Assembly: GCA_963674945.2 (NCBI GenBank)
Contig: CAXXWQ010000003.1
Span: forward strand, 1-64,000
Direction of reading: 5' to 3'
Origin: an uncultured Desulfosarcina sp.
GTDB lineage: Bacteria; Desulfobacterota; Desulfobacteria; Desulfobacterales; Desulfosarcinaceae
Length of the DNA stretch: 64,000 nt
Positions 1 through 64,000 of this stretch are shown in pieces. How positions within the stretch are numbered: the stretch's first letter is position 1; every line of letters begins with the position of its first letter. The position numbers and the translations under genes were made by a program. The notes under the pieces were generated by a model, which saw only the letters and a list, made by a program, of their open reading frames with translations, was not told the DNA's origin and did not search any database.

Positions 1-351
1 ATTTATCCGGACGTAGAGGGAGATCTGATCGGATGCAGGTTGTGGCTGCTGGATCGGGAAAAGGATCTGCCGTCTCGGTTGCGGCTCGCGGAAACTTACG
101 CCAGGGAGGGGCTGGCATGGATGATCGAGGATTCCGTCGCCAAAACGGTGGAGGTATCCGCAAGCAGCGTGCGGCAAGGTGTGCTGGCGCTGTCCATCAA
201 GCTGCAATCAGAAGATGGCCGGGAGTATGCCTATGCCGTTTACAACGGACCGCCGGGCGCCGTTGTGTACGTGGACGACAGCCAGGTAATTCTGGATGAG
301 AACGGATTCGCCATCACCGATCGGACCGGTGGCGGTGTGAGCGGAAGATAG
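1..351 (+). CDS. Mu-like baseplate protein gp46 (5' truncated by window edge)
   Basis: Frame 1 is open from base 1 (IYPDVEGDLIGCRLWLLDREK...AETYAREGLAWMIED), typical of gp46; lies directly upstream of baseplate J. Confidence 0.8.
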   Translation: MYPDVEGDLIGCRLWLLDREKDLPSRLRLAETYAREGLAWMIEDSVAKTVEVSASSVRQGVLALSIKLQSEDGREYAYAVYNGPPGAVVYVDDSQVILDENGFAITDRTGGGVSGR

Positions 352-361
352 GAGGAAACTC

Positions 362-1444
362 GTGCCGTTTGACAGACCAGAGATGCAAACACTGATTATC
401 AGAACCGTAACGGACATCAACAGCCGTTTCCTGGAAGCTGGCAATGTGATGCGCAGAAAGGCAACGAAGGCGTTCGCGCGCGTGCTGGCCGGCATGGCCC
501 ACGGGCTGTATGGAAATATGGAGTGGGTATCGCGCCAGATCCTGCCGGACACCCAGGATGAGGATATCCTCTTGCGATTCGGCGCGGTCCACGGTGTCAG
601 CCGAATTGCGGGCGACTATGCGCGAGGAAATGTTACGGCGACGGGCACGAACGGATCCGTGATCGAAACGGGCAGCCTGTGGCAGCGAGCGGATGGCGTG
701 GTGTTCGTCACACAGTCCTCTGCCGTCATCGCCAGTGGCTCGGCCACAGTGACGTTGAAGGCAGAGGAGATCGGCGCCGATTGGAATACCGCATCCGGAG
801 AGACGATCGATCTGGTTTCTCCCATCGCCGGCGTCAACTCTTCCGCTATCGTCGACGAGGACGGCCTGGCCGGCGGGCTGGACGTTGAGACGATTGCCGC
901 ATACCGCCGGCGTGTGCTCCGGCGCACCGCATCCTATTTCACCGGCGCCAATGCCGCCGTCTATCGCCAATGGGCGCTGGAAGTGTCGGGCGTCACGCGG
1001 GCGTGGGTCTATGAGAACTCGCCGGCACCAGGATCGGTCACCTTGCTGTTCGTATGTGACGACATCGATCCTATTTTTCCTGATTCATCCAAGATCGCGG
1101 CGGTTGCCGATTACATCGAAGAACACGTCGATCCCAATACCGGCGTTACGGTGGGGCGTGCCGTGAACGTAACCATGACGGTCGCTGCGCCGACGGAAAA
1201 GGCGATCAATTTCACCATCACGCCGACGCCGAACACAACGTCTGTCCGCACGGCCATCGAGGCAGAGCTTTCCGCATTGCTCAGTCAGGAAGGCGAGCCC
1301 GGCGGTACGATCCCGCTGTCCCGCATCAATGAAGCAATTTCGTTCGCAAAGGGAGAGGTAAGCCACGTGCTGTCATCGCCGGTAGCGGATGTGACATGCG
1401 ATGACGACGAAATACCAACCTTGGGAACGATAACATGGCCCTGA
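362..1444 (+). CDS. Baseplate J / Mu gp47 family protein
   Basis: MPFDRP..., QILPDT, GGLDVET...YRRRV, Y.QWALEVSGVTRAWV motifs; RBS GGAGG upstream. Confidence 0.9.
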   Translation: MPFDRPEMQTLIIRTVTDINSRFLEAGNVMRRKATKAFARVLAGMAHGLYGNMEWVSRQILPDTQDEDILLRFGAVHGVSRIAGDYARGNVTATGTNGSVIETGSLWQRADGVVFVTQSSAVIASGSATVTLKAEEIGADWNTASGETIDLVSPIAGVNSSAIVDEDGLAGGLDVETIAAYRRRVLRRTASYFTGANAAVYRQWALEVSGVTRAWVYENSPAPGSVTLLFVCDDIDPIFPDSSKIAAVADYIEEHVDPNTGVTVGRAVNVTMTVAAPTEKAINFTITPTPNTTSVRTAIEAELSALLSQEGEPGGTIPLSRINEAISFAKGEVSHVLSSPVADVTCDDDEIPTLGTITWP

Positions 1445-1980
1445 TCGATGATTACACCAGCCAAATTAAGGCGTTGCTCCCGCCGGGAAGCGCATGGACG
1501 CGCGATCCCGGATCGAACATGAGCCGCTTTATAGAGGGTATGGCCGTGGAGTTCGCGCGGATCGGCGAGCGCGTGGAGGATCTTTTACTGGAGATGGACC
1601 CGTCCCGCGCGATCGAGCTGCTCACCGAGTGGGAGACGGTCTGGGGCCTGCCTGATCCATGCACCGGAGATCTGGATACGCTCGGAGAGCGCAGGGCGGC
1701 GCTGCTGGCCAGAGTGACGGCGGTGGGAGGACAGTCGCCCGGATTCTTCATTCGCCTTGCAGACTCGCTGGGCTACACGATCACCATCGACGAAAACGTG
1801 GGCGGCAATCCGACGGTTTGGCGCGTCAATGCGCCGGAAACCAGCGTGCGCTGGGCGCGTGCTGGGCAGATGCGAGCCGGCGACCGGATCCGTACCTGGG
1901 GCAACGATGCGCTGGAGTGCGCGATTCTCTCCGTCAACCCGGCCCATCTTACCGTTTTATTCGGATATGGAGGTACCTGA
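1435..1980 (+). CDS. Mu gp48 / YmfQ (DUF2313) tail protein
   Basis: LLPPGSAW, ELLTEWE..WGLPDPC, GGQS..FFI.LA..LGY, LECAI...PAH motifs. Confidence 0.88.
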   Translation: MALIDDYTSQIKALLPPGSAWTRDPGSNMSRFIEGMAVEFARIGERVEDLLLEMDPSRAIELLTEWETVWGLPDPCTGDLDTLGERRAALLARVTAVGGQSPGFFIRLADSLGYTITIDENVGGNPTVWRVNAPETSVRWARAGQMRAGDRIRTWGNDALECAILSVNPAHLTVLFGYGGT

Positions 1981-2513
1981 TGCACAAGATCGATTCACCC
2001 AGCGCCACCGGAGAAAATGAGTTTACCGACGGCGATTCGGCCAGCGGAATTCTGGCAACGGAGGTCTGGTCCAAGTGGCTCAACATGATGCAGCGTGAGC
2101 TGGTTGCCATTTGTGCGGCCGCCGGCATAACGCTGGACGATGCCAACGACGCCCAGGTGCTCGAGGCGATCGGCAAACTGATGGCCGTAAAGCAGAAGTT
2201 GGTGCCGATCGGACCGTGGGACATGCAGAGCGACAGCCAAAACTGGGACATCGATCCTGGTGTCGAACAGAGCGCGATTCTCGGGATCCGGGCCGTACAT
2301 ATTTTCACGGATGAAGGGACAACCTACGGTTCTTTTCCGTTAGACAACAGCAGCCAGAGCAATGATGTCGCGGACGGTTGGTTCAGTGTCGGCGAAGATC
2401 TGTACGGCGCAATAAAAATCCGACTCAACAGGTCGTCCGGCGGGCTCTTCGATAATGCGGCATTCAGCGACGACACGATGAACCGGGGCTATGTCGTTCT
2501 CGAATATATATAA
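1980..2513 (+). CDS. Short tail fibre/collar-like protein (Mu gp49-type N-terminus)
   Basis: ATG at 1980 overlaps the gp48 TGA; MHKID...FTDGD...AT...WLNMMQRELVAI..AAGITLD...QVLEAI is the Mu-type tail-fibre N-terminus. The upstream extension in the ORF track (1659) overlaps gp48 and is spurious. Confidence 0.75.
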   Translation: MHKIDSPSATGENEFTDGDSASGILATEVWSKWLNMMQRELVAICAAAGITLDDANDAQVLEAIGKLMAVKQKLVPIGPWDMQSDSQNWDIDPGVEQSAILGIRAVHIFTDEGTTYGSFPLDNSSQSNDVADGWFSVGEDLYGAIKIRLNRSSGGLFDNAAFSDDTMNRGYVVLEYI

Positions 2514-2525
2514 AAGGCGGGCATC

Positions 2526-2996
2526 ATGATCATTACGGCAGAGCAGATCGAACAGCGGCTGCTTGGCATATGGCCAAACTTATATCACCGATGGCTATCG
2601 GACAGGCGGACCTGGTCGCCTGGCGTGAATGAGTTTTCGACGCGTGCCGTATCCCTTGGCATTCATAAATTGAAGCCTCGGAAAGGATATCTCGAGTGCG
2701 AAGAGTTTGCGCGGATGTTCCAAGGGGCGCTCACTCGTTTGCTGGTCGACGAGGCCAATGCGAAAAGGCAGTCCGGTGGCGCCGTTCCGATAGATCTTTC
2801 CCTTTCCTGGGCCTTCGGTCGCGCCAAAGGGATGAACTTTCCGCACGTTAAGCGGGGCATCAGCCATGATCTGATTTTCCTCATACCAGACGATGGTGTT
2901 GTTCGCCTGTACGAGCCGCAAACCTGCCAGATATGGATCCCAGACGTGAGTATGGATGAAAACGATGAGAATTTTGTCTACTTTGTAGAAATGTGA
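2526..2996 (+). CDS. Phage hypothetical protein, possible papain/transglutaminase-like Cys-His-Glu fold
   Basis: Co-oriented in the phage operon; ECEEFA...SHD...LYEPQT pattern. Confidence 0.55.
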   Translation: MIITAEQIEQRLLGIWPNLYHRWLSDRRTWSPGVNEFSTRAVSLGIHKLKPRKGYLECEEFARMFQGALTRLLVDEANAKRQSGGAVPIDLSLSWAFGRAKGMNFPHVKRGISHDLIFLIPDDGVVRLYEPQTCQIWIPDVSMDENDENFVYFVEM

Positions 2997-3003
2997 GGTT
3001 GAA

Positions 3004-6000
3004 ATGAAAAAGACCTATATCCTCGTTTGTCTCATGATCGCACTGGTTACCGGCTGCGCCTCGACGGGAAGTGATCCGGTAGCTTCAGATAAATACATGG
3101 AGATGTCCAAAGACACGGAGGCCCCGGCCACCAGCTACCCCCAGGACGCATCTCCGGATCGTGACGACGAGGCCCTGGCGATCAATAATCCGGACGGGAC
3201 CTGGAACATAACCAGGGTGCCGTATTCATCGATCCTGGAGTTGCTCGAGGACAGCGACATCCCGCAATCCATCGCGCGGGATAGCGAACTTCCGGATGTG
3301 TCGGGGCTTTCCGACGAGATTGAAGCGCTCAGTGACACCGTTACGAATCATGAAGATGAGATATCCGACCTCGCCGATGATATCGAGACGCTTAATGATT
3401 CCATCGCAAATCAGGTTGTTGTTAATACATATACATACCGAAAAGATAATTTGGCCGCAGCAGACGACGATTACGAGTTTTTCATCGCCAACCTGCCGAT
3501 GACCATCGAGTCCTTCGGGGTTCACTGTTCCGGTACCTGCACGACCACCGCCGAGATCTCCCTGGAAGACAGGGGCGGGACGGCGATGAACCATTCCGTT
3601 ATCGAGGCGAGCACTGGCACGGAGCAGACAAGGATCTACTCGGTAACTGGCGCGAATACGCTCGCCACCGGAGAAGGTCTGTGCTTCGACGTTGATAATA
3701 CACCTGTTCCTGAAACCGACAGCTATACGCTGATGGTCACGTATCGAATCCCGGAACTCAATTACGATTACATGCCGTTTTCGCAGATCGGAGATGCAAA
3801 TCTCGATTTCACGCTCTCTTTACCGGCCGCAAGTTCAGTGGAGATCGTCTGGGGTGACGGGGATATAACGACCGTCAACGGCCCGGTATCGTCGCAGAAC
3901 TTTGCGCATACCTACCCCACGAGCAATACATATAACGGCATGATCCGGTATGACCTGGACGATATCACCTATTTTCATGCGGCCAACGAGACCGGCCTTA
4001 CGATCAATCTGGCCGAATTGCCATCCGGACTCAACGGCATTCTCAACCTTGACAATACGCTGGCCTATGGGGATGCCACGGCGCTTTCCCAGAACATCAC
4101 CGACCTTCATCTCAGGAACACCGCCGCAAGCGGATCGCTGGCAGCCCTGCCGCATGTCGTCTCTGTCCTTGATATTGAGGGAACGCAGGTAACGGGCGAT
4201 ATCGGAGATCTGTGGAGTGGGCTTGCCGGAAGTTTTCTTGCATCGAATACCGCAATTGGCGGTGACATCGCGGACCTTCCCTCCACCATTACAGGAAACG
4301 TCGATATCAGCAATACGTCCGTCAACACGTATACATCCGGGACGTGGCCGATGCAGACGGCATCGGGGAAAACAATTTCATTCGCAGATCTTGGTCTGGA
4401 TGCCACGGAAGTTAACAATATTCTGATAGATCTGAACACCTATGCGGATGCAAATTCGATAACCGGCGGGACTCTTGATCTGACCGGCAACGATAGCAGG
4501 ACAACAGATTCCGATACGGCGTATGGAAACCTTGCCTATGTGCTGGGCTGGACAATCGGAGAGCCAACGCAGGAGATGGCGTTTACTCAGGATGGTTCCG
4601 TTGATCTTACGCTCGGTTTTACCGTTTCACTGCCGTCCGGGAGCGAAATTGAGATCGATTGGGGTGATTCTACCAGTACGACCGTGACCGGCCCTGTCAC
4701 CGAAACCCTTTACGAGCACACCTATTCGACGGCGACGACGTACAGTGGAACTATAACGGGAGACTGGCATTCCGTCACATACCTGGCTGCAAATGGCGAG
4801 ACCGGACTGTCACTTGATGCCGGAGATCTTCCATCCGGTCTAACCGATTTATTGGGATTGGTCGGCGTGACATTCACAGGCGGCTCGACTCTGGCAGACC
4901 TACCGCGTAGCCTTACCGGCGGACTGGCGATCAATTCAACCAACATAGGCGGCAGTGTGACGGGTTTACCGAGCGGTCTCGTTTCATTTGTAAATTTAAA
5001 AGATACGAGCGTTACCGGGGCGGCATCTGATTTTTCTATATCTCCGACCAGCGTGCTCAACCTGGAAGGGACTGCCATTACAGGGGACATTGCGGATCTG
5101 CCTGCGTCCCTGGCAACCAGCATCTTTCTCTCCGGCTGCGGTATTGACGACTATACCGGCGGTTCGTGGCCGTTCAACACCGGAAACGGGGCAATCCTCA
5201 CGTTCGACAATCTCGGTTTGGATGCAACGGAGGTGGACAATATCCTGATCGACCTTGCCGCCCATGGCGCCACCGGCGGCAACATCAATCTGACCGGGAA
5301 CGCGAACCGGACATCCTCATCGGATGCAGCCTACACCGCCCTTACAACCACATTGGGATGGACCGTATCGGTGGGAACAAGCGCTTCAGCGAATACATAT
5401 TATGTTGCTGATGGGTTGGATGGAGACGGATCTGAAAGCTCTCCATATTCGACCGCACAATTTGAAGCCCTGACAGGTGATTACAGCGGAGATATCTTTT
5501 ATTTTACAGGAACTATCACCGAGGACAGCCTCGATGTGAACATATACGGTACGAGCGGAAACCCGGTAACCCTTGACGGTTGGTCGGGCGGAACGTGCGA
5601 ACCGGTTGTGTCGACCTGCTCATCCTCCGCATACATGGGGGCAACGTTGCTCAATATCGGCGGGAACGACCATATCCGCATACAGGATTTGCGATGGGCC
5701 GCCAACTATACAAGGGCGATCCAAAGCACCAACGCGGTCCCGGTGGACGGGATAGAGGTCCGACGATGCGAATTACATCGATCGACGCTTGGCAGCATAT
5801 ATCTGCCATACGCGAACGATGCGCTCATTTACTACAACAATATCGATTCGGACAATACGTCCGGAGTCGGCCATAACATTGAAATACGGGCCGGGAAAAA
5901 CAACCGGATCGTGCGAAACACGATTGACGGCGGTTTCGTCGGTCTGATCCTGAAATCCGGGGCCACAGTTGGCGGCGGTGGGATCACCGGCAACGGTTCC

Positions 6001-7071
6001 GTGCTCGAAAATAATATCGTTGTCTGCAATACGATCACATACCCGAGGGAAGAGGGGGCATCCTATGATGCTGTCTATAACAGCACGCCAGACGTTACGA
6101 CCTTTGACCGGGATGTGATCTCTGCAGTTGGTACAAACACAATAGAATTAGCCCATGCAAATTGGGATAGCACATCGACTGATTTTTCTGGTTACTACAT
6201 GGTGTTTCTGACCGGGTCGCTGATCGGTGAAACATATGAGATCCAGGCCCATGCATATGACGATTTTACTTTTACTGAAAATGTTTCGGCCGCATCGGCG
6301 GGCGACGAGGTAGCAATCTGCGCCCCGGCGATAAATTTATATTTCGGGTTTAACACGATTACCCATACGTGGAATTCCTGCCCGCTTGTGTTCGGTTCAG
6401 CTTACAGGGTGATGTTCGAGGGTAATACTACTCTCGGTGCCGGTTCCATGACGATGCAACATGCATTTACCGGCTACCCGTCGGATTACTCAGTGACAGG
6501 TAACTGTTCATTCGGTGTGCCGTATAACGGGCTGTTTTATAACAACAACTCCATAAATGATCTGAATGCCTTTGTGTACAACCCTGGGAATTGCTCCGAT
6601 TCCTATGGTGTGACGTTGATGCATAAAATCGAGTTTTACAGCAACACCGTCTCGGATCGCATCTACGTTGATAATGTCAATTATTATGCGCACGACAATT
6701 CAGCCGGCGGCGGGATAGTCGAAGGATGGGCAGCAACGAACAATGCCTCTTTCGGCGTTGACTGGCCTTATATCACAGCGGTTTCGATCAATGGATCGAG
6801 CGTATCGGTCACGTGGTCCCAATCGGTCGACACGACATCATATAACACCGGCGATCTTTTCCTTTACTACGATTGGGATATCGATACGCCGATCAATCTG
6901 TCTTCTCCCAGCGGCTCCGGCGCGACGAGGACATTTACCGCAGCCACGGCCGCGACCAACGGCCAGACGGTGCATATCAATTACCCGGCCAGGGGGACGA
7001 TCGTCGATGCCACAGACGGTGACGATATGATCGTGACCGGGTTCAAGACGGTTACCAACGCAACACCGTAG
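3004..7071 (+). CDS. Large acidic predicted lipoprotein: two PKD-like + LRR-like modules, a beta-helix region and a C-terminal beta-sandwich
   Basis: Lipobox LVTG-C; duplicated EIxWGD and GDIADLP modules; TYYVADG.DGDGSESSPYST start of a beta-helix-type domain. Confidence 0.7.
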   Translation: MKKTYILVCLMIALVTGCASTGSDPVASDKYMEMSKDTEAPATSYPQDASPDRDDEALAINNPDGTWNITRVPYSSILELLEDSDIPQSIARDSELPDVSGLSDEIEALSDTVTNHEDEISDLADDIETLNDSIANQVVVNTYTYRKDNLAAADDDYEFFIANLPMTIESFGVHCSGTCTTTAEISLEDRGGTAMNHSVIEASTGTEQTRIYSVTGANTLATGEGLCFDVDNTPVPETDSYTLMVTYRIPELNYDYMPFSQIGDANLDFTLSLPAASSVEIVWGDGDITTVNGPVSSQNFAHTYPTSNTYNGMIRYDLDDITYFHAANETGLTINLAELPSGLNGILNLDNTLAYGDATALSQNITDLHLRNTAASGSLAALPHVVSVLDIEGTQVTGDIGDLWSGLAGSFLASNTAIGGDIADLPSTITGNVDISNTSVNTYTSGTWPMQTASGKTISFADLGLDATEVNNILIDLNTYADANSITGGTLDLTGNDSRTTDSDTAYGNLAYVLGWTIGEPTQEMAFTQDGSVDLTLGFTVSLPSGSEIEIDWGDSTSTTVTGPVTETLYEHTYSTATTYSGTITGDWHSVTYLAANGETGLSLDAGDLPSGLTDLLGLVGVTFTGGSTLADLPRSLTGGLAINSTNIGGSVTGLPSGLVSFVNLKDTSVTGAASDFSISPTSVLNLEGTAITGDIADLPASLATSIFLSGCGIDDYTGGSWPFNTGNGAILTFDNLGLDATEVDNILIDLAAHGATGGNINLTGNANRTSSSDAAYTALTTTLGWTVSVGTSASANTYYVADGLDGDGSESSPYSTAQFEALTGDYSGDIFYFTGTITEDSLDVNIYGTSGNPVTLDGWSGGTCEPVVSTCSSSAYMGATLLNIGGNDHIRIQDLRWAANYTRAIQSTNAVPVDGIEVRRCELHRSTLGSIYLPYANDALIYYNNIDSDNTSGVGHNIEIRAGKNNRIVRNTIDGGFVGLILKSGATVGGGGITGNGSVLENNIVVCNTITYPREEGASYDAVYNSTPDVTTFDRDVISAVGTNTIELAHANWDSTSTDFSGYYMVFLTGSLIGETYEIQAHAYDDFTFTENVSAASAGDEVAICAPAINLYFGFNTITHTWNSCPLVFGSAYRVMFEGNTTLGAGSMTMQHAFTGYPSDYSVTGNCSFGVPYNGLFYNNNSINDLNAFVYNPGNCSDSYGVTLMHKIEFYSNTVSDRIYVDNVNYYAHDNSAGGGIVEGWAATNNASFGVDWPYITAVSINGSSVSVTWSQSVDTTSYNTGDLFLYYDWDIDTPINLSSPSGSGATRTFTAATAATNGQTVHINYPARGTIVDATDGDDMIVTGFKTVTNATP

Positions 7072-7078
7072 AAACGAA

Positions 7079-7163
7079 AAGGGCCGCCCTGGTGGATGTG
7101 GCGACATCCCCAGGGCGAATGGCTGCCAGTGGACAACCAAACATCTGAAAACAGACGGCCCTT
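7079..7163 (+). promoter_or_regulatory. Structured RNA leader / hairpin upstream of the phage methylase
   Basis: CGCCCTGG-T-GGATGT-GGCG-ACATCC-CCAGGGCG hairpin enclosed by AAGGGCCG...CGGCCCTT. Confidence 0.5.
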
Positions 7164-7190
7164 GTGGCCAAAATACGTTTGGAGATTACC

Positions 7191-7949
7191 GTGAACAGTC
7201 CATTGGCTTATATCGGCGGAAAATCGAAACTCTCAAATACCATCATTGAAATGATGCCCAAGCATAGATCCTATTGCGAAGTGTTCGCCGGTGCTGCATG
7301 GGTGTTTTTCAGGAAGGAGCAATCCAAATACGAGGTGATCAATGACCTGGATGGCGATCTGGTCGCATTCTACAGGGTGCTGCAGAATCATCTGGAGGAA
7401 TTTTTAAAGCAGTTCAAGTGGCTATTGGCATCCAGGGAGTGGTTCGAGGACTGGAAGCGGCAACAGGATGCTGGAGGGCTTACGGATATCCAACGCGCGG
7501 CCAGATATTACTATCTGCAGCGGCTATGTTTTGGAGGGAGGGTAAGAGGCAGGGTTTATGGAACAGCACCGATGAGCCAACCGAGAATCAACCTGGTCCG
7601 GATGGAGGAGGAACTCTCTTCCGTCCATCTGCGGCTTATTGGTGTTACGATTGAGCATCTGTCCTGGGATGATTTTATTTCGAAATACGATCGGGCTGGG
7701 ACCTTGTTTTATTGTGATCCACCTTATTATAAGAGCCCGGTTTACAAACACAACATGACGATATCTGACTATGAACAGATGGCCGATGTTTTGGCCGGCA
7801 TTAATGGAAAATTCTTACTCAGTATCAACGACCATCCCGATATAAGGAAGGTATTTAAAGCATTCGAGATCAAACCCGTTTCGCTTAAATATACAGTTTC
7901 GACTGGCAAGCAGACGGTTGGGAATGAGTTGCTGATTACGAATTTTTAA
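7191..7949 (+). CDS. DNA adenine methyltransferase (Dam/D12 class) at the Mu mom position
   Basis: SPLAYIGGKS, EVFAGAAWVFF, EVINDLDGDL, DPPY motifs; GTG start at 7191 behind GGAG RBS. Confidence 0.92.
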   Translation: MNSPLAYIGGKSKLSNTIIEMMPKHRSYCEVFAGAAWVFFRKEQSKYEVINDLDGDLVAFYRVLQNHLEEFLKQFKWLLASREWFEDWKRQQDAGGLTDIQRAARYYYLQRLCFGGRVRGRVYGTAPMSQPRINLVRMEEELSSVHLRLIGVTIEHLSWDDFISKYDRAGTLFYCDPPYYKSPVYKHNMTISDYEQMADVLAGINGKFLLSINDHPDIRKVFKAFEIKPVSLKYTVSTGKQTVGNELLITNF

Positions 7950-7973
7950 AGGGGATTTAAGGGCAATTTACGC

Positions 7974-8021
7974 GGTTTCAAACCAGGTGCAAAATGGTTT
8001 CAAACCAGGTGCCGCGTTACA
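7974..8021 (+). repeat. Mu-type right end: two transposase-binding repeats and terminal CA
   Basis: GGTTTCAAACCAGGTGC at 7974-7990 and 7996-8012 (22-bp period), then CGCGTTACA. Confidence 0.85.
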
Positions 8022-8022
8022 A

Positions 8023-8082
8023 GTCCCAGCCGATCTTCAAGCTTACGTCGGCAAAAAAGAGTTGCGGTACCGGAACACATAA
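8023..8082 (+). pseudogene. Remnant of the N-terminal (DUF6538-like) domain of a tyrosine integrase, cut by the prophage
   Basis: Reads VPADLQAYVGKKELRY(RNT*) immediately after the phage terminal CA. Confidence 0.55.
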
Positions 8083-8205
8083 CCCCCGATACAGACAAGC
8101 CCCCAAATCCAGCGTTAATCGATCATGACCTTCTGCTTAACTGGTTCATCATCCATCTGCTCGCATTAGACAGGAAAGAATCCGGATTGTTGACTGAACA
8201 TCGGG

Positions 8206-8487
8206 TACCTGAAGTTTAAGTCCCGATTCAATTGGTCGTTGTCAAATCTGGTTGCTTTTCTCAGATGGAATCTTTTTACTTACAGGGATTTATGGGAATG
8301 GATCGACAAACCGTTCGATGTCCTTCCCTGAACGACTCAGTCTGTCCAATATCCTCTTCCGTTTAAGGGAATTGGACAGCACCAACTGAAAGAGGCAACC
8401 TGATTCTGAAGTTAGGCGGATTTCTCGCCTAACACGTTCAAATATCAAAGAGCAGTTTCGTTTTTTTGATTATTTGGGACAGCAGCG
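8206..8487 (+). mobile_element. IS4-family transposase 3' remnant with right terminal repeat
   Basis: YLKFKSRFNWSLSNLVAFLRWNLFTYRDLWEWIDKPF resembles the IS4 (DUF4372-type) C-terminus; ends in GGACAGCAGCG. Confidence 0.65.
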
Positions 8488-8615
8488 TAACTTAAGATCA
8501 CAAAAAATAAAAAGGGGGCTTGATGGATTGGAAAAAAAGTAACCTGAAATTGAGCTTACAGACACCTTCTCCAAATCGGACACTTTCAGATTAAATCTGA
8601 ACTTCAGCATTCTTT

Positions 8616-8653
8616 TTAACTAATTTCTAATCAACGCATAACATGTCACTAAT
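8616..8653 (+). promoter_or_regulatory. Four-unit Pho-box-like direct repeat upstream of the 8906 operon
   Basis: TTAAC(8616) CTAAT(8627) ATAAC(8638) CTAAT(8649), exact 11-bp period. Confidence 0.65.
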
Positions 8654-8905
8654 CCTATTTTTCTATTTTCTGTTCAATCGATAAAAGCAGTTGCATAAGC
8701 TTTGTCGCATAAGGTTTGCTGACAATGAAAATCTGTGGCAACGTAATTAAAATCGCTTTTGTAATATAAGGAGTAATCAATGCCTGACGAAACCATCAAC
8801 ATAGTGGTATTGTCTGCTTCTATTCTCTGTATTGTGCTGAGTGCGTTCTTTCCCGTCCTCTGATATTCGGTCATACCGGAACAAAGGAAAGCACGAAAGG
8901 GAAAT

Positions 8906-11320
8906 ATGGTAGAATTCGCCAGCCGAACGAATCCGTTCCATACAATTTCTGACAACACATCGCTCCCCGCATCGGCCGACCATGCAGCCAGCCTATTAAA
9001 GTTAATCCATATTCTCGGTATTGAAACCACGACCACGGACGGACTTGCGCGAACCTTGCCGTTTACGCCGGAGGACACAACGGTTGGGGCGGAGAATGAA
9101 TACCAGACCGCCGTTGTCGGAGACCGACACCATGTGGATCTGGCACGTGAAATCGAGGGATCCAAATTTTTCAGGAATCTTAAAAAACGCACGCAGCGGG
9201 GGGATGCTCCGCGTTCTAGCCTGACGGCACTGGAACGTTTTTTGGAATCGAACCAGGACGGTGTATGGGAAAACAGCTGGGTGCGCCTTCCCATGGACAG
9301 GCTCAATCTATACGCTCGTTCAATCCTGGATAGCGATCTGCGTTCCGACAAATGTTGCACCGACAGCCCCAGGCGCAGTGATGCCTGCAGGTTCTCCATA
9401 TGCGAAAAAGGAAAAGAGTATCTTCGCATTCCAATCAGCTATCTTCTCAAACTGGCTCTGGCCGATGCCATCGGGGATACGACCGTTCATCCCACCATAT
9501 ATGCCACCGGTCGTTCGGCCATGGAACATTATCTCTCGGACAATACTTCTCCGGAGACCTACTCCTTTCATGCGTTTTCTATGTCTCCGGACTTCGGAAT
9601 GGGTCGAACCATTGCCCGTGAGACATCTCTGCGCTTCTTGCTCTCGCAGCTTTTGATCCAGTATGCCAATCGCCAGTTCAGTCTGAGGGACAGCGGGCAA
9701 AGAGCCGAACTCTATTTCGCCCCCCATCCACCGGTTCGGCAGAAGCGTCTGAACGCACTGATTTCGGATAGTTTCTACCGTTCCTTGTTCATGAGCCCCT
9801 GCCTGTCCGGCTGGAACGACGGAGAAGCCAAGCATCGCTACATGCACCTGTGTCACAAGGTGGTTTCACGCAGCCAACTCAACGCGGTCATCAAGCTTCG
9901 AGATGCGGGTATTGTGGCCAATAATCTGGTCGTGCTGCCCAACACCTCCAACATCAGTCTCGCCAACAACGGCACTCACATCACTTTCGGCAGCAACAAG
10001 CTCACAGGCATGATGAGAGAACCCGCATCGGGATTCGGCCCCTTGGAAGAGAAATACTATGGAGATCTCGTCATCAAAATCGTTGAGCATTTCCTCCCCC
10101 TTTTCGTGGGTACCTATTCGGCCGCACCTTACCGGATTGACTACATGGAGTTTCATCCCGAGCGCGTGCTGGGCTTTCTGCCCCACGAACTCGACTTTAC
10201 CCATTTACGGATGCTCTGGCGAAGATGGAAGAAAAAAGCCAGCTTGCAGATCCTCGGCCGCAGCATCACCCCTTTTGGACCGGAATGGCTGGACCGCATG
10301 CTTTCCCGGTGCTTTTGCCTGAAAGGGGATTATGTGCCGGATTTCAGACTCATCGATTATCTTGTGGCCCTGATGGCCACGGACGAGAGTCCTGCGCTGG
10401 ACGGCTGCCCGGGAAACGCCGACCGTCTGAAACAGGACCTGGGAGACATGGGGATCTTTGATCCTTGTATGCCGCTTTATATGCTGTATCGGGCCCGCTG
10501 CTTCGAGACCATGGGATTCACCGGTTTCGAGGGGCGCCATTACAGCCTCTTCGAAAGCCTGACCCGCGATATGCGCCACGCCGCCAATCTGCAGATGCTG
10601 GTGACGGCACTGGCCTATAAATATATCGTCACCGGCAGTATTTCCCATGGTGATATTCCCGATCATCCCTTCGTCGAAAGCGAACGTCGGCAGGTCTTTT
10701 TCGGAGCGGCCGTTGGAATCCCGACCTTCTATATCCGTTCGGATACACCAAACCGCCTTCTGGCTCGCATGGTCAAACGCACCCCCAACACTCGCTCCAG
10801 CCGTCGATACGGCGGTTATACCCGTGTGCAGGCTCTGGATTTCAAAAAGAGTCTTGTGGCCATCGTGAGAGAAGATGCCCCTGAACTGTTGGAGATGGAG
10901 GGTCTCGGTCAGACATTGGATGACCTCGCCCTGCGGATCGATGATCCGGACCATCACGCGGCGGCCCATCGGTTGACGCAGCGCATTTGCAATCAGGTTG
11001 GAGCCAAATCCCCCACTTCTTTGAGCGGAGATGATTTTAACACGGCAGCCGAATTATTTTACCGTAAACGATTAAAGAAAGAGCAATTGGAAGAGTCCAT
11101 GGATGAGTGGTGCGACCAGGTCCGACAATTGGATGATCTTTCCACCTGGCGAAGCGGCACATACAACCAGGCATTGTTCTCCATTCTACAAGGCAGAGAC
11201 GCCGCAGCCTTCATCGATTCGCTTCGTGCCGCCGTATTGTCCGAGGATCTTTCGGTTTCGGTCATCACTCGCCTGATTCACCTCCTCTTGCTCACACTGG
11301 AGCACATGAAAGACAGATGA
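8906..11320 (+). CDS. Large hypothetical protein, possible glutamate-cysteine-ligase/amidoligase-like fold
   Basis: 804-aa ORF; VGAENEYQ, NNGTHITFG and FEGRHY resemble the GxExE / GxHxH / ExR motifs of GCS2-type ligases. Confidence 0.7.
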   Translation: MVEFASRTNPFHTISDNTSLPASADHAASLLKLIHILGIETTTTDGLARTLPFTPEDTTVGAENEYQTAVVGDRHHVDLAREIEGSKFFRNLKKRTQRGDAPRSSLTALERFLESNQDGVWENSWVRLPMDRLNLYARSILDSDLRSDKCCTDSPRRSDACRFSICEKGKEYLRIPISYLLKLALADAIGDTTVHPTIYATGRSAMEHYLSDNTSPETYSFHAFSMSPDFGMGRTIARETSLRFLLSQLLIQYANRQFSLRDSGQRAELYFAPHPPVRQKRLNALISDSFYRSLFMSPCLSGWNDGEAKHRYMHLCHKVVSRSQLNAVIKLRDAGIVANNLVVLPNTSNISLANNGTHITFGSNKLTGMMREPASGFGPLEEKYYGDLVIKIVEHFLPLFVGTYSAAPYRIDYMEFHPERVLGFLPHELDFTHLRMLWRRWKKKASLQILGRSITPFGPEWLDRMLSRCFCLKGDYVPDFRLIDYLVALMATDESPALDGCPGNADRLKQDLGDMGIFDPCMPLYMLYRARCFETMGFTGFEGRHYSLFESLTRDMRHAANLQMLVTALAYKYIVTGSISHGDIPDHPFVESERRQVFFGAAVGIPTFYIRSDTPNRLLARMVKRTPNTRSSRRYGGYTRVQALDFKKSLVAIVREDAPELLEMEGLGQTLDDLALRIDDPDHHAAAHRLTQRICNQVGAKSPTSLSGDDFNTAAELFYRKRLKKEQLEESMDEWCDQVRQLDDLSTWRSGTYNQALFSILQGRDAAAFIDSLRAAVLSEDLSVSVITRLIHLLLLTLEHMKDR

Positions 11321-11327
11321 CAACCAC

Positions 11328-12362
11328 ATGAAAAAAAGGTCGACATCCGTGAACCATCGTCCTGGAACACACCAATACATCGACCGGGAATCCAGCCGGG
11401 TAGTAACGGAGCGACTGATTGCCGATCCTCTCATTAACCAACTTTATGCGCGTTCCAGAGAAGAACCGTCTCTTCTTTTCAAGGCGGCGACATCCATGCG
11501 CATGTCTGCGATTCTGGGAACTCTCAATTTTGATCTTCCCATACCCGGGCGGTTGCGAGCGCTGCGAAACCGGATTCAGGCAATGGGTGTCAATATCGAT
11601 GAATGCCTGGAAGTTCCGGAATATTTTGATACCCCTCGCAAGCTCTTCGAACGCAAAATTCGCTACTGGCAATGCCGCCCCATGCCAGAAATGGTCGATC
11701 GCATCGTTTCGCCTGCAGACGCGCGGATGATTGCAGGTTCCTTTCATCGACACAGCAGTCTGTTCCTCAAGGAAAAGTTTTTCTCTTTTCCTGAACTCCT
11801 CGGCCAGGACAAACGGCAATGGCTTCGGGCCTTTGATGGCGGAGATTTCGCTATATTCCGACTGACTCCCGACAAATACCACTACAACCACGTGCCTGTA
11901 TCCGGACGGGTGGAGGATCTTTACGAAATTTCGGGAAGCTGCCATTCATGCAACCCCGGCGCGGTGGTCTCCATGGTGACGCCTTTTTCCAAAAACCGCC
12001 GTGTGGTAACCGTCATCGACACGAATGTACCCGGCGGCACGGGCGTCGGCCTGGTCGCCATGATCGAAATCGTGGCCATGATGATCGGCGATATCAAACA
12101 ATGCTACTCTGCCCACCACTATGAAGACCCGCTCGATCTCGCTACCGGTATGTTTTTGGAACGAGGCAAGCCAAAAAGCCTTTACCGGCCCGGAAGCAGC
12201 GTCGATGTGCTCATTTTTCAACCACATCGGATACAAATTTCCGCCGACATCCTCACAAACATGCGTCGGCAGGATGTAAACAGCCGCTACACGTCTCATT
12301 TTCGTTCTCCACTGGTGGAGACGGATGTCAAGGTCCGGTCGGAGATTGGCAAAAAGATGTAA
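11328..12362 (+). CDS. Phosphatidylserine decarboxylase-like pyruvoyl enzyme
   Basis: IVSPADAR, FRLTPDKYHYNHVPVSG, NRRVV, PGSS self-cleavage-like motif. Confidence 0.85.
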   Translation: MKKRSTSVNHRPGTHQYIDRESSRVVTERLIADPLINQLYARSREEPSLLFKAATSMRMSAILGTLNFDLPIPGRLRALRNRIQAMGVNIDECLEVPEYFDTPRKLFERKIRYWQCRPMPEMVDRIVSPADARMIAGSFHRHSSLFLKEKFFSFPELLGQDKRQWLRAFDGGDFAIFRLTPDKYHYNHVPVSGRVEDLYEISGSCHSCNPGAVVSMVTPFSKNRRVVTVIDTNVPGGTGVGLVAMIEIVAMMIGDIKQCYSAHHYEDPLDLATGMFLERGKPKSLYRPGSSVDVLIFQPHRIQISADILTNMRRQDVNSRYTSHFRSPLVETDVKVRSEIGKKM

Positions 12363-12389
12363 TGGAGAATCCAAAAAGGAGTACAACCC

Positions 12390-13439
12390 GTGATTAACTG
12401 GCTCTTCGTGATGACAATAGCCCTTTTGCTCACCCCGCTTCTCATTTGGAGTTTCAGGGCGCTTCCCCAGGAACGCTGGCAGATCATCTGCGCCATTCCC
12501 GTCAGGAAGATGGCCGATGGGTCTTGGAAAGGCCTCAACCTTACCTATTACGGTCTCTTTAATGCCATCTCCCTGAGCGGTGCCGTCGCCATGGTCTTCA
12601 TCCTCTCCGGCGCCGCGGGTGTCGATGGCAGGGCCTTTGTCGTCACAACTGTTGTGCTGCTGGCGGTTTGTCTACTGGCATCAAAGCTGATCGCTCGCTG
12701 GGTGGAAAAGAAACCCTGTACGTTCAGTGTCGGTGCGGCATCGTTCATAGGAATCGTCCTGGGCCCCTGGCTTGTGCTGCCGATGGAAATCATTTCACGG
12801 CGGATGATAAGCATCGATTTTGACGCCATGGCGATTATGGCCTCATTGATGGTTGGGTACAGCCTGGGTGAAGGCATCGGTCGACTGGCATGCATCAGCT
12901 ATGGTTGCTGCTATGGTCGGCCTATGGCCCAGATGCCAACCTTTATAAAGCGTCACTTTGCATGGGCTTCCTTTTCTTATACCGGTTGTACCAAGAAGAT
13001 CTCTTACGCACACCATCTGGAGGGCGAACGAATCTTCGCCGTACAAGCGGTCACCGCGGTGCTTTACACCACGACAGCACTGATCGCTACGTTGCTGTAT
13101 CTGAACGGTTCCTTCGCATGGGCATTCTTTCTGTGCCTTCTGGTTACCCAGGGCTGGCGCTTTGGGTCCGAATTTTTTCGATCCGACTATCGCGGGGACC
13201 GGCGGATCAGTGCCTATCAGATCATGAGCCTGCTCACCATCCCCTATGGTCTTCTGATTCCGTTTCTCTTTTCCACTTCCGGTCAGCCCGTCGATGTGCT
13301 TGCGGGGTTGCGCATCCTTTGGAGTCCCGGCGTGGTGCTTTTCCTACAGTTGATCTGGGTGATCATGTTCCTGCGCACAGGAAAGAGCCAGGTGACCGGA
13401 TCGGGGATTCATTTCCATGTCAATCAAGATCGAATCTAA
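12390..13439 (+). CDS. Divergent prolipoprotein diacylglyceryl transferase (Lgt)-like membrane protein
   Basis: Multi-TM; GEGIGRLACISYGCCYG and RFGSEFFRSD match Lgt signature regions. Confidence 0.75.
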   Translation: MINWLFVMTIALLLTPLLIWSFRALPQERWQIICAIPVRKMADGSWKGLNLTYYGLFNAISLSGAVAMVFILSGAAGVDGRAFVVTTVVLLAVCLLASKLIARWVEKKPCTFSVGAASFIGIVLGPWLVLPMEIISRRMISIDFDAMAIMASLMVGYSLGEGIGRLACISYGCCYGRPMAQMPTFIKRHFAWASFSYTGCTKKISYAHHLEGERIFAVQAVTAVLYTTTALIATLLYLNGSFAWAFFLCLLVTQGWRFGSEFFRSDYRGDRRISAYQIMSLLTIPYGLLIPFLFSTSGQPVDVLAGLRILWSPGVVLFLQLIWVIMFLRTGKSQVTGSGIHFHVNQDRI

Positions 13440-13490
13440 CGGGTTCAAGAGGCGCGCCAATCTGAGACTGGTTCTTTTCCTCCCCCCTTT

Positions 13491-14000
13491 TTGGGCCCCA
13501 AACCCCGTTCCCATAGGCCCGCCCCAGTGATCCACAGTCGTTTTCGCTTCTTCGACCGCTTCATCAAGCTCAAGCGTGCACCTCGTGAAATTGCCCGGGG
13601 CTTCTCTTTGGGAATCTTGATCGGCATGACACCCTTTTTGGGCGCCCATGTCATCGCCTGTATATTGCTGGCTTCCATTTTGGGATGCAGCAAAATCGCA
13701 GCCATCGCCGGGATCAACATCACCAACGTGTTTACGGCACCGTTGATCTATCCGGTTAATTATTGGGTGGGGGTCAAGCTGGTGGGGCTTTCCAAAGGAA
13801 CCGACTGGTCGATTCATTTGGATCATGCGGCGATGCTTGCGCTAATGAGACGGTCGCCTCTCATCCTGGTGGATCTATCCATCGGCGGTCTGGTTCTGGG
13901 GATTCCTTTGGCCGTCGCCGGATATTTCTTGGTCTTATGGCTGATCCGCTTTTCTCGCAAACCGGTTCCGACCCGTTCCGGGGACCACTGCCCACGATAA
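13491..14000 (+). CDS. DUF2062 family membrane protein
   Basis: PREIARGFSLGILIGMTPFLGAH...ITNVFTAPLIYPVNYWVG. Confidence 0.85.
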   Translation: MGPKPRSHRPAPVIHSRFRFFDRFIKLKRAPREIARGFSLGILIGMTPFLGAHVIACILLASILGCSKIAAIAGINITNVFTAPLIYPVNYWVGVKLVGLSKGTDWSIHLDHAAMLALMRRSPLILVDLSIGGLVLGIPLAVAGYFLVLWLIRFSRKPVPTRSGDHCPR

Positions 14001-14048
14001 CGTCGACGCCCCTCATTTTCCCAACACTCACGTTATTCTGGTAATAAA

Positions 14049-14075
14049 TTAATGCAATCCTAACCTTTGTCTAAT
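14049..14075 (+). promoter_or_regulatory. Pho-box-like repeat
   Basis: TTAAT(14049) CTAAC(14060) CTAAT(14071). Confidence 0.55.
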
Positions 14076-14245
14076 GGACCCGAAATCAAAGTCTTTCAAG
14101 TTAAAACCACCGTATTCAAATATCATGCGACCAATTAACCCCAAAGAGATAAAGAACCCAAACGCGGCGGCACCGAGGTAAAAAAAAGGAGAATAAAATG
14201 TACTCAAATGGCGGAGGTCATGCAATTGACTAACGTGAGAAGTGG

Positions 14246-14506
14246 ATGTCGAAGACATGGCGCCGAATTCAGAAAAGCAAGGAGAAATCTGCAACTAACG
14301 GTAAGTATTTTGTCGACTGCATCTGCCCCAAATGCTCCGTTCACCATAAACTTTATATGATGTGGACCGGTCGCGGCGTTCCGCGCAAGTATTGCGTTAA
14401 TTGCAAGCCGCTTGTCTCTGGATTTGATGAAGCCGCCTATTATGAGGCATCCGTCAGCACATCCGTTCATTCAACAAAAAGAGGCAGAAGATATGAAGGG
14501 GATTGA
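14246..14506 (+). CDS. Small zinc-ribbon-like protein (CxCPxC...TGRGVPRKYCxxC)
   Basis: Paralogous to 40044-40268; start uncertain. Confidence 0.65.
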   Translation: MSKTWRRIQKSKEKSATNGKYFVDCICPKCSVHHKLYMMWTGRGVPRKYCVNCKPLVSGFDEAAYYEASVSTSVHSTKRGRRYEGD

Positions 14507-14545
14507 TTCGGTTATCTTTACAAACGACTCTGAATTTACGGTTTT

Positions 14546-14572
14546 CTGACTTTCGACTAACGAGGGGCTAAC
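14546..14572 (+). promoter_or_regulatory. Pho-box-like repeat upstream of RNA motif copy 1
   Basis: CTGAC(14546) CTAAC(14557) CTAAC(14568). Confidence 0.55.
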
Positions 14573-14612
14573 AAAGACGAATTAGAGAAAACTTCGAAAA
14601 TGATATCCAATA

Positions 14613-14768
14613 GGGACCTTCGCTGACCACAACGGCACCAGGAATGGGAGCTATCGGATATCTGTCTGTAAAAAGCTTTTCCAGGCCCAGTGTGTCCGAA
14701 CGGCAATAGGATAGAAAATCATTTTTCCATAGTCTGCCGATGGGCCTAAAAAGGGAAAAGCTTTTTAT
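14613..14768 (+). ncRNA. Candidate structured sRNA/leader carrying the CUUYGCUGACC...GGnAmCAGRAA hairpin (copy 1)
   Basis: Motif at 14618-14644, then a long hairpin AAAAGCTTTTCC-AGGCCCA...TGGGCCT...GGAAAAGCTTTT; no convincing ORF downstream. Confidence 0.45.
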
Positions 14769-15114
14769 CAAAATCTCTTTTATTGAATCGTTCTTTAGAA
14801 GTTACAATCAAACAATTTTGTAAAAAAAGCAAATGACCGGCACCTTTAGAACAATCCTGATCCGCCATCTTCTCGTATCCCCAACAATGTTTCTGTTTGG
14901 AATTTCCGCTCCGTTTCAGGCCGTTACATATAAGGATGACATGGGCTTCACGATACACTTAGATGAACTCGGTGATACGCTTTCGGACGGAACAGGTGTC
15001 GGGGCGACCCAAACTCAACAGTTGATACGTGGATTGGTCGCGGGAAAAAGTGAGTGATAAAATATAAAAGCAGAGCCGCCCCGGACCCTGCTTTTATGAA
15101 AATCATAAATGATA

Positions 15115-15789
15115 CTATTTCACGAATCTCTTTCTGACACCAGCCATAGCCAACCCACCTGAAATAAAAAGCCATACTGCACCGGGAATAGGGACCGCAG
15201 TGTAAGTAAAATTGTCCATTAAGAAGTAGGTGCCTCCCTGGGAACCTGCTGACGGCAAAAACTCAAGTGTATCGACATCATCAATGTTTACATCTACCCA
15301 GGTCAAAGGTCCGCCGATGAGGTTGAATGTTTCCGTTGCCACCAGACTACCACCCGAATAACCATTGATCGTTAAACTGGAAGCACCATAAAAAACTGTA
15401 TCGTCATTTTTCGTCCAAGGTGCAAAATATGCCCCTTCAAAATTAAACGGAGAGCTGGACGTAAAAAGTACAGAGGCTCCCAAGCTATCGTACTCATTGA
15501 TTAGTGCATTAGCCATAGAGGGGAACTCAAGAGTATTGCCATATGCAGACTGAGTGTACGACTCATTGGTAATAACACCCCAGAAATCGTTCCCTGAACC
15601 AGACCAGGAGAACCCACCATAGTCAGTAGCAAGGCTATTGATATCATCGGCTTCACTACCAGCTGGTGTGTATGAAGGAGAAAGGTCATCGAAAGTTAAT
15701 ACAACCGATGCATTCGCCACCCCCGGCAGGTGAATAACTGCCGCCACAACCAATAACAACATCGCCATTAACCATTTTCTTGGTTTCAT
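15115..15789 (-). CDS. PEP-CTERM-like (VPIPG-CTERM) exosortase-sorted surface protein
   Basis: Signal peptide; C-terminal AVPIPGAVWLFISG + TM + RKR. Confidence 0.88.
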   Translation of the reverse strand: MKPRKWLMAMLLLVVAAVIHLPGVANASVVLTFDDLSPSYTPAGSEADDINSLATDYGGFSWSGSGNDFWGVITNESYTQSAYGNTLEFPSMANALINEYDSLGASVLFTSSSPFNFEGAYFAPWTKNDDTVFYGASSLTINGYSGGSLVATETFNLIGGPLTWVDVNIDDVDTLEFLPSAGSQGGTYFLMDNFTYTAVPIPGAVWLFISGGLAMAGVRKRFVK

Positions 15790-15835
15790 TCATTCACCTC
15801 CCTTCAAAGTATTTTTCTACCGGCATGAATAGGAT

Positions 15836-15914
15836 AAAAAAAGCCCATTCTTCGAACCGATAGTTCCAAGATTGGGCTTTCTGTTTCCCGTGGGGCTGGG
15901 GTCAGCAAAGTACC
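15836..15914 (-). promoter_or_regulatory. 5' leader with the conserved RNA hairpin (copy 2) overlapping an intrinsic terminator
   Basis: Minus strand: CTTTGCTGACCC...GGGAAACAGAAAG, whose 3' strand alternatively pairs as AAAGCCCA...TGGGCTTTTTTT. Confidence 0.55.
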
Positions 15915-15964
15915 CTTTTACAAATGATAATGATCAAATAGCCTGTTCCATTTGAAATTGTCAA

Positions 15965-15980
15965 ATTAGAATTCGGTTAG
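15965..15980 (-). promoter_or_regulatory. Pho-box-like repeat
   Basis: Minus strand CTAAC-cgaatt-CTAAT-TTGAC. Confidence 0.55.
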
Positions 15981-16002
15981 ACTACACCACAAAATGACAA
16001 CA

Positions 16003-16152
16003 CTACTGCAGTTGATGATACATATGCCGAAATTTCCAATCATCCGTAAAGTCGATACCGGCGTTATCACATTGTCTGCAATCGAACAGAAAATTGCTCC
16101 TGGCGGCATCTTCCAGACAATCTTCATAAAACGGACACCAGATGTTTTTCAT
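16003..16152 (-). CDS. Small Cys-rich hypothetical protein (49 aa)
   Basis: MKNIWCPFYEDCLEDAARSNFLFDCRQC; start at ATG 16152 is inferred. Confidence 0.5.
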   Translation of the reverse strand: MKNIWCPFYEDCLEDAARSNFLFDCRQCDNAGIDFTDDWKFRHMYHQLQ

Positions 16153-16590
16153 TAAGTCTTCTTGTTGAGTCTTGCCATCACCTTTGTAGAAAATGGGTAA
16201 CCGAGTCATTTCGCGCCTCCAACTTCTTCCTTCGGGTGTGAATGAGTCAACTGAGTCCTGTGAAAAGTGAAAGTCATGTTTTGCTGCTTCAATGTCAAAA
16301 TTCCCCATCGAAGACAAGATAGATTTTTGTTAGGAGATCGACATCGGTTGCAACCGTCAGATATCGCAAAATAAAAATTTTTTTCATTTTATCACAGATT
16401 GTTAGGCTAATAACGACTCCATTTTTGAAATAACAACCTATCGCAATTGCGTCTTCTCATTTGCAAACACAGTTCCCCTTGATTTGATCATTATTCCCAT
16501 GCGTCCAACAAACGGCAGTGCCCTGATGGTCCTGCAACCTTTTATTTGAAGATCCGACTTCCGAAATGCCGTGCGAGTCCGTTTTCGGAC

Positions 16591-16606
16591 ATAACATAAT
16601 TCTAAT
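16591..16606 (+). promoter_or_regulatory. Pho-box-like repeat upstream of alkaline phosphatase
   Basis: ATAAC-ataatt-CTAAT-TTGAC. Confidence 0.6.
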
Positions 16607-16700
16607 TTGACTTTATTCTGTCGATCATTGTAGGCACGACGCAGGAATCTGCAGTTCACATGGATAACCCGAAATCCCAATACAAGACGAGCTATTCAGA

Positions 16701-16780
16701 GCACCTTGCTGACCCGTGATACCGGGAACCAGAAGACTCGGAGGAAAATGACATTTTGTTTTCCTTGCCGGTCTTTCCGG
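16701..16780 (+). promoter_or_regulatory. Alkaline phosphatase leader with the conserved RNA hairpin (copy 3)
   Basis: CTTGCTGACCCG-tgatac-CGGGAACCAGAAG at 16705-16735, followed by an alternative AAGAC...GTCTT hairpin. Confidence 0.5.
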
Positions 16781-16925
16781 CACGAAACAATCAGGCCTTA
16801 CGCAACGCACTCTTCAGGAAAATACGAAAATCAAGGAGACAAACATTTGGCTCGACGGTATCAGGATGACGCATTCAACATTTTCGTTCCTAAACAATTA
16901 ATCAAAGAATCATAAGGAGAAAAAA

Positions 16926-18449
16926 ATGCGCGTAGTAAAAATCGTAAAAAGAGCAAGGGTCGCACTCATCGGAACGCTCGTCTGCGCCCTTTGTGCAAGT
17001 GTCGCTTTCGCCGGTGCAAGGACGAAGAAAAACACCCATTGCGGCAACTCCCTCAAGTACGTGTTCTACTTCATCGGTGACGGCATGGCCAGCGTTCAGA
17101 TTCATGCAACCGAAGTCTACCTGGCCCAGCAGGTGGAAGACGATGCCGTTGCCGGCAGCGAAAAAGCCCAGCTTCTGGCCATGAGCCAGTTTCCGGTGCA
17201 GGGAATGCAGACCACCTTCGCCAATAACCGCATGATCACCGGTTCGGCCGCCGCCGGTACGGCCCTGGCCTGCGGTATGAAAACCAACATCAACGTAATC
17301 TCCATGGACCCAGGCACCACTATGAATTATAATTCCCTGGCCGAGAAGGCTAAGGAAAAGGGCATGAAGGTCGGTATCGTTACCTCCGTGACCATCAACC
17401 ACGCCACCCCGGCCGTGTTCTACTCTCACACCGCCACCAGAAAAAATTACTCGGATATCGCTTCACAGTTGGCAAACTCAAACTTCGATTATTTCGGCGG
17501 CGGTTACTGGAACAATAGCGGCGAAGACGGTGCAGGCATGGCCGAAGAAACTGCCACAGGCAACGGTTTCGTTATTACTCACAACCTTGCGGATCTTCAA
17601 GCCCAGGCCAACGGCGCCCGCGTCATCGCTTTCGACAGCTCACAAGACGCCGGCGGCCACACGGGTGCTCTTTGGTATGATCTGGACCGCGGCATGGGTC
17701 AGATGTCCCTGGCCGATTTCACCGCAGAAGGCATCCGCCTGCTGAACAACGACAATGGTTTTTTCATGATGGTCGAGGGCGGCAAGATCGACTGGGCCTG
17801 CCACGCCAACGATGCCAAGGCCGCCATCATGGACACCATCGCCTTCGATAACGCCATCCAGGAAGCCATCGCCTTCATGGCAGACCATCCCGACGAAACC
17901 CTGATCGTCGTGACCGGCGACCACGAATGCGGCGGAATGACCATCGGTTACACCAGCACCGGGTATGACACCCATTACGAAATCATCGCCAACCAGACAA
18001 TGTCCTTCGAGAAGTTCAACGCAGACGTTCTCGCCGCTTACAAAACCACCCATGATCCCGCCCCGGCCGACATCGATGCCGATATGTGGAACATCATCCT
18101 GACCAATTTCGGTCTGGACGGCAGCGGTCTGACCACCGGCACCAGCGATGACCTGAACGCCTACGAGCGAAAGCAGCTTGAAACCGCCTTCGACGCCACC
18201 ATGACCTCTTCCGGCAACAGCACCGAGGAAGACTGGGCGCTGTATGACTACTATGAGCCGCTGACCATCACCCTGACCAGCGTACTGAACGAACGCGCCG
18301 GTCTCTCCTGGACCTCCTGCTATCACACCGGCGTTCCGGTTCCGGTTCTGGCCACAGGCAAGTATTCGGAACTCTTCGCCGGTTTCTATGACAACACCGA
18401 TATTGCCAAGAAAATCGCACAGGCCATGGGCGTGAATCTGGGCAACTAA
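16926..18449 (+). CDS. phoA: Alkaline phosphatase (PhoA family), secreted
   Basis: FIGDGM, ITGSAAAGTALACG, HATPA, VEGGKIDWACHAND, TGDHE, HT motifs; signal peptide. Confidence 0.93.
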   Translation: MRVVKIVKRARVALIGTLVCALCASVAFAGARTKKNTHCGNSLKYVFYFIGDGMASVQIHATEVYLAQQVEDDAVAGSEKAQLLAMSQFPVQGMQTTFANNRMITGSAAAGTALACGMKTNINVISMDPGTTMNYNSLAEKAKEKGMKVGIVTSVTINHATPAVFYSHTATRKNYSDIASQLANSNFDYFGGGYWNNSGEDGAGMAEETATGNGFVITHNLADLQAQANGARVIAFDSSQDAGGHTGALWYDLDRGMGQMSLADFTAEGIRLLNNDNGFFMMVEGGKIDWACHANDAKAAIMDTIAFDNAIQEAIAFMADHPDETLIVVTGDHECGGMTIGYTSTGYDTHYEIIANQTMSFEKFNADVLAAYKTTHDPAPADIDADMWNIILTNFGLDGSGLTTGTSDDLNAYERKQLETAFDATMTSSGNSTEEDWALYDYYEPLTITLTSVLNERAGLSWTSCYHTGVPVPVLATGKYSELFAGFYDNTDIAKKIAQAMGVNLGN

Positions 18450-18483
18450 GTTTATACCGAACCAGTAGCTGTCCGACAAATGA

Positions 18484-18529
18484 GAACAGGTCCGGGCGTT
18501 GTATTTGGCCCGGGCCTGTTCCTTCTTTT
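18484..18529 (+). terminator. Hairpin/terminator after alkaline phosphatase
   Basis: GAACAGGTCCGGGC...GCCCGGGCCTGTTC followed by a T-rich tail. Confidence 0.6.
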
Positions 18530-18542
18530 ATGAGGTGTATCC

Positions 18543-19703
18543 TTGGTCGATTTCCGAAAGGCCTTTCGGGCCGATAAGCGCGACATCTATCTCACCGCCG
18601 CCTTTTTGCTGATATGCACTGGGCTGGTTTTCCTGCCAACCGGATTTGAGCACATGCATCCGGAGAAATCGCATTTCGCACGCGGGCAGATCCTGGAAGT
18701 GGACAATTCTGATATCAAAACACATATGATTGTCAAATCGGGCGTTCAGGAACTGAAAATCGAAATCCTGAACGGGCCGTACAAAGGCCGGGTGGTGACA
18801 TCCCAAAACCCGCTCAGGGCCAAGCTGGAAATCGATGAAATCTATAAAGTAGGCCACACGGTGCTTCTCGAGTTCGGCCTCAAGGACGGAACGATCAAGC
18901 CCGTCTATTGCCGGGGCATTTACCGGGTCCGCACGGCGTTCCTTCTTTTGTGCATGTTTTCGGCCCTTCTCATGCTCGTGGGAGGCTGGACGGGATTGAA
19001 GGCCCTGCTTTCCTTTGCCTTCGCCGCCCTGATGTTGTGGAAGGTGATGGTTCCCTGCTTTCTGAAAGGCTATGATCCGGTTTGGGTGGCCCTCGGCGTG
19101 GTGGCGGCGTTGACGGCGGCGATCAGCTTCATGGTGGGCGGATTGAACCGCAAGGGACTCGTTACCTTCATGGGCGCCTTTCTCGGCCTCCTGCTGACTT
19201 GCCTGCTGGCCGTTATTTTTACGAATAACTTTCAGGTAAACGGCGCCGTGAGACCCTTTGCGGAAACATTGCTCTATTCCGGCTTTTACAATCTGAATCT
19301 AACCAAAATCTTCATCGCCGGCATATTCGTCGCCTGTTCGGGCGCGGTCATGGATCTGGCGATGGACATCGCCGCATCCATGTACGAGGTCATCGAAAAA
19401 CACCCGGACATTTCCATGATAGAACACATCGAGTCCGGCATGGCCGTGGGTCGTTCCGTGATCGGTACCATGACGACGACGCTATTACTGGCCTATTCGG
19501 GCAGTTGCACGACCATGATGATGCTTTTCATGGCCCAGGGGGTTCCCCTGAGGAGCATTCTCAACCTCAACTTTGTCGCCGCCGAGGTACTCAATACCCT
19601 CGTTGGAAGTTTCGGATTGATTACCGTGGCACCATTTACCGCCCTGGTGGGCGGACTTGTCTATGGAAAGCCATTGCGAAAAAGACCGGGCATGAGGTCT
19701 TAA
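18543..19703 (+). CDS. YibE/F family membrane protein
   Basis: GAVMDLAMDIAAS, GRSVIGTMTTTLLLAYSG, AAEVLNTLVGSFGL. Confidence 0.88.
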   Translation: MVDFRKAFRADKRDIYLTAAFLLICTGLVFLPTGFEHMHPEKSHFARGQILEVDNSDIKTHMIVKSGVQELKIEILNGPYKGRVVTSQNPLRAKLEIDEIYKVGHTVLLEFGLKDGTIKPVYCRGIYRVRTAFLLLCMFSALLMLVGGWTGLKALLSFAFAALMLWKVMVPCFLKGYDPVWVALGVVAALTAAISFMVGGLNRKGLVTFMGAFLGLLLTCLLAVIFTNNFQVNGAVRPFAETLLYSGFYNLNLTKIFIAGIFVACSGAVMDLAMDIAASMYEVIEKHPDISMIEHIESGMAVGRSVIGTMTTTLLLAYSGSCTTMMMLFMAQGVPLRSILNLNFVAAEVLNTLVGSFGLITVAPFTALVGGLVYGKPLRKRPGMRS

Positions 19704-19726
19704 CAAAAAATTAACCTCGACCTAGT
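19700..19726 (+). promoter_or_regulatory. Pho-box-like repeat
   Basis: TTAAC(19700) TTAAC(19711) CTAGT(19722). Confidence 0.55.
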
Positions 19727-19995
19727 ACTTTTATGACAATGATCGGGCAATTACGGATAATCCTGATTATCGACAATTGCCATCATCGCTTGTCTGCTGA
19801 TTCATAGGGCAGCATCGCCCGCAACGGCTCCGATCCGAAAGAGGAGTTATGCTGTGAGCGTTCTGTCCCGCAACCGGTTCCGCCGTTTTGCGGCTGTAAG
19901 GCTTCTTGTGGGCCCTTGCAGACGGACCCGGTTGATAACAAATGTTCGCGATACCTTTTACAACAGACTAACAACAAAGAGGAAAGGCAATTGAA

Positions 19996-20721
19996 ATGAG
20001 AAGGTTTACAATTTTAGGAGCACTGACCACCATGATGTGCCTGTTGACGGCAATGGGGCCAACACAGGCAATGGCCACCTATGCGGATGTGTGGTCGTAT
20101 ATAAATTGGGAATCGGTTTCCATCGAGTTCACCGGAAGCGGTTCCTACACAAGCACGATCGAAACCTACGCCTATGCGGAATCGGCAGACAGCGCATATG
20201 TGGAGGACAACGACTTCGGATCTAGTACCGATAGCATGGTCGAATCCGTCGCCGAATTCCATGCCACTGCTTTTTGGGGATGGGGACTGTATGACCGGGA
20301 AGATCTCTACGCGGAGGCATATATAGAGGACAACGCCGGGCTCGCATATGGCGATGCGGGGTATTACGGCACGTACCAGGCGACCACGGCCGGCACACTG
20401 ACCATCTCGTTTGATTACAGGCTGGCATACGATGTTCAAGCCGATGCCAATGAGGAAACCACCGCCTAGGCCTGGAGCGAAATCAATCTCGGCGGTCTCA
20501 CAGATTCGAACCTCATCGACACCGAAGCATTCAACGGCATGGACTTTTTCTCCGAAACACCACTTGATACCTTGCGTTTGTCCATGGATCTTGTTGATGG
20601 TCAAACCGTAGATTTTTCCATGATCACCGGCGTACAAGCCTGCGCCGTTCCCCTTCCCGGGGCCGTGTGGCTGCTTGTTTCCGGTCTGGCAGGTGTAATC
20701 GGTTTTCGCCGTCGTTCATAA
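19996..20721 (+). pseudogene. VPLPG-CTERM surface protein interrupted by one in-frame TAG (20467-20469)
   Basis: ORFs 19996-20469 and 20539-20721 are in the same frame; read-through gives signal peptide...EETTA*AWSEINL...AVPLPGAVWLLVSGL...RRRS. Confidence 0.8.
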
Positions 20722-20750
20722 AAAAGAGATTACCGCCTTCCCCGTTCCAC

Positions 20751-20788
20751 AAAAAAGGGCAACGCTTTGCAAGGCGTTGCCCTTTTTT
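20751..20788. terminator. Bidirectional intrinsic terminator
   Basis: AAAAAAGGGCAACGC-tttgcaag-GCGTTGCCCTTTTTT. Confidence 0.8.
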
Positions 20789-21040
20789 CGGCGGTTCTTC
20801 CGTAGCTATGTTCACCCTTCGATCGGAGCAGCCTCATTTGAAAAGATAGCCCACCCAGCCATTGTCATGCATTGGTGCAGATGACTGCCCCCCGATAACT
20901 GTTATGGATGCGCCTGCCATCGTGGCTTTGTCCCTCACGGAACATGATGGCAGGCACATCCATTTTGGAGAGGAACAAGATGATGTTGGAAATCTAAAAA
21001 ATGATGATTGGTAAAAGATTAAAATATTGTCAGTTTATCG

Positions 21041-22594
21041 TTAGCAAAAAGTCGCGCTGACTTCTTCCGGAGCATCAATTGTAATTTCCTCGCCGGATAC
21101 CAATTCAATCAGACATTGGGTAACCAGACGATCAATTTTTCCTTCTCGTGCCTCTTCAATCAGGATGTTAATGGCCTTTTCCTTTGGCATCGCCTTCCGA
21201 TACGGACGGTCGCTTGCGAGCGCGTCATATATATCCGCAACCGCCATTACACGGGTGACCATACTTATCTCATTCTCTTTCAATCCGTCCGGGTACCCGC
21301 TTCCATCCAGTTTTTCATGGTGATGGCGGACAATATCCAGCGCCTGACCGATATTTTTTTTCAGCGGCAGGCATATTTTGTATCCGATTTCCGGATGGGC
21401 CATCATCACTTCCCATTCGTCATCATCCAGTGGCCCGGGTTTATTGAGAATCTTTCCCGGAACACCAAGCTTGCCGATATCGTGAAGCACGCCTCCCAGC
21501 CGGAGCGCCTCAAGTTCATGATTCGTCAGTTCCAATTTTTTTCCAATGGAGATGGCAAGGGCCGATACACGGTCAACATGTCCTTGTGTATAGCTGTCCT
21601 TGGCTTCAACGGTCTTGGCCATTGAAAATAGGACATTTTCCATACTGGTAAGACTCTTGTTTAATCTTCGTATCCGGATAAGTGATTTAATTCGGGCCAA
21701 CAACTCGGTTTTGTTCGGCGGTTTTGTGATAAAATCGTCGGCACCCGCTTCGATTCCCCTCACTTTTGTATCCATATCATCCAGTGCGGTCAGCAAGACC
21801 ACTGGTATCATCCGGTTTTCCTCGTTTGCCTTGATTGTCCTGCAAACCTCAAATCCGTCCAGCCCCGGCATCATGATATCCAATAAAATGATATCAATTT
21901 CGACCTTTTCCAGTATGTACAGGGCATCTTGGCCGTTTCCGGCAGTGTGAATCGCGTAGTCCAAAGGTTTTAATAGCCCCTCCATGAGCTTCAGATTCAA
22001 CGGCTCATCATCCACGATCAAAACGCAGGGACGATGGTCGCAGCAGGATGGACTGGAATCGGGGCGAAAACTGCAAACCTTGTTTTTGCCCATGACCTTT
22101 GCCTGCTTGAGGGCAGATTTTGTCTCTTCGAATAATTTTTCCGGACCTTTCGTCATGGTAATCGTTGATGTGGAAAGGCCGATACTGACCGTTACCTGTC
22201 CATCACTTTCCGCCTCGATCGTTGCCCTTACTTTCTCGGCGGCTTTTTGGGCGCCTTCGGCATCCGTACAGGTATACAAAACGGCGAACTGGTCTCCATT
22301 GTATCGCGATACGATATCTGAACAGCGGGTATTTTCCTTAATGATAGCAGCAATTTCTTTTAGCGTCCTGTCTCCTTTGATGGCGCCGTACCTATGATTG
22401 AACAAACCAAAAGAATCCACATCGACAACGGCCAGAGAAAAAGCTTTTCCGTACCGCTTAAACCGTTGTAACTCCTGCTCGACATATGCCAGAAAAAAGC
22501 CGTGATTGAATAATCCGGTAAGACTGTCTCTGAATGGAGATTCCGTGTTCTCCTGATAGATGGATCCAATTTTCTCAATCGTATATATTTGCAT
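21041..22594 (-). CDS. Degenerate GGDEF + receiver + HD-GYP c-di-GMP phosphodiesterase
   Basis: DSLTGLFN...YNGDQF; REC domain; HDIGK and HHEKLDGSGYP; likely start MQIYT at 22594. Confidence 0.88.
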   Translation of the reverse strand: MQIYTIEKIGSIYQENTESPFRDSLTGLFNHGFFLAYVEQELQRFKRYGKAFSLAVVDVDSFGLFNHRYGAIKGDRTLKEIAAIIKENTRCSDIVSRYNGDQFAVLYTCTDAEGAQKAAEKVRATIEAESDGQVTVSIGLSTSTITMTKGPEKLFEETKSALKQAKVMGKNKVCSFRPDSSPSCCDHRPCVLIVDDEPLNLKLMEGLLKPLDYAIHTAGNGQDALYILEKVEIDIILLDIMMPGLDGFEVCRTIKANEENRMIPVVLLTALDDMDTKVRGIEAGADDFITKPPNKTELLARIKSLIRIRRLNKSLTSMENVLFSMAKTVEAKDSYTQGHVDRVSALAISIGKKLELTNHELEALRLGGVLHDIGKLGVPGKILNKPGPLDDDEWEVMMAHPEIGYKICLPLKKNIGQALDIVRHHHEKLDGSGYPDGLKENEISMVTRVMAVADIYDALASDRPYRKAMPKEKAINILIEEAREGKIDRLVTQCLIELVSGEEITIDAPEEVSATFC

Positions 22595-22610
22595 TGTGCC
22601 TGTTCTTTCT

Positions 22611-24422
22611 TTAGATCTGATCGATGGTGTCTGCGAACACGCAAACCTGGTTCTTTCCTTTTTTTTTCGCTGCATACAGCGCAACATCCGCGGTTCCGAT
22701 AAGACTCTCGGGCGAATCGCAAAAATCAGGGAAAAGGGATATCCCGATGCTGACGGATATGCTTGCATCCACGGCTTCGCGGATTTCGTGGTGATCGGAT
22801 ATTTTCATCAACAATCTGTTTGCGACACGTTTCGCCACATCTATGTTTGCGTATGGCAGTACGACGGTAAACTCATCACCGCCATAGCGTGCAGCCAAAT
22901 CAATATCCCGTATATTCTCTTTGATTCGTTTCGCGATCAGACGGATACATTCATCACCGCATTGATGCCCATAGTTATCGTTAAACAGCTTAAAATTATC
23001 CACATCGATCATGAGAAGTGCAAGCGGTTGACTATGCCTGTTGGACCGCTTGAACTCCAATTGGATAAAATGCGAAAGATATCCTTGATTGTATAGACCA
23101 GTCGGTCTGTCCAAAATGGCCGCCTGCAGTGCATCACCTGCTTTCGCCCGCAGTTGATCCAGATACGCTTTTTTCTTTAGCAAAGATTTGATTCTTGCAC
23201 GAAACTCGTCTTTGTTAATTGGTTTGACGAGAAAGTCATCCGTACCCGCCTGTATGGACCGCAATTTGCTGTTGGTATCGTTAAGGCTCGTAATCATGAC
23301 GACTTGTATCGGTATGGTATCTTCATTTACTTTGATGGAGTTGCAAACATCGATACCATCCATGTATGGCAACATGAGATCAAGGAGCATGATATCGATA
23401 TCTTTCGAGGAAGATATTTCAAGGGCCTTTTCTCCATTGTCGGTGATCTCGATGTTACAGGGAATATATGACAGATAGCGTGAGAGCAATTTCGCACTGG
23501 TTGGATCGTCTTCGACAATCAGTATGGTTGGTACATCACGACCTGTCTCATTTTCCTCTTCTTTTTCGATCAATCCTTTCGTCATGAGGCTTTGGGATTG
23601 TTTTCTGTTTCGTAACTGGTCCTGATACTCCTTTAACCGAAGGAGCGACAATACCCTTGTTTCTAATTCCTGATGATTCACCGGTTTATTGATAAATTCA
23701 TCGGCACCCGCGTCCAATCCCCTTTTTTTCTCATCCTCTCCTGTCAATGCCGTTACCAGAATTATGGGAATGTTTTTTGTATCGGCGTCTGATTTTAAAA
23801 ATTTGGTCGCCTCGAACCCATCCATGCCCAGCATCATAATGTCAAGCAATATCAAGTCCGGTCGTTCATTTTTCACCTTCCTTATTGCCTCTTTTCCGTC
23901 ACCGGCGGTTAGTACTTGATAGCCTTTTGATATCAGCAGGGCGGAAAGAAGTTTTATATTCAAAGGCTCATCATCTACGATCAGTATTCGATGACCGCTC
24001 ATGGCATTATTGAACAAAACCTGCTTTCTGGTTTTGAGCAAATGGTGGTTGATCCGATTTACAAAGGTTTTGATATTGATTGGCTTTGTAATATAGTCAT
24101 TGCATCCTGCCGATAGCCCCTTGTCCCTATCTTCGTCCATGGCGTTGGCACTAAGTGCAATGATCGGAACATCCCTTATTTTGGGGTCGTTGCGAATCCT
24201 TCGAGTTGCATCAAGCCCGCTGATTCCAGGCAGCTCGACATCCATGAGAATCAAGTCCGGACAAAGAGATTTGGCCGCCTCGATACCCATTTCCGCATCT
24301 TGCGCCTCCGATACATCATAGCCGTTAATTGTAAGGAGATTTGTTACCAGCTTCATATTAAGTGGGTTGTCTTCGATAACAAGGATCTTGCTCTTATCTG
24401 CTTCCGGTTCAACCATTTCCAT
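22611..24422 (-). CDS. Triple-receiver diguanylate cyclase (PleD-like)
   Basis: Three REC domains followed by RDID...RYGGDEF. Confidence 0.9.
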   Translation of the reverse strand: MEMVEPEADKSKILVIEDNPLNMKLVTNLLTINGYDVSEAQDAEMGIEAAKSLCPDLILMDVELPGISGLDATRRIRNDPKIRDVPIIALSANAMDEDRDKGLSAGCNDYITKPINIKTFVNRINHHLLKTRKQVLFNNAMSGHRILIVDDEPLNIKLLSALLISKGYQVLTAGDGKEAIRKVKNERPDLILLDIMMLGMDGFEATKFLKSDADTKNIPIILVTALTGEDEKKRGLDAGADEFINKPVNHQELETRVLSLLRLKEYQDQLRNRKQSQSLMTKGLIEKEEENETGRDVPTILIVEDDPTSAKLLSRYLSYIPCNIEITDNGEKALEISSSKDIDIMLLDLMLPYMDGIDVCNSIKVNEDTIPIQVVMITSLNDTNSKLRSIQAGTDDFLVKPINKDEFRARIKSLLKKKAYLDQLRAKAGDALQAAILDRPTGLYNQGYLSHFIQLEFKRSNRHSQPLALLMIDVDNFKLFNDNYGHQCGDECIRLIAKRIKENIRDIDLAARYGGDEFTVVLPYANIDVAKRVANRLLMKISDHHEIREAVDASISVSIGISLFPDFCDSPESLIGTADVALYAAKKKGKNQVCVFADTIDQI

Positions 24423-24477
24423 CGCCTTTCATCATTTTCCCGTTTTCACCTCGTATCGCATGCGGCTTCACTTTCCA

Positions 24478-25923
24478 CTAAACCGCCGTTTCGGAACAAC
24501 ACGCTTGCTGATGATCCGTTTCATATGAAATTTCCCGCAACGGAAGAACGAAACGAAAATCAGCGCCGCTTCCTTCTCCATCGCTTTGCACCCAAATACA
24601 TCCGCTGTGCAATTCGACAAGTTTTTTCGTTAACGATAATCCTAGTCCGGTGCCCTGGTACTTTCGATTTTTTGCACTGTCTGCCTGTACGAAGGGATCA
24701 AAGATTCTATTCTGGTCTTCCTCCTTAAGCCCGATTCCCGAATCTTTAACGGATATTTCTACCCAATCCGAATCAATACGCCACTCTTTTGACATGGTGT
24801 CGAAATGCCGCTCATCCAGGTCTCTTTGGATTCGTCTGGCACGAAGATGGATGTTGCCTTCATCCTTGGTGAATTTGACTGCATTGGAAAGCAAATTGTA
24901 CATGATCTGTTTTATTTTCCTTTCATCGCATGCAATGGTGCCGGGAATGTTTTCGAAGCCTGTCGATATACGGATTCGATGCTTTTGCGCCTTTTCCCTT
25001 ATCATTGTGACGCTATTTTCAAGCAGATGTTGAAGGTCAACGACGGACAGATATAATTCATGCTTACCCGCTTCTACTTTCGACAAATCAAGAATATCAT
25101 TGATCAGCGATAAAAGATGTTTGCTGCTGTTGAGTACATCTGAAAGATATTCGGTTTGCGTATCATTCAATTCACCGAAATGTTGCTCCAACAGCAACTC
25201 GGTAAATCCGATAATATGGTTAAGTGGTGTTCTGAGTTCATGACTCATATTCGAAAGGAAATCGCTCTTTGCTCTGTTCGCGGATTCTGCTGCGTCCACC
25301 GCTTTTTGTAATTTCTCATTGGATTTGTGGATTTCCGCTGTTCTTTTTGCAACCCGATCCTCCAGTTCCTGGTTGAGGTGTAAAAGCGCTGTTTCCGCCC
25401 TTTGGCGTTCAGCGATTTCGCCATGAAGCTGCTCATTGATCAAACGCATTGAATGTGCATTCTGTTTTTGAACATTCAACATTTTATTCAAAATGTCCTG
25501 GACGGAAACAATACCCGCCACATCACCATTTCGGGTTACCACGATGTGGTCGAAAACATTCGCTTTTTTTCTGTTCATCGCCATATTTGCCGCTTCCTCC
25601 AAGGAGGTGTCAGAATCAACAACCAAAGGAAATCCGTCCATGATGTCTCGGGTAGGCTTCTCGAAATAGAGCGCAACGCCAAATCGCTGGCTCAGGGTTC
25701 GATCCAGATGGATATTCATCACCAGACCAATGGGTTTTTTCCCTTCCACGACAACAATGGCATTGATCGGCTCGCCTTCCTCAAAATAGGTCTTTATTTC
25801 GCTCACCTTGGTGTCGGGTTCAGCCAACTTGACATTTTTCACGAGTTCTCCGATAACAATTTTCTCGGATTGGCTGGTAATGTTCTCGCTGGATACAATT
25901 AATTTTCTCATTTTATACTCCAA
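24478..25923 (-). CDS. Cytoplasmic sensor histidine kinase with an N-terminal CBS pair
   Basis: CBS-like N-terminus; FLSNMSHELRTPL, NLLSNAVKFT, DSGIG, GTGLGL. Confidence 0.9.
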   Translation of the reverse strand: MEYKMRKLIVSSENITSQSEKIVIGELVKNVKLAEPDTKVSEIKTYFEEGEPINAIVVVEGKKPIGLVMNIHLDRTLSQRFGVALYFEKPTRDIMDGFPLVVDSDTSLEEAANMAMNRKKANVFDHIVVTRNGDVAGIVSVQDILNKMLNVQKQNAHSMRLINEQLHGEIAERQRAETALLHLNQELEDRVAKRTAEIHKSNEKLQKAVDAAESANRAKSDFLSNMSHELRTPLNHIIGFTELLLEQHFGELNDTQTEYLSDVLNSSKHLLSLINDILDLSKVEAGKHELYLSVVDLQHLLENSVTMIREKAQKHRIRISTGFENIPGTIACDERKIKQIMYNLLSNAVKFTKDEGNIHLRARRIQRDLDERHFDTMSKEWRIDSDWVEISVKDSGIGLKEEDQNRIFDPFVQADSAKNRKYQGTGLGLSLTKKLVELHSGCIWVQSDGEGSGADFRFVLPLREISYETDHQQACCSETAV

Positions 25924-26025
25924 TTATTCTTATTTTCTCCCAATTATTCAAGTGTTTGATCATTTGGATGATTATAATGTTATAGGCGGCAAAATCCTTA
26001 TCGGCATAAAATTGAACGATCTTTT

Positions 26026-26041
26026 GTTAGATTTCGGTTAG
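26026..26041 (-). promoter_or_regulatory. Pho-box-like repeat upstream of the histidine kinase
   Basis: GTTAG at 26026 and 26037 (CTAAC twice on the minus strand). Confidence 0.6.
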
Positions 26042-26269
26042 CGCATCGAACCGAAGACAACAAACAGGATTGAATCCGAGTATATCTTGTATTGGAATTG
26101 CACTAATCCTTTGAAAACGCTGCGGCTTTGATGATCGGTCATTCTCTTTGCATGGTACTACATGGATTGGTGTCGGCAGGAAAGAATTTGGATTGAATCA
26201 AATATCGTGTTAGTATCCGGTACTGAAAACAAGTAGCCGGCCTATGCCTGTTCAAAATCAACCGTTGTT

Positions 26270-26286
26270 CTAACAAACTGCTAACA
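26270..26286 (+). promoter_or_regulatory. Pho-box-like repeat upstream of the ppx operon
   Basis: CTAACA-aactg-CTAACA. Confidence 0.65.
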
Positions 26287-26438
26287 ATCTGTTGGTATAT
26301 GAAGTATGCAAACAATACAGATAGATATGGCCCCTGAAATGCCTTCTGCGATACTATCAGACGCAGGCAAACTGAATTTCCCCGGTTTATGAGAGTTTTC
26401 GTGATTTCAGAAAAATTCGATCATGATAGGCAAGAAAA

Positions 26439-27356
26439 ATGATGACGATCATGGGCACTCGCTTTGCTGCAATCGATATCGGTTCCAACGCCGTCCGCCT
26501 TTTATTGTCTGAAGTTTTTGACACCGGCAACGAACCCTACTTCAGAAAGATTTCCCTGATTCGCATGCCCATACGATTGGGAAGGGATGCATTTATCAAA
26601 AAAGAAATCTCCGCGGAAAACATCAAGCGTCTGGTTACGACCATACAGGGATTCAGTCATCTCGTTGCCGCCTACAAGCCGGTGGATATCAGGGCCTGTG
26701 CCACCTCTGCAATGAGGGATTCAAGCAACAAAACAATCGTTCGACAGTGCATCAAAGATCGGACCGGCGTGGATATTCAAATTATCGAGGGCAAAGAGGA
26801 AGCCGACATCATATTTGCCAACCAGCCATGGCGTCGTCTCCCCGACAATGGCGCCTGTCTCTACGTGGATGTGGGGGGTGGGAGCACGGAAATCACCATT
26901 TTCTCAAACGACAAAACCCGTTCCCGTTCCTTTAATATCGGAACGATCCGACTCATGGAAGATCTGGTGAAAAAATCCCAGTGGAAACAAATGAAAAATT
27001 GGATTCAAAAGCACACTTTTTATTTTAACCACCTCAATGCCATCGGTAGTGGCGGAAACATAAATAAAATCATAAAGATGGGCAAACATCCGAATCGAAA
27101 ATCCATCACCCTCTCAAACATGAAAAAGGTTAAAAAATGTCTGAAATCCTTTTCGATACATGATCGGATCGTAAAACTGGGACTGAAGCCTGACCGGGCG
27201 GATGTAATTCTCCCGGCATTGAAAATCTACATATCCGTCATGAAATGGGGAGGAGTTGAACAGATCTGTGTACCGCAGATCGGCCTTGCCGATGGACTGG
27301 TTCGACAAATGTATGAACAATATGCGAAACAATTACCGAAAACGGCTGTCAATTAG
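26439..27356 (+). CDS. ppx: Exopolyphosphatase, short Ppx/GppA family
   Basis: AAIDIGSNAVRL, ATSAMR, DVGGGSTE, RADVI motifs. Confidence 0.9.
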   Translation: MMTIMGTRFAAIDIGSNAVRLLLSEVFDTGNEPYFRKISLIRMPIRLGRDAFIKKEISAENIKRLVTTIQGFSHLVAAYKPVDIRACATSAMRDSSNKTIVRQCIKDRTGVDIQIIEGKEEADIIFANQPWRRLPDNGACLYVDVGGGSTEITIFSNDKTRSRSFNIGTIRLMEDLVKKSQWKQMKNWIQKHTFYFNHLNAIGSGGNINKIIKMGKHPNRKSITLSNMKKVKKCLKSFSIHDRIVKLGLKPDRADVILPALKIYISVMKWGGVEQICVPQIGLADGLVRQMYEQYAKQLPKTAVN

Positions 27357-27374
27357 TCGGTTCGAAAGGACGAC

Positions 27375-28931
27375 ATGGGCACATCATATTACCATATTGC
27401 GGACACCTCCGAAGTCGATAAGATGAAATCCCTGCTTCTTCATACCTTCGAATCGATGGCAGAAGTCGAGGACACCACCACATCCAGGTTTTTTGATACG
27501 TTCGATTGGCGGTTGCATCAAAAAGGCTGGCAACTGTATCGCCAAAACCGTCATTATGAAATCGTAGACCAGGCCACCGAGAAAATTGTCACTGCCGTTG
27601 GCGTTAACGACGCCAAAAAGAGAACCTTTTATTGGGACTTTCCCGATTCCCGGTTTTCCGAAATTCTTGGTCAGACAACCCAGATGCGGGCACTTTTGCC
27701 CGTCGCTGATATCGTAAGAGAAAGGCTGCGATTGCACCTTCGCAACGGCGATGAGAAAATCGTCGCCCGCATCGATATCGAAACGTATGGCGATAAAGAA
27801 AACACCACGACCGTGATGCGTTGCCGTCCGAATCCCGTCAGGGGATATAAAAAAGAACTGCGACGGGTCATTTCCGTGATTGAGGCGTTATCTCTCCCCG
27901 AGGAAAACAAGAATCCGGTTCTGGCCATCCTGGAAAGGGGCGAAAGACACCCCGGTGACTATTCTTCGAAAATCAACATCGATTTACAGCCGGAAATGGC
28001 TGCGAACCAAGCGGTCAGATTGATCATGAGAAACCTGGTCGATGTCATGCATATCAACCTGCCGGGTGTTCTCGACGATATCGACAGCGAATTTCTCCAT
28101 GACTTCCGGGTCTCCATTCGCCGTGCACGATCCTTGTTGGGTCAAATGAAAGCTGTTCTCGACGCCGAAACCACCGCTGCCCTGCAAAGCCGGCTCAAAA
28201 CCATGGGGGGCGCGACCGGCGAAGTCCGGGATCTTGACGTGTACTTGTTGAAAAAATCCGAATACACACAATTGGTGCCCGAAACTCTGGATAAAGGCAT
28301 CGTCCAGTTGTTCCAGATACTCGAACGAAAGAGACGATATGCGAAAAACCGAATGGTCAGAGCCATGGCCGGAAACGATTTTGCCGCTGCACTGAGGGAA
28401 TTGGACATTTTTTCCCAAAACGATCCGGTAGCCGTCCCGACTTCGGACAGCGAATCTCCCGCCGTCCGCCTTCCCATAATGGACGAGGCAAAGAAAATCA
28501 TATACAAACGATACCGCCGGGTTATCAAGAAGGGTCGCGAAATTTCGGAAACAACGGCGGACGAAAGACTTCACGACCTTCGCATCGATTGCAAAAAGCT
28601 CCGCTATCTGCTGGAGTTTTTTTCCTCCCTCTTTCCCGGAGATCAGATGAAAGCGCTGATCAGGCAGCTTAAGCAACTCCAGGAAAATCTGGGTGATTTC
28701 AACGATCTGTCCGTACAACAGGCGTTTCTGGTAAATCTGTTGAACACGACATCGCCAACATCGGCCAACGCGGTTGTTCTTTCGGCCGCCATCGGCGGAT
28801 TGATCACGCAACTTGCCACGGCTCACAAACGGGTTCGCTCCCAATTCCTGCGTGTCTTCGAAACGTTCGACACGCCGGACAACAACAAGCGATTCAAACG
28901 GCTTTTTTGCTTACGCAGGATCTCATCGTGA
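27375..28931 (+). CDS. CHAD domain protein (polyphosphate-binding) with CYTH-like N-terminus
   Basis: EFLHDFRVSIRRARS, RDLDV, LHDLRIDCKKLRYLLEFF, LQENLGDFND. Confidence 0.9.
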   Translation: MGTSYYHIADTSEVDKMKSLLLHTFESMAEVEDTTTSRFFDTFDWRLHQKGWQLYRQNRHYEIVDQATEKIVTAVGVNDAKKRTFYWDFPDSRFSEILGQTTQMRALLPVADIVRERLRLHLRNGDEKIVARIDIETYGDKENTTTVMRCRPNPVRGYKKELRRVISVIEALSLPEENKNPVLAILERGERHPGDYSSKINIDLQPEMAANQAVRLIMRNLVDVMHINLPGVLDDIDSEFLHDFRVSIRRARSLLGQMKAVLDAETTAALQSRLKTMGGATGEVRDLDVYLLKKSEYTQLVPETLDKGIVQLFQILERKRRYAKNRMVRAMAGNDFAAALRELDIFSQNDPVAVPTSDSESPAVRLPIMDEAKKIIYKRYRRVIKKGREISETTADERLHDLRIDCKKLRYLLEFFSSLFPGDQMKALIRQLKQLQENLGDFNDLSVQQAFLVNLLNTTSPTSANAVVLSAAIGGLITQLATAHKRVRSQFLRVFETFDTPDNNKRFKRLFCLRRISS

Positions 28932-29692
28932 AAATCATTGCGCTCTACAGCATCAAGGGTGGCGTCGGAAAAACGGCGACTTGCGTTAACCTGGCCTATC
29001 TTTCGGCCAGCGAACACGGATCGGCCCTCCTTTGCGATCTCGACCCCCAGGGGTCCTCTACGTTCTACTTTCGTATCAAACCGAAGGCCAAGCACAATAG
29101 CCGAAAATTTCTCAAAGGGGGAAAATGGATTGAGAAGGCCATACGGGGCTCTGATTTTGATGGACTGGATCTGCTCCCGGCAGATCTTTCCTATCGTCAT
29201 CTGGACATTCTGCTAAACCGAGACGATCATTCACGGACCCGATTGAAACGACTGCTCAACCGATTCGATGGCGAGTACGACTATCTGTTCCTGGATTGTC
29301 CACCGAATATCACCCTGGTTAGTGAAAATGTGTTCGAAGCCGCCCATGCGATCCTTGTCCCCCTCATCCCAACTACCCTGTCCCTTCTTACCTACTGGAA
29401 ATTACATCATTTTTTTGAAAACGAAGGAATTGATAAAAACAAATTGCACCCTTTTTTCTCAATGGTTGAACCCAGAAAAAGGATGCACCGAGAAGCGATC
29501 AGGGAAATGATGAGGAAAAAAGTCAACCTGCTCAACACATATGTTCCCTACAACGCGGAAGTCGAAAAAATGGGATACTATCGGACACCACTGAATCAAT
29601 GCCGCCCCAAATCCATCGGTGCTATGGCATTCGCCAAACTCTGGGATGAGATGAAGAAACGGTTTTTGAAGGAACACGATCATGGCAATTGA
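28928..29692 (+). CDS. ParA/MinD (Soj-like) ATPase
   Basis: KGGVGKT deviant Walker A, DLDPQG, DCPP; GTG start overlaps the CHAD stop (GTGA). Confidence 0.9.
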   Translation: MKIIALYSIKGGVGKTATCVNLAYLSASEHGSALLCDLDPQGSSTFYFRIKPKAKHNSRKFLKGGKWIEKAIRGSDFDGLDLLPADLSYRHLDILLNRDDHSRTRLKRLLNRFDGEYDYLFLDCPPNITLVSENVFEAAHAILVPLIPTTLSLLTYWKLHHFFENEGIDKNKLHPFFSMVEPRKRMHREAIREMMRKKVNLLNTYVPYNAEVEKMGYYRTPLNQCRPKSIGAMAFAKLWDEMKKRFLKEHDHGN

Positions 29693-30152
29693 AATCGAAC
29701 GAAAATTCCTTGTCCATCGCCTGCCCGAACACTTCGACAATCATGGCGGCAAGATCATTCATCAGGGTTACCTGATCACCACCGAGGAGGGAATAGAACT
29801 TCGGGTTCGACAAAAGCAAGACCGATTTTATCAAACCCTGAAAAAGGGAGAGGGATTGTCACGCACGGAAATCGAGATCGAACTGACAAAAAATCAGTTT
29901 GACCAACTGTGGCCCCATACAAAAGGTCGCCGGGTCTTCAAGACCCGTTACAAGGTCCCTGTGGGTGATTTCATGGCCGAACTGGACCGATTCGCCGATC
30001 AACTATCGGGGCTGCTTCTTGTTGAAGTGGAATTCGATTCCATCAAATCCAGTAGCGATTTCACCCCACCGGATTGGTTCGGAACCGAGGTTACCGAAGA
30101 CAAACGCTACAAAAACAAGTATCTGGCCGAGTACGGAATCCCTGAATATTGA
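29682..30152 (+). CDS. CYTH domain protein (triphosphatase-like)
   Basis: EIERKFLV, QGYL, RVR, KTRY, EVEF, PDWFGTEVTED. Confidence 0.9.
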   Translation: MAIEIERKFLVHRLPEHFDNHGGKIIHQGYLITTEEGIELRVRQKQDRFYQTLKKGEGLSRTEIEIELTKNQFDQLWPHTKGRRVFKTRYKVPVGDFMAELDRFADQLSGLLLVEVEFDSIKSSSDFTPPDWFGTEVTEDKRYKNKYLAEYGIPEY

Positions 30153-30155
30153 GAA

Positions 30156-30596
30156 ATGGACGATCACTCAACATCGCTGGTTTATAAACAGGCTGGTGCC
30201 ATACCCTACCGTGAGGAGAATGGCGCCATACAGGTACTAATCATATCCACCAGCAGCGGGGAAAATTGGACCATACCCAAAGGGCTCATCGACCCCGGAT
30301 TCTCCGCTACGGAAACCGTATTGAACGAATCATTGGAAGAGGCGGGAATCGAAGGTCTTGTCCTCACACCCGCCATCGGTGATTACCGGTTTTCAAAATG
30401 GGGCGGGTGGTGTGAAGTCGAGGTATTCGCCATGGCCGTTACCCGGGAACTGAACCACTGGCCCGAGGATCGGATTCGACAACGAATCTGGACGGATGTG
30501 AAGCAAGCCGCCCGACAGGTCAAACACGCCGCCTTGGGGTCCTTGATTGGAAAGCTCGCGTGGTATTTGGATCGGCACCCAACCGTTACGGATTGA
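30156..30596 (+). CDS. NUDIX hydrolase (Ap6A/DIPP-like)
   Basis: QAGAIPYR, WTIPKG, ESLEEAG, WPE..RQRIW. Confidence 0.85.
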   Translation: MDDHSTSLVYKQAGAIPYREENGAIQVLIISTSSGENWTIPKGLIDPGFSATETVLNESLEEAGIEGLVLTPAIGDYRFSKWGGWCEVEVFAMAVTRELNHWPEDRIRQRIWTDVKQAARQVKHAALGSLIGKLAWYLDRHPTVTD

Positions 30597-30747
30597 TATG
30601 TAATAATTTTAATTACATCCGACACATTCTATCCAGTGTTCTGACTTTTAAGGGAACAGCCAGACTCAAGGAAACGACTATACAAAATGGTTAATGAACA
30701 TTTGTGGCGTTTACATTCTTTTGCTATCGGGTTAATGCCTTTGTGCC

Positions 30748-31245
30748 TCATTCCTGTAAAAATGGAACAATAAAAACCGGTATTTGGCACTTGTGAAAGA
30801 TTTTGAGAGTGGTTCCGCCGATCAATGCCTCTTTAACAACTCCATAACCGCGGCTGCCAAGAACCAGCGCGTCATATGCGCCCGTCGAAACGTGATGCAA
30901 AATGCGATCCGCAGCTTTACCCGGTTCAACAATTACTTCCTGGAGAATAAATCGGCACTCCGGTACTTGTTCGGCGGCCTGCGCGCAAAACTTTTCGATG
31001 CGAAACTGTATCTGTTGGATAAGATCCGCTTCGCTATTTTTCCTTAGTTCATCTATATCCCGGTAACCCAAGAAAGCAGTCAGCAACAGTTCGGCATTGG
31101 GACGTAATTTTTCAATCACATGCATAACCGTAATCACAGCACCATAGGCTTCAGCCAGGCTTGTGACATAATTGAAGGCATGGTTGGCATTTACCGATAA
31201 ATCCGTCGCAAACAATATTTTGTTTATTTTCGGTTTTGTAAACAT
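30748..31245 (-). CDS. Universal stress protein
   Basis: KILFATDLS, VLGSRG, IGGTT, PVFIVP; alternative TTG start at 31257. Confidence 0.85.
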   Translation of the reverse strand: MFTKPKINKILFATDLSVNANHAFNYVTSLAEAYGAVITVMHVIEKLRPNAELLLTAFLGYRDIDELRKNSEADLIQQIQFRIEKFCAQAAEQVPECRFILQEVIVEPGKAADRILHHVSTGAYDALVLGSRGYGVVKEALIGGTTLKIFHKCQIPVFIVPFLQE

Positions 31246-31376
31246 TTTGTATCCCAAAGACGTCCAATAAGGGTTTATAAGAGTTTACACAAATACCGCT
31301 TAGGTAAAATTGCGCCATTTAATAGCCGGTTTTATACGTCCAGCCTCAGTGTCGGATTTTTCATAGAAAATAACTT

Positions 31377-31826
31377 TTACTTCTTTTTCGCTTTCTTTTT
31401 CGCCGCATGTTTTTTCGTTTTCTTCTTTGTATCCTTGTCCTTTTTGGTTTTTTTCTTTGTCTCTTTATCCTTTTTTGCCTTATTCTTTTTCTCTTTTTTT
31501 TCCTTCTTCGGCTTGGTTTTTTTCTTTTTGGGCTTTTGTTCGGTCTTTTGTTTCGGCGCTTTTCCCTTGTGGGAAGCTTCTACGATCGACTTTTCCGTTT
31601 GAGCGTTCTCTGCTTCATCTTCCTTTTCATCTGCCGAAGCATCGGATACGCATTGACGGGCGTGATCGATCACCGAGCGAGCCCTGATTTCACTGAAACC
31701 GGGTATGGCGACAAGTGTTTCCACGGTTGATGTCGCCAGTTCTTCTGCGGTGGTGATACCGGCTGCATTCAGTGCGTTCTCTGTCGCAGGGCCGATTCCT
31801 TTTACCAGTCGGATGGACATGGGCAT
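31377..31826 (-). CDS. Helix-hairpin-helix protein with a very Lys-rich C-terminal tail
   Basis: VKGIGP...LNAAGITT...IPGFS..RA; roughly 60-aa poly-Lys tail. Confidence 0.8.
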   Translation of the reverse strand: MPMSIRLVKGIGPATENALNAAGITTAEELATSTVETLVAIPGFSEIRARSVIDHARQCVSDASADEKEDEAENAQTEKSIVEASHKGKAPKQKTEQKPKKKKTKPKKEKKEKKNKAKKDKETKKKTKKDKDTKKKTKKHAAKKKAKKK

Positions 31827-31927
31827 TATTTTTTCCTTTCATGGTTCGAATCACGTGTGATGTCGTATTGTCGTCTCAGCGCCGTATCACTGTAAATCTC
31901 GATAAAACCAGCCATTGATCATGAAGC

Positions 31928-32125
31928 TTATCGAGTCAATTTCTCATTTCGGGCCAACTTCTCAGGCTTGCATAAAGTACCTTTCAACCGGGAAGACCGC
32001 AGGCATTTTTCGCATACGAATTTCGATTTGGCCAGAAGATCGGCCAGATCATCCCAATTTTTTTTCGTTTCGTCCTTATCCCATTTACACAGGGATTTCT
32101 TTTTCAGTTTTTTGTCCATGTGCAT
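31928..32125 (-). CDS. Small Lys/Cys-rich hypothetical protein
   Basis: LCKWDK...KFVCEKCLRSS....LCKP; RBS AAGGAG upstream. Confidence 0.65.
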   Translation of the reverse strand: MHMDKKLKKKSLCKWDKDETKKNWDDLADLLAKSKFVCEKCLRSSRLKGTLCKPEKLARNEKLTR

Positions 32126-32205
32126 CTCCTTTCATGAATCAGATGTTTACATGGTAACCACTGACACATGGACAATCAAGAAGTGGTATTGCGATCAACG
32201 ACCGG

Positions 32206-32697
32206 CTATTTCTTCTTCGGATAATCGAAATCGCTTGAAGTCAGGTTGCCCCCATCGATCAAACGCCACGTGTCAGTCATAAACTCGAGTCGGACCACAC
32301 CGGCAGTAGGAATGTTCTCAATGGGTTGCGGCAGAAACCGATTCGCCAGTCGTGTCAATCCAGGATTGTGGCCCACCATCATCACCGTTTCCAATCGATC
32401 GTCAAGTTGATAGATAATTTCAAGGATTCCATCGGCCGAAGCATGGTAAAGGCCGGGCTCTGTTCGGATAACAGAGGTTTTTACGCCCAATGCCCGGGCC
32501 ATGGCGGCCGCCGTATCCAGGGCCCGGCGGGCATTGCTGCTGACGATGGTATCCATTGCCACACCAGTTTTGGACAGACGCCGGCCCATTTCCGGGGCTG
32601 CCTTTTTCCCCCGCTTGTTCAATGGTCGTTCATGATCCGCAAGAAGAGAATCGTTCCAGCTTGATTTGGCATGGCGAACGACAAAGAGCGTTTTCAT
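32206..32697 (-). CDS. sixA: SixA-type histidine phosphatase
   Basis: RHAKS, RPLNKRG, SSNARRA, VGHNPG, PTAG; ATGA overlap with the ppk1 stop. Confidence 0.88.
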
Positions 32698-34874
32698 TTT
32701 TTCTTTAGCGATGCCTTCTTTTTCTTCTTCGTGCGGCTATTCACGGTCAGCGCGCTCCCCCTTCCGGAAAGGCTCGGATTGGTCATGAAAAATTGATGGG
32801 CGTTGAAGGGTTGGCCTGTTACCTCGCAACGCCGATAAGAGCCGTCGGACTGCAGCATCCAACTCTGTTCGTTGTCCTTCAGGTTCGCCACCATGATCTG
32901 ATCCAATACCTGTCGGTGAACCGTCGGGTTCTCGATCCGGACCATCGCTTCGATCCGCCGGTCGATGTTTCGCGGCATCCAATCGGCGGATGAGATGTAC
33001 ACATCGGCATGTGTCGATGGCAGTTCATGACCATTTCCGAAGCAGGCAATCCGGGAGTGTTCTAAAAAACGACCGACAATGGATTTCACTTCGATGTTTT
33101 CGGACAGGCCGGGAACGCCGGGCCTGAGACCGCAGATGCCCCGGGCGACGATTTTGATATTCACACCGGCCTGGGATGCCCGATACAACGAATCGATGAT
33201 TTTTGCGTCGATCAGGGAATTGACCTTCACATAGATCCCTGCCGGCCGTCCGGCCAATGCATGATCGATCTCGTCTTTTATCTTGGACAAAATGAAGTTT
33301 CTCATGTGAAGGGGGGATATGATCACCTTTTTCAGTTTCATGGGCTTGGCATAGCCGGTCATGTAATTGAATATCTGTAAAACGTCGTCGCAAATCTCCG
33401 GATCGCAGGTAAAGAAGGAAAGATCGGTGTAGACCTTGGCCGTTACCGGGTGGTAATTTCCCGTACCCACATGGGCATAGGATTTCAGTTTCTTCCCCTC
33501 TCTTCTCACCACCAGGGAAAGTTTGGCGTGGGTCTTGTATTCGATAAACCCGAAAACCACCTGCGCACCGCTTCTCTCCAACTTTCTGGCGATGCCGATA
33601 TTGGCCTCCTCGTCGAACCGGGCTTTGAGTTCCACCATGGCGGTTACGCTCTTGCCCGCCTCGGCTGCCTCCACCAGGGCCTGGACGATGGGTGAATCTT
33701 CACTGGTCCGGTACAGGGTCTGGCGGATGGCCACCACATTTTTATCCTTGCTGGCCTGGTGAAGAAACTGAACCACCACATCGAAACTCTCGTATGGATG
33801 GTGGACAAGGATATCCTTTGCCTTGATGGCTGCCAGGCAATCACCGCCATAGTCGCGAATGCGTTCGGGAAATCGCGCCTCATAGGGTGGAAAGAGCAGG
33901 TCGGGTCGATCGTCGACAATCATTTCACCGATGTCGGAAAGACCGATCATGCCTTTAAAGCTGAACACATCATGCTCGGAAACATCCAGTTGGGCCTGAA
34001 TAAAATGGAGCAGGTCATCGGAAATGGCATCATCCACCGTCAGGCGGACGACACTGCCCCGCCGCCGTCGCTTCAGCGCGCTCTCGAATGTTCTGACCAG
34101 ATCTTCTGCCTCTTCGTCGATCTCCATCTCGCTGTCTCGAATGACCCTGAAAATACCATTGGACAACAGCGCAAATCCAGGAAACAAGAGATCGAGAAAC
34201 ATCAATACCACCTTTTCCAAGGCGATGAATCGGATGGGTTTTCCGGGTAACCGGATGAACCGGTCCAACTGGGCCGGCAAAATCACCAGGGCAACCAGGT
34301 TTTCTTCTTCGGATTCGCTTTCCAGTTCTAAGACCAGACCGAAACCCAGATTGGGGATAAAGGGAAACGGGTGGGCCGGATCCACCGCAATGGGACTCAA
34401 AATGGGAAAAATATTCTGGCGAAATACTTTCGCCAGCCATTTTCTTTCCTCGCTGGAAATCTCATCCGGGCTGATCAGATGGATACCGGCGTCCTTCATC
34501 TCGCAGATGAGATCTTCGAGGCAATTGTGCTGGTCGGCAGCCAATTCGGCCACTTTCGTGGATATGGCGCCCAGTTGCTGGGCCGGCGTCAGCTTATCCG
34601 GGTTGAGTCCCCGGACACGGGAGGCCACCTGTTCTTTGAGACCGGCCACCCGAACCATATAAAATTCGTCCAAATTATCGGCCGAGATGGAAAGAAAACG
34701 AAGACGCTCCAGTATCGGATGGGACGGGTTCATGGCCTCTTCATAAACGCGCCGGTTGAACTCCAACCAGGACAACTCCCGATTGATAAATCGCCCGGGC
34801 TTGTCTTCGGCAACGTCGTTGATCATCTCCATTGCCTGCCTGGATTGTTCCGACTGTACAGATGTGTCGCTCAT
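32694..34874 (-). CDS. ppk1: Polyphosphate kinase 1
   Basis: [60 protein letters not shown] 34874 preferred over GTG 34919. Confidence 0.96.
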
Positions 34875-34930
34875 CTTGTGCACTCTACCATCGTAATTTT
34901 CAATCCATTTTTTTAACACGCAGTCACCTG

Positions 34931-34968
34931 ATTGTATTACTACGGGTCAAATGTTAGATTTTTGTTAG
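34931..34968 (-). promoter_or_regulatory. ppk1 promoter: Pho-box-like repeat plus -10 element
   Basis: Minus strand CTAACA-aaaat-CTAACA (34968-34952) and TACAAT (34936-34931). Confidence 0.65.
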
Positions 34969-35053
34969 CACAAAAACATTTACAATCCGGAATTGTAATA
35001 GCGATGATGGTAAAGTGCTTTATCGTTCGGGACAATTGTGGTACGAGCGATTC

Positions 35054-35520
35054 ATGGAAACAATAATGTTACATCAACGGAAAAGACGCCGACAGTGGAT
35101 CGTTTTGGTATCCCCATTTCTCATCACATGGCCCTGGATAATTACGGCGGTGATTGCCGGCCGCCACCTACCCTGTGATGAGACCTACTATTATCGTAAT
35201 GTCACCGGCGAAAACGTCTCGAAAATCAAATGGGAGCTAAAAAAGCAGATGGTTTCACCCTCAACTACCAAACGCCGACGTCGCAATATGTGACCACTAC
35301 CGACGCCGATTTTGACACCCGATGCTGGCGGGTCGCCGATGAAGGCAAAGACATATTCCTGCGGGCCGAACGCGTAGCGGAGGACATCGTTATTAAAGGC
35401 TGACATCGAGGAAATACCATAGACAAATCTTTGGCCATCGACCCGAATCCATGGTATCAGGCCACGTCACTCTCCTTGCGGAAATTCATCGCATCCGAAG
35501 ATTCCGATAAACCTCAGAAA
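35054..35520 (+). pseudogene. Degraded gene for a probably exported protein
   Basis: Hydrophobic N-terminus, then frame change(s) and an in-frame TGA (...EDIVIKG*HRGNTIDKSLAIDPNPWYQATSLSLRKF). Confidence 0.4.
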
Positions 35521-35525
35521 ACGGA

Positions 35526-35648
35526 TCAAGCCGCCTTTTTCAAAGCCTTTTTCAGTTTCTTGATTTTTCCTTGTTGCTTGGCAACGATGGCCTTTCTGGT
35601 TTTCATCTCTTTTTTAATGGATTTTGCTTTCTTCGATACTTTTGCCAT
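35526..35648 (-). CDS. 40-aa Lys/Ala-rich basic microprotein (below the ORF-track cutoff)
   Basis: MAKVSKKAKSIKKEMKTRKAIVAKQQGKIKKLKKALKKAA*, with AGGAG RBS. Confidence 0.65.
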   Translation of the reverse strand: MAKVSKKAKSIKKEMKTRKAIVAKQQGKIKKLKKALKKAA

Positions 35649-35675
35649 TTTTTTTCTCCTTTCACGGCTTCTTGG

Positions 35676-35861
35676 TCAAACTTCCTTTTTTTTCTCGTGC
35701 ATTTTTAAAAACTGCCCGATGAACTTGCGTATTTCCCGGGCAGCACTGGTGTCCAACTCCTCACAAAGTTTGACGAACCGATCCCTTTCTTCGCCACTGA
35801 TGCGAATTAAAAGCTGACTGTCCTTTTTATTTTTTTTCTTGGATGATTTTTTCTTTGCCAT
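35676..35861 (-). CDS. Small ribbon-helix-helix-like protein with a Lys-rich N-terminus
   Basis: KDSQLLIRISGEERDRFVKLCEELDTSAAREIRKFI. Confidence 0.7.
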   Translation of the reverse strand: MAKKKSSKKKNKKDSQLLIRISGEERDRFVKLCEELDTSAAREIRKFIGQFLKMHEKKKEV

Positions 35862-36095
35862 TTGTCACCGGCAGGCAAGCAGCCTCAATTTCAGTTGATC
35901 AGTACGTTTCGAGACAAAATACGATATACTTTGTATATGCTTTGTATATACATTTCGATTTATATTGTCAAGCCGTATATAAAAAAATGCCGGAAAAATT
36001 GGATGAATTCAGCCAACACAACGTATTGATAAATTTCTATCAATACCAATGGTATTCAAGATTACAGCGCCTCTCTCTTAAAGGAAAATGGTTTT

Positions 36096-36124
36096 CCTAA
36101 CATAAACCTAACACTATCCTAACA
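36096..36124 (+). promoter_or_regulatory. Perfect triple Pho-box-like repeat
   Basis: CCTAACA at 36096, 36107 and 36118. Confidence 0.7.
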
Positions 36125-36384
36125 TATAGAACATAGTTTACGCGTCAATAACAATTGATTCGACAAATAGGATCCCCCCTCTTTTGCAGGGTGAAACACC
36201 TTCTGTAATAAAACGACAAACGACAATAGGAAACGCCAAATGATCTCAAACAATTGCAGTATTGAAGTAAGGGTCAAATAAACCCCATCTTCACATAGCC
36301 CAGATATTATGACATCATAGGCTTGGCAATGAAAATGTGTATGGGAGACGATTGTGAACCGGCCGGTAGAAAGTAAGAGAAGAA

Positions 36385-37980
36385 TCAATAGCGAAGGATC
36401 GCCAGCGTCTGTTTGTCGATATTTTTTGGCAAAAGCGCCAGATGGTCCTCCCGCGTCCTGGCCAGCGGAAGTTTGGCGAACAGGTATCGAAGATAGGCAT
36501 AGGGTTCCAGCCCATTGGCTTTGGCCGTTTCGATCAAACCGAAGAAGGTGGCGCTGGCTTCCGCACCCCGGGGCGCGCCGGAAAACAGCCAGTTCTTGCG
36601 ACCCAACACGAATGGCCGGATGACATTTTCAGCCACATTGTTGTCGGGCTTCAGAAATCCGGCATTGATATAGACAACCAGTTTGTCCCATTGGTTTAGG
36701 CAATATTGGATCGCTTTGCCGAGAAGGCTTTTCGGAGGAGCTTGCCAATGGTAGGTGTCCAGCCAGGTTTTAAATTGTTTCAGAATCGGCTTGGCCTTTT
36801 CCTGTCGCAGGTCACGGATCTGTTCATACGACAAATCCTTGTCTCGCGCATACCGTTCTATGCCATACAATGCGCCAATGTAATCCAGCGCCTCGTCGGC
36901 AAGCCCCTTGGCTGCTTTTTGTTTGCCGCGCGCCTTGCGCCCTTTGTTCACCTCGACAAATTTACGTCGGGCATGGGTCAGGCAACCTAAATGGATGATC
37001 CCTTGCTTTTGGGACAGCTGATCATAGCCGCTGTAGCCGTCGCTTTGAACATAGCCCGAATAGTCTTCTATCATATCTTGCACTACCTTCCCACTACGGG
37101 TGGGATGATACTGGTAAAGCACCACAGGGGCATCCAACGGGCCGCCACAAAACACCCACATATACGATTTTGTTGTATTGCTGCGGCCCGGTTCCTGAAG
37201 CACCTGAAACGGACTTTCATCGATATTGATCACAGGACCGCTTCGAATCTCCTGATGCATCAATTCGACGATCGGCTGGCAGCAACCGGCGGCCTGAATC
37301 ATCCAATTGGCCATGGTTGACCGTGAGATGTCAACGCCCAGACGGTCAAATATCTTTTGTTGGCGATGCAGGGGAAGCGCATCGGCGAATTTTGAGACAG
37401 CGATGTGGGCCAGCAGTCCCTCAGTGGCGTTGCTCTTGGGAATCAGTTGTTCTGGCGGCGGAGCGATCCTAACGGTGGGGCCGTCATCCTCGACGCCTTC
37501 GCAGGCCTTGCAGGCGTATTTGGGGCGGATGTGACGGATCACCTGGATTTTTGCCGGGATATAATCGAGCTTCTCACAGGTCTCTTCGCCGATACGGCTC
37601 AGTTCAACTCCGCAAGCACACCGTTTCTCGGCCTCAGGGATATCGTGCAGGACCTCGACGCGGGGCAGATCCTCAGGCAACGGTTTGCGGCCACGCTTTT
37701 TGCGGGTGTGCTCCGGGACGGTGATGTCGTCATCGGCAAGGACGGGCTCTGCGGTTTCGTCGGGTTTGAACAACTGGAGTTGGTTGGGATTGACGGCCGG
37801 CAAAACTTCACTTTTGCGACCGAACAGCTCGTTCTTCAGCAGACGTACCATTTCTTGCAGATGGTCGATTTGCTGCTGCTGAGAAGAGATAATCTCCTTA
37901 AGCGATTGGGCGTCATCGGGCAGGTTGTTCGATTCCGAAAGCATGCCTGATACATAGCATAACCAATTGAATTTGTACAC
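36385..37980 (-). CDS. tnpC: IS66 transposase TnpC
   Basis: LFGRKSE, zinc finger, SKFADALPLHRQ, DES, CLTHARRKF, DNNVAEN.IRP...GRKNWLF; start may be slightly downstream. Confidence 0.95.
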   Translation of the reverse strand: MYKFNWLCYVSGMLSESNNLPDDAQSLKEIISSQQQQIDHLQEMVRLLKNELFGRKSEVLPAVNPNQLQLFKPDETAEPVLADDDITVPEHTRKKRGRKPLPEDLPRVEVLHDIPEAEKRCACGVELSRIGEETCEKLDYIPAKIQVIRHIRPKYACKACEGVEDDGPTVRIAPPPEQLIPKSNATEGLLAHIAVSKFADALPLHRQQKIFDRLGVDISRSTMANWMIQAAGCCQPIVELMHQEIRSGPVINIDESPFQVLQEPGRSNTTKSYMWVFCGGPLDAPVVLYQYHPTRSGKVVQDMIEDYSGYVQSDGYSGYDQLSQKQGIIHLGCLTHARRKFVEVNKGRKARGKQKAAKGLADEALDYIGALYGIERYARDKDLSYEQIRDLRQEKAKPILKQFKTWLDTYHWQAPPKSLLGKAIQYCLNQWDKLVVYINAGFLKPDNNVAENVIRPFVLGRKNWLFSGAPRGAEASATFFGLIETAKANGLEPYAYLRYLFAKLPLARTREDHLALLPKNIDKQTLAILRY

Positions 37981-38007
37981 ACTTATTTTACTTCCAGGTG
38001 GATGTTC

Positions 38008-38355
38008 TCAGCTTGCATAACGGTAGTTTAAACGCACATGAGCATTCGTATAATCCAGTCCGGCGAGAAGCCATTCCAGTTCTTTCGCACTAAGGGAAAC
38101 GACTTCTTTTGTGGTTGTTGGCCAGTGGAAACGGTGCTTCTCCAGCCGTTTGAGCCAGAGAGCAAATCCATTTTTATCCCAGTATAAAATTTTTATCATG
38201 TTCCGACGCCGATTGCAGAAGACGAACAGGTCCCCTTCGAAGGGATTCAAATCCATGGCCTGTTCCACCAAAACCGAAAGCCCGTTGATCGATTTGCGCA
38301 TATCGGTATTACCCACGGCCAGAAAGACCCTTTTGGGATTGGTGGGCAACATCAT
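38008..38355 (-). CDS. tnpB: IS66 accessory protein TnpB
   Basis: TDMRKSINGL, LFVFCNRRR..IKILYWD.NGF.LWLKRLE. Confidence 0.95.
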   Translation of the reverse strand: MMLPTNPKRVFLAVGNTDMRKSINGLSVLVEQAMDLNPFEGDLFVFCNRRRNMIKILYWDKNGFALWLKRLEKHRFHWPTTTKEVVSLSAKELEWLLAGLDYTNAHVRLNYRYAS

Positions 38356-38681
38356 AATGTAGCCACCATTGCAACAAGCTTGTTGATTTCTATCGATCCG
38401 TTTTGATCATCGACTTCGATGGTAAATCCGTTGGGGGTATGAATACGAACGGATGGATGTTTCCTCGTCGCTGATCCGTTGAGCGCAACCGGCAAAAAAG
38501 TAACTCGGGTTTTATCAACGGGCATGATGCGCCGTTTCCAATCGTAAAACCGATGGAGAATGAGATCGTTTTTTTTACAATAGGCCCTTTGGCTTAGGCT
38601 GCTGATCTTCCATTTCTCGATATGATTTTCCCAAAATTTTCGCCTTTGCTTGGAATCGAATGAATCATAGTCTTCAGGCAT
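38352..38681 (-). CDS. tnpA: IS66 accessory protein TnpA
   Basis: W..HI..WK.S.LSQRAYC....L....FY.WKRR; ATGA overlap with tnpB. Confidence 0.9.
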   Translation of the reverse strand: MPEDYDSFDSKQRRKFWENHIEKWKISSLSQRAYCKKNDLILHRFYDWKRRIMPVDKTRVTFLPVALNGSATRKHPSVRIHTPNGFTIEVDDQNGSIEINKLVAMVATL

Positions 38682-39088
38682 GATATCTTCTCCTTTCTTT
38701 GGGGAAACACATTGCCATGCCTGAACAATTTTGTGAAGATGGGGTTAATAAACCGCTTACGTATTGAAGAGTTCGTCAAGGCCGTGCAGGGAAAAGATAC
38801 ATATGAGGTGATCAACCTGGCTGTTCAGGAGGCCACCGAAGTCGACCGCATTGTGATGAAAAAACGAAAGAAGTCCAAAATTGACAATTTTCAGAATTAT
38901 TCACGCCAATTGAAGCAACTCATCAGCTACCATCGATATATTATCAAACCCCGCCGAGGGATGAAAACAACTTACAACCTCTATATGCAATATTGGGGAA
39001 CCGCGGATCTGTCGACGGATCATCACCAATGTAAACCGTCAATGGATACAACGAAACAAGTAGCCTAAAAAATAAAATAAGCACTTCA

Positions 39089-39396
39089 ATGGGAAAATCG
39101 GGCACGATGACGGAAAAATTAGTAAGATGCCCGAAATGTGGATCTGATGCCTACTATCATTACGGGAAAACCGTAAACGGAAAGGAAAGACGACTCTGTC
39201 TCATCTGCAATGGCAATATATCATCGATCGGACCTGGGTTGAAAACCCGGATAGGCCCAATTGCCCAGCGTGCAACGAACCGATGCATGTGTATCAGCGC
39301 CAACTGTCATACACCCGATATAGATGTCGGAACTATCAAAAATGCAAGACACACCATAAGGTACTCTTGTGGAAAAACAAAGTTGCGGGGACTTGA
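39089..39396 (+). pseudogene. Double zinc-ribbon protein (InsA-like N-terminus) with a 1-nt frameshift near 39212
   Basis: CPKCGSDAYYHYGK..NGKERRLCLICN, continuing in another frame as QYIIDRTWVENPDRPNCPACNEPMHVY...RYRCRNYQKCKT. Confidence 0.65.
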
Positions 39397-39399
39397 AAA

Positions 39400-39636
39400 A
39401 TGAACATATCATCGCATATTTATGTCGAACAAAAGAAAAAGAATAAAACGGACCTCGAACGATGTGCTTTCGGCATCGTTGAACGCTACCAGAAAGGTGC
39501 AATCGTAGAATTGCGGGATTACGGCTGGCAAATGACGTGGAAATATCTGCTCAAGGAACTTCGATCCTGCTCCCCCGGTTTTATGGACATCGAATATGGC
39601 ATCGCCTTGCATCTGGCTTTCACCGAATCCAGATGA
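39400..39636 (+). CDS. Hypothetical protein
   Basis: 78-aa ORF directly following the zinc-ribbon gene. Confidence 0.55.
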   Translation: MNISSHIYVEQKKKNKTDLERCAFGIVERYQKGAIVELRDYGWQMTWKYLLKELRSCSPGFMDIEYGIALHLAFTESR

Positions 39637-39642
39637 ACTTTA

Positions 39643-40047
39643 TTAAATTTCATTTTTCTCCGATTTTTTCTGCAGCCAGTCTTTGGCAAGGTCCACATCT
39701 CTGAAAACTTGATATTCATCTGGTAGGTTATTCATTTTCATTATGGCGGCAAAAAAATTCAGCAATCCGATGTTAATGGTTTTAGAACCGACCAGGGCCA
39801 CCTTTCGAACCTTTCCATCTGTTGAGACTGCCCCAATACTGGAAGAAATATCGTTCATATCGGCTATGGATATATCAATTTTAGAAGCCTTAGAAAAATC
39901 CCATAAGGAGTTATCCGGTTTCTTACCCGGCAAGTATTTGTTTGCCTGAACCAAAATATCCTCTGCGTTTAATGCTCCGATCACTTTGAAAATTGTATAC
40001 TTTTCCTGCTTTTTGACTGAAATCATAACCCGCTGACTCTCCATCAA
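39643..40047 (-). CDS. Hypothetical protein, STAS/SpoIIAA-like
   Basis: LWDFSKA, KVALVG, YQVFRDVDLAKDWL pattern. Confidence 0.6.
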   Translation of the reverse strand: MMESQRVMISVKKQEKYTIFKVIGALNAEDILVQANKYLPGKKPDNSLWDFSKASKIDISIADMNDISSSIGAVSTDGKVRKVALVGSKTINIGLLNFFAAIMKMNNLPDEYQVFRDVDLAKDWLQKKSEKNEI

Positions 40048-40268
40048 TTCGAATAAGCGACGTTTGTGGTATCGGTTGCAACACGATATTCTATCACATC
40101 TCGATATTTATGAAGGTATTGCTGTGCACATTGCTCACAATACTTTCTGGGGACGCCACGTCCGGTAAAATAAAAACGGTACCAGTGCCGCTTTTGACAA
40201 ATGGGGCAGATACATTCGGTTGGTTTGCTACGGCTGAGAACGGTTGCCATCTTATTTGATCTCCTCAA
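40044..40268 (-). CDS. Small zinc-ribbon-like protein (paralogue of 14246-14506)
   Basis: ECICPICQKRH...FTGRGVPRKYCEQC; probable start MATV at 40250. Confidence 0.65.
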   Translation of the reverse strand: MRRSNKMATVLSRSKPTECICPICQKRHWYRFYFTGRGVPRKYCEQCAQQYLHKYRDVIEYRVATDTTNVAYSN

Positions 40269-40307
40269 AGTATGATTTTATTTTTAGTTCATGAGTACTC
40301 TTTAATT

Positions 40308-40323
40308 ATTAGTTTTTGGTTAG
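40308..40323 (-). promoter_or_regulatory. Pho-box-like repeat
   Basis: Minus strand CTAAC-caaaaa-CTAAT. Confidence 0.55.
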
Positions 40324-40466
40324 GAATATGACACAAAGATAAAAGCAATCATCTTTATTCTATTGAAATAATAAATGATAATTTATGTGTTATTTTTTCT
40401 CAAGAGAAAAACGTGTCTTAGAACTAAAGCTTATCGATTGTGTGTCGATAGAGAAGTTAACGATTC

Positions 40467-40584
40467 GGTACTTCGCTGACCCATACACCTCCTGATGTGG
40501 GGACCAGGAAGCCGGTACGAATATTCAAGTTTCACTCCTTTTTAAAAAAGCCAGAATCCATGGTAATTGGGTTCTGGTTTTTTT
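40467..40584 (+). ncRNA. Candidate ~120-nt sRNA with the conserved hairpin (copy 4) and a terminator
   Basis: CTTCGCTGACCC...GGGGACCAGGAAG at 40471-40511; terminator AAAAAAGCCAGAATCCA...TGGGTTCTGGTTTTTTT at 40544-40584. Confidence 0.5.
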
Positions 40585-40600
40585 ATTCTAATTGTTGACG

Positions 40601-41275
40601 TCAACGGGCAATTGGGCCGTGTAATTCAATGGGGCGTGGTTGGCGAGGAATGAAGGCGCTTGCGCGTATAGGCGGGGCAACATCCATATTTCTTATGATG
40701 GTACCGGCGTGGACAAATGGGGTTCGTCTGCTGGCCGGAGGCAATTCGGTAACGATATCCTTCGGATTGAATATGTTGAATACGGAAATACCGGCAAGGG
40801 CTTGGGCAAATGCAGCATCTCCGACTCTTGGTGCCCCGAAGGTGTATACTGCGGTTGGCGACCGCAGTGATGCCGCCAGGGTTGCCAGTGCGCCGCCCAG
40901 ACTATGACCGGCGTAATACAATGGTTTCGTAACGTCTTCCAACGCTGAAGCGATAGGGCCCAACAGATCCATGAGAATATTTCTGAATCCGCGGTGAACA
41001 TTGCCGCCGGTGGACCATTGGCAGGCAACCATGTCCAGGTTTGGCAGCCAGCTGGACAGACGCCCTGCGGTTCCGCGAAACACGAGAGCGGCAAAGGCAC
41101 CATCACCGTCCTCTATGGTTTCTATCAGGGCGGCCTGTGTGGTTGTCCCGCTAAAAAACCGGTATTCATGCAGACCGACGCGTCCCATGATATCATCAGG
41201 TATCTCTTCGTGTTGGCTTCTAACTGACAACCTTACATCGGCAACGAGAGGAAGATGGTCTGAGGCTTTTAAAGT
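40601..41275 (-). pseudogene. Class-3 lipase fragment, N-terminally joined to an EEP (exonuclease/endonuclease/phosphatase) C-terminal remnant
   Basis: FRGT, VHRGF, GHSLGGALA, YTFGAPRVGD, DIV..LPP; same frame upstream reads [16 protein letters not shown]. Confidence 0.6.
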
Positions 41276-41279
41276 GAGT

Positions 41280-42398
41280 TCATTTTTCCATCCAATACAT
41301 CGATCTTTCGACGACCTGGATCAAAGCCTCCATATCTGCGGAAAAAACGTCGCCGATATTGCCGATACGAAACGTATCGAGATCCGTGACCTTGCCCGGA
41401 TAAATGACAAAGCCCTGCTTCTTCAAGTTGCGATAGAACTCCTTGAACGTGTAATCGGGATGCACCGGGCTGTGAAAGGCCGTGATGATGGGAGATTGCC
41501 ACCGTTCATCCAGCAGGGGGGAGAACCCGAGTTTCTTCATGCCCCGAACCAGCCGCCTGTGGTTGCCGACATATCGTTCATAGCGGGCTGCAATTCCACC
41601 TTCCTCCGCCAGTTCTTCCAAGGCCTGTGCAAAGGCTCTCACCGCATGGGTCGGAGAAGTAAAACGCCATTTTCCCTCATGATGCTCCATGGTTTCCCAT
41701 TGATCGTAAAGATCCAGGCTGAGTGACCCGGCATTTCCCCGGGTTTTTGCAAGGAGCGCCCGATTGGCGATGACGAACCCGAATCCGGGAACCCCCTGGA
41801 TGCATTTATTGGCGCTGCTGATGACAAAATCCGCGCCAATCCGATGCATATCCATGGGAATGCCCCCGAAGCTGCTCATTGCGTCCACGATATACCGTTT
41901 TCCATGGGAGCGTACGATACGGCCGATCTCTTCCACGGGATTAAGCATTCCCGTTGTGGTTTCACAATGGACCACCGCCACATGGGTGATGTCCGTTTCT
42001 GTCGTGAGAGTTTTCTCGAGCCGTTCCAAATCCGGCGGATCGGTTTCTCCGTTGTCATGGATCAGCAAGGGGATGCTGGCCCGCTTGGCGATCTGGGCGA
42101 TTCTCCTGCCGTAGGCACCATTGGCCAACACCAGCAGCTTTCCGGTTTTGGGCACGGCAGTGATGATGGTGGATTCCACGCTGAAGGTGCCGCTTCCCTG
42201 CATCAACACGGCAGTATAGCCGTTATGATCCGTTGCCAGTCGTACCAATTGGTTTCGGATGCGCTGAACGATCCGGCTGTAATCCTCATCCCAGGTGCAC
42301 CAGTCTCTCATCATCACACTTTTTACGGTTTTGGTGGTGGTGAGAGGGCCGGGGGTAAGCAGGATATATGGATTTTCAGGAAGGTTATCGGTTTTCAT
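41280..42398 (-). CDS. phnW: 2-aminoethylphosphonate--pyruvate transaminase
   Basis: [62 protein letters not shown]. Confidence 0.95.
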
Positions 42399-42465
42399 TT
42401 GTTTCTCTCCACGGAAAAGCGGTCAGCCTATCGCTAACGGATAGTCTCTCATATTTGGTTCTCTT

Positions 42466-43872
42466 CTAATCATTTGTTGTTTTGCTACGCCTGATGTTTT
42501 CCTTCTCACTTAGAATTGCTGTCTCGAGGATGTCCAACGCCCGTTCCATCTCCGCATCCGAAATGGTCAGGGCCGGCGTCAGAGTTAGGAAATTACCGCC
42601 GGAAACTTTAAAGCTCAGGCCCCTTTCAAGACAGGCATACATGATCCTTTCCGCCTCGAGGACCGCCGGTTGACCGTCGTTTGCCAGTGCAACGCCGAAA
42701 AGCAGCCCCCGACCGCGGATGTCGTCCACCAGCGAATACGTTCCAAGATTGCTTCGCAAACGCTTTCGCGCGATCTCTCCCAACACTTCGGAACGTCTGA
42801 CCAGTTGATGTTCCTCGATATATTCGATAGCGGCCAGGCCGGCGGCACAGGCGACCGGATTTTTCTCATGGGTGTAATGACCCAGGGCGATCTTCCTGCC
42901 GACATTCAACTCTTCCCGCGCAACGATCGCCGCCAGGGGGAACACGCCACCGCCCAACCCTTTGCCCATGATCAGGATATCCGGAATTACATCCTCATGC
43001 TCACAGGCGAACATTTTACCGGTCCTGCCCAGGCAGACGGCGGTTTCGTCGAAAATCAACAGGGCACCGTACCGGTCACAGGCCCGGCGCACCGCTTGCC
43101 AGTATCCCTCAGGAGGTGGATTCACCCTGGTGCAGCGGATCGGCTCGGCAATCACTGCGGCGATATCGCCCTCTTTTTCCATGACGTATTCGACATAACG
43201 GGCGCATTTCAGCCCGCAGGCATCGCAGTTGCCCGACGGGTCCCATAGACAATTGCGTGGATCGGCCGGGGGGACATGCTCCGTGCCGGGCAAAAGCGGG
43301 CCGATGCCTTTTCGAAAAAGGGCTTCGCCGCCCACGGAAATGGCATCCAACGATGCGCCGTGAAAAGCGTCCCACATGGAGATGGTTTTAAACCGACCGG
43401 TGGCCACTCGGGCCAGTTTCAAAGCCATGCCCACCGCACTGGTGCCGCCGGGGGCAAACAGCACGCGGTTCAGATCGCCGGGAGCAATCCGGACCAGCTT
43501 TTCCGCCAGCCGGATGGCCGGCACATTGGTATAGCGGCGGGGGCAGAAAGGAAGGGTTTCCACCTGCCGCCGAACGGCATCCAATACCGCCGGATTGGCA
43601 TGGCCGGCCTGGTGGAGGCTGTTGCCATGAAAATCCAGGAACCGTTCCCCCGAAAAGTCCGTAAAACCACCGTCCAAACAGCCGGACAACACATCCAGGC
43701 AGGGCGTGGAAAGGGATTGGTGCAAGAATACATCGGCATCCCGTCGAAGCCAGTGGCGGGTTTCCTGATCCAGCCTGTTGGTCCACTTTTGCCTTAACGC
43801 AGAAAGGTTCGCGTCGCCTTCGGACAGGTCCACCGGCGTTGATTCCGGCGATGGTGGTTGGGAAGTATTCAT
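42466..43872 (-). CDS. pbfA: Class-III PLP enzyme, probable (R)-1-hydroxy-2-aminoethylphosphonate ammonia-lyase
   Basis: SEGD.N, FLHQSLSTPCLD, DFHGN, WDAFHGASLDAISVGGE, GHYTHEKNP; located between phnX and phnW. Confidence 0.8.
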   Translation of the reverse strand: MNTSQPPSPESTPVDLSEGDANLSALRQKWTNRLDQETRHWLRRDADVFLHQSLSTPCLDVLSGCLDGGFTDFSGERFLDFHGNSLHQAGHANPAVLDAVRRQVETLPFCPRRYTNVPAIRLAEKLVRIAPGDLNRVLFAPGGTSAVGMALKLARVATGRFKTISMWDAFHGASLDAISVGGEALFRKGIGPLLPGTEHVPPADPRNCLWDPSGNCDACGLKCARYVEYVMEKEGDIAAVIAEPIRCTRVNPPPEGYWQAVRRACDRYGALLIFDETAVCLGRTGKMFACEHEDVIPDILIMGKGLGGGVFPLAAIVAREELNVGRKIALGHYTHEKNPVACAAGLAAIEYIEEHQLVRRSEVLGEIARKRLRSNLGTYSLVDDIRGRGLLFGVALANDGQPAVLEAERIMYACLERGLSFKVSGGNFLTLTPALTISDAEMERALDILETAILSEKENIRRSKTTND

Positions 43873-43890
43873 GCGAATTCTTTTTGCCGA

Positions 43891-44727
43891 TTAAATGGGC
43901 CTTTCGCCGTTTGCCAGGCGCCGGTTGATCTTTTCGATGAGGGGAAGACATTCCCAGATGCCCCTTGCCGTGTAATGAACACCGGTTTGTCGAAAACGTT
44001 TTTCGATGTCCGCCAGTTTTCGATTCAACTCCGCTTCCGGCAGGGATTGCACCTTTTTTCGTGTCAGTCCCAGTTCATTGCCGGACTGGGTCAGGCCGAT
44101 GGTCCACATGCCCGCGTTCAACCCCTCCTGGATGTCGCTGATGGTATCGCCGATTTTCACCAGGGCCGACATGGGGTAGACACCCAACTCAATGGCGTTC
44201 AGGTAACACATCCAGGGATAGGGGCGGCCGTTGGGCACATCGGTGGAACATTTCACGGCATCCGGCGAATAGCCCTTCTGCCTTGCCAAGGGTGCCAGCA
44301 CCGCCATCATCGGAGTCGTGTACCCGGTGCAGGAGCCAATTTTCATCTCCAGCCTTCTCATCTCTTCCACGGCTTCCAGAAGTCCGGGAATCAGGTCCGC
44401 ATGACGACAGATGGCCGAAACCATCATGGGTTCGGTCTCCTCATAAAGACCCGCCACATCATTCTCATCCGGATTCTTTCCGTGAACCTCCTTCCACCGC
44501 TGCCGGATACGCGGAAGATCCAACATACCCCGGATATGATCCTTTTTCATCAGTCCCATGAATTGGCGGGCCTCATGTATGGTGACGTTGATGCGAAATT
44601 TCTCAAATACGTCGACGAAAACGGCCGCCGGACCCAAACAGCCATAGTCGACAGCCGTGCCCGCCCAGTCTAAAATGGCCCCCTTCAACGGACCTGTATA
44701 GGACGATGTCGGAATGATTTGTTTCAT
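43891..44727 (-). CDS. phnX: Phosphonoacetaldehyde hydrolase (phosphonatase)
   Basis: DWAGTAVDYG, MGL.KKDH, GRPYPWM, KIGDT..DI.EGLNAGMW; start MKQII at 44727. Confidence 0.93.
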   Translation of the reverse strand: MKQIIPTSSYTGPLKGAILDWAGTAVDYGCLGPAAVFVDVFEKFRINVTIHEARQFMGLMKKDHIRGMLDLPRIRQRWKEVHGKNPDENDVAGLYEETEPMMVSAICRHADLIPGLLEAVEEMRRLEMKIGSCTGYTTPMMAVLAPLARQKGYSPDAVKCSTDVPNGRPYPWMCYLNAIELGVYPMSALVKIGDTISDIQEGLNAGMWTIGLTQSGNELGLTRKKVQSLPEAELNRKLADIEKRFRQTGVHYTARGIWECLPLIEKINRRLANGERPI

Positions 44728-44744
44728 TTTCCTGTCCTTTTCTG

Positions 44745-46502
44745 TCAATGACGTATCCATGCCTGGCTCCTTGCTTTCATCCCCCTGGTCAGCCAACTGT
44801 AAAGAATTCTCACCAGAAGATTGGTGAGTACCACGAGGATGGACATGGCGCATGCCGGGGCGATATCACCGGCATCGTCCATATTGGCGATGGCGACGGA
44901 GGCAAGCGGGATGTCGGCGGAGTAGAGAAAAATGACCGCCGATACGGTGGCCATGGAGTTGACAAAATAATACATGCCGATTTCGAGTATCGCCGGCAGA
45001 CAAACCGGAACGGATACCCTGAAAAAAGTTTTGTAAAACGGAACGCCCAAGGATTCGGAAACGGTCTCAAACTCCTTGTCCAGCTGTTTCAGTGCGGTGG
45101 TGGCGGTCAGGAAGCTGACGGAAAAAAAGTGAATGATATTGCTGATGACCAAAATGCCCATGGTGGCATAGAGAAATCCGAATGGGTTGGGAATGGTCAG
45201 CCCGAAAAAAGACCAGCCTCTGGCATTGAAAAAGAAAATGTAGGAAAGCCCGATGACCAGGCCTGGCAGGGCCAACGGCAGGATCGAAAGAAAATAGGCG
45301 GTCTGGCGCAATTGTCTCATCTGCCGTGTTTTCTCGATGAGATAAGCGGCGGAAAAAGTAATCGCAGTGCCGAAAAATGCCGAGTAGAGACTCATTCGGA
45401 TGCTGTTGAAAAAAGCGGCATACCCGCCCCCGCCCATCCCGGCGAATCGATAATGCCAAAATCCCAGCTCTATTTTGTAAGGCCATACTTTGACCAGTGA
45501 GGCAAACAGGGCCGTTCCGTAAAATGCGATGATCAGAAACGAGATCAGGCCGCAGTATATGAGCCCAAAACCGTCTCTGAACGTTTGCGGTTCCGGTGTC
45601 AACGGTACGGATTTGGCCGCAATTAAAGAGACCTGTCTGCGCTGGATGATGCGATCCACCACAAAAGCGATCACGGTGGGAATCAGGAGCACGATGCTGA
45701 CAACGGACCCCATAATGAAATTCTGCTGTCCGATGACCTGTTTGTAGATGTCCGTTGCCAGGATATTGAAATTGCCGCCGACTACTTTGGGCGCGCCGAA
45801 ATCGGTGAAGGCCAGAATGAAACAGACGAACACGGCACTGAGCAGACCGTATTTGATGCCCGGCAGGGTAACGGTGAAAAAAGTGCGAATCCGGTCGGCA
45901 CCGAGAGAATCGGCGGCTTCGTAGAGACGGGCATCTGTCATACCAAGGGCGATGGTCAGAATCATGACGGCCTGGGGAAAGGTGAACAGCACTTCGGAAA
46001 TGATGATTCCCACCGCTCCGTACAGGTGGATGTCAACTCCGGGAATGGCGCCGAAAAAGCCCCGCGTGATCAGTCCCTTTCTGCCGAAAAGATAGACAAG
46101 GGCAATCCCGTTGAGCAGGGTCGGGGCAAACAGGGGCATCATGGCCAGTGACTTGAAAAACCCCTTCCCCGGAATGCACGTGCGGGTCAGGGCATAGGCA
46201 TACATAAATCCGAGACTTACGGCAATACCCGTGGTCGTCAGCGAAACGAAGAGGCTGTTGCCCAGCGAACGGGACAAAGACGGCGTTCTGAAATAGTGGA
46301 TGTAATTGGCCAACCCCACGAATTCTCCCTGGGGATTGACCATGCTTCGCCCGAGCAGTTGGAACAGGGGCAAAAGAACCATGACGAACATCCAGATGCA
46401 GACGAGGATGATCATCAGATGCCGGATCCACAGCTCGGTATCAATTTGCTCAAAAAAGCCCTGCCGTGCAAAAGCGCCGTGAGCTTCGGCAGCATGGCTC
46501 AT
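44745..46502 (-). CDS. 2-AEP ABC transporter permease (fused, PhnU2/AepW type)
   Basis: Two EAA loops, FTDFGAPKVVGG, MDDAGD.APACAM. Confidence 0.88.
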   Translation of the reverse strand: MSHAAEAHGAFARQGFFEQIDTELWIRHLMIILVCIWMFVMVLLPLFQLLGRSMVNPQGEFVGLANYIHYFRTPSLSRSLGNSLFVSLTTTGIAVSLGFMYAYALTRTCIPGKGFFKSLAMMPLFAPTLLNGIALVYLFGRKGLITRGFFGAIPGVDIHLYGAVGIIISEVLFTFPQAVMILTIALGMTDARLYEAADSLGADRIRTFFTVTLPGIKYGLLSAVFVCFILAFTDFGAPKVVGGNFNILATDIYKQVIGQQNFIMGSVVSIVLLIPTVIAFVVDRIIQRRQVSLIAAKSVPLTPEPQTFRDGFGLIYCGLISFLIIAFYGTALFASLVKVWPYKIELGFWHYRFAGMGGGGYAAFFNSIRMSLYSAFFGTAITFSAAYLIEKTRQMRQLRQTAYFLSILPLALPGLVIGLSYIFFFNARGWSFFGLTIPNPFGFLYATMGILVISNIIHFFSVSFLTATTALKQLDKEFETVSESLGVPFYKTFFRVSVPVCLPAILEIGMYYFVNSMATVSAVIFLYSADIPLASVAIANMDDAGDIAPACAMSILVVLTNLLVRILYSWLTRGMKARSQAWIRH

Positions 46503-47617
46503 GCGGCAACCTTTTCCTGCCGATACACGCGAAGGCGATCCTGGGGCAGATGGATGGGAACGTAAACATCTTCTTTGATATTGAGGCGCCGGACTTTTTC
46601 AGCCGTTACATCGGCGTCGATGGTCCTGCTGCCGCTGTTTCGCATCGGCAGGTCCAAGGTGATTCGAAACAGCGGCCCCCGGTATTCCATGGCCTTCACA
46701 TAGGCCTGAAAGGTGTTGCGTTTGTCCTCACTACCGGTGTTGATCATGATATCTTCAGGACGGATCGCCAGGGTAACCGGATGCCCCGCGGGAAGCCGCC
46801 GGGAACCGTTTTCTCCGGAAATCATCAGCGTATGATCGCCGATGCGATAGCACCCGTCTTCGACCTTCACCGCCTGGTCAATGAAATTCATGGAACCGAT
46901 AAACGATGCGACGAAAGGCGTTGCCGGCCGATCGTAGATATCCGTCGGCTTTCCATTTTGCACCAGCTGCCCGCCTGCAATCACCAGAATGCGGTCGGCC
47001 ATGGTCAGGGCTTCCTCCTGGTCATGGGTCACCATGATGGTGGTTACCCCGAGGCGCTGCTGCAGGTGTCGGATCTCCGAACGAAGCATGACGCGAACCT
47101 TGGCATCCAGTGCGGACAGCGGTTCATCCAGCAGCAACAGATCCGGAGACAGGGCCATTGCCCGCGCCAGGGCCACTCGTTGCTGTTGACCGCCGGACAA
47201 TTGCGCCGGATATTTCACGCCGATCCCGGAAAGCCCGACCAAATGCAAAAGTTCTTCCACTCGATTGCGAATTGAGAATTTCTCTTTATTACGTCCTCTC
47301 AGGCCATAGGCGACATTATCCGCAGCCGAAAGATTGGGAAACAGCGCGTAGGACTGAAATACGATTCCCACATTGCGACGGGACACCGGAAGGTTCGTCA
47401 CATCCCGTCCCTGGATGAGAACCCGTCCTTCGGTTAATGATTCCAGCCCGGCAACCATGCGAAGCAGGGTGGTTTTCCCGCAGCCGGACGGTCCCAGTAC
47501 GGAAATAAATTCTCCCGGCTTTGCCGTAAACGAGACGTTCTTCAGCGCCGTGAATTTTCCGAATTTCTTGGTGATGTTTTCAACCTGAAGATAATGTTTG
47601 GATGCGGGCTGGTTCAT
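46499..47617 (-). CDS. 2-AEP ABC transporter ATP-binding protein (PhnT2/AepV type)
   Basis: GPSGCGKT, LSGGQQQR, DEPLSALD, TOBE-like C-terminus. Confidence 0.9.
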   Translation of the reverse strand: MNQPASKHYLQVENITKKFGKFTALKNVSFTAKPGEFISVLGPSGCGKTTLLRMVAGLESLTEGRVLIQGRDVTNLPVSRRNVGIVFQSYALFPNLSAADNVAYGLRGRNKEKFSIRNRVEELLHLVGLSGIGVKYPAQLSGGQQQRVALARAMALSPDLLLLDEPLSALDAKVRVMLRSEIRHLQQRLGVTTIMVTHDQEEALTMADRILVIAGGQLVQNGKPTDIYDRPATPFVASFIGSMNFIDQAVKVEDGCYRIGDHTLMISGENGSRRLPAGHPVTLAIRPEDIMINTGSEDKRNTFQAYVKAMEYRGPLFRITLDLPMRNSGSRTIDADVTAEKVRRLNIKEDVYVPIHLPQDRLRVYRQEKVAA

Positions 47618-47645
47618 ATTTCACCTTTTCCATTCTGGATGGGTA

Positions 47646-48680
47646 CTACTTGGCATCACTCTTCCCATCATACCGTTTCGTCCACTCCGCCAGAATCCTG
47701 GTCCGGTTCTTGGCGGCCCAGTCAAAATCGTTTTCGATCAGCTGGCCTTCCGGATCCTTTGGAAAGCCTTCGGGAATCGGTACGTCCGTGGCATAGGCGG
47801 TAACCGGATAGACCTGGGCGTACTCTTTCATTACGGGTTCGCTGATGGCCCAGTCCAAGAATGTTTTGGCGGCCGGCTTGATGGTCGCTTTCTTGATCAG
47901 GCAGTTGGCCTCCACATCCCAGCCGGAACCTTCCTTGGGAAAGACGGTGATGATCGGCTCGCCTTTTTTCTTCTGCATGAACCCCCTATAAGCAAAAGAG
48001 ATACCGATGGCGGTTTCGCCTGCCCCCGCCAGTTTGCATGGCTTGGAACCGGAATGGGTGTAACGGATGATATTCTCGTGGAGTTTATCCAGGTAAGCCC
48101 ACCCTTTTTTCTCACCCATGGTCTGTAAAATTGCAGAAACGGTGAGAAAACCGGTTCCCGAAGAGGCCGGGTTCGGCATGATCAGCTGATTCTGGTAGAT
48201 GGGATTGATCAAGTCCGCCAGGGACTCCGGGATGGGCAGTCCAAGAGCTTCACATTCGATCGTGTTGACGCAGAAACCGGTCATCCAGGCTTTGATGCCG
48301 ACCCAATGGGGCACGGCGTTTTTATCCTTCATCTTGGGGCGGACCTTTTCGACCCCTTTGGGGGCATACGGCGCTACCATACCGGCCTGATCGCAGAGCA
48401 TCAGGCTCGTGGCGGCGGTTCCCCATACCACATCCGCACGGGCATTGTCTTTTTCCGCCAGCAGTTTGGCGGTAACGATGCCGGTGGAGTCCCGCACGAT
48501 TTTAACGTTGATCTCCGGATGTGCCTTCTCGAACAGGGCCAGGTAGCGAGGAATCTCATCATCTTCCAGGGCTGTATACACCAGCAGGTCTTCGGCACAG
48601 ACCAAAGCCGGTCCTGCGATCATGGTAACCGCCAGCAACAACAGCCAGAGGGAGGTGAAAAGAGGTTTCATTGCTTTCAT
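47646..48680 (-). CDS. 2-AEP ABC transporter substrate-binding protein (PhnS2/AepX type)
   Basis: [55 protein letters not shown]. Confidence 0.9.
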
Positions 48681-48708
48681 CGGTGATTCTCCTTGTTTGT
48701 GATTGATT

Positions 48709-49649
48709 TCATTGATCGTCAGTCGTTAGGTTGTGCCGCAGTTTTCTCTCCTTGCCTTGACAAAAACGGGAGTCCCTGGATGCGCGATGATGCATCCGGG
48801 CCTCATAGACGATGTTCAAAAAGGCTTGAATGGTTCCAAGGCTTTTATATTCCTCCAAACAGACAAAATGCTGGGGGGCGGTCAGTTCAACATCGGCGAC
48901 CTTCAATTTGACCAGGCGATCGTCATGACCAAACTCATCTTCCAGGGCGATCCCGAAGCCACGGCTTCCTTCATCGTCTCCCAGGTGTCCAATTCCAGAA
49001 CGATGTCCGGTTTTACGGATTGTTCTTCAAGGGCTTCCCAAAATATCCGGCGCGTCATGGATTTTTCGGTTCGCGCCACCATGGGCTCACCGTCCAGATC
49101 CGCAATGGAAAGTGTATTCTTCTGTTTCGACCAGGGATGGTCCCTGGCAACAAACAGTACGATGTCCTGATCGCTGTATTTGTATTGATGGAGCCGAGGA
49201 TCGGATATCTTCCCCGTAATGCCCACGATGTCCAGTTGACAGGTCGGCACCTTTTCCAGCAACGGCTTGGAATCACCGATCTCGGCTTTGATCTGAATGC
49301 CGGGATAGCGTTCCATAAACACGGAGAGGATATCCATCACGAAATAGTGGCAGCTGAGCCCGATGTCGAGATATCCGGTCCGAAGATCCGCTGCCGCCTG
49401 CAACGAAGATTCAAAATCATCCAGCAATCCGATGATTTTACGGGCTTTTACGGTCAACTCCTTGCCCAGCTTGCTAAATTCCACCTGACGTCCCCACCGC
49501 TTGAGCAGTTTGGCGTCATAGCTTTCCTGGAGTTTCTTGATCTGTGCCGAAAGTGCCGGCTGGGAAATGCCGATGGAATCGGCCGCTCTGGAAAAATGTC
49601 TCTCCCGTTCCAGGGCATCCAGTGCTTTCAGTTGGGTGATATTGAAGGC
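48709..49649 (-). pseudogene. LysR-family regulator of the AEP operon, frameshifted near 48960
   Basis: LysR HTH (FSRAA...ISQPALSAQIKKL); after EAVA the natural continuation GFGIALEDEFGHDDRLVKLKVAD... is in another frame. Confidence 0.75.
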
Positions 49650-49797
49650 CATTCGATCTCTTTCGGGAATCGCTAAGGAGTTTTTTCTTTGTCGCACGCA
49701 AACCGGTACGTTACCGTATAATTGTGCGTGAGTGGTAAGGCCCGCCTGCGGGTGATCGCATCCCCTGACCCTCGATGCTTACAATAGCATTCTTTTT

Positions 49798-49835
49798 GTG
49801 AGTTTTTTGTTAGAAACAGGTGAGTTTATGATTAG
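49798..49835 (-). promoter_or_regulatory. Four-unit Pho-box-like repeat upstream of the LysR-phn operon
   Basis: GTGAG(49798) GTTAG(49809) GTGAG(49820) ATTAG(49831). Confidence 0.55.
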
Positions 49836-49966
49836 TATGCTTATGATAGGTTATCCGACGATAATCTACGGTTATAATTGACGGCAAAAAAATCCTGTTA
49901 ACTGTATATACTGCCATATAGGGTGGAAGCCCATGTAAATATCGATGTTTATGAGGTCGATGACGG

Positions 49967-50422
49967 TTATTTTTTATCCATCGGCGATTGCGAAAAACCT
50001 TCCTCGTCACGATTCAGTAGCCATTGTCTGATCGCATCCCGAATTTCACGCACCTTTGCAAGCTTTGCTTCTCGATCGCCTTCAACTTTTGACGGATCCG
50101 GAAAAGGCAGGTGCCACCGCCGTGTAATTCCGGGAAATACTGGACATTTGGATTCCGAATCGTGGCATACGGTGATGACATGATCGTAGAGTTTGCCCGC
50201 CTTGAACAACTCAAACACGCTTTGCGGCTTCTTCTTTGACAGATCGATGCCTTCTTCCTGCATTACCGCAACCACCAACGGGTTGACCGCATCGGCAGGC
50301 GCCAAACCCGCGCTTTCTACCTCATATTTTTCACCGGAAAATTTTTTTAAATAGGCTTCGGCGATCTGGCTGCGGCCGCTGTTGTGTTGACAGATGAAAA
50401 GAACGGTTTGTTTTTGGTTCAT
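49967..50422 (-). CDS. arsC: Arsenate reductase ArsC (LMW-PTP family)
   Basis: FICQHNSGRSQIAEA, SAG, VITVC, CPVFPG, W..PDP. Confidence 0.85.
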   Translation of the reverse strand: MNQKQTVLFICQHNSGRSQIAEAYLKKFSGEKYEVESAGLAPADAVNPLVVAVMQEEGIDLSKKKPQSVFELFKAGKLYDHVITVCHDSESKCPVFPGITRRWHLPFPDPSKVEGDREAKLAKVREIRDAIRQWLLNRDEEGFSQSPMDKK

Positions 50423-50499
50423 GTTATAACTCCCAAATTAAATATCGGTCGATTCCAACCTGATTGTTGCAATTTACAGAAATATTTTTTCATTTTATT

Positions 50500-50516
50500 G
50501 TTAGGATTTTGTTAGG
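50500..50516 (-). promoter_or_regulatory. Pho-box-like repeat upstream of arsC
   Basis: GTTAGG at 50500 and 50511. Confidence 0.6.
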
Positions 50517-50543
50517 TAAATAAATTTCATCATTGCGAAAAGC

Positions 50544-50577
50544 AAAAGGCCCCAGTTTTGTAAGCCGGGGCCTTTTT
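50544..50577. terminator. Intrinsic terminator-like hairpin
   Basis: AAAAGGCCCC...GGGGCCTTTT. Confidence 0.6.
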
Positions 50578-50742
50578 GGTAGATACGCCGCTACTTTTAC
50601 TAATTGAGGCGTCGGGGTGTTTTCTTATAAATCGTTCGCCGTAATCAAATTCGGGCGGGATGAAAAATCGATGAAATTCTTTGGCTTCAGCAGCACGGCT
50701 GCCATGGAAAAAGTCATGAGAACCGCAATATCTGCATTGTCC

Positions 50743-51438
50743 TTAGAAGTGGAATCGAAAAGACAAGGATACGGTGTGCCCACTGAAATTCAGGTCGTTC
50801 GATGAATAGGACGCGTCCGTATCGGCGTTAATCGCTGAAATCAAATCCTGGTCCCCGTCCACGCTCTGCAGCAAAGTGAACTTGTATTGCAGATCGACGC
50901 TGAGCGGATACTTCTTCTTCACCAAATAATACTCCGCACCGATGCAGGCATGGCCCCCGTAAATTGTTCGTGAATAGTCCAAATGATAAGAACGGCTTTG
51001 TGTGGAGTACGCAATCTCACCTTCAACAAAACAGATATCCCCCCCGATTCCGCCGAACAGATACAGTGCATCGGATAAAGGCCAGTACTTTTTCACGGAG
51101 AAAAGGAGACACAAGATTTCTGCATCGATGGAGACGTGATCCCTAGCTTCCAGACGATTGCTCGCGTCGTCATCGACTCCGGTGTATCCGGCAACGATCG
51201 TAAGGCCGAGTGTTTCACTAAATTTTACTTCATATCCCAAACCAGTGGGCAAAAAGGCGTTGGCAGTCTTGGAATCAACACCCCAGAAGTCAAAAAAATC
51301 GGTATCGGTGAACGAATGAAGTTCCCAAATCAGGGAAAGGGACATGGTTTTGTCCGGAGTCCAGTTGATGGAACGTGCCATGTACGTGTCATTGTCTCCC
51401 CCGAAACCGTTTCCGCACAGGCCCCACAACCAAATCAC
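50743..51438 (-). CDS. Outer-membrane beta-barrel protein (5' end probably frameshifted in an A7 run)
   Basis: Alternating beta-strand pattern and C-terminal FRFHF; the upstream ATG at 51472 is out of frame by one A. Confidence 0.65.
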   Translation of the reverse strand: MIWLWGLCGNGFGGDNDTYMARSINWTPDKTMSLSLIWELHSFTDTDFFDFWGVDSKTANAFLPTGLGYEVKFSETLGLTIVAGYTGVDDDASNRLEARDHVSIDAEILCLLFSVKKYWPLSDALYLFGGIGGDICFVEGEIAYSTQSRSYHLDYSRTIYGGHACIGAEYYLVKKKYPLSVDLQYKFTLLQSVDGDQDLISAINADTDASYSSNDLNFSGHTVSLSFRFHF

Positions 51439-51499
51439 AGCAAATGCAACGCACTTTTTTTCCTGGTGCCATCGTCACTCCCGATTCAAACCTTCGCGT

Positions 51500-52264
51500 C
51501 TATTTCGGTAAAGTGGTGTCCACAATGAAGCCACGGGAAAAGTCGTTGATCGTAAATGAATTGCCCGCGATCCGATCGCTGTTGTTGATCGCAACACCCA
51601 TGCTAAAGGGAAAGTCGGCGTTATCGGCCTCGATAAAATCGGTGGTCACACCGAGATCGTATATCGAACCCGCATACCATGCACAGGCATGGTGGACATC
51701 GGTTTCAAGGCTGCCCGCCGCATAGGTTTCGCCCGTTTCGGAATAGCCGATGACGATACCATTATCGTTAATTGCCACAGCCCAGCTGTTGGCCCCACCC
51801 AGGGTACCGAGATCGGTTATGACCGATTCGCCTTCCGTATATTGCCAGATAAAGGCGTGGACCTCTCCATCGTCATTGGTCGCATACCCCACCACCTGAT
51901 TGCTGTTGTTGATTGCCGTGGCCAGACTTGAACCGTCCGCCTGGTTTTCGCAGAGGTTGCCGCAGATCGTCATGTTGCCGTTTTTCCAGAAAAAGGCGTC
52001 ATCACCGGATGTTCCTGCAACGTTGCCTTCATCGTTGATTGCTACGGCATGGATCTCATCGGCCCCGGCCAGCGGCGCCAAAGTCTCTATATTGCCGGTT
52101 TCAATGTCATAAAATATGACGCTCTCTCCATTGCCGATGCTCACGATTGCCTGATCAGAGGCGTTGATGGCGACGGCTTCGGAACAATTTGTGACAATGT
52201 ACCCCTCATAGTTCGTTTCATTTCCATCGTCGTCGTAGACATCGAAATCGATTTCAGAATACAT
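51500..52264 (-). CDS. HAF-repeat (DUF3466-like) extracellular protein, C-terminal part
   Basis: Repeated A.AIN...QVVG, HAFIW, DLGTLGGANSWAVAIND; continues upstream across a T7 frameshift near 52300. Confidence 0.7.
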   Translation of the reverse strand: MYSEIDFDVYDDDGNETNYEGYIVTNCSEAVAINASDQAIVSIGNGESVIFYDIETGNIETLAPLAGADEIHAVAINDEGNVAGTSGDDAFFWKNGNMTICGNLCENQADGSSLATAINNSNQVVGYATNDDGEVHAFIWQYTEGESVITDLGTLGGANSWAVAINDNGIVIGYSETGETYAAGSLETDVHHACAWYAGSIYDLGVTTDFIEADNADFPFSMGVAINNSDRIAGNSFTINDFSRGFIVDTTLPK

Positions 52265-52944
52265 GGGGGGAAGATCGTCGAAGATGCCGTCTTTCCAAAA
52301 AAAGCCCTTGTTCTTCCCTTTTCCGTGGTTGCGTTGCCGATTACCTCGATGGTGTCGCCGCCGGAGAAAATGGCAACCGCCGCGCTGGAGGTGAAATCGG
52401 TGCCATCGTCATCGTCTTCTCCAAGACCGTAGTAATCGTCATAGGGACTGTCATGAATTCCCAGATAGGTCATTGTCTCCGTATCCGACAGCCTTACCTG
52501 AAAGTACCAATTCGAAAAATTAGCGCCGGTGCATTCACCTTCCTCGGTATAGGGTGTCAATCGATGGGTATTCCAAAGTTCATCTTTTGATTCCCCCCAG
52601 TATATTTTGGCATTTGGGGGATTGGAGGATATGTATGTCTTAATTTTGGTAAGTTTGAAATTGATGATTCTGTTCGCACCCTCATCAGGTCGGCATACGA
52701 TCTCGGACGGCAGGTATCCCGGCCTGCGAACCTGATAGCACCAGGATTCCCATTGATCTCCTTCCATGAAGCGTGAATTGAGCGTGGCAAAAGGAGTCTG
52801 AACTATCTCATTCTCTGATTTTCCCCAGTAGATATTTGCCCCCGGTGGAGATGAATTGATCACTTCATAAATATAATGGGTTCCACATCCAGAGAAGAAG
52901 AAAAACATCAAAAGAACAGTTATATAAGAATATGAACGATTCAT
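52141..52944 (-). CDS. PEGA-like lipoprotein N-terminus fused to HAF-repeat sequence (probable chimera/pseudogene)
   Basis: Lipobox FSG-C; two I.S.PP.A.IYWG repeats; acidic HAF-like segment after NWYFQV. Confidence 0.55.
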   Translation of the reverse strand: MNRSYSYITVLLMFFFFSGCGTHYIYEVINSSPPGANIYWGKSENEIVQTPFATLNSRFMEGDQWESWCYQVRRPGYLPSEIVCRPDEGANRIINFKLTKIKTYISSNPPNAKIYWGESKDELWNTHRLTPYTEEGECTGANFSNWYFQVRLSDTETMTYLGIHDSPYDDYYGLGEDDDDGTDFTSSAAVAIFSGGDTIEVIGNATTEKGRTRAFFGKTASSTIFPPCILKSISMSTTTMEMKRTMRGTLSQIVPKPSPSTPLIRQS

Positions 52945-53106
52945 TGTGAGTATATTTGAAAGATGTGTTTGTGTGATAATCGGGTTAGCAAGAAACGATT
53001 CCTTGACATCATCGAGTCTATGGTATCTATTTCATACTTGCATAAACGGATTGAAAAATGGCAAAGTTTTCCCTACTTTCATCTTCTAATCGACATAGGA
53101 CGGTCC

Positions 53107-54267
53107 ATGTACGCTTCACATTTTGGGCTTACGGCAAAACCATTCAGCATCGTTCCCAATCCCGACATCTTATTTTTAAGTGAAAATCATCAAAACACCC
53201 TGACCATGCTCGAGTACGGACTCAGCGAAAGAACGGGATTTGTTCTGCTCACCGGAGAGATCGGTACCGGTAAGACAACACTGATCCGCTATATGCTTAA
53301 CGAAATGGTCTCCCAGATGGATGTGGCCGTGATCTTCAACACCAATTTCGATTCTGATCAGCTGTACCGGATGATTCTCAGTGAGTTTGACATACCCTGC
53401 GATGTCACGGAAAAAGACCGGCAAATGGAAATGCTCTTCCGATTTTTAATCGATCGCTATGCTCAGGGTCTTCAAACACTATTGGTCATCGACGAAGCCC
53501 AGCATCTTCCGGACGAAACCCTGGAAGATATCCGTATGCTGACCAACCTGCAGACCGACGATCAACTCCTGCTCCAGATCATTCTGGTGGGTCAACCGGA
53601 ACTGCGGACTCGGTTGGAAGCACCGAAATTCAAGCAGCTCGCCCAACGAATCGGCGTCAACTATCATCTCGATCCCTTTGACCGAGAACAGACCGATAAC
53701 TACATCAACCACCGGGTCACGGCAGCAGGAGGACGGGCCGATCTTTTTTCACCGGAGGCCATTGAACTGATTCATGACCATTCCGGCGGCATTCCCCGGA
53801 CCATCAACCTTCTGTGTGATGCCGTATTGGTCTATGGCTATGCCGATGGATTGAAGCGAATCGATAGGGACGCCGTTGAGAAGGTTCTGGCCGATAAGGT
53901 CTGCCTGGCCGCTTCTTCCTCACAAAAAAATCCCCATGCTGCCGAGGCAACAGGGGCAAATGGAGATATCCATGAGGTGAATCGTCGGTTGGCGGTCGTC
54001 GAAAAGACACTTGTCGATCTGGGGCATCGATTCGAGGCGATTCACCGTGAGATAAAATGTGAGATGTATGTAAAATATCAGGAGATGCTCACAGCGGAGC
54101 GCGAACGCTTCCGTCAGATAGTGGAAAACACGGACAATTCACTTTCGAAACAGACCGGAGAGGACGAGCAGCCATTCCCCCGACCGTCCGATACCCCTCC
54201 ATCACCGGCTCGCATCTCTTTTTCGTGGCTGTTTTCGCCATTTTCGTGGATCAAGGCCAAGAAATAG
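53107..54267 (+). CDS. ExeA-like AAA ATPase of PEP-CTERM/EPS loci
   Basis: MYASHFGL..KPFSIVPNP, GEIGTGKTT, IDEAQ, LVGQPEL, GIPRTINLLCD. Confidence 0.88.
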   Translation: MYASHFGLTAKPFSIVPNPDILFLSENHQNTLTMLEYGLSERTGFVLLTGEIGTGKTTLIRYMLNEMVSQMDVAVIFNTNFDSDQLYRMILSEFDIPCDVTEKDRQMEMLFRFLIDRYAQGLQTLLVIDEAQHLPDETLEDIRMLTNLQTDDQLLLQIILVGQPELRTRLEAPKFKQLAQRIGVNYHLDPFDREQTDNYINHRVTAAGGRADLFSPEAIELIHDHSGGIPRTINLLCDAVLVYGYADGLKRIDRDAVEKVLADKVCLAASSSQKNPHAAEATGANGDIHEVNRRLAVVEKTLVDLGHRFEAIHREIKCEMYVKYQEMLTAERERFRQIVENTDNSLSKQTGEDEQPFPRPSDTPPSPARISFSWLFSPFSWIKAKK

Positions 54268-55317
54268 ATCTTTTAGTCGCGCACTTGCTTTTGGCTGTCG
54301 CTCGCGGCTTTGCCGATCCCTCGTCTTGCCATGGGAATTGCCGTAAAAGGCCCCTGCCCCATCGAACCGGTTCAGGACGAAACCGGCGATCTTGTCGGCC
54401 GGGAGCATCTCCAGGGCCTGTTCCAGATCCTGTTTCCTTGCGCGTCCGGCACCGACCACCAGGATAATGCAATCCACAAGCGGTGCAAATGCCAATGCAT
54501 CGGCCGCGCTGAGCACCGCCGGCACGTCGAAGATGATGTGGCGATCATCGTAACGGTTTTTCAGATCCTCCACCAGTTCCCGCATCCGCGGAGAACTCAT
54601 CATTTCGGCGCTGTCCGCAATCGTTCCCCCGCCTGAGATGATGGTAAACTTCTCGATGCCCGGCCACACAATAATATCACGAAGCGGTACCCGCTTTTCC
54701 AGATAATCCAATACACCCTTGTCGGAGTCGTATCCGACATAGCGATGAATCGCCTGCCTGCGCAGATCGGCATCCACCAGAAGCACGGTCTGATGGAACT
54801 CCCGTGCAAAGGTTGCAGCCAAATTGATGGCGGTGACGGTTTTCCCCTCGCCGGGAGAGACACTGGTCACCATGGCCGTCTTCCACTTTTTCCGTTGGCC
54901 CATCTGTCGAAGATGGGTTCGAAGAACTTTATAATATTCGATTTCGGAAAAATCCGGTGACAGCGCCACACAATGATTGCGAATCGCCGTCTCCAGATCG
55001 ATGGAAACGGTTTTGGAGACATCGTATTTTGGTGGCTGCCAGTTCTCTTTCGTTCCGTATCCACTCCGCCAAACGGGCCGTTCGGTTGAATTTACGGAAA
55101 AAACCTGCCCCACCGTTTCTCGGACCCCGCCGGTGTTGTGAACCGCGGCCGTTGCTTCACTGGAACTTTTCTCGGTCTCCTTGAATATTTGCTGCGGCCA
55201 TTTGCTTTTCTCCAGGTAGTCCAGGTTCGATTCGGAATTGTCCGCCTTCACGGGAAGAACCTTTCCGTGCAACTCCCGTTCCCTTTTGGCTTTTTCCAGT
55301 GCTTTTTGTATTTTCAT
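54202..55317 (-). CDS. Polysaccharide tyrosine autokinase (CpsD/CapB, Wzc C-terminal type)
   Basis: MKIQKALEKA, TSVSPGEGKT, VDADLRR, FDVP, VLNR. Confidence 0.88.
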   Translation of the reverse strand: MKIQKALEKAKRERELHGKVLPVKADNSESNLDYLEKSKWPQQIFKETEKSSSEATAAVHNTGGVRETVGQVFSVNSTERPVWRSGYGTKENWQPPKYDVSKTVSIDLETAIRNHCVALSPDFSEIEYYKVLRTHLRQMGQRKKWKTAMVTSVSPGEGKTVTAINLAATFAREFHQTVLLVDADLRRQAIHRYVGYDSDKGVLDYLEKRVPLRDIIVWPGIEKFTIISGGGTIADSAEMMSSPRMRELVEDLKNRYDDRHIIFDVPAVLSAADALAFAPLVDCIILVVGAGRARKQDLEQALEMLPADKIAGFVLNRFDGAGAFYGNSHGKTRDRQSRERQPKASARLKDLFLGLDPRKWRKQPRKRDASR

Positions 55318-55400
55318 GGGTTGTTTCCGTTATTCCGGATCAAAACGAACATCGGTCGGATATGTCTGCTTTCAAAAATTGAATTGCTGTTACAGATTGT

Positions 55401-56999
55401 TCACATCACCGGAGCCCGCCGTATCACCTTTGCCCAGAATATATCCAGATCCATTACGAAAAAATGAAAGACAACGATACATAAAATCACCACCAGAACA
55501 CCGCAAATGCCGATGGTCCAATACCGCTTTTTCTGTTTGTCCTGCTCATCCGGTGTGATGATGATCGGAATACTCACCAATAGCGGCAAGGGAGAAAGCT
55601 TGCCAAGATCCTTTGGCGAATGCACGGCCTGGTCGGAGAATTCGGCCAGCGCCGCCACTCCGACGCCGGCCCCGATTCCCAATACGATTCCGATCAGGGC
55701 AATGGCCAGACGATTGGGTTTGAACGGCTTTTCGGGAAACCGTGCCGGTTCGATCAACGTAAAGCGTTCTCCCTTCTGCTCTTTCTCCAACCCTAAGGCC
55801 ACACTGGCCTCCATCACCTTCCGGGAGAGGTCTTCGTACTTGGCACGGGTGTTGTTGCGATCCACCAGCAGGGCGGCATACTCCTTTTCGATCCTCGGCG
55901 TGGTTTCGATGCGCTGCCGATAGACCTCGGCCTTTGCGTTCAATGCCTTTTCCTGATCCAACAGGGATTCCATCTCCGCGCGAACGCTGGCGAGCTGGGA
56001 AGACAAGGTAATATAGGCGGCGTTGTCCGGCGGTTCCCACCCCGGCAAGGTGGATTTCTCGTTAATCTGCTGCGACAGCTGTTCGATCTCGATGAGGACC
56101 TTCTTCACATCCGGATAGTGTTCGGTGTACCGGCTCTTCAGGTTGACCAGTTCCACCTCCAGTGCCTTCAGCCGCTCCTTCTGAGGATCCTGAATTTCCG
56201 GGATGCTGGCCAATTGGGTTTCCAGGTACCCCTCCCGTTCCTTTAGCAGCCGAATCTGGTCACGGCCCCGTTGAATCTCCGACTCGGTCTGATTCAGCGT
56301 CTGCTGGTTGACCTGGAACATCTCGGGAAGGCTGTTGATATGCCGGGCCTTGAACGCACCGATTCTATCCTCCAGTACGGCCAGCTCCTGGTTGACCCGT
56401 TGGGCCTCCTCCTCCAGAAACTTCGTGGTTTCCGTGGTTTTCCGCTGGCGCACCTTGAGATTCTCGTCCAAAAACAGCGTCACCAGCGTGTCGGTCACTT
56501 TCTGCACCTTGGCCGGATTTTTTCCCTGATAGGCAAGGGTAAATGCGATGGTGGCGGTGACGGCCCGGCCGCTTTTATCCTTGGTGTCGGCGCTGATGAA
56601 TCCCAACCGGATATCCTCGCGCATCTTTTCGACCATCTGATCGGTGGTCCAACGTTCCCGGTACTTCTTGTAAAGGTCGAAACGATCGATGATCTCCATC
56701 AGTTTGGTCGTGGTCATGACCCGCTGTTTGGTCACCTGGATTCGTTGTTCGGCATACCCGGTGACCGTGGTCATGACGAAATCAGCGGGAATTTCCTGCT
56801 CTTCGATGAGAATGGTGGCGGAAGATCGATACACGGCCGGCAACAGGAGTGCGACCATCCCGGCGATCAACAGGATCGAAAATGCCGGAATCATCAGGCG
56901 CCATTTCCGCCGTTTCAGGATATCGACATAGTTGCCGATGTCCAGGGGCTGTTCCTCCATGTGCGGCTGCATGTTTTCGTTGGACAAATTCGGATTCAT
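55401..56999 (-). CDS. Polysaccharide chain-length determinant (Wzz/GumC type)
   Basis: N- and C-terminal TMs, coiled coil, YTEHYPDV, F.LIEPA..PEKP.KPNR. Confidence 0.88.
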   Translation of the reverse strand: MNPNLSNENMQPHMEEQPLDIGNYVDILKRRKWRLMIPAFSILLIAGMVALLLPAVYRSSATILIEEQEIPADFVMTTVTGYAEQRIQVTKQRVMTTTKLMEIIDRFDLYKKYRERWTTDQMVEKMREDIRLGFISADTKDKSGRAVTATIAFTLAYQGKNPAKVQKVTDTLVTLFLDENLKVRQRKTTETTKFLEEEAQRVNQELAVLEDRIGAFKARHINSLPEMFQVNQQTLNQTESEIQRGRDQIRLLKEREGYLETQLASIPEIQDPQKERLKALEVELVNLKSRYTEHYPDVKKVLIEIEQLSQQINEKSTLPGWEPPDNAAYITLSSQLASVRAEMESLLDQEKALNAKAEVYRQRIETTPRIEKEYAALLVDRNNTRAKYEDLSRKVMEASVALGLEKEQKGERFTLIEPARFPEKPFKPNRLAIALIGIVLGIGAGVGVAALAEFSDQAVHSPKDLGKLSPLPLLVSIPIIITPDEQDKQKKRYWTIGICGVLVVILCIVVFHFFVMDLDIFWAKVIRRAPVM

Positions 57000-57023
57000 A
57001 ACCGGATAGTGTATGCGACCAAT

Positions 57024-57039
57024 GTTAAAAGATTGTTAG
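57024..57039 (-). promoter_or_regulatory. Pho-box-like repeat in front of the chain-length determinant
   Basis: Minus strand CTAAC-aatctt-TTAAC. Confidence 0.45.
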
Positions 57040-57050
57040 CAACGAAGTAC

Positions 57051-58340
57051 CTATTCCAACCAATCATGGTGCGCCTCCAACTGGATGATGGCCTGATTTC
57101 GATAGGTACGGGTTCCCGCTTCGCGATCGTCATAAATGCTGTACGAATAGCTGCAGGCCAGGTCCAAGGCATCGCGCACGCCCCAACGCAGGCCAGCACC
57201 CACGTTCCAGGTCTGTCGATCGATGTCATCCTGGGTGGGGTCATCCTGGTCGTTGACGTTCCAATACCACTGCAAGTATAGATTTCCGGACAGTTTTTCC
57301 AAGAAGCGCATGCTAGCCCCAAGCCTTGCGGTGGTGCGGTTGGCAGTCGCGCTGCTGCCGCTTACAGGCTCCAGGTCATGGGAGAAATTCATGCTCACAT
57401 GTGTTCGTTCCCCCCGATATCCCAAGGTAAGATCCCCTACGAAACCATAGCTCTCACTGTCTTCATCGATTCGAAGCGGATCGTCATGAAAATACGGAGG
57501 AGAGTGGGACCGGCTCTGCTCCAGTTCCCGCCGGGACCAGCTGTAGCGGCCACCGACATTGACCTTCAAATCGATTCGCTCCGAAATTTTGCTTTCCGTT
57601 CCGGTGGTGAGGGAAACGTAGTCCACCTCGGCCTTGTCGGCGATGATTGAATCGACCGTGAAAATATCAAGGGTGCCGGTCTGGCCATACTCCCTTTCAA
57701 ATGCGTAGTGGCTGTAGCTGAGATTACACCGGCCGGTGGTCCGTGCGAGCCACCGATCCAGACTACGGGTCAGGTAGATCACGGCGCTGTAGTCCTTGCG
57801 ATCCGAGGTTTCCGGGTCTTCATAGTTGTCATGGTTGAAATTGATATAGAGGCCACCGGTAAGCACCTCGGAAAAGGTGGTGATTGCCGAAGTAGCGACG
57901 TGGGATTGCTTTCTTCGATTATCGTTCAGCAGCAGACCGGTCTCTTCGATATCCCGGTCCGGCCTGCTGTCATCGATGAACCGCACATCGGCACCCACCT
58001 GCCAACGCTCGGTGAGCAATGCGTTGAACCGGCCATCGTACCACTGATCCAGGTCGCTGGTCTCATCATATTCGTGGTAGTGGCGCCACTCCCATCTTCC
58101 CCCAACCTGAACGTCGCACCGTTCGCTATTGCGACCCCCATTTACCCATGGAGAGACAATCGTCATGTTGTCGGACAGTGCCAAATCGTTGTACTCATGT
58201 TTCAGGGAAACCGCAGTGTTCAGATGATAATCGGCGGCCGCCGCCGTGTGTTCATGAAGCCAGATACAAAGAACGCATGCCATCCATATCGGCAATAATT
58301 TCGGTTTCAAAAATGATTTTCCAAGGAACATTTCGAACAA
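57051..58340 (-). CDS. EPS-associated outer-membrane beta-barrel protein
   Basis: Signal peptide, beta-strand-rich, located between wza and wzz. Confidence 0.7.
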   Translation of the reverse strand: MFEMFLGKSFLKPKLLPIWMACVLCIWLHEHTAAAADYHLNTAVSLKHEYNDLALSDNMTIVSPWVNGGRNSERCDVQVGGRWEWRHYHEYDETSDLDQWYDGRFNALLTERWQVGADVRFIDDSRPDRDIEETGLLLNDNRRKQSHVATSAITTFSEVLTGGLYINFNHDNYEDPETSDRKDYSAVIYLTRSLDRWLARTTGRCNLSYSHYAFEREYGQTGTLDIFTVDSIIADKAEVDYVSLTTGTESKISERIDLKVNVGGRYSWSRRELEQSRSHSPPYFHDDPLRIDEDSESYGFVGDLTLGYRGERTHVSMNFSHDLEPVSGSSATANRTTARLGASMRFLEKLSGNLYLQWYWNVNDQDDPTQDDIDRQTWNVGAGLRWGVRDALDLACSYSYSIYDDREAGTRTYRNQAIIQLEAHHDWLE

Positions 58341-58401
58341 TGCAATAGAAAGATAGAAATCAATTCACCGTAATCGCACACATCAAGACAAATTGTGAGA
58401 C

Positions 58402-58429
58402 CAGTGATCAGTAATCCGTGATGAGTGAT
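58402..58429 (+). repeat. Degenerate heptamer tandem repeat (CAGTGAT-like x4)
   Basis: CAGTGAT CAGTAAT CCGTGAT GAGTGAT. Confidence 0.5.
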
Positions 58430-58449
58430 GTGAACTATGAACCATCGTC

Positions 58450-58602
58450 GATGAACTCTTAAAAAGTCGTATTTCTGACGGCTTCGAAAAAAGTTCGAGA
58501 TCAAAGATTGCAAGCCCCGAGGAATGAGGCGTATTGTTGGATACGTCGCAGTGACGAGGGGCGAAGCGTAACGCAGATATCGGGCTTTTTACGAAGCCGT
58601 CA
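58450..58602. mobile_element. MITE/REP-like element with terminal inverted repeats
   Basis: TGACGGCTTCGAAAAAAG (58476-58493) / CTTTTTACGAAGCCGTCA (58585-58602); an extra degenerate end GATGAACTCTTAAAAAG at 58450. Confidence 0.7.
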
Positions 58603-58605
58603 CAA

Positions 58606-59319
58606 TTATTTCACTAAAATCACATCCCCTCGCTGCAGAATAATATTCTCCTCCAGTTTGTAATCCTCCGTGACGTTCTTGTAGTTAAACGGGATCACCA
58701 TGGTCTTATCTTCGGTTTTCCTGAAAATTCGGATATCCGCCTTGTCCGCGAATATGTTCAGCCCGCCTGCAATGGAGAGTGCCTGCAATACATCGACTTT
58801 CCGATTCAAGGCAATGGGGCCGGATCGATTCACCTTGCCGAGGATGTATACCACGTTGCTGCTTACCTGTTGGACGATCACACTGAGTTCCGGTTCCGGA
58901 ATGTAGCGCACCAGCTTTTCGGTAATTTCGGTTGCAAGCTGTCCCACCGTCTTGCCGGAAGCCGGAAAGCGGCCGATCAAAGGGAAAGAGATCGCGCCGT
59001 CGGGCAACACGACCAATTGGCGGGAAAGTGCCGGGTCTTTCCACACGCTGATTTCCAGTACATCACCGGCGCCGATGGTGTAGTCGCCGGTCGTATCGCG
59101 CAATGGCAAAACGACCGCCGCATTCTGCATTTCCACCTCTTCCACCGCTTTCGCCACATCCTGTGCTTCTATCGTCTGCGCCTTCTCTTCACGGAGTTGC
59201 CGCAAGTATTCCTGATCCGAAGTCGCAGCACAGCCATCGATCAAAAAGATAAAAATACCCAAAATAATCATAGCGTCGCATATCTTTTTACACTCCGCTA
59301 ACGGCTGTATGTTACTCAT
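58606..59319 (-). CDS. wza: Polysaccharide export protein (Wza/Poly_export + SLBB)
   Basis: YTIGAGDVLEISVWK, V.PDG.ISFPLIG, VYILGKV, ALSIAGG, LQRGDVI. Confidence 0.85.
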   Translation of the reverse strand: MSNIQPLAECKKICDAMIILGIFIFLIDGCAATSDQEYLRQLREEKAQTIEAQDVAKAVEEVEMQNAAVVLPLRDTTGDYTIGAGDVLEISVWKDPALSRQLVVLPDGAISFPLIGRFPASGKTVGQLATEITEKLVRYIPEPELSVIVQQVSSNVVYILGKVNRSGPIALNRKVDVLQALSIAGGLNIFADKADIRIFRKTEDKTMVIPFNYKNVTEDYKLEENIILQRGDVILVK

Positions 59320-59519
59320 GTACGCCCCCATATTTCCAGCGTGCTTTGTAGAAAATGCTATGGACAGAACCAGAGCCATTCCTTCATGGATGCTTTTTTA
59401 CTAATCATTGATTAGCGACCACTGGTCCATACATTACATCTTTGCGTGAACATCATTTTTCGTCCATCATCCAAGCGAAGCGGTCATCCTTCATCCCTCG
59501 CCTCACGCCTATCCCAATA

Positions 59520-61943
59520 TTATGAATTCTCTATCCTTTCCATCAAAGCCTTGGCATCATCCTTCTCGCGATATTCCGATTCGTCTGCCAACGCCTTTTC
59601 CAGTCTCTCACGTGCTTCATCCAGTCGGTTGCTGTCCACGAAAACCTTAGCCAAATGGTAATTGATTACGCCGCTTTCCGGCTTTATCTCGAGGGCTTTT
59701 TCGAGGGATGTAACGGCCATCTCATGGTCGCCCTGTTTGTAATGGATCCATCCCAACGTATCCAAGACGGTCGGATCTCCCGGCCGGAGCGATTCGGCTT
59801 TTTCCGCAACTTCCAATGCACGTTCCAGGTCGCCCGGTCCGTTTGGATGTTCGACCAGCAGAAAGGCCAGGTTGTTGGCCGCTGCCCAGCGCTTTTCATC
59901 CGTTTCCAGTGCCTCTTCATAAACGGTTTTGGCCTTCTCGTGCTCGCCTTTTCTTTCATATAGAAAGGCAAGCGTCATGAAAGCGCCGGTATTCTTGCTG
60001 TTCTGAGAAATAGCCGACTTGAGGTTTTCGATGGCTTCATCGGTTTTACCCTGAGACAAATAGAGCCGAGCCAGGTTGTCATGGGGAACGTTCCATTGTG
60101 GATTGCATTCGATGGCTTTTTTCAGGGATGCCTCGGCCGCCACGGCGTCCTTGCCGGATAACTGTACCTGAGCCAACAGGTTGTAAACAAATGGGTTGTC
60201 CGGATAGACGGCGATCTTTTCATCACACAGTTTTTTTGCCTGGTCCAATCGTTTGTCTGCGATGTAAACCTTCACCAATGAAGTGATAACGGGCACTGAT
60301 TCAGGCATTTGCCGGTATCCCTTTTCCAGGATATCGATGGCCTTATCCCGGTTGACTTGGACTTCATGCAAACGCGCCAATTTCAGATACCCTGCCGGAA
60401 CCTTGGGCGCCTTGGCCACGATCCGGCTGTATTGTTCTCGGGCGGCGTCGTACTGCTTACGGGACAACTTGAAGTCACCCAGATCCCCGACTGCGCGAAG
60501 ATCCTCGGGATCGATCTCGATAATCTTTGCCAATTGTTCCTCTGCAGCGGCTTCATCCTTTTCGATGAGATAAAGCCGCGCCAACGCCCGTCGCAGTTTT
60601 TTATCTGTCGGATTGCTCCGTATTCCGGTCTTGAGGGCATCGATGGCCAAGGTTGTCTCCTTGTTCATCATATGGGCCTGGCCAAGCAACAGATGGCCGT
60701 TGACGTTTTCTGGCTTTTCGGCCACCACCGTGCGAAATGCGGTAACGGCATCGGCCGGCTTTTTCTTCGATAAAAGAATCTGTCCCTTGATATAATTGGC
60801 ATCCACACTTTTTGGTTCTTCCGCCAACACCTCGTCCACGAGGGCCTCGGCACGCTGCGTTTCCCTTTTCATCATATGGATCTGTGCCATCATGGTTTTG
60901 GCGGTCAGAATACCCGGATCCGACGGATCTCTGGAAAGGGAGAGACTCTGTGTAAGTGTTGACAAGGCCATATCCGGATCTTTCTTTATCAGATAGAGAT
61001 CGGCCAGGGCTTCTCTTAGCGTAAAGCTCGCAGGATTATCGGAAATTCCTTTTGTAAGCTGTTTCTCTGCCCTGTCCACCTCCTTTTGTCTCAGATAGAA
61101 TTTTGCCGCCGCAATGATATTCTTTTCTCTGGCAGCCTCCGTGTCATCTTCCTGTTCCAGGGCAGATAGTGCATCAATAACTTTTTCCGCCTTCTTTTTT
61201 TGCTCTGATTTCCAGTAGAAATCGGCCAAGGCCAATCGATAAGCGGCAATATCCGGATGCAAATCGATGTTCTCACACAAAAGAGTCTCTGCTTCTTTCT
61301 TTTTGTCGACTTTCATGTAGTGGTTTACCAGAACCAGGCGCAACGCCATGGCATCCGGATTCCTTTGAATTCCGTCGTTCAAGATCTTTTCGACGCCGGC
61401 GTTTTCCCCTTTCTTCTGTTCGATGGCTGCCAGCATTAAGAACAAATCCGGCGCAGTCTCCCCTTTTGCATGGAGTCTTTCCAGCAGGCTCTTGGCACCA
61501 TCGGTGTCTTTTTCCTTGATCATCAGCGAGGCACGAACCAATAGGGCGCTGCTGTTCTGCGGGTCCTTCTCCAGCACCAGTTCAATTTTTTCCCTTGCAC
61601 GGTCAATATCCCGGGCCGCCAAAAACATACGGGACAATTCCACATGGGCAGGCAAAAGATCCGGGTCGAGTTCCACCGCTTTTAGGAAATTGCCGTAGGC
61701 TCGCCTGATTTCTTTCTCCTCCATATCCACCCTGCCCAGCATATAGTACGCGTCGGCATACTTGGGATCGATCTGCAAGGCGTTCTTGAATTCCAGTTTG
61801 GCCTTAACGAAATCGGCTTCTTCGAACAAGGTTTGGCCCCGTTTGTAAAACTTTGCTCTTTTCTCTTCCTTTGAACCACATGAGACAGTCAGTCCCATCA
61901 TAATGAGAAGCAGCAACAGTGTGAACGCTTTTTTAATCATCAT
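59520..61943 (-). CDS. TPR-repeat lipoprotein (PrsT-like)
   Basis: Lipobox TVS-C; many TPRs; AANNLA, DTLGWI, YHLA. Confidence 0.85.
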   Translation of the reverse strand: MMIKKAFTLLLLLIMMGLTVSCGSKEEKRAKFYKRGQTLFEEADFVKAKLEFKNALQIDPKYADAYYMLGRVDMEEKEIRRAYGNFLKAVELDPDLLPAHVELSRMFLAARDIDRAREKIELVLEKDPQNSSALLVRASLMIKEKDTDGAKSLLERLHAKGETAPDLFLMLAAIEQKKGENAGVEKILNDGIQRNPDAMALRLVLVNHYMKVDKKKEAETLLCENIDLHPDIAAYRLALADFYWKSEQKKKAEKVIDALSALEQEDDTEAAREKNIIAAAKFYLRQKEVDRAEKQLTKGISDNPASFTLREALADLYLIKKDPDMALSTLTQSLSLSRDPSDPGILTAKTMMAQIHMMKRETQRAEALVDEVLAEEPKSVDANYIKGQILLSKKKPADAVTAFRTVVAEKPENVNGHLLLGQAHMMNKETTLAIDALKTGIRSNPTDKKLRRALARLYLIEKDEAAAEEQLAKIIEIDPEDLRAVGDLGDFKLSRKQYDAAREQYSRIVAKAPKVPAGYLKLARLHEVQVNRDKAIDILEKGYRQMPESVPVITSLVKVYIADKRLDQAKKLCDEKIAVYPDNPFVYNLLAQVQLSGKDAVAAEASLKKAIECNPQWNVPHDNLARLYLSQGKTDEAIENLKSAISQNSKNTGAFMTLAFLYERKGEHEKAKTVYEEALETDEKRWAAANNLAFLLVEHPNGPGDLERALEVAEKAESLRPGDPTVLDTLGWIHYKQGDHEMAVTSLEKALEIKPESGVINYHLAKVFVDSNRLDEARERLEKALADESEYREKDDAKALMERIENS

Positions 61944-62021
61944 TGCAATTCCTTTTGATAGTATCTTTGCCCTTTTATCCTGACAAGTCCCACGAACTAC
62001 TCCTGGTCTCCGGCTTATTTC

Positions 62022-62056
62022 GATCACTGATCACCACTCACTGATCACCGATCACT
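62022..62056 (-). repeat. Degenerate heptamer tandem repeat x5, inverted relative to 58402-58429
   Basis: Plus strand GATCACT GATCACC ACTCACT GATCACC GATCACT. Confidence 0.6.
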
Positions 62057-62066
62057 GGTTTTCCGT

Positions 62067-64000
62067 TTAATTCGCCACCCACCGTGGCTTCGGGCGACCG
62101 TCAAATGAGACGTCCTTTGAACCTTCATCCTCTGATCGACCTTTTCCTGCCTTACTTTCTCGCCGACAATCCAGGCTCTTTCGAAGCGAACCAGGGGCCG
62201 CTTTATCGCATCGATATCCGGGGACCAACTCGTAAAACAAAGCCAAAAGCGCCTTCTCGTTGCGCTCATGCACAAATCGTTCGATATGATGGACCGTATC
62301 CTGGATTTTTCCATGATTCATGTCGTCTGATTTTGCCGCTTTGATCCGTGGGTGGGTCGTTTGTGTCAATTCTTCTCCGGTATTAAACAACTCTTCGTAC
62401 ATTTTCTCACCGGGACGCAATCCTGTGTATTGAATGTCGACGTCCTCGCGAGGTCTTTTGCCGGAGAGCGTAATCAACTTCTCTGCAAGCTTTGCGATCT
62501 TTACCGGTCGGCCCATGTCCAGTACGAATATTTCCCCACCATTGCCCAAACAGCCGGTTTGCAGCACCAGTTGCACGGCTTCCGGAATGGTCATGAAAAA
62601 ACGCTCGATATCCGGATGGGTTACGGTTACCGGTCCTCCTTGCAGGATCTGCTTCTTGAATATCGGGATTACGCTGCCGGCACTGCCGAGTACGTTACCG
62701 AAACGAACGGTCATGAACTGTGTCGCGGCGTTTTGATTAAATGCCTGTACCACCATCTCGGCGATTCGCTTGGTCACTCCCATTACATTGGTGGGATTGA
62801 CGGCCTTGTCCGTCGAGATCATCACGAATCGCTGGACCTTTGCCGCAGCCGCCGCCCGGACCAAATGATACGTACCCAAAATATTGTTGTAGGCGGATTC
62901 AATGGGAGCGGCTTCCATCAACGGAACGTGTTTGTATGCGGCGGCATGGAAAATAATATCGACACCCTGCTGCTCGATCAAATGTCGGATGCCAGGCCCG
63001 TCGTTGATGGTCGAAATGACCGAATGCAATTTCAACGCTGGATAATTTCTGGCCAGTTCCAGTTGAAGATCGTACAGGCTGTTTTCCGAACGCTCCACCA
63101 CTACAAGTTTACCTGGTGCGTATCCGGCGATTTGGCGGCACAGCTCGGAGCCGATGGACCCGCCACCACCGGTGACCAAGACCACTTTGCCCTCTAAGAA
63201 AAAACGAATCTCGTTCATGTCGATGGTAACCGGTGGCCGCTCCAACAGATCTTCGATGCCGACTTCACGAATCTCACTGATACTCACCTTTCCCGATAAT
63301 ATATCCGTGACATGGGGAACGGTTTTGAATGGAATCTGAAGGGGGGTGAGCTCCTCCACCACCTGATCCACGGCTTTTCTGGCGGCCTCGGGCCAGCAGA
63401 AAACGATTGCCTTGGCCCCGCGAAGGCGTTTGGGTTTGTCCACCACCTGTTTGATGCTGTAAAGCGGCACGTCACTGATACGGGTGGCTACGTTGTAATT
63501 CAATTCCGGGTCCAAAATGGCGATGGGGTAATAGAGGCTGTCGGAATCGCTGATAAACTCCTTGAGAAGCGGTTGTACTTTGTTCAAAGGACCCACCAGG
63601 GCGATATGTTTGATGGTGTCCAATGGACGGGTCTGGATCAGATTCTCCCTGATGTTGCGGACGGCAAATCGAACGCCGCCGACCAGTACGGTGCACAAGA
63701 TCAATTCCAAAAAATAGTGACGGTCGCTGATGCAACCCCGTCCCCAGATCATGCCGAAACCATAGAATATCAGTGAGCTGATCGTCGTGGCACGGATAAT
63801 ATTGACCAGGTCCTCGAAACTTACATATCGCCAGTGGCCTTGGAATAGATCGTAAAATTCGTAAACCATCAGACGGATTCCGACCATGACCATCAATGGC
63901 ACAACCAGCACATCGTACAAACTCCAAAGTGCCTCCCAGCCTTCACAAAATATGAATGCGCCATAAAAACTCAGAGAAAAAAGAACGATATGAAAGGGAA
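62067..64000 (-). CDS. Nucleoside-diphosphate sugar epimerase/dehydratase (CapD/PglF/WbpM type), 5' truncated
   Basis: IEDLLER, VTGGGGSIGSELCRQ, HAAAYKHVP, STDKAVNPTNVMG.TK, RFGNVLGSAGSV, GLRPGEK; frame open to the window edge. Confidence 0.92.
   Translation of the reverse strand, partial: PFHIVLFSLSFYGAFIFCEGWEALWSLYDVLVVPLMVMVGIRLMVYEFYDLFQGHWRYVSFEDLVNIIRATTISSLIFYGFGMIWGRGCISDRHYFLELILCTVLVGGVRFAVRNIRENLIQTRPLDTIKHIALVGPLNKVQPLLKEFISDSDSLYYPIAILDPELNYNVATRISDVPLYSIKQVVDKPKRLRGAKAIVFCWPEAARKAVDQVVEELTPLQIPFKTVPHVTDILSGKVSISEIREVGIEDLLERPPVTIDMNEIRFFLEGKVVLVTGGGGSIGSELCRQIAGYAPGKLVVVERSENSLYDLQLELARNYPALKLHSVISTINDGPGIRHLIEQQGVDIIFHAAAYKHVPLMEAAPIESAYNNILGTYHLVRAAAAAKVQRFVMISTDKAVNPTNVMGVTKRIAEMVVQAFNQNAATQFMTVRFGNVLGSAGSVIPIFKKQILQGGPVTVTHPDIERFFMTIPEAVQLVLQTGCLGNGGEIFVLDMGRPVKIAKLAEKLITLSGKRPREDVDIQYTGLRPGEKMYEELFNTGEELTQTTHPRIKAAKSDDMNHGKIQDTVHHIERFVHERNEKALLALFYELVPGYRCDKAAPGSLRKSLDCRRESKAGKGRSEDEGSKDVSFDGRPKPRWVAN

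Follow-up and report, generated by a model that had tools for sequence, protein, structure and literature searches.

Hairpin copies at the locus

The window analyzed here, the whole 64,000-nucleotide stretch of an uncultured Desulfosarcina sp. contig, holds four intergenic sites at which the original prediction had placed a shared RNA hairpin. The features around them are as follows.

14546..14572, + strand: Pho-box-like triple half-site repeat, upstream of the decayed hairpin copy
14611..14650, + strand: decayed hairpin copy, core 14618-14644 (E 0.24)
14670..14766, + strand: long inverted repeat with a U-rich end, past the decayed copy
15115..15789, - strand: 224-aa exported protein with a VPIPG-CTERM (PEP-CTERM-type) tail, putative gated gene
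15832..15882, - strand: predicted intrinsic terminator (about -24.6 kcal/mol), then a U-run
15873..15916, - strand: full hairpin, class A, putative antiterminator (E 3.5e-12)
15965..15980, - strand: Pho-box-like 11-bp direct repeat, 64 nt upstream of the 15.9-kb hairpin
16591..16617, + strand: Pho-box-like repeats with one mismatch each, upstream of the phoA-like leader
16698..16740, + strand: full hairpin with outer stem GAG/CUC, in the leader of the alkaline phosphatase gene (E 3.7e-10)
16730..16777, + strand: alternative hairpin capturing the 3' arm of the 16.7-kb hairpin
16926..18449, + strand: alkaline phosphatase (PF00245), putative gated gene
40465..40515, + strand: full hairpin, stand-alone, class-B-like (E 2.3e-11)
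40543..40585, + strand: terminator 28 nt past the 40.5-kb hairpin, not overlapping it

A loosened form of the predicted pattern recovers exactly these four sites, at the positions originally given, and none in 300 shuffles. The four had been presented as equivalent; three are strong, while the 14.6-kb copy has lost its outer stem and carries a C-U mismatch. The proposed common fold stands for the core, but an outer GGG/CCC stem behind a 2-nt bulge had been overlooked, and the 16.7-kb copy falls outside the strict consensus because it has CUU/AAG.

The 15.9-kb copy (GGG-UA-CUUU-G-CUG-A-CCC / loop / GGG-AAA-CAG-AAAG-CCC) is predicted to fold alone at -12.0 kcal/mol, and its last ~10 nt form the 5' arm of the terminator, as had been proposed, making the two folds mutually exclusive. 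The Pho-box-like repeat at 15965..15980 abuts a TTGACA hexamer. Pfam returned no match for the 224-aa protein downstream, whose VPIPG-CTERM tail was read from the sequence. The alternative hairpin foreseen in the phoA leader is also present, though it lacks a U-tract; it covers the GGAGG and ATG of a 55-codon frame (16748-16915) that terminates at the phoA ribosome site, and may play a role in this leader. In L055 an orthologous hairpin copy stands ahead of the phosphatase gene, and the GGAGG-ATG is not conserved there.

The loop of the 40.5-kb hairpin, whose outer stem is CGG/CCG, contains CACCUCCU, then UCACUCCUUUUU. Two copies had been described as having no downstream gene. No same-strand ORF of at least 90 aa closely follows the 14.6-kb copy, and the 40.5-kb copy is followed by a terminator common to a convergent lipase gene and by a 92-aa frame on the other strand that overlaps the lipase gene. 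Pho-box-like repeats lie 54-107 nt upstream of three copies, in agreement with the prediction, and were not found upstream of the 40.5-kb copy.

A conserved RNA family

The hairpin, about 40 bases in size, consists of an outer stem, 2-nt bulge, stem, bulged G, stem, 1x3 internal loop, stem and apical loop. The host genome (G000) has nine copies in total, eight of which score E 1e-8 to 1e-13 in a genome search. Outside sources, namely metagenomes and members of Desulfobacterota and Nitrospirota, bring the set of homologues to 136. A structure descriptor (P1 with a TT core, loop ≤45) gave six genome matches and none in a 7-Mb Markov control; the plain pattern gave five and one, respectively. Across the alignment of all 136 sequences, 95.4% of cells are paired and 12 of 13 pairs show two-sided change, bearing out the covariation first suggested by the copies in the window; none of 500 shuffles matched this covariation, and slid partners pair in 30-58%. 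A second alignment, of loci selected by protein, shows two-sided change at seven of 13 pairs.

Only three or four unpaired positions are conserved, with the bulged G and the loop A near-invariant. The apical loop is free in length and sequence throughout the family, as anticipated, and we saw no sign of tertiary pairing or of a conserved apical loop. Strand asymmetry is weak (43 G-U versus 33 A-C cells). In C-loop motifs the long strand of a 3x1 loop begins with a conserved C; we rejected this assignment, the 3x1 shape alone being in common and the first nAM position, on the long side of the loop, being free (A 21, C 25, G 32, U 20%). Searches of the hairpins against Rfam 15, in both gathering-score and E-value modes, returned no credible family, the best match being a chance-level plastid intron model (E 0.33) near one copy. 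These comparisons support the original conjecture of a new RNA family, one that is conserved and has no counterpart in Rfam 15.

Terminator overlap, target genes and upstream signals

In 83 of 132 contexts the 3' arm of the hairpin is also the 5' arm of a predicted intrinsic terminator (21 of 396 control positions), which extends the proposed attenuator geometry well beyond the window; a second detector placed an overlapping terminator downstream in 86 of 134 cases versus four upstream. Median predicted energies are -12.4 kcal/mol for the hairpin and -26.8 kcal/mol for the terminator, a gap of about 14 kcal/mol, and the terminator is the stabler fold in 81 of the 83 overlapping pairs. The expression platform is thus mutually exclusive with the conserved fold, as in a riboswitch. 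About a third of the copies lack an overlapping terminator. The stand-alone copies come with promoter-like signals of their own as well as a CU-rich stretch and a terminator, consistent with the sRNA-like copies envisaged at the outset, and have no expression platform.

In sulfate-reducing bacteria and their relatives the hairpin recurs ahead of genes for cell-surface or secreted proteins, and the genes behind hairpin and terminator include PEP-CTERM, phosphatase, protease, PilZ and glycosyltransferase genes. With a half-site pattern picked after inspecting the upstream sequences, Pho-type repeats were found to precede 55 of 131 hairpins (mean of shuffles 3.7, maximum 8; other spacings 0-8) and 45 of 78 genes for the small protein described below (controls 0-6). 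A matrix built from these repeats ranks the pstS promoter first in the host genome, and the 11-bp direct repeats common to that promoter suggest membership of a Pho regulon. Part of the set also has a c-di-GMP-I riboswitch in the same leader (13 matches in 11 preselected loci, eight above the gathering score).

A small basic protein linked to the hairpin

Looking upstream of hairpins revealed a small protein gene, present in the host genome as follows.

G000 C3:114271-114450: gene for a basic 45-60-aa protein, unannotated

The protein is net positive in 93% of 267 homologues. Its model (pLDDT 79.6) has a helix at 16-31 and strands at 38-44 and 47-54, with conserved strand residues T36, Y38, K40, N42, R50 and K53. 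Structure prediction gave a homodimer score of 0.50 (best control 0.00), a mark attained by 20 of 30 solved homodimers and one of 23 single chains; contact agreement between runs was at least 94% and partner pLDDT at least 67. The protein is therefore predicted to be a two-fold dimer with a shared antiparallel sheet. Three glutamates, E52, E55 and E56, are nearly invariant, which is unusual in an RNA binder and was counted against that role.

No Pfam HMM, including PF10055, matched the protein. Profile comparison with DUF2292/YezD was not significant (E 0.25-0.44); in hhalign the register aligns with DUF2292 at E 0.25, against a shallow five-sequence alignment. DUF2292/YezD were likewise the nearest named clusters in a language-model search (0.76-0.79), which we treat as weak leads.

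Among 80 metagenome loci fetched by the protein alone, 57 have a same-strand hairpin that lies 3-365 nt behind the gene, in 50 cases with an overlapping terminator; none has a hairpin upstream or on the opposite strand, and 23 have none within 500 nt. The single gene of the host genome adjoins no hairpin copy. In a phylum sample of 150 genomes, strong protein matches and strong hairpins both occur in the host genome and G234 only. Among 101 relatives of G234, a set that overlaps the phylum sample, the same three genomes have protein and hairpin, with the hairpin directly behind the gene. In the family (65 genomes, part of which were in the training set of model R2), all 10 protein-positive genomes have 2-8 hairpins, and at least three copies occur in nine of these 10 versus two of the 55 protein-negative genomes; kin genomes in these counts are not independent. 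Gene and hairpin share one cassette, so their co-occurrence may partly reflect co-inheritance. A hairpin (E ≤1e-3) occurs without the protein in 17 of the 65, some being fragmented genomes or weak matches. Four of the protein-negative, hairpin-bearing genomes (G015, G009, G010 and G073) are near-complete, and a broader protein profile gave no match in these four or in G080. One copy that overlaps a terminator is retained in G073, and one in G015.

Proposed mechanism and alternative explanations

Taken together, the sequence comparisons make it likely that hairpin and small protein form a new RNA-protein switch for biofilm matrix in phosphate shortage. The reading we prefer, at a probability of roughly 60%, is a protein-dependent antiterminator of RAT/CAT-like design but with unrelated parts, accompanied by stand-alone small RNA copies that may act as sponges. 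As the 11-bp repeats suggest, a PhoB-type regulator would turn on transcription in phosphate shortage, and the stabler overlapping terminator would make premature termination the default outcome. Each subunit of the protein dimer would then read one of the internal loops flanking the central bulged G, and the bound dimer would hold the hairpin folded and so block the terminator. The c-di-GMP-I riboswitch could provide a further input, and stand-alone copies may, more speculatively, base-pair with ribosome sites or titrate away the protein. A Pho-like repeat also precedes the small gene itself, so the circuit could be a feed-forward loop in which matrix production is delayed or made subject to a threshold. 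Several points were counted against the antiterminator reading: the absence of a sensor domain from the small protein, the 17 family genomes with hairpins but no protein, and the small genes, that of the host genome included, with no hairpin close behind. A bolder version is tentative and rather doubtful as a whole. In it, this sensor-less homodimer of 45-60 residues would be the master antiterminator for a regulon of biofilm-matrix genes across Desulfobacterota and Nitrospirota. The dimer would read the pseudo-symmetric hairpin at as many as eight sites in a genome; a stand-alone sponge RNA would set its threshold, and together with the phosphate-starvation regulator and the c-di-GMP riboswitch it would make up a three-input gate.

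Of the options in the original prediction, a small-molecule riboswitch is less well supported. An ON-riboswitch would have a metabolite or ion, such as a nucleotide signal or a divalent cation rising in phosphate shortage, stabilize the hairpin against the terminator, with the small gene a co-regulated neighbor. The layout of aptamer plus terminator, the tandem arrangement with c-di-GMP-I riboswitches, the near-invariant bulged G and loop A, and the near-complete genomes that keep hairpins without the protein all fit such a sensor. However, the scarcity of conserved unpaired bases, the stand-alone copies without a platform and the linked, co-occurring small gene favor a protein over a ligand, in line with the protein option of the original prediction; a riboswitch would have no use for an unregulated small gene lying 3-100 nt ahead of it in unrelated families, the apical loop is not conserved and shows no sign of tertiary pairing, and a 14 kcal/mol gap seems large for so small an aptamer. 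We therefore consider a riboswitch unlikely. Hairpins in genomes lacking the protein would be explained if a wider-spread factor, for example a second NusG paralogue of the LoaP type, were the antiterminator and the small protein a cofactor or bystander. The host genome does encode a second NusG, and LoaP, which acts on long operons, depends on a hairpin in the leader (PMC12691694). Yet a NusG paralogue is present in 61 of the 65 genomes of the family, among them most of the 38 that have no hairpin, and that of the host genome is next to an ihf-like gene on a different contig; the hairpin of LoaP has a UNCG cap, whereas the loop here is free. As the host genome also lacks a CAT domain and its single GAF-ANTAR protein is unlinked, another protein in this role appears quite unlikely.

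Still less probable is a processive mode similar to lambda N/boxB or LoaP, in which the small protein, loaded at the hairpin, would ride RNA polymerase past distant terminators. C3:40.6-116.3 kb, with 30 of 33 long ORFs on one strand and three tandem hairpins at the cluster head, would suit this, as would the several copies without an overlapping terminator, and the invariant glutamates could make a protein contact; but most copies overlap their terminator directly, and fold competition suffices. That the small ORF is a cis-acting leader peptide, with ribosomes controlling the choice between hairpin and terminator, is suggested by the 22 of 57 linked loci with a stop codon within 12 nt of the hairpin. 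It is nonetheless highly improbable, given ORF-hairpin distances of up to 365 nt, the majority of hairpins without such an ORF, the single gene of the host genome that adjoins no copy and a conservation pattern resembling a folded domain. Small sheet-forming dimers are able to bind DNA; the predicted dimer is of this kind, and with the weak G-U versus A-C asymmetry this would allow an operator or single-stranded DNA hairpin instead of RNA. Paired covariation with free spacer length, fixed orientation to downstream genes and exact overlap with the terminator arm leave that reading barely credible.

With an RNA of 40 nt and a protein of 60 aa, the preferred protein-dependent antiterminator is small enough to be tested directly, and a confirmed pair would make an orthogonal ON-switch of compact size. 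PEP-CTERM genes that lack the known sigma-54 site would gain a regulator, and phosphate starvation and c-di-GMP would be linked to the output of matrix and exo-enzymes in bacteria of sediments, aquifers and digesters. The master-antiterminator version, if true, would define a new class of RNA-binding antiterminator and may give the look-alike DUF2292/YezD proteins a function; if a ligand acts instead, the hairpin would represent a new riboswitch class.

Comparison with known systems

By sequence, domain and predicted fold, the hairpin-protein pair fits none of the few RNA-binding antiterminator families encountered in the literature consulted: CAT, ANTAR, HutP and NusG paralogues. The closest parallel is the RAT/CAT system (BglG/SacY/LicT, PF03123), where a short hairpin, free in its apical loop but conserved in its two internal loops, has 6-10 nt in common with a stabler intrinsic terminator, and a protein dimer binds it with one subunit on each internal loop (PMC5393181). 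The hairpin here likewise has a free apical loop and two internal loops, and is similar in size, terminator overlap (~10 nt) and energetics, but differs in sequence and in loop topology, with a central bulged G. PF03123 was not detected in the host genome (98.7% complete), while four of 14 control genomes were positive; the candidate, a helix plus beta-hairpin of 45-60 aa that stands alone, has neither a PRD nor any sensor, and its putative targets are surface, matrix and phosphate-scavenging genes rather than sugar uptake.

A regulon of many terminator-bearing leaders plus a stand-alone RNA with the binding site would be analogous to ANTAR systems, in which EutX/Rli55 sequester the antiterminator and the EutV substrate is a dual hairpin (PMC5821096). 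We rejected an ANTAR target RNA: a single bulged hairpin is present here, and the only ANTAR gene of the host genome is unlinked, at C3:455 kb. LoaP/dfn shares the small leader hairpin, needed there for antitermination of long gene clusters (PMC12691694), but that hairpin lies apart from terminators, and the family genomes here carry the NusG paralogue irrespective of hairpins. Most small-gene loci have the gene order of HutP, with the antiterminator gene first and a terminator between it and the regulated genes (PMC12591593); HutP, however, is a hexamer on single-stranded RNA, and neither a sequence nor a fold match to it was found. DUF2292/YezD (PF10055) resemble the small protein in size and in the helix-then-beta-hairpin pattern, and no function turned up among the literature listed for DUF2292. 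The target gene class is the same as for PrsR/sigma-54, whose site at PEP-CTERM genes is described as a DNA enhancer plus a -24/-12 promoter, with further regulators expected for PEP-CTERM genes without a sigma-54 site (Haft et al., 2006, PMC1569441); the element described here differs in being, as its covariation indicates, an RNA hairpin behind Pho-type repeats.

Distribution and Covariation of the RNA Hairpin

The four intergenic sites at 14.6, 15.9, 16.7 and 40.5 kb of the window, for which the original prediction proposed a shared RNA hairpin, were recovered in place, and a loosened pattern matched four times in the window and never in 300 shuffles. The core of the predicted fold stands, but the full structure is larger and has further outer parts: GGG, a 2-nt bulge, YYYY, a bulged G, CYG, A, CCn and a free loop, followed on the 3' strand by nGG, nAM, CRG, RRRR and CCC. 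The 7.08-Mb Desulfosarcina genome holds five further copies, all on the same contig (C3, CAXXWQ010000003.1):

C3:110812-110855, one hairpin copy
C3:116033-116192, three tandem hairpin copies
C3:1888793-1888831, one hairpin copy, in a stand-alone RNA (C3:1888.7-1888.8 kb)

With the covariance model R2, eight copies in this genome reach E-values of 1e-8 to 1e-13; the 14.6-kb copy (E 0.24) is decayed. No Rfam 15 family was found over any copy in this genome in the Rfam comparison that had been proposed, and a C-loop label for the internal loop was rejected.

The homology search that had also been called for, using a covariance model (R1) built from eight genome copies, retrieved homologues across the host's family. 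An exact pattern additionally occurred at 110 loci among GTDB species genomes, 80 of which were listed and scanned with the covariance model. These 80 belong mostly to Geobacteraceae, Syntrophobacteraceae, Smithella, Desulfatiglandaceae, other delta-type bins and Nitrospirota, often with several in one genome, and the tail in other phyla is probably chance.

The predicted covariation held in a larger set: among 136 distinct sequences, both partners vary in 12 of 13 pairs and 95.4% of cells pair, although this alignment was fitted to the model and includes kin, making it strong yet not an R-scape test. The changes include UA/CG swaps in three stems, and the loop-closing pair takes five forms; none of 500 shuffles did as well, and slid partners pair at 30-58%. 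Few unpaired positions are conserved, namely the bulged G and the A of nAM (99% each), while the base opposing nAM is A in 85% and G in 9%. Counting the C-G pair above the lower bulge as loop would give the hairpin a pseudo-symmetry, with a similar loop on each side of the bulged G at a distance of three pairs; 125 of the 136 rows have a canonical pair at that position. Because G-U cells barely exceed A-C cells (43 vs 33), the hairpin strand was judged from context. The hairpin is a real RNA family, new to Rfam and to the literature searched.

Leader Organization and Associated Genes

For the analysis of context, 19 loci were dropped, comprising 17 that were low-scoring or probably chance (L042, L044-46, L049-52, L078, L087, L088, L091, L093, L100, L126, L130, L150) and two duplicates (L111, L149), and the 14.6-kb copy was entered by hand. 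The 3' end of the hairpin forms the 5' arm of an intrinsic terminator in 83 of 132 copies, compared with 21 of 396 control positions upstream; a second detector gave 86 of 134 hairpins versus 4 in the control. Predicted median energies are -12.4 kcal/mol for the hairpin and -26.8 kcal/mol for the terminator, which is the stabler in 81 of 83, and the leader is therefore predicted to be OFF unless the hairpin is held. Scans for sigma-70 promoters and terminators performed no better than on shuffles and missed the 15.9-kb terminator.

Of 132 contexts, 44 have a first downstream ORF with a PEP-CTERM-like tail, and a terminator precedes it in 42 of these. A domain scan of 41 other downstream ORFs matched, among others, five alkaline phosphatases, one metallophosphoesterase, five PilZ proteins, four subtilases, two kumamolisin-type proteases, two two-partner-secretion proteins, two glycosyltransferases, and RCC1, FG-GAP and Fn3 proteins. 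Of 131 hairpins, 55 have an 11-bp direct repeat upstream (in shuffles the mean is 3.7 and the maximum 8; other spacings give 0-8). The Pho half-site was picked after viewing the upstream data; a matrix derived from the repeats puts the pstS promoter at the top of its 44 sites in the genome.

For 20 of 132 hairpins a c-di-GMP-I-like pattern lies no more than 300-400 nt away, and Rfam returned 13 c-di-GMP-I-GGC matches, eight above the gathering score, on 11 loci preselected by that pattern. Long-insert variants of this riboswitch (165-185 nt), under the gathering score, lie 3' of hairpin and terminator, as does a conserved GGAGGTGA/GGGGGTGA site, well ahead of the main gene, which could represent a short leader ORF or else be targeted by the CU-rich sRNA copies. 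Small ORFs in the same 3' position at two loci have what we take to be a ribbon-helix-helix-like start; a Pfam scan of both gave no match.

L001:6483-6649 (C3 ~110.5-110.6 kb), minus strand, long-insert c-di-GMP-I-GGC variant; others in L027, L033, L056, L062
L001 ~6730-6750, minus strand, GGAGGTGA/GGGGGTGA site; also in L025, L027, L056, L062
L079:1024-1410 and L096:929-1399, minus strand, small ORFs

A Candidate Protein Partner

A small ORF was first spotted as recurrent in sequences upstream of hairpins; its product is 45-60 aa long. The Desulfosarcina genome has one copy, within a PEP-CTERM cluster and with its own Pho-like repeat upstream:

C3:114271-114450 (L001:10272-10451), minus strand, outside the window, unannotated gene for a basic 60-aa protein

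Linkage was tested independently on metagenome loci fetched by the protein alone (the best 80 of 147, with 73 distinct gene ends). Among these 80, the hairpin lies 3-365 nt past the small-gene stop on the same strand in 57, 50 of which have an overlapping terminator, and it is upstream of the gene or on the opposite strand in none. A Pho-like repeat precedes the gene in 45 of 78, and the usual module runs from Pho-like repeat through small gene and hairpin with terminator to a PEP-CTERM gene of ~250 aa.

Protein and hairpin also tend to occur together. Among 150 genomes of the phylum, strong protein matches are confined to the host and G234, with one weak partial match in G324, and strong hairpins to the same two, with three weak single matches elsewhere (E 0.001-0.006). 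Similarly, both searches give the same three genomes among 101 relatives of G234, a set that overlaps the phylum sample. Within the host's family (65 genomes), the 10 with the protein all carry 2-8 hairpins, another 17 carry the hairpin alone (11 of them as one copy), and both are absent from the other 38. Many of the hairpin-only genomes have stand-alone copies, weak matches or fragmented bins. Four of them, however, are near-complete (G015, G009, G010 and G073), and in these, as in G080, a wider profile detected no divergent form of the protein.

The protein family comprises 282 clusters at 50% identity and 1217 at 90%; named records, nearly all "hypothetical," belong to Desulfosarcina, Desulfatitalea, Smithella and relatives. 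Net charge is positive in 93% of 267 sequences, and the predicted fold is a helix and beta-hairpin (pLDDT 79.6). Homodimer prediction scored 0.50 (best control 0.00), a level that 20 of 30 solved homodimers attain, as does 1 of 23 single chains, with contact agreement of at least 94%, pLDDT of at least 67, and closest contacts of residues 35-46 against themselves in antiparallel register. This model supports probable dimerisation and bears on dimerisation alone. The protein matched no Pfam, NCBIfam or PHROG family, no solved structure in the PDB and no viral contig; the best fold comparison (Z 3.1, rmsd 5.3 over 48 residues) and Foldseek hit (E 0.5) are weak matches that exclude nothing. Kinship to DUF2292/YezD is a lead only; of 121 class genomes, one has PF10055 above cut-off.

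Stand-Alone Copies

Ten aligned stand-alone loci have a common layout that opens with a palindrome-like site. An extended -10-like box comes next, ~15 nt ahead of the hairpin, and past the hairpin lie a CU-rich stretch containing CCUCCU and then a GC-rich terminator. This layout suggests sRNAs of ~110 nt; the 40.5-kb copy has it without the upstream palindrome. That palindrome is conserved in the class (TTACC-N4-GGTAA type), which is commoner across the genus than the small protein.

L002:4715-4915, minus strand, stand-alone copy; other members in L007, L008, L028, L029, L035, L038, L040, L043, L048
L061 and L065, both ~1620-2075, a back-to-back pair of divergent hairpins
L034:109-433, CRISPR-repeat-like matches (below gathering score) ~1 kb upstream of an orphan hairpin in G073

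In the back-to-back arrangement of L061 and L065 one copy stands behind a sigma-54-like GGCAC...GC promoter, no evident gene follows, and in G015 the pair adjoins an integrase-like gene.

Genomic Surroundings

The window encodes ppk, ppx, CHAD, CYTH and phoA-like genes, and an exopolysaccharide cluster begins in it. A co-oriented cluster of ~75 kb (C3:40.6-116.3 kb) holds PEP-CTERM genes, a PstS-like protein, a two-partner secretion system that includes a 2638-aa ORF, TonB/ExbBD, and exosortase and exopolysaccharide genes, followed by a phosphonate-type transport operon. The regulators at its head precede the triple hairpin as well as a stand-alone PilZ gene, and the OmpR-type protein could bind the 11-bp repeats. 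Both cysteine-rich ORFs listed here (CxCPxC...CxxC or CPxxxxC...CxxC type) terminate before reaching the Pho-like repeats that precede the 14.6- and 15.9-kb copies, and the second had no Pfam match.

L001:13076-14538, minus strand, OmpR-type and VpsT/CsgD-like LuxR regulators
Window 14246-14506, plus strand, small cysteine-rich ORF
Window 16003-16209, minus strand, small cysteine-rich ORF
Window 36385-39403, IS66 element and InsA-like fragment directly left of the 40.5-kb copy
Window 0.4-8 kb, phage baseplate and DNA methylase genes
L189:1279-1806, minus strand, second NusG paralogue, present in 61 of 65 family genomes, here beside an ihf-like gene

Proposed Mechanism and Alternatives

The hairpin is very probably a cis-acting antiterminator of some kind. 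We propose that a PhoB-type regulator would open the promoters, that leaders would terminate by default, and that a small dimer may bind the two hairpin loops and block the terminator, as linkage, charge and symmetry suggest; as the best reading, we give this a probability of about 0.6. The c-di-GMP riboswitches, present in part of the regulon, would be an added input there, and the stand-alone RNA might conceivably set a threshold, by analogy to EutX (PMC5821096). The small protein is a candidate specific partner of the hairpin, a partnership open to cheap testing.

A riboswitch, with the hairpin itself as sensor, is unlikely beside the linked small gene. Slightly less likely still, another protein may act on the hairpin; the 17 hairpin-only genomes are the main evidence against the small-protein model. 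Co-orientation of 30 of 33 long ORFs at C3:40.6-116.3 kb favors a processive mode of antitermination, which we nevertheless consider improbable, with terminators directly overlapping so many hairpins. The small ORF has very little chance of being a leader peptide, and a DNA site is the least credible reading of pairs that change on both sides.

Comparison With Known Systems

No account of the hairpin or small protein was found in the literature searched, and the main texts of PMC11109978, PMC8632094 and PMC5737381 contain nothing matching either. The supplements of PMC11109978 and PMC5737381 may list the hairpin unnamed, which is possible for the former because it covers Geobacter and Desulfobacteraceae genomes. 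The site that Haft et al. (PMC1569441) describe for PEP-CTERM genes is a different, DNA-level one. Membership of an ANTAR system was rejected because the ANTAR protein is unlinked to hairpins. The hairpin does not fit a LoaP-like system (PMC12691694) either; the NusG paralogue occurs in 61 of 65 family genomes. The hairpin system would work like RAT/CAT (PMC5393181), but the CAT domain is absent and membership was rejected; the gene-before-terminator order of the small-gene loci resembles that of HutP (PMC12591593). We regard the system as a probable case of protein-dependent antitermination built from unrelated parts.
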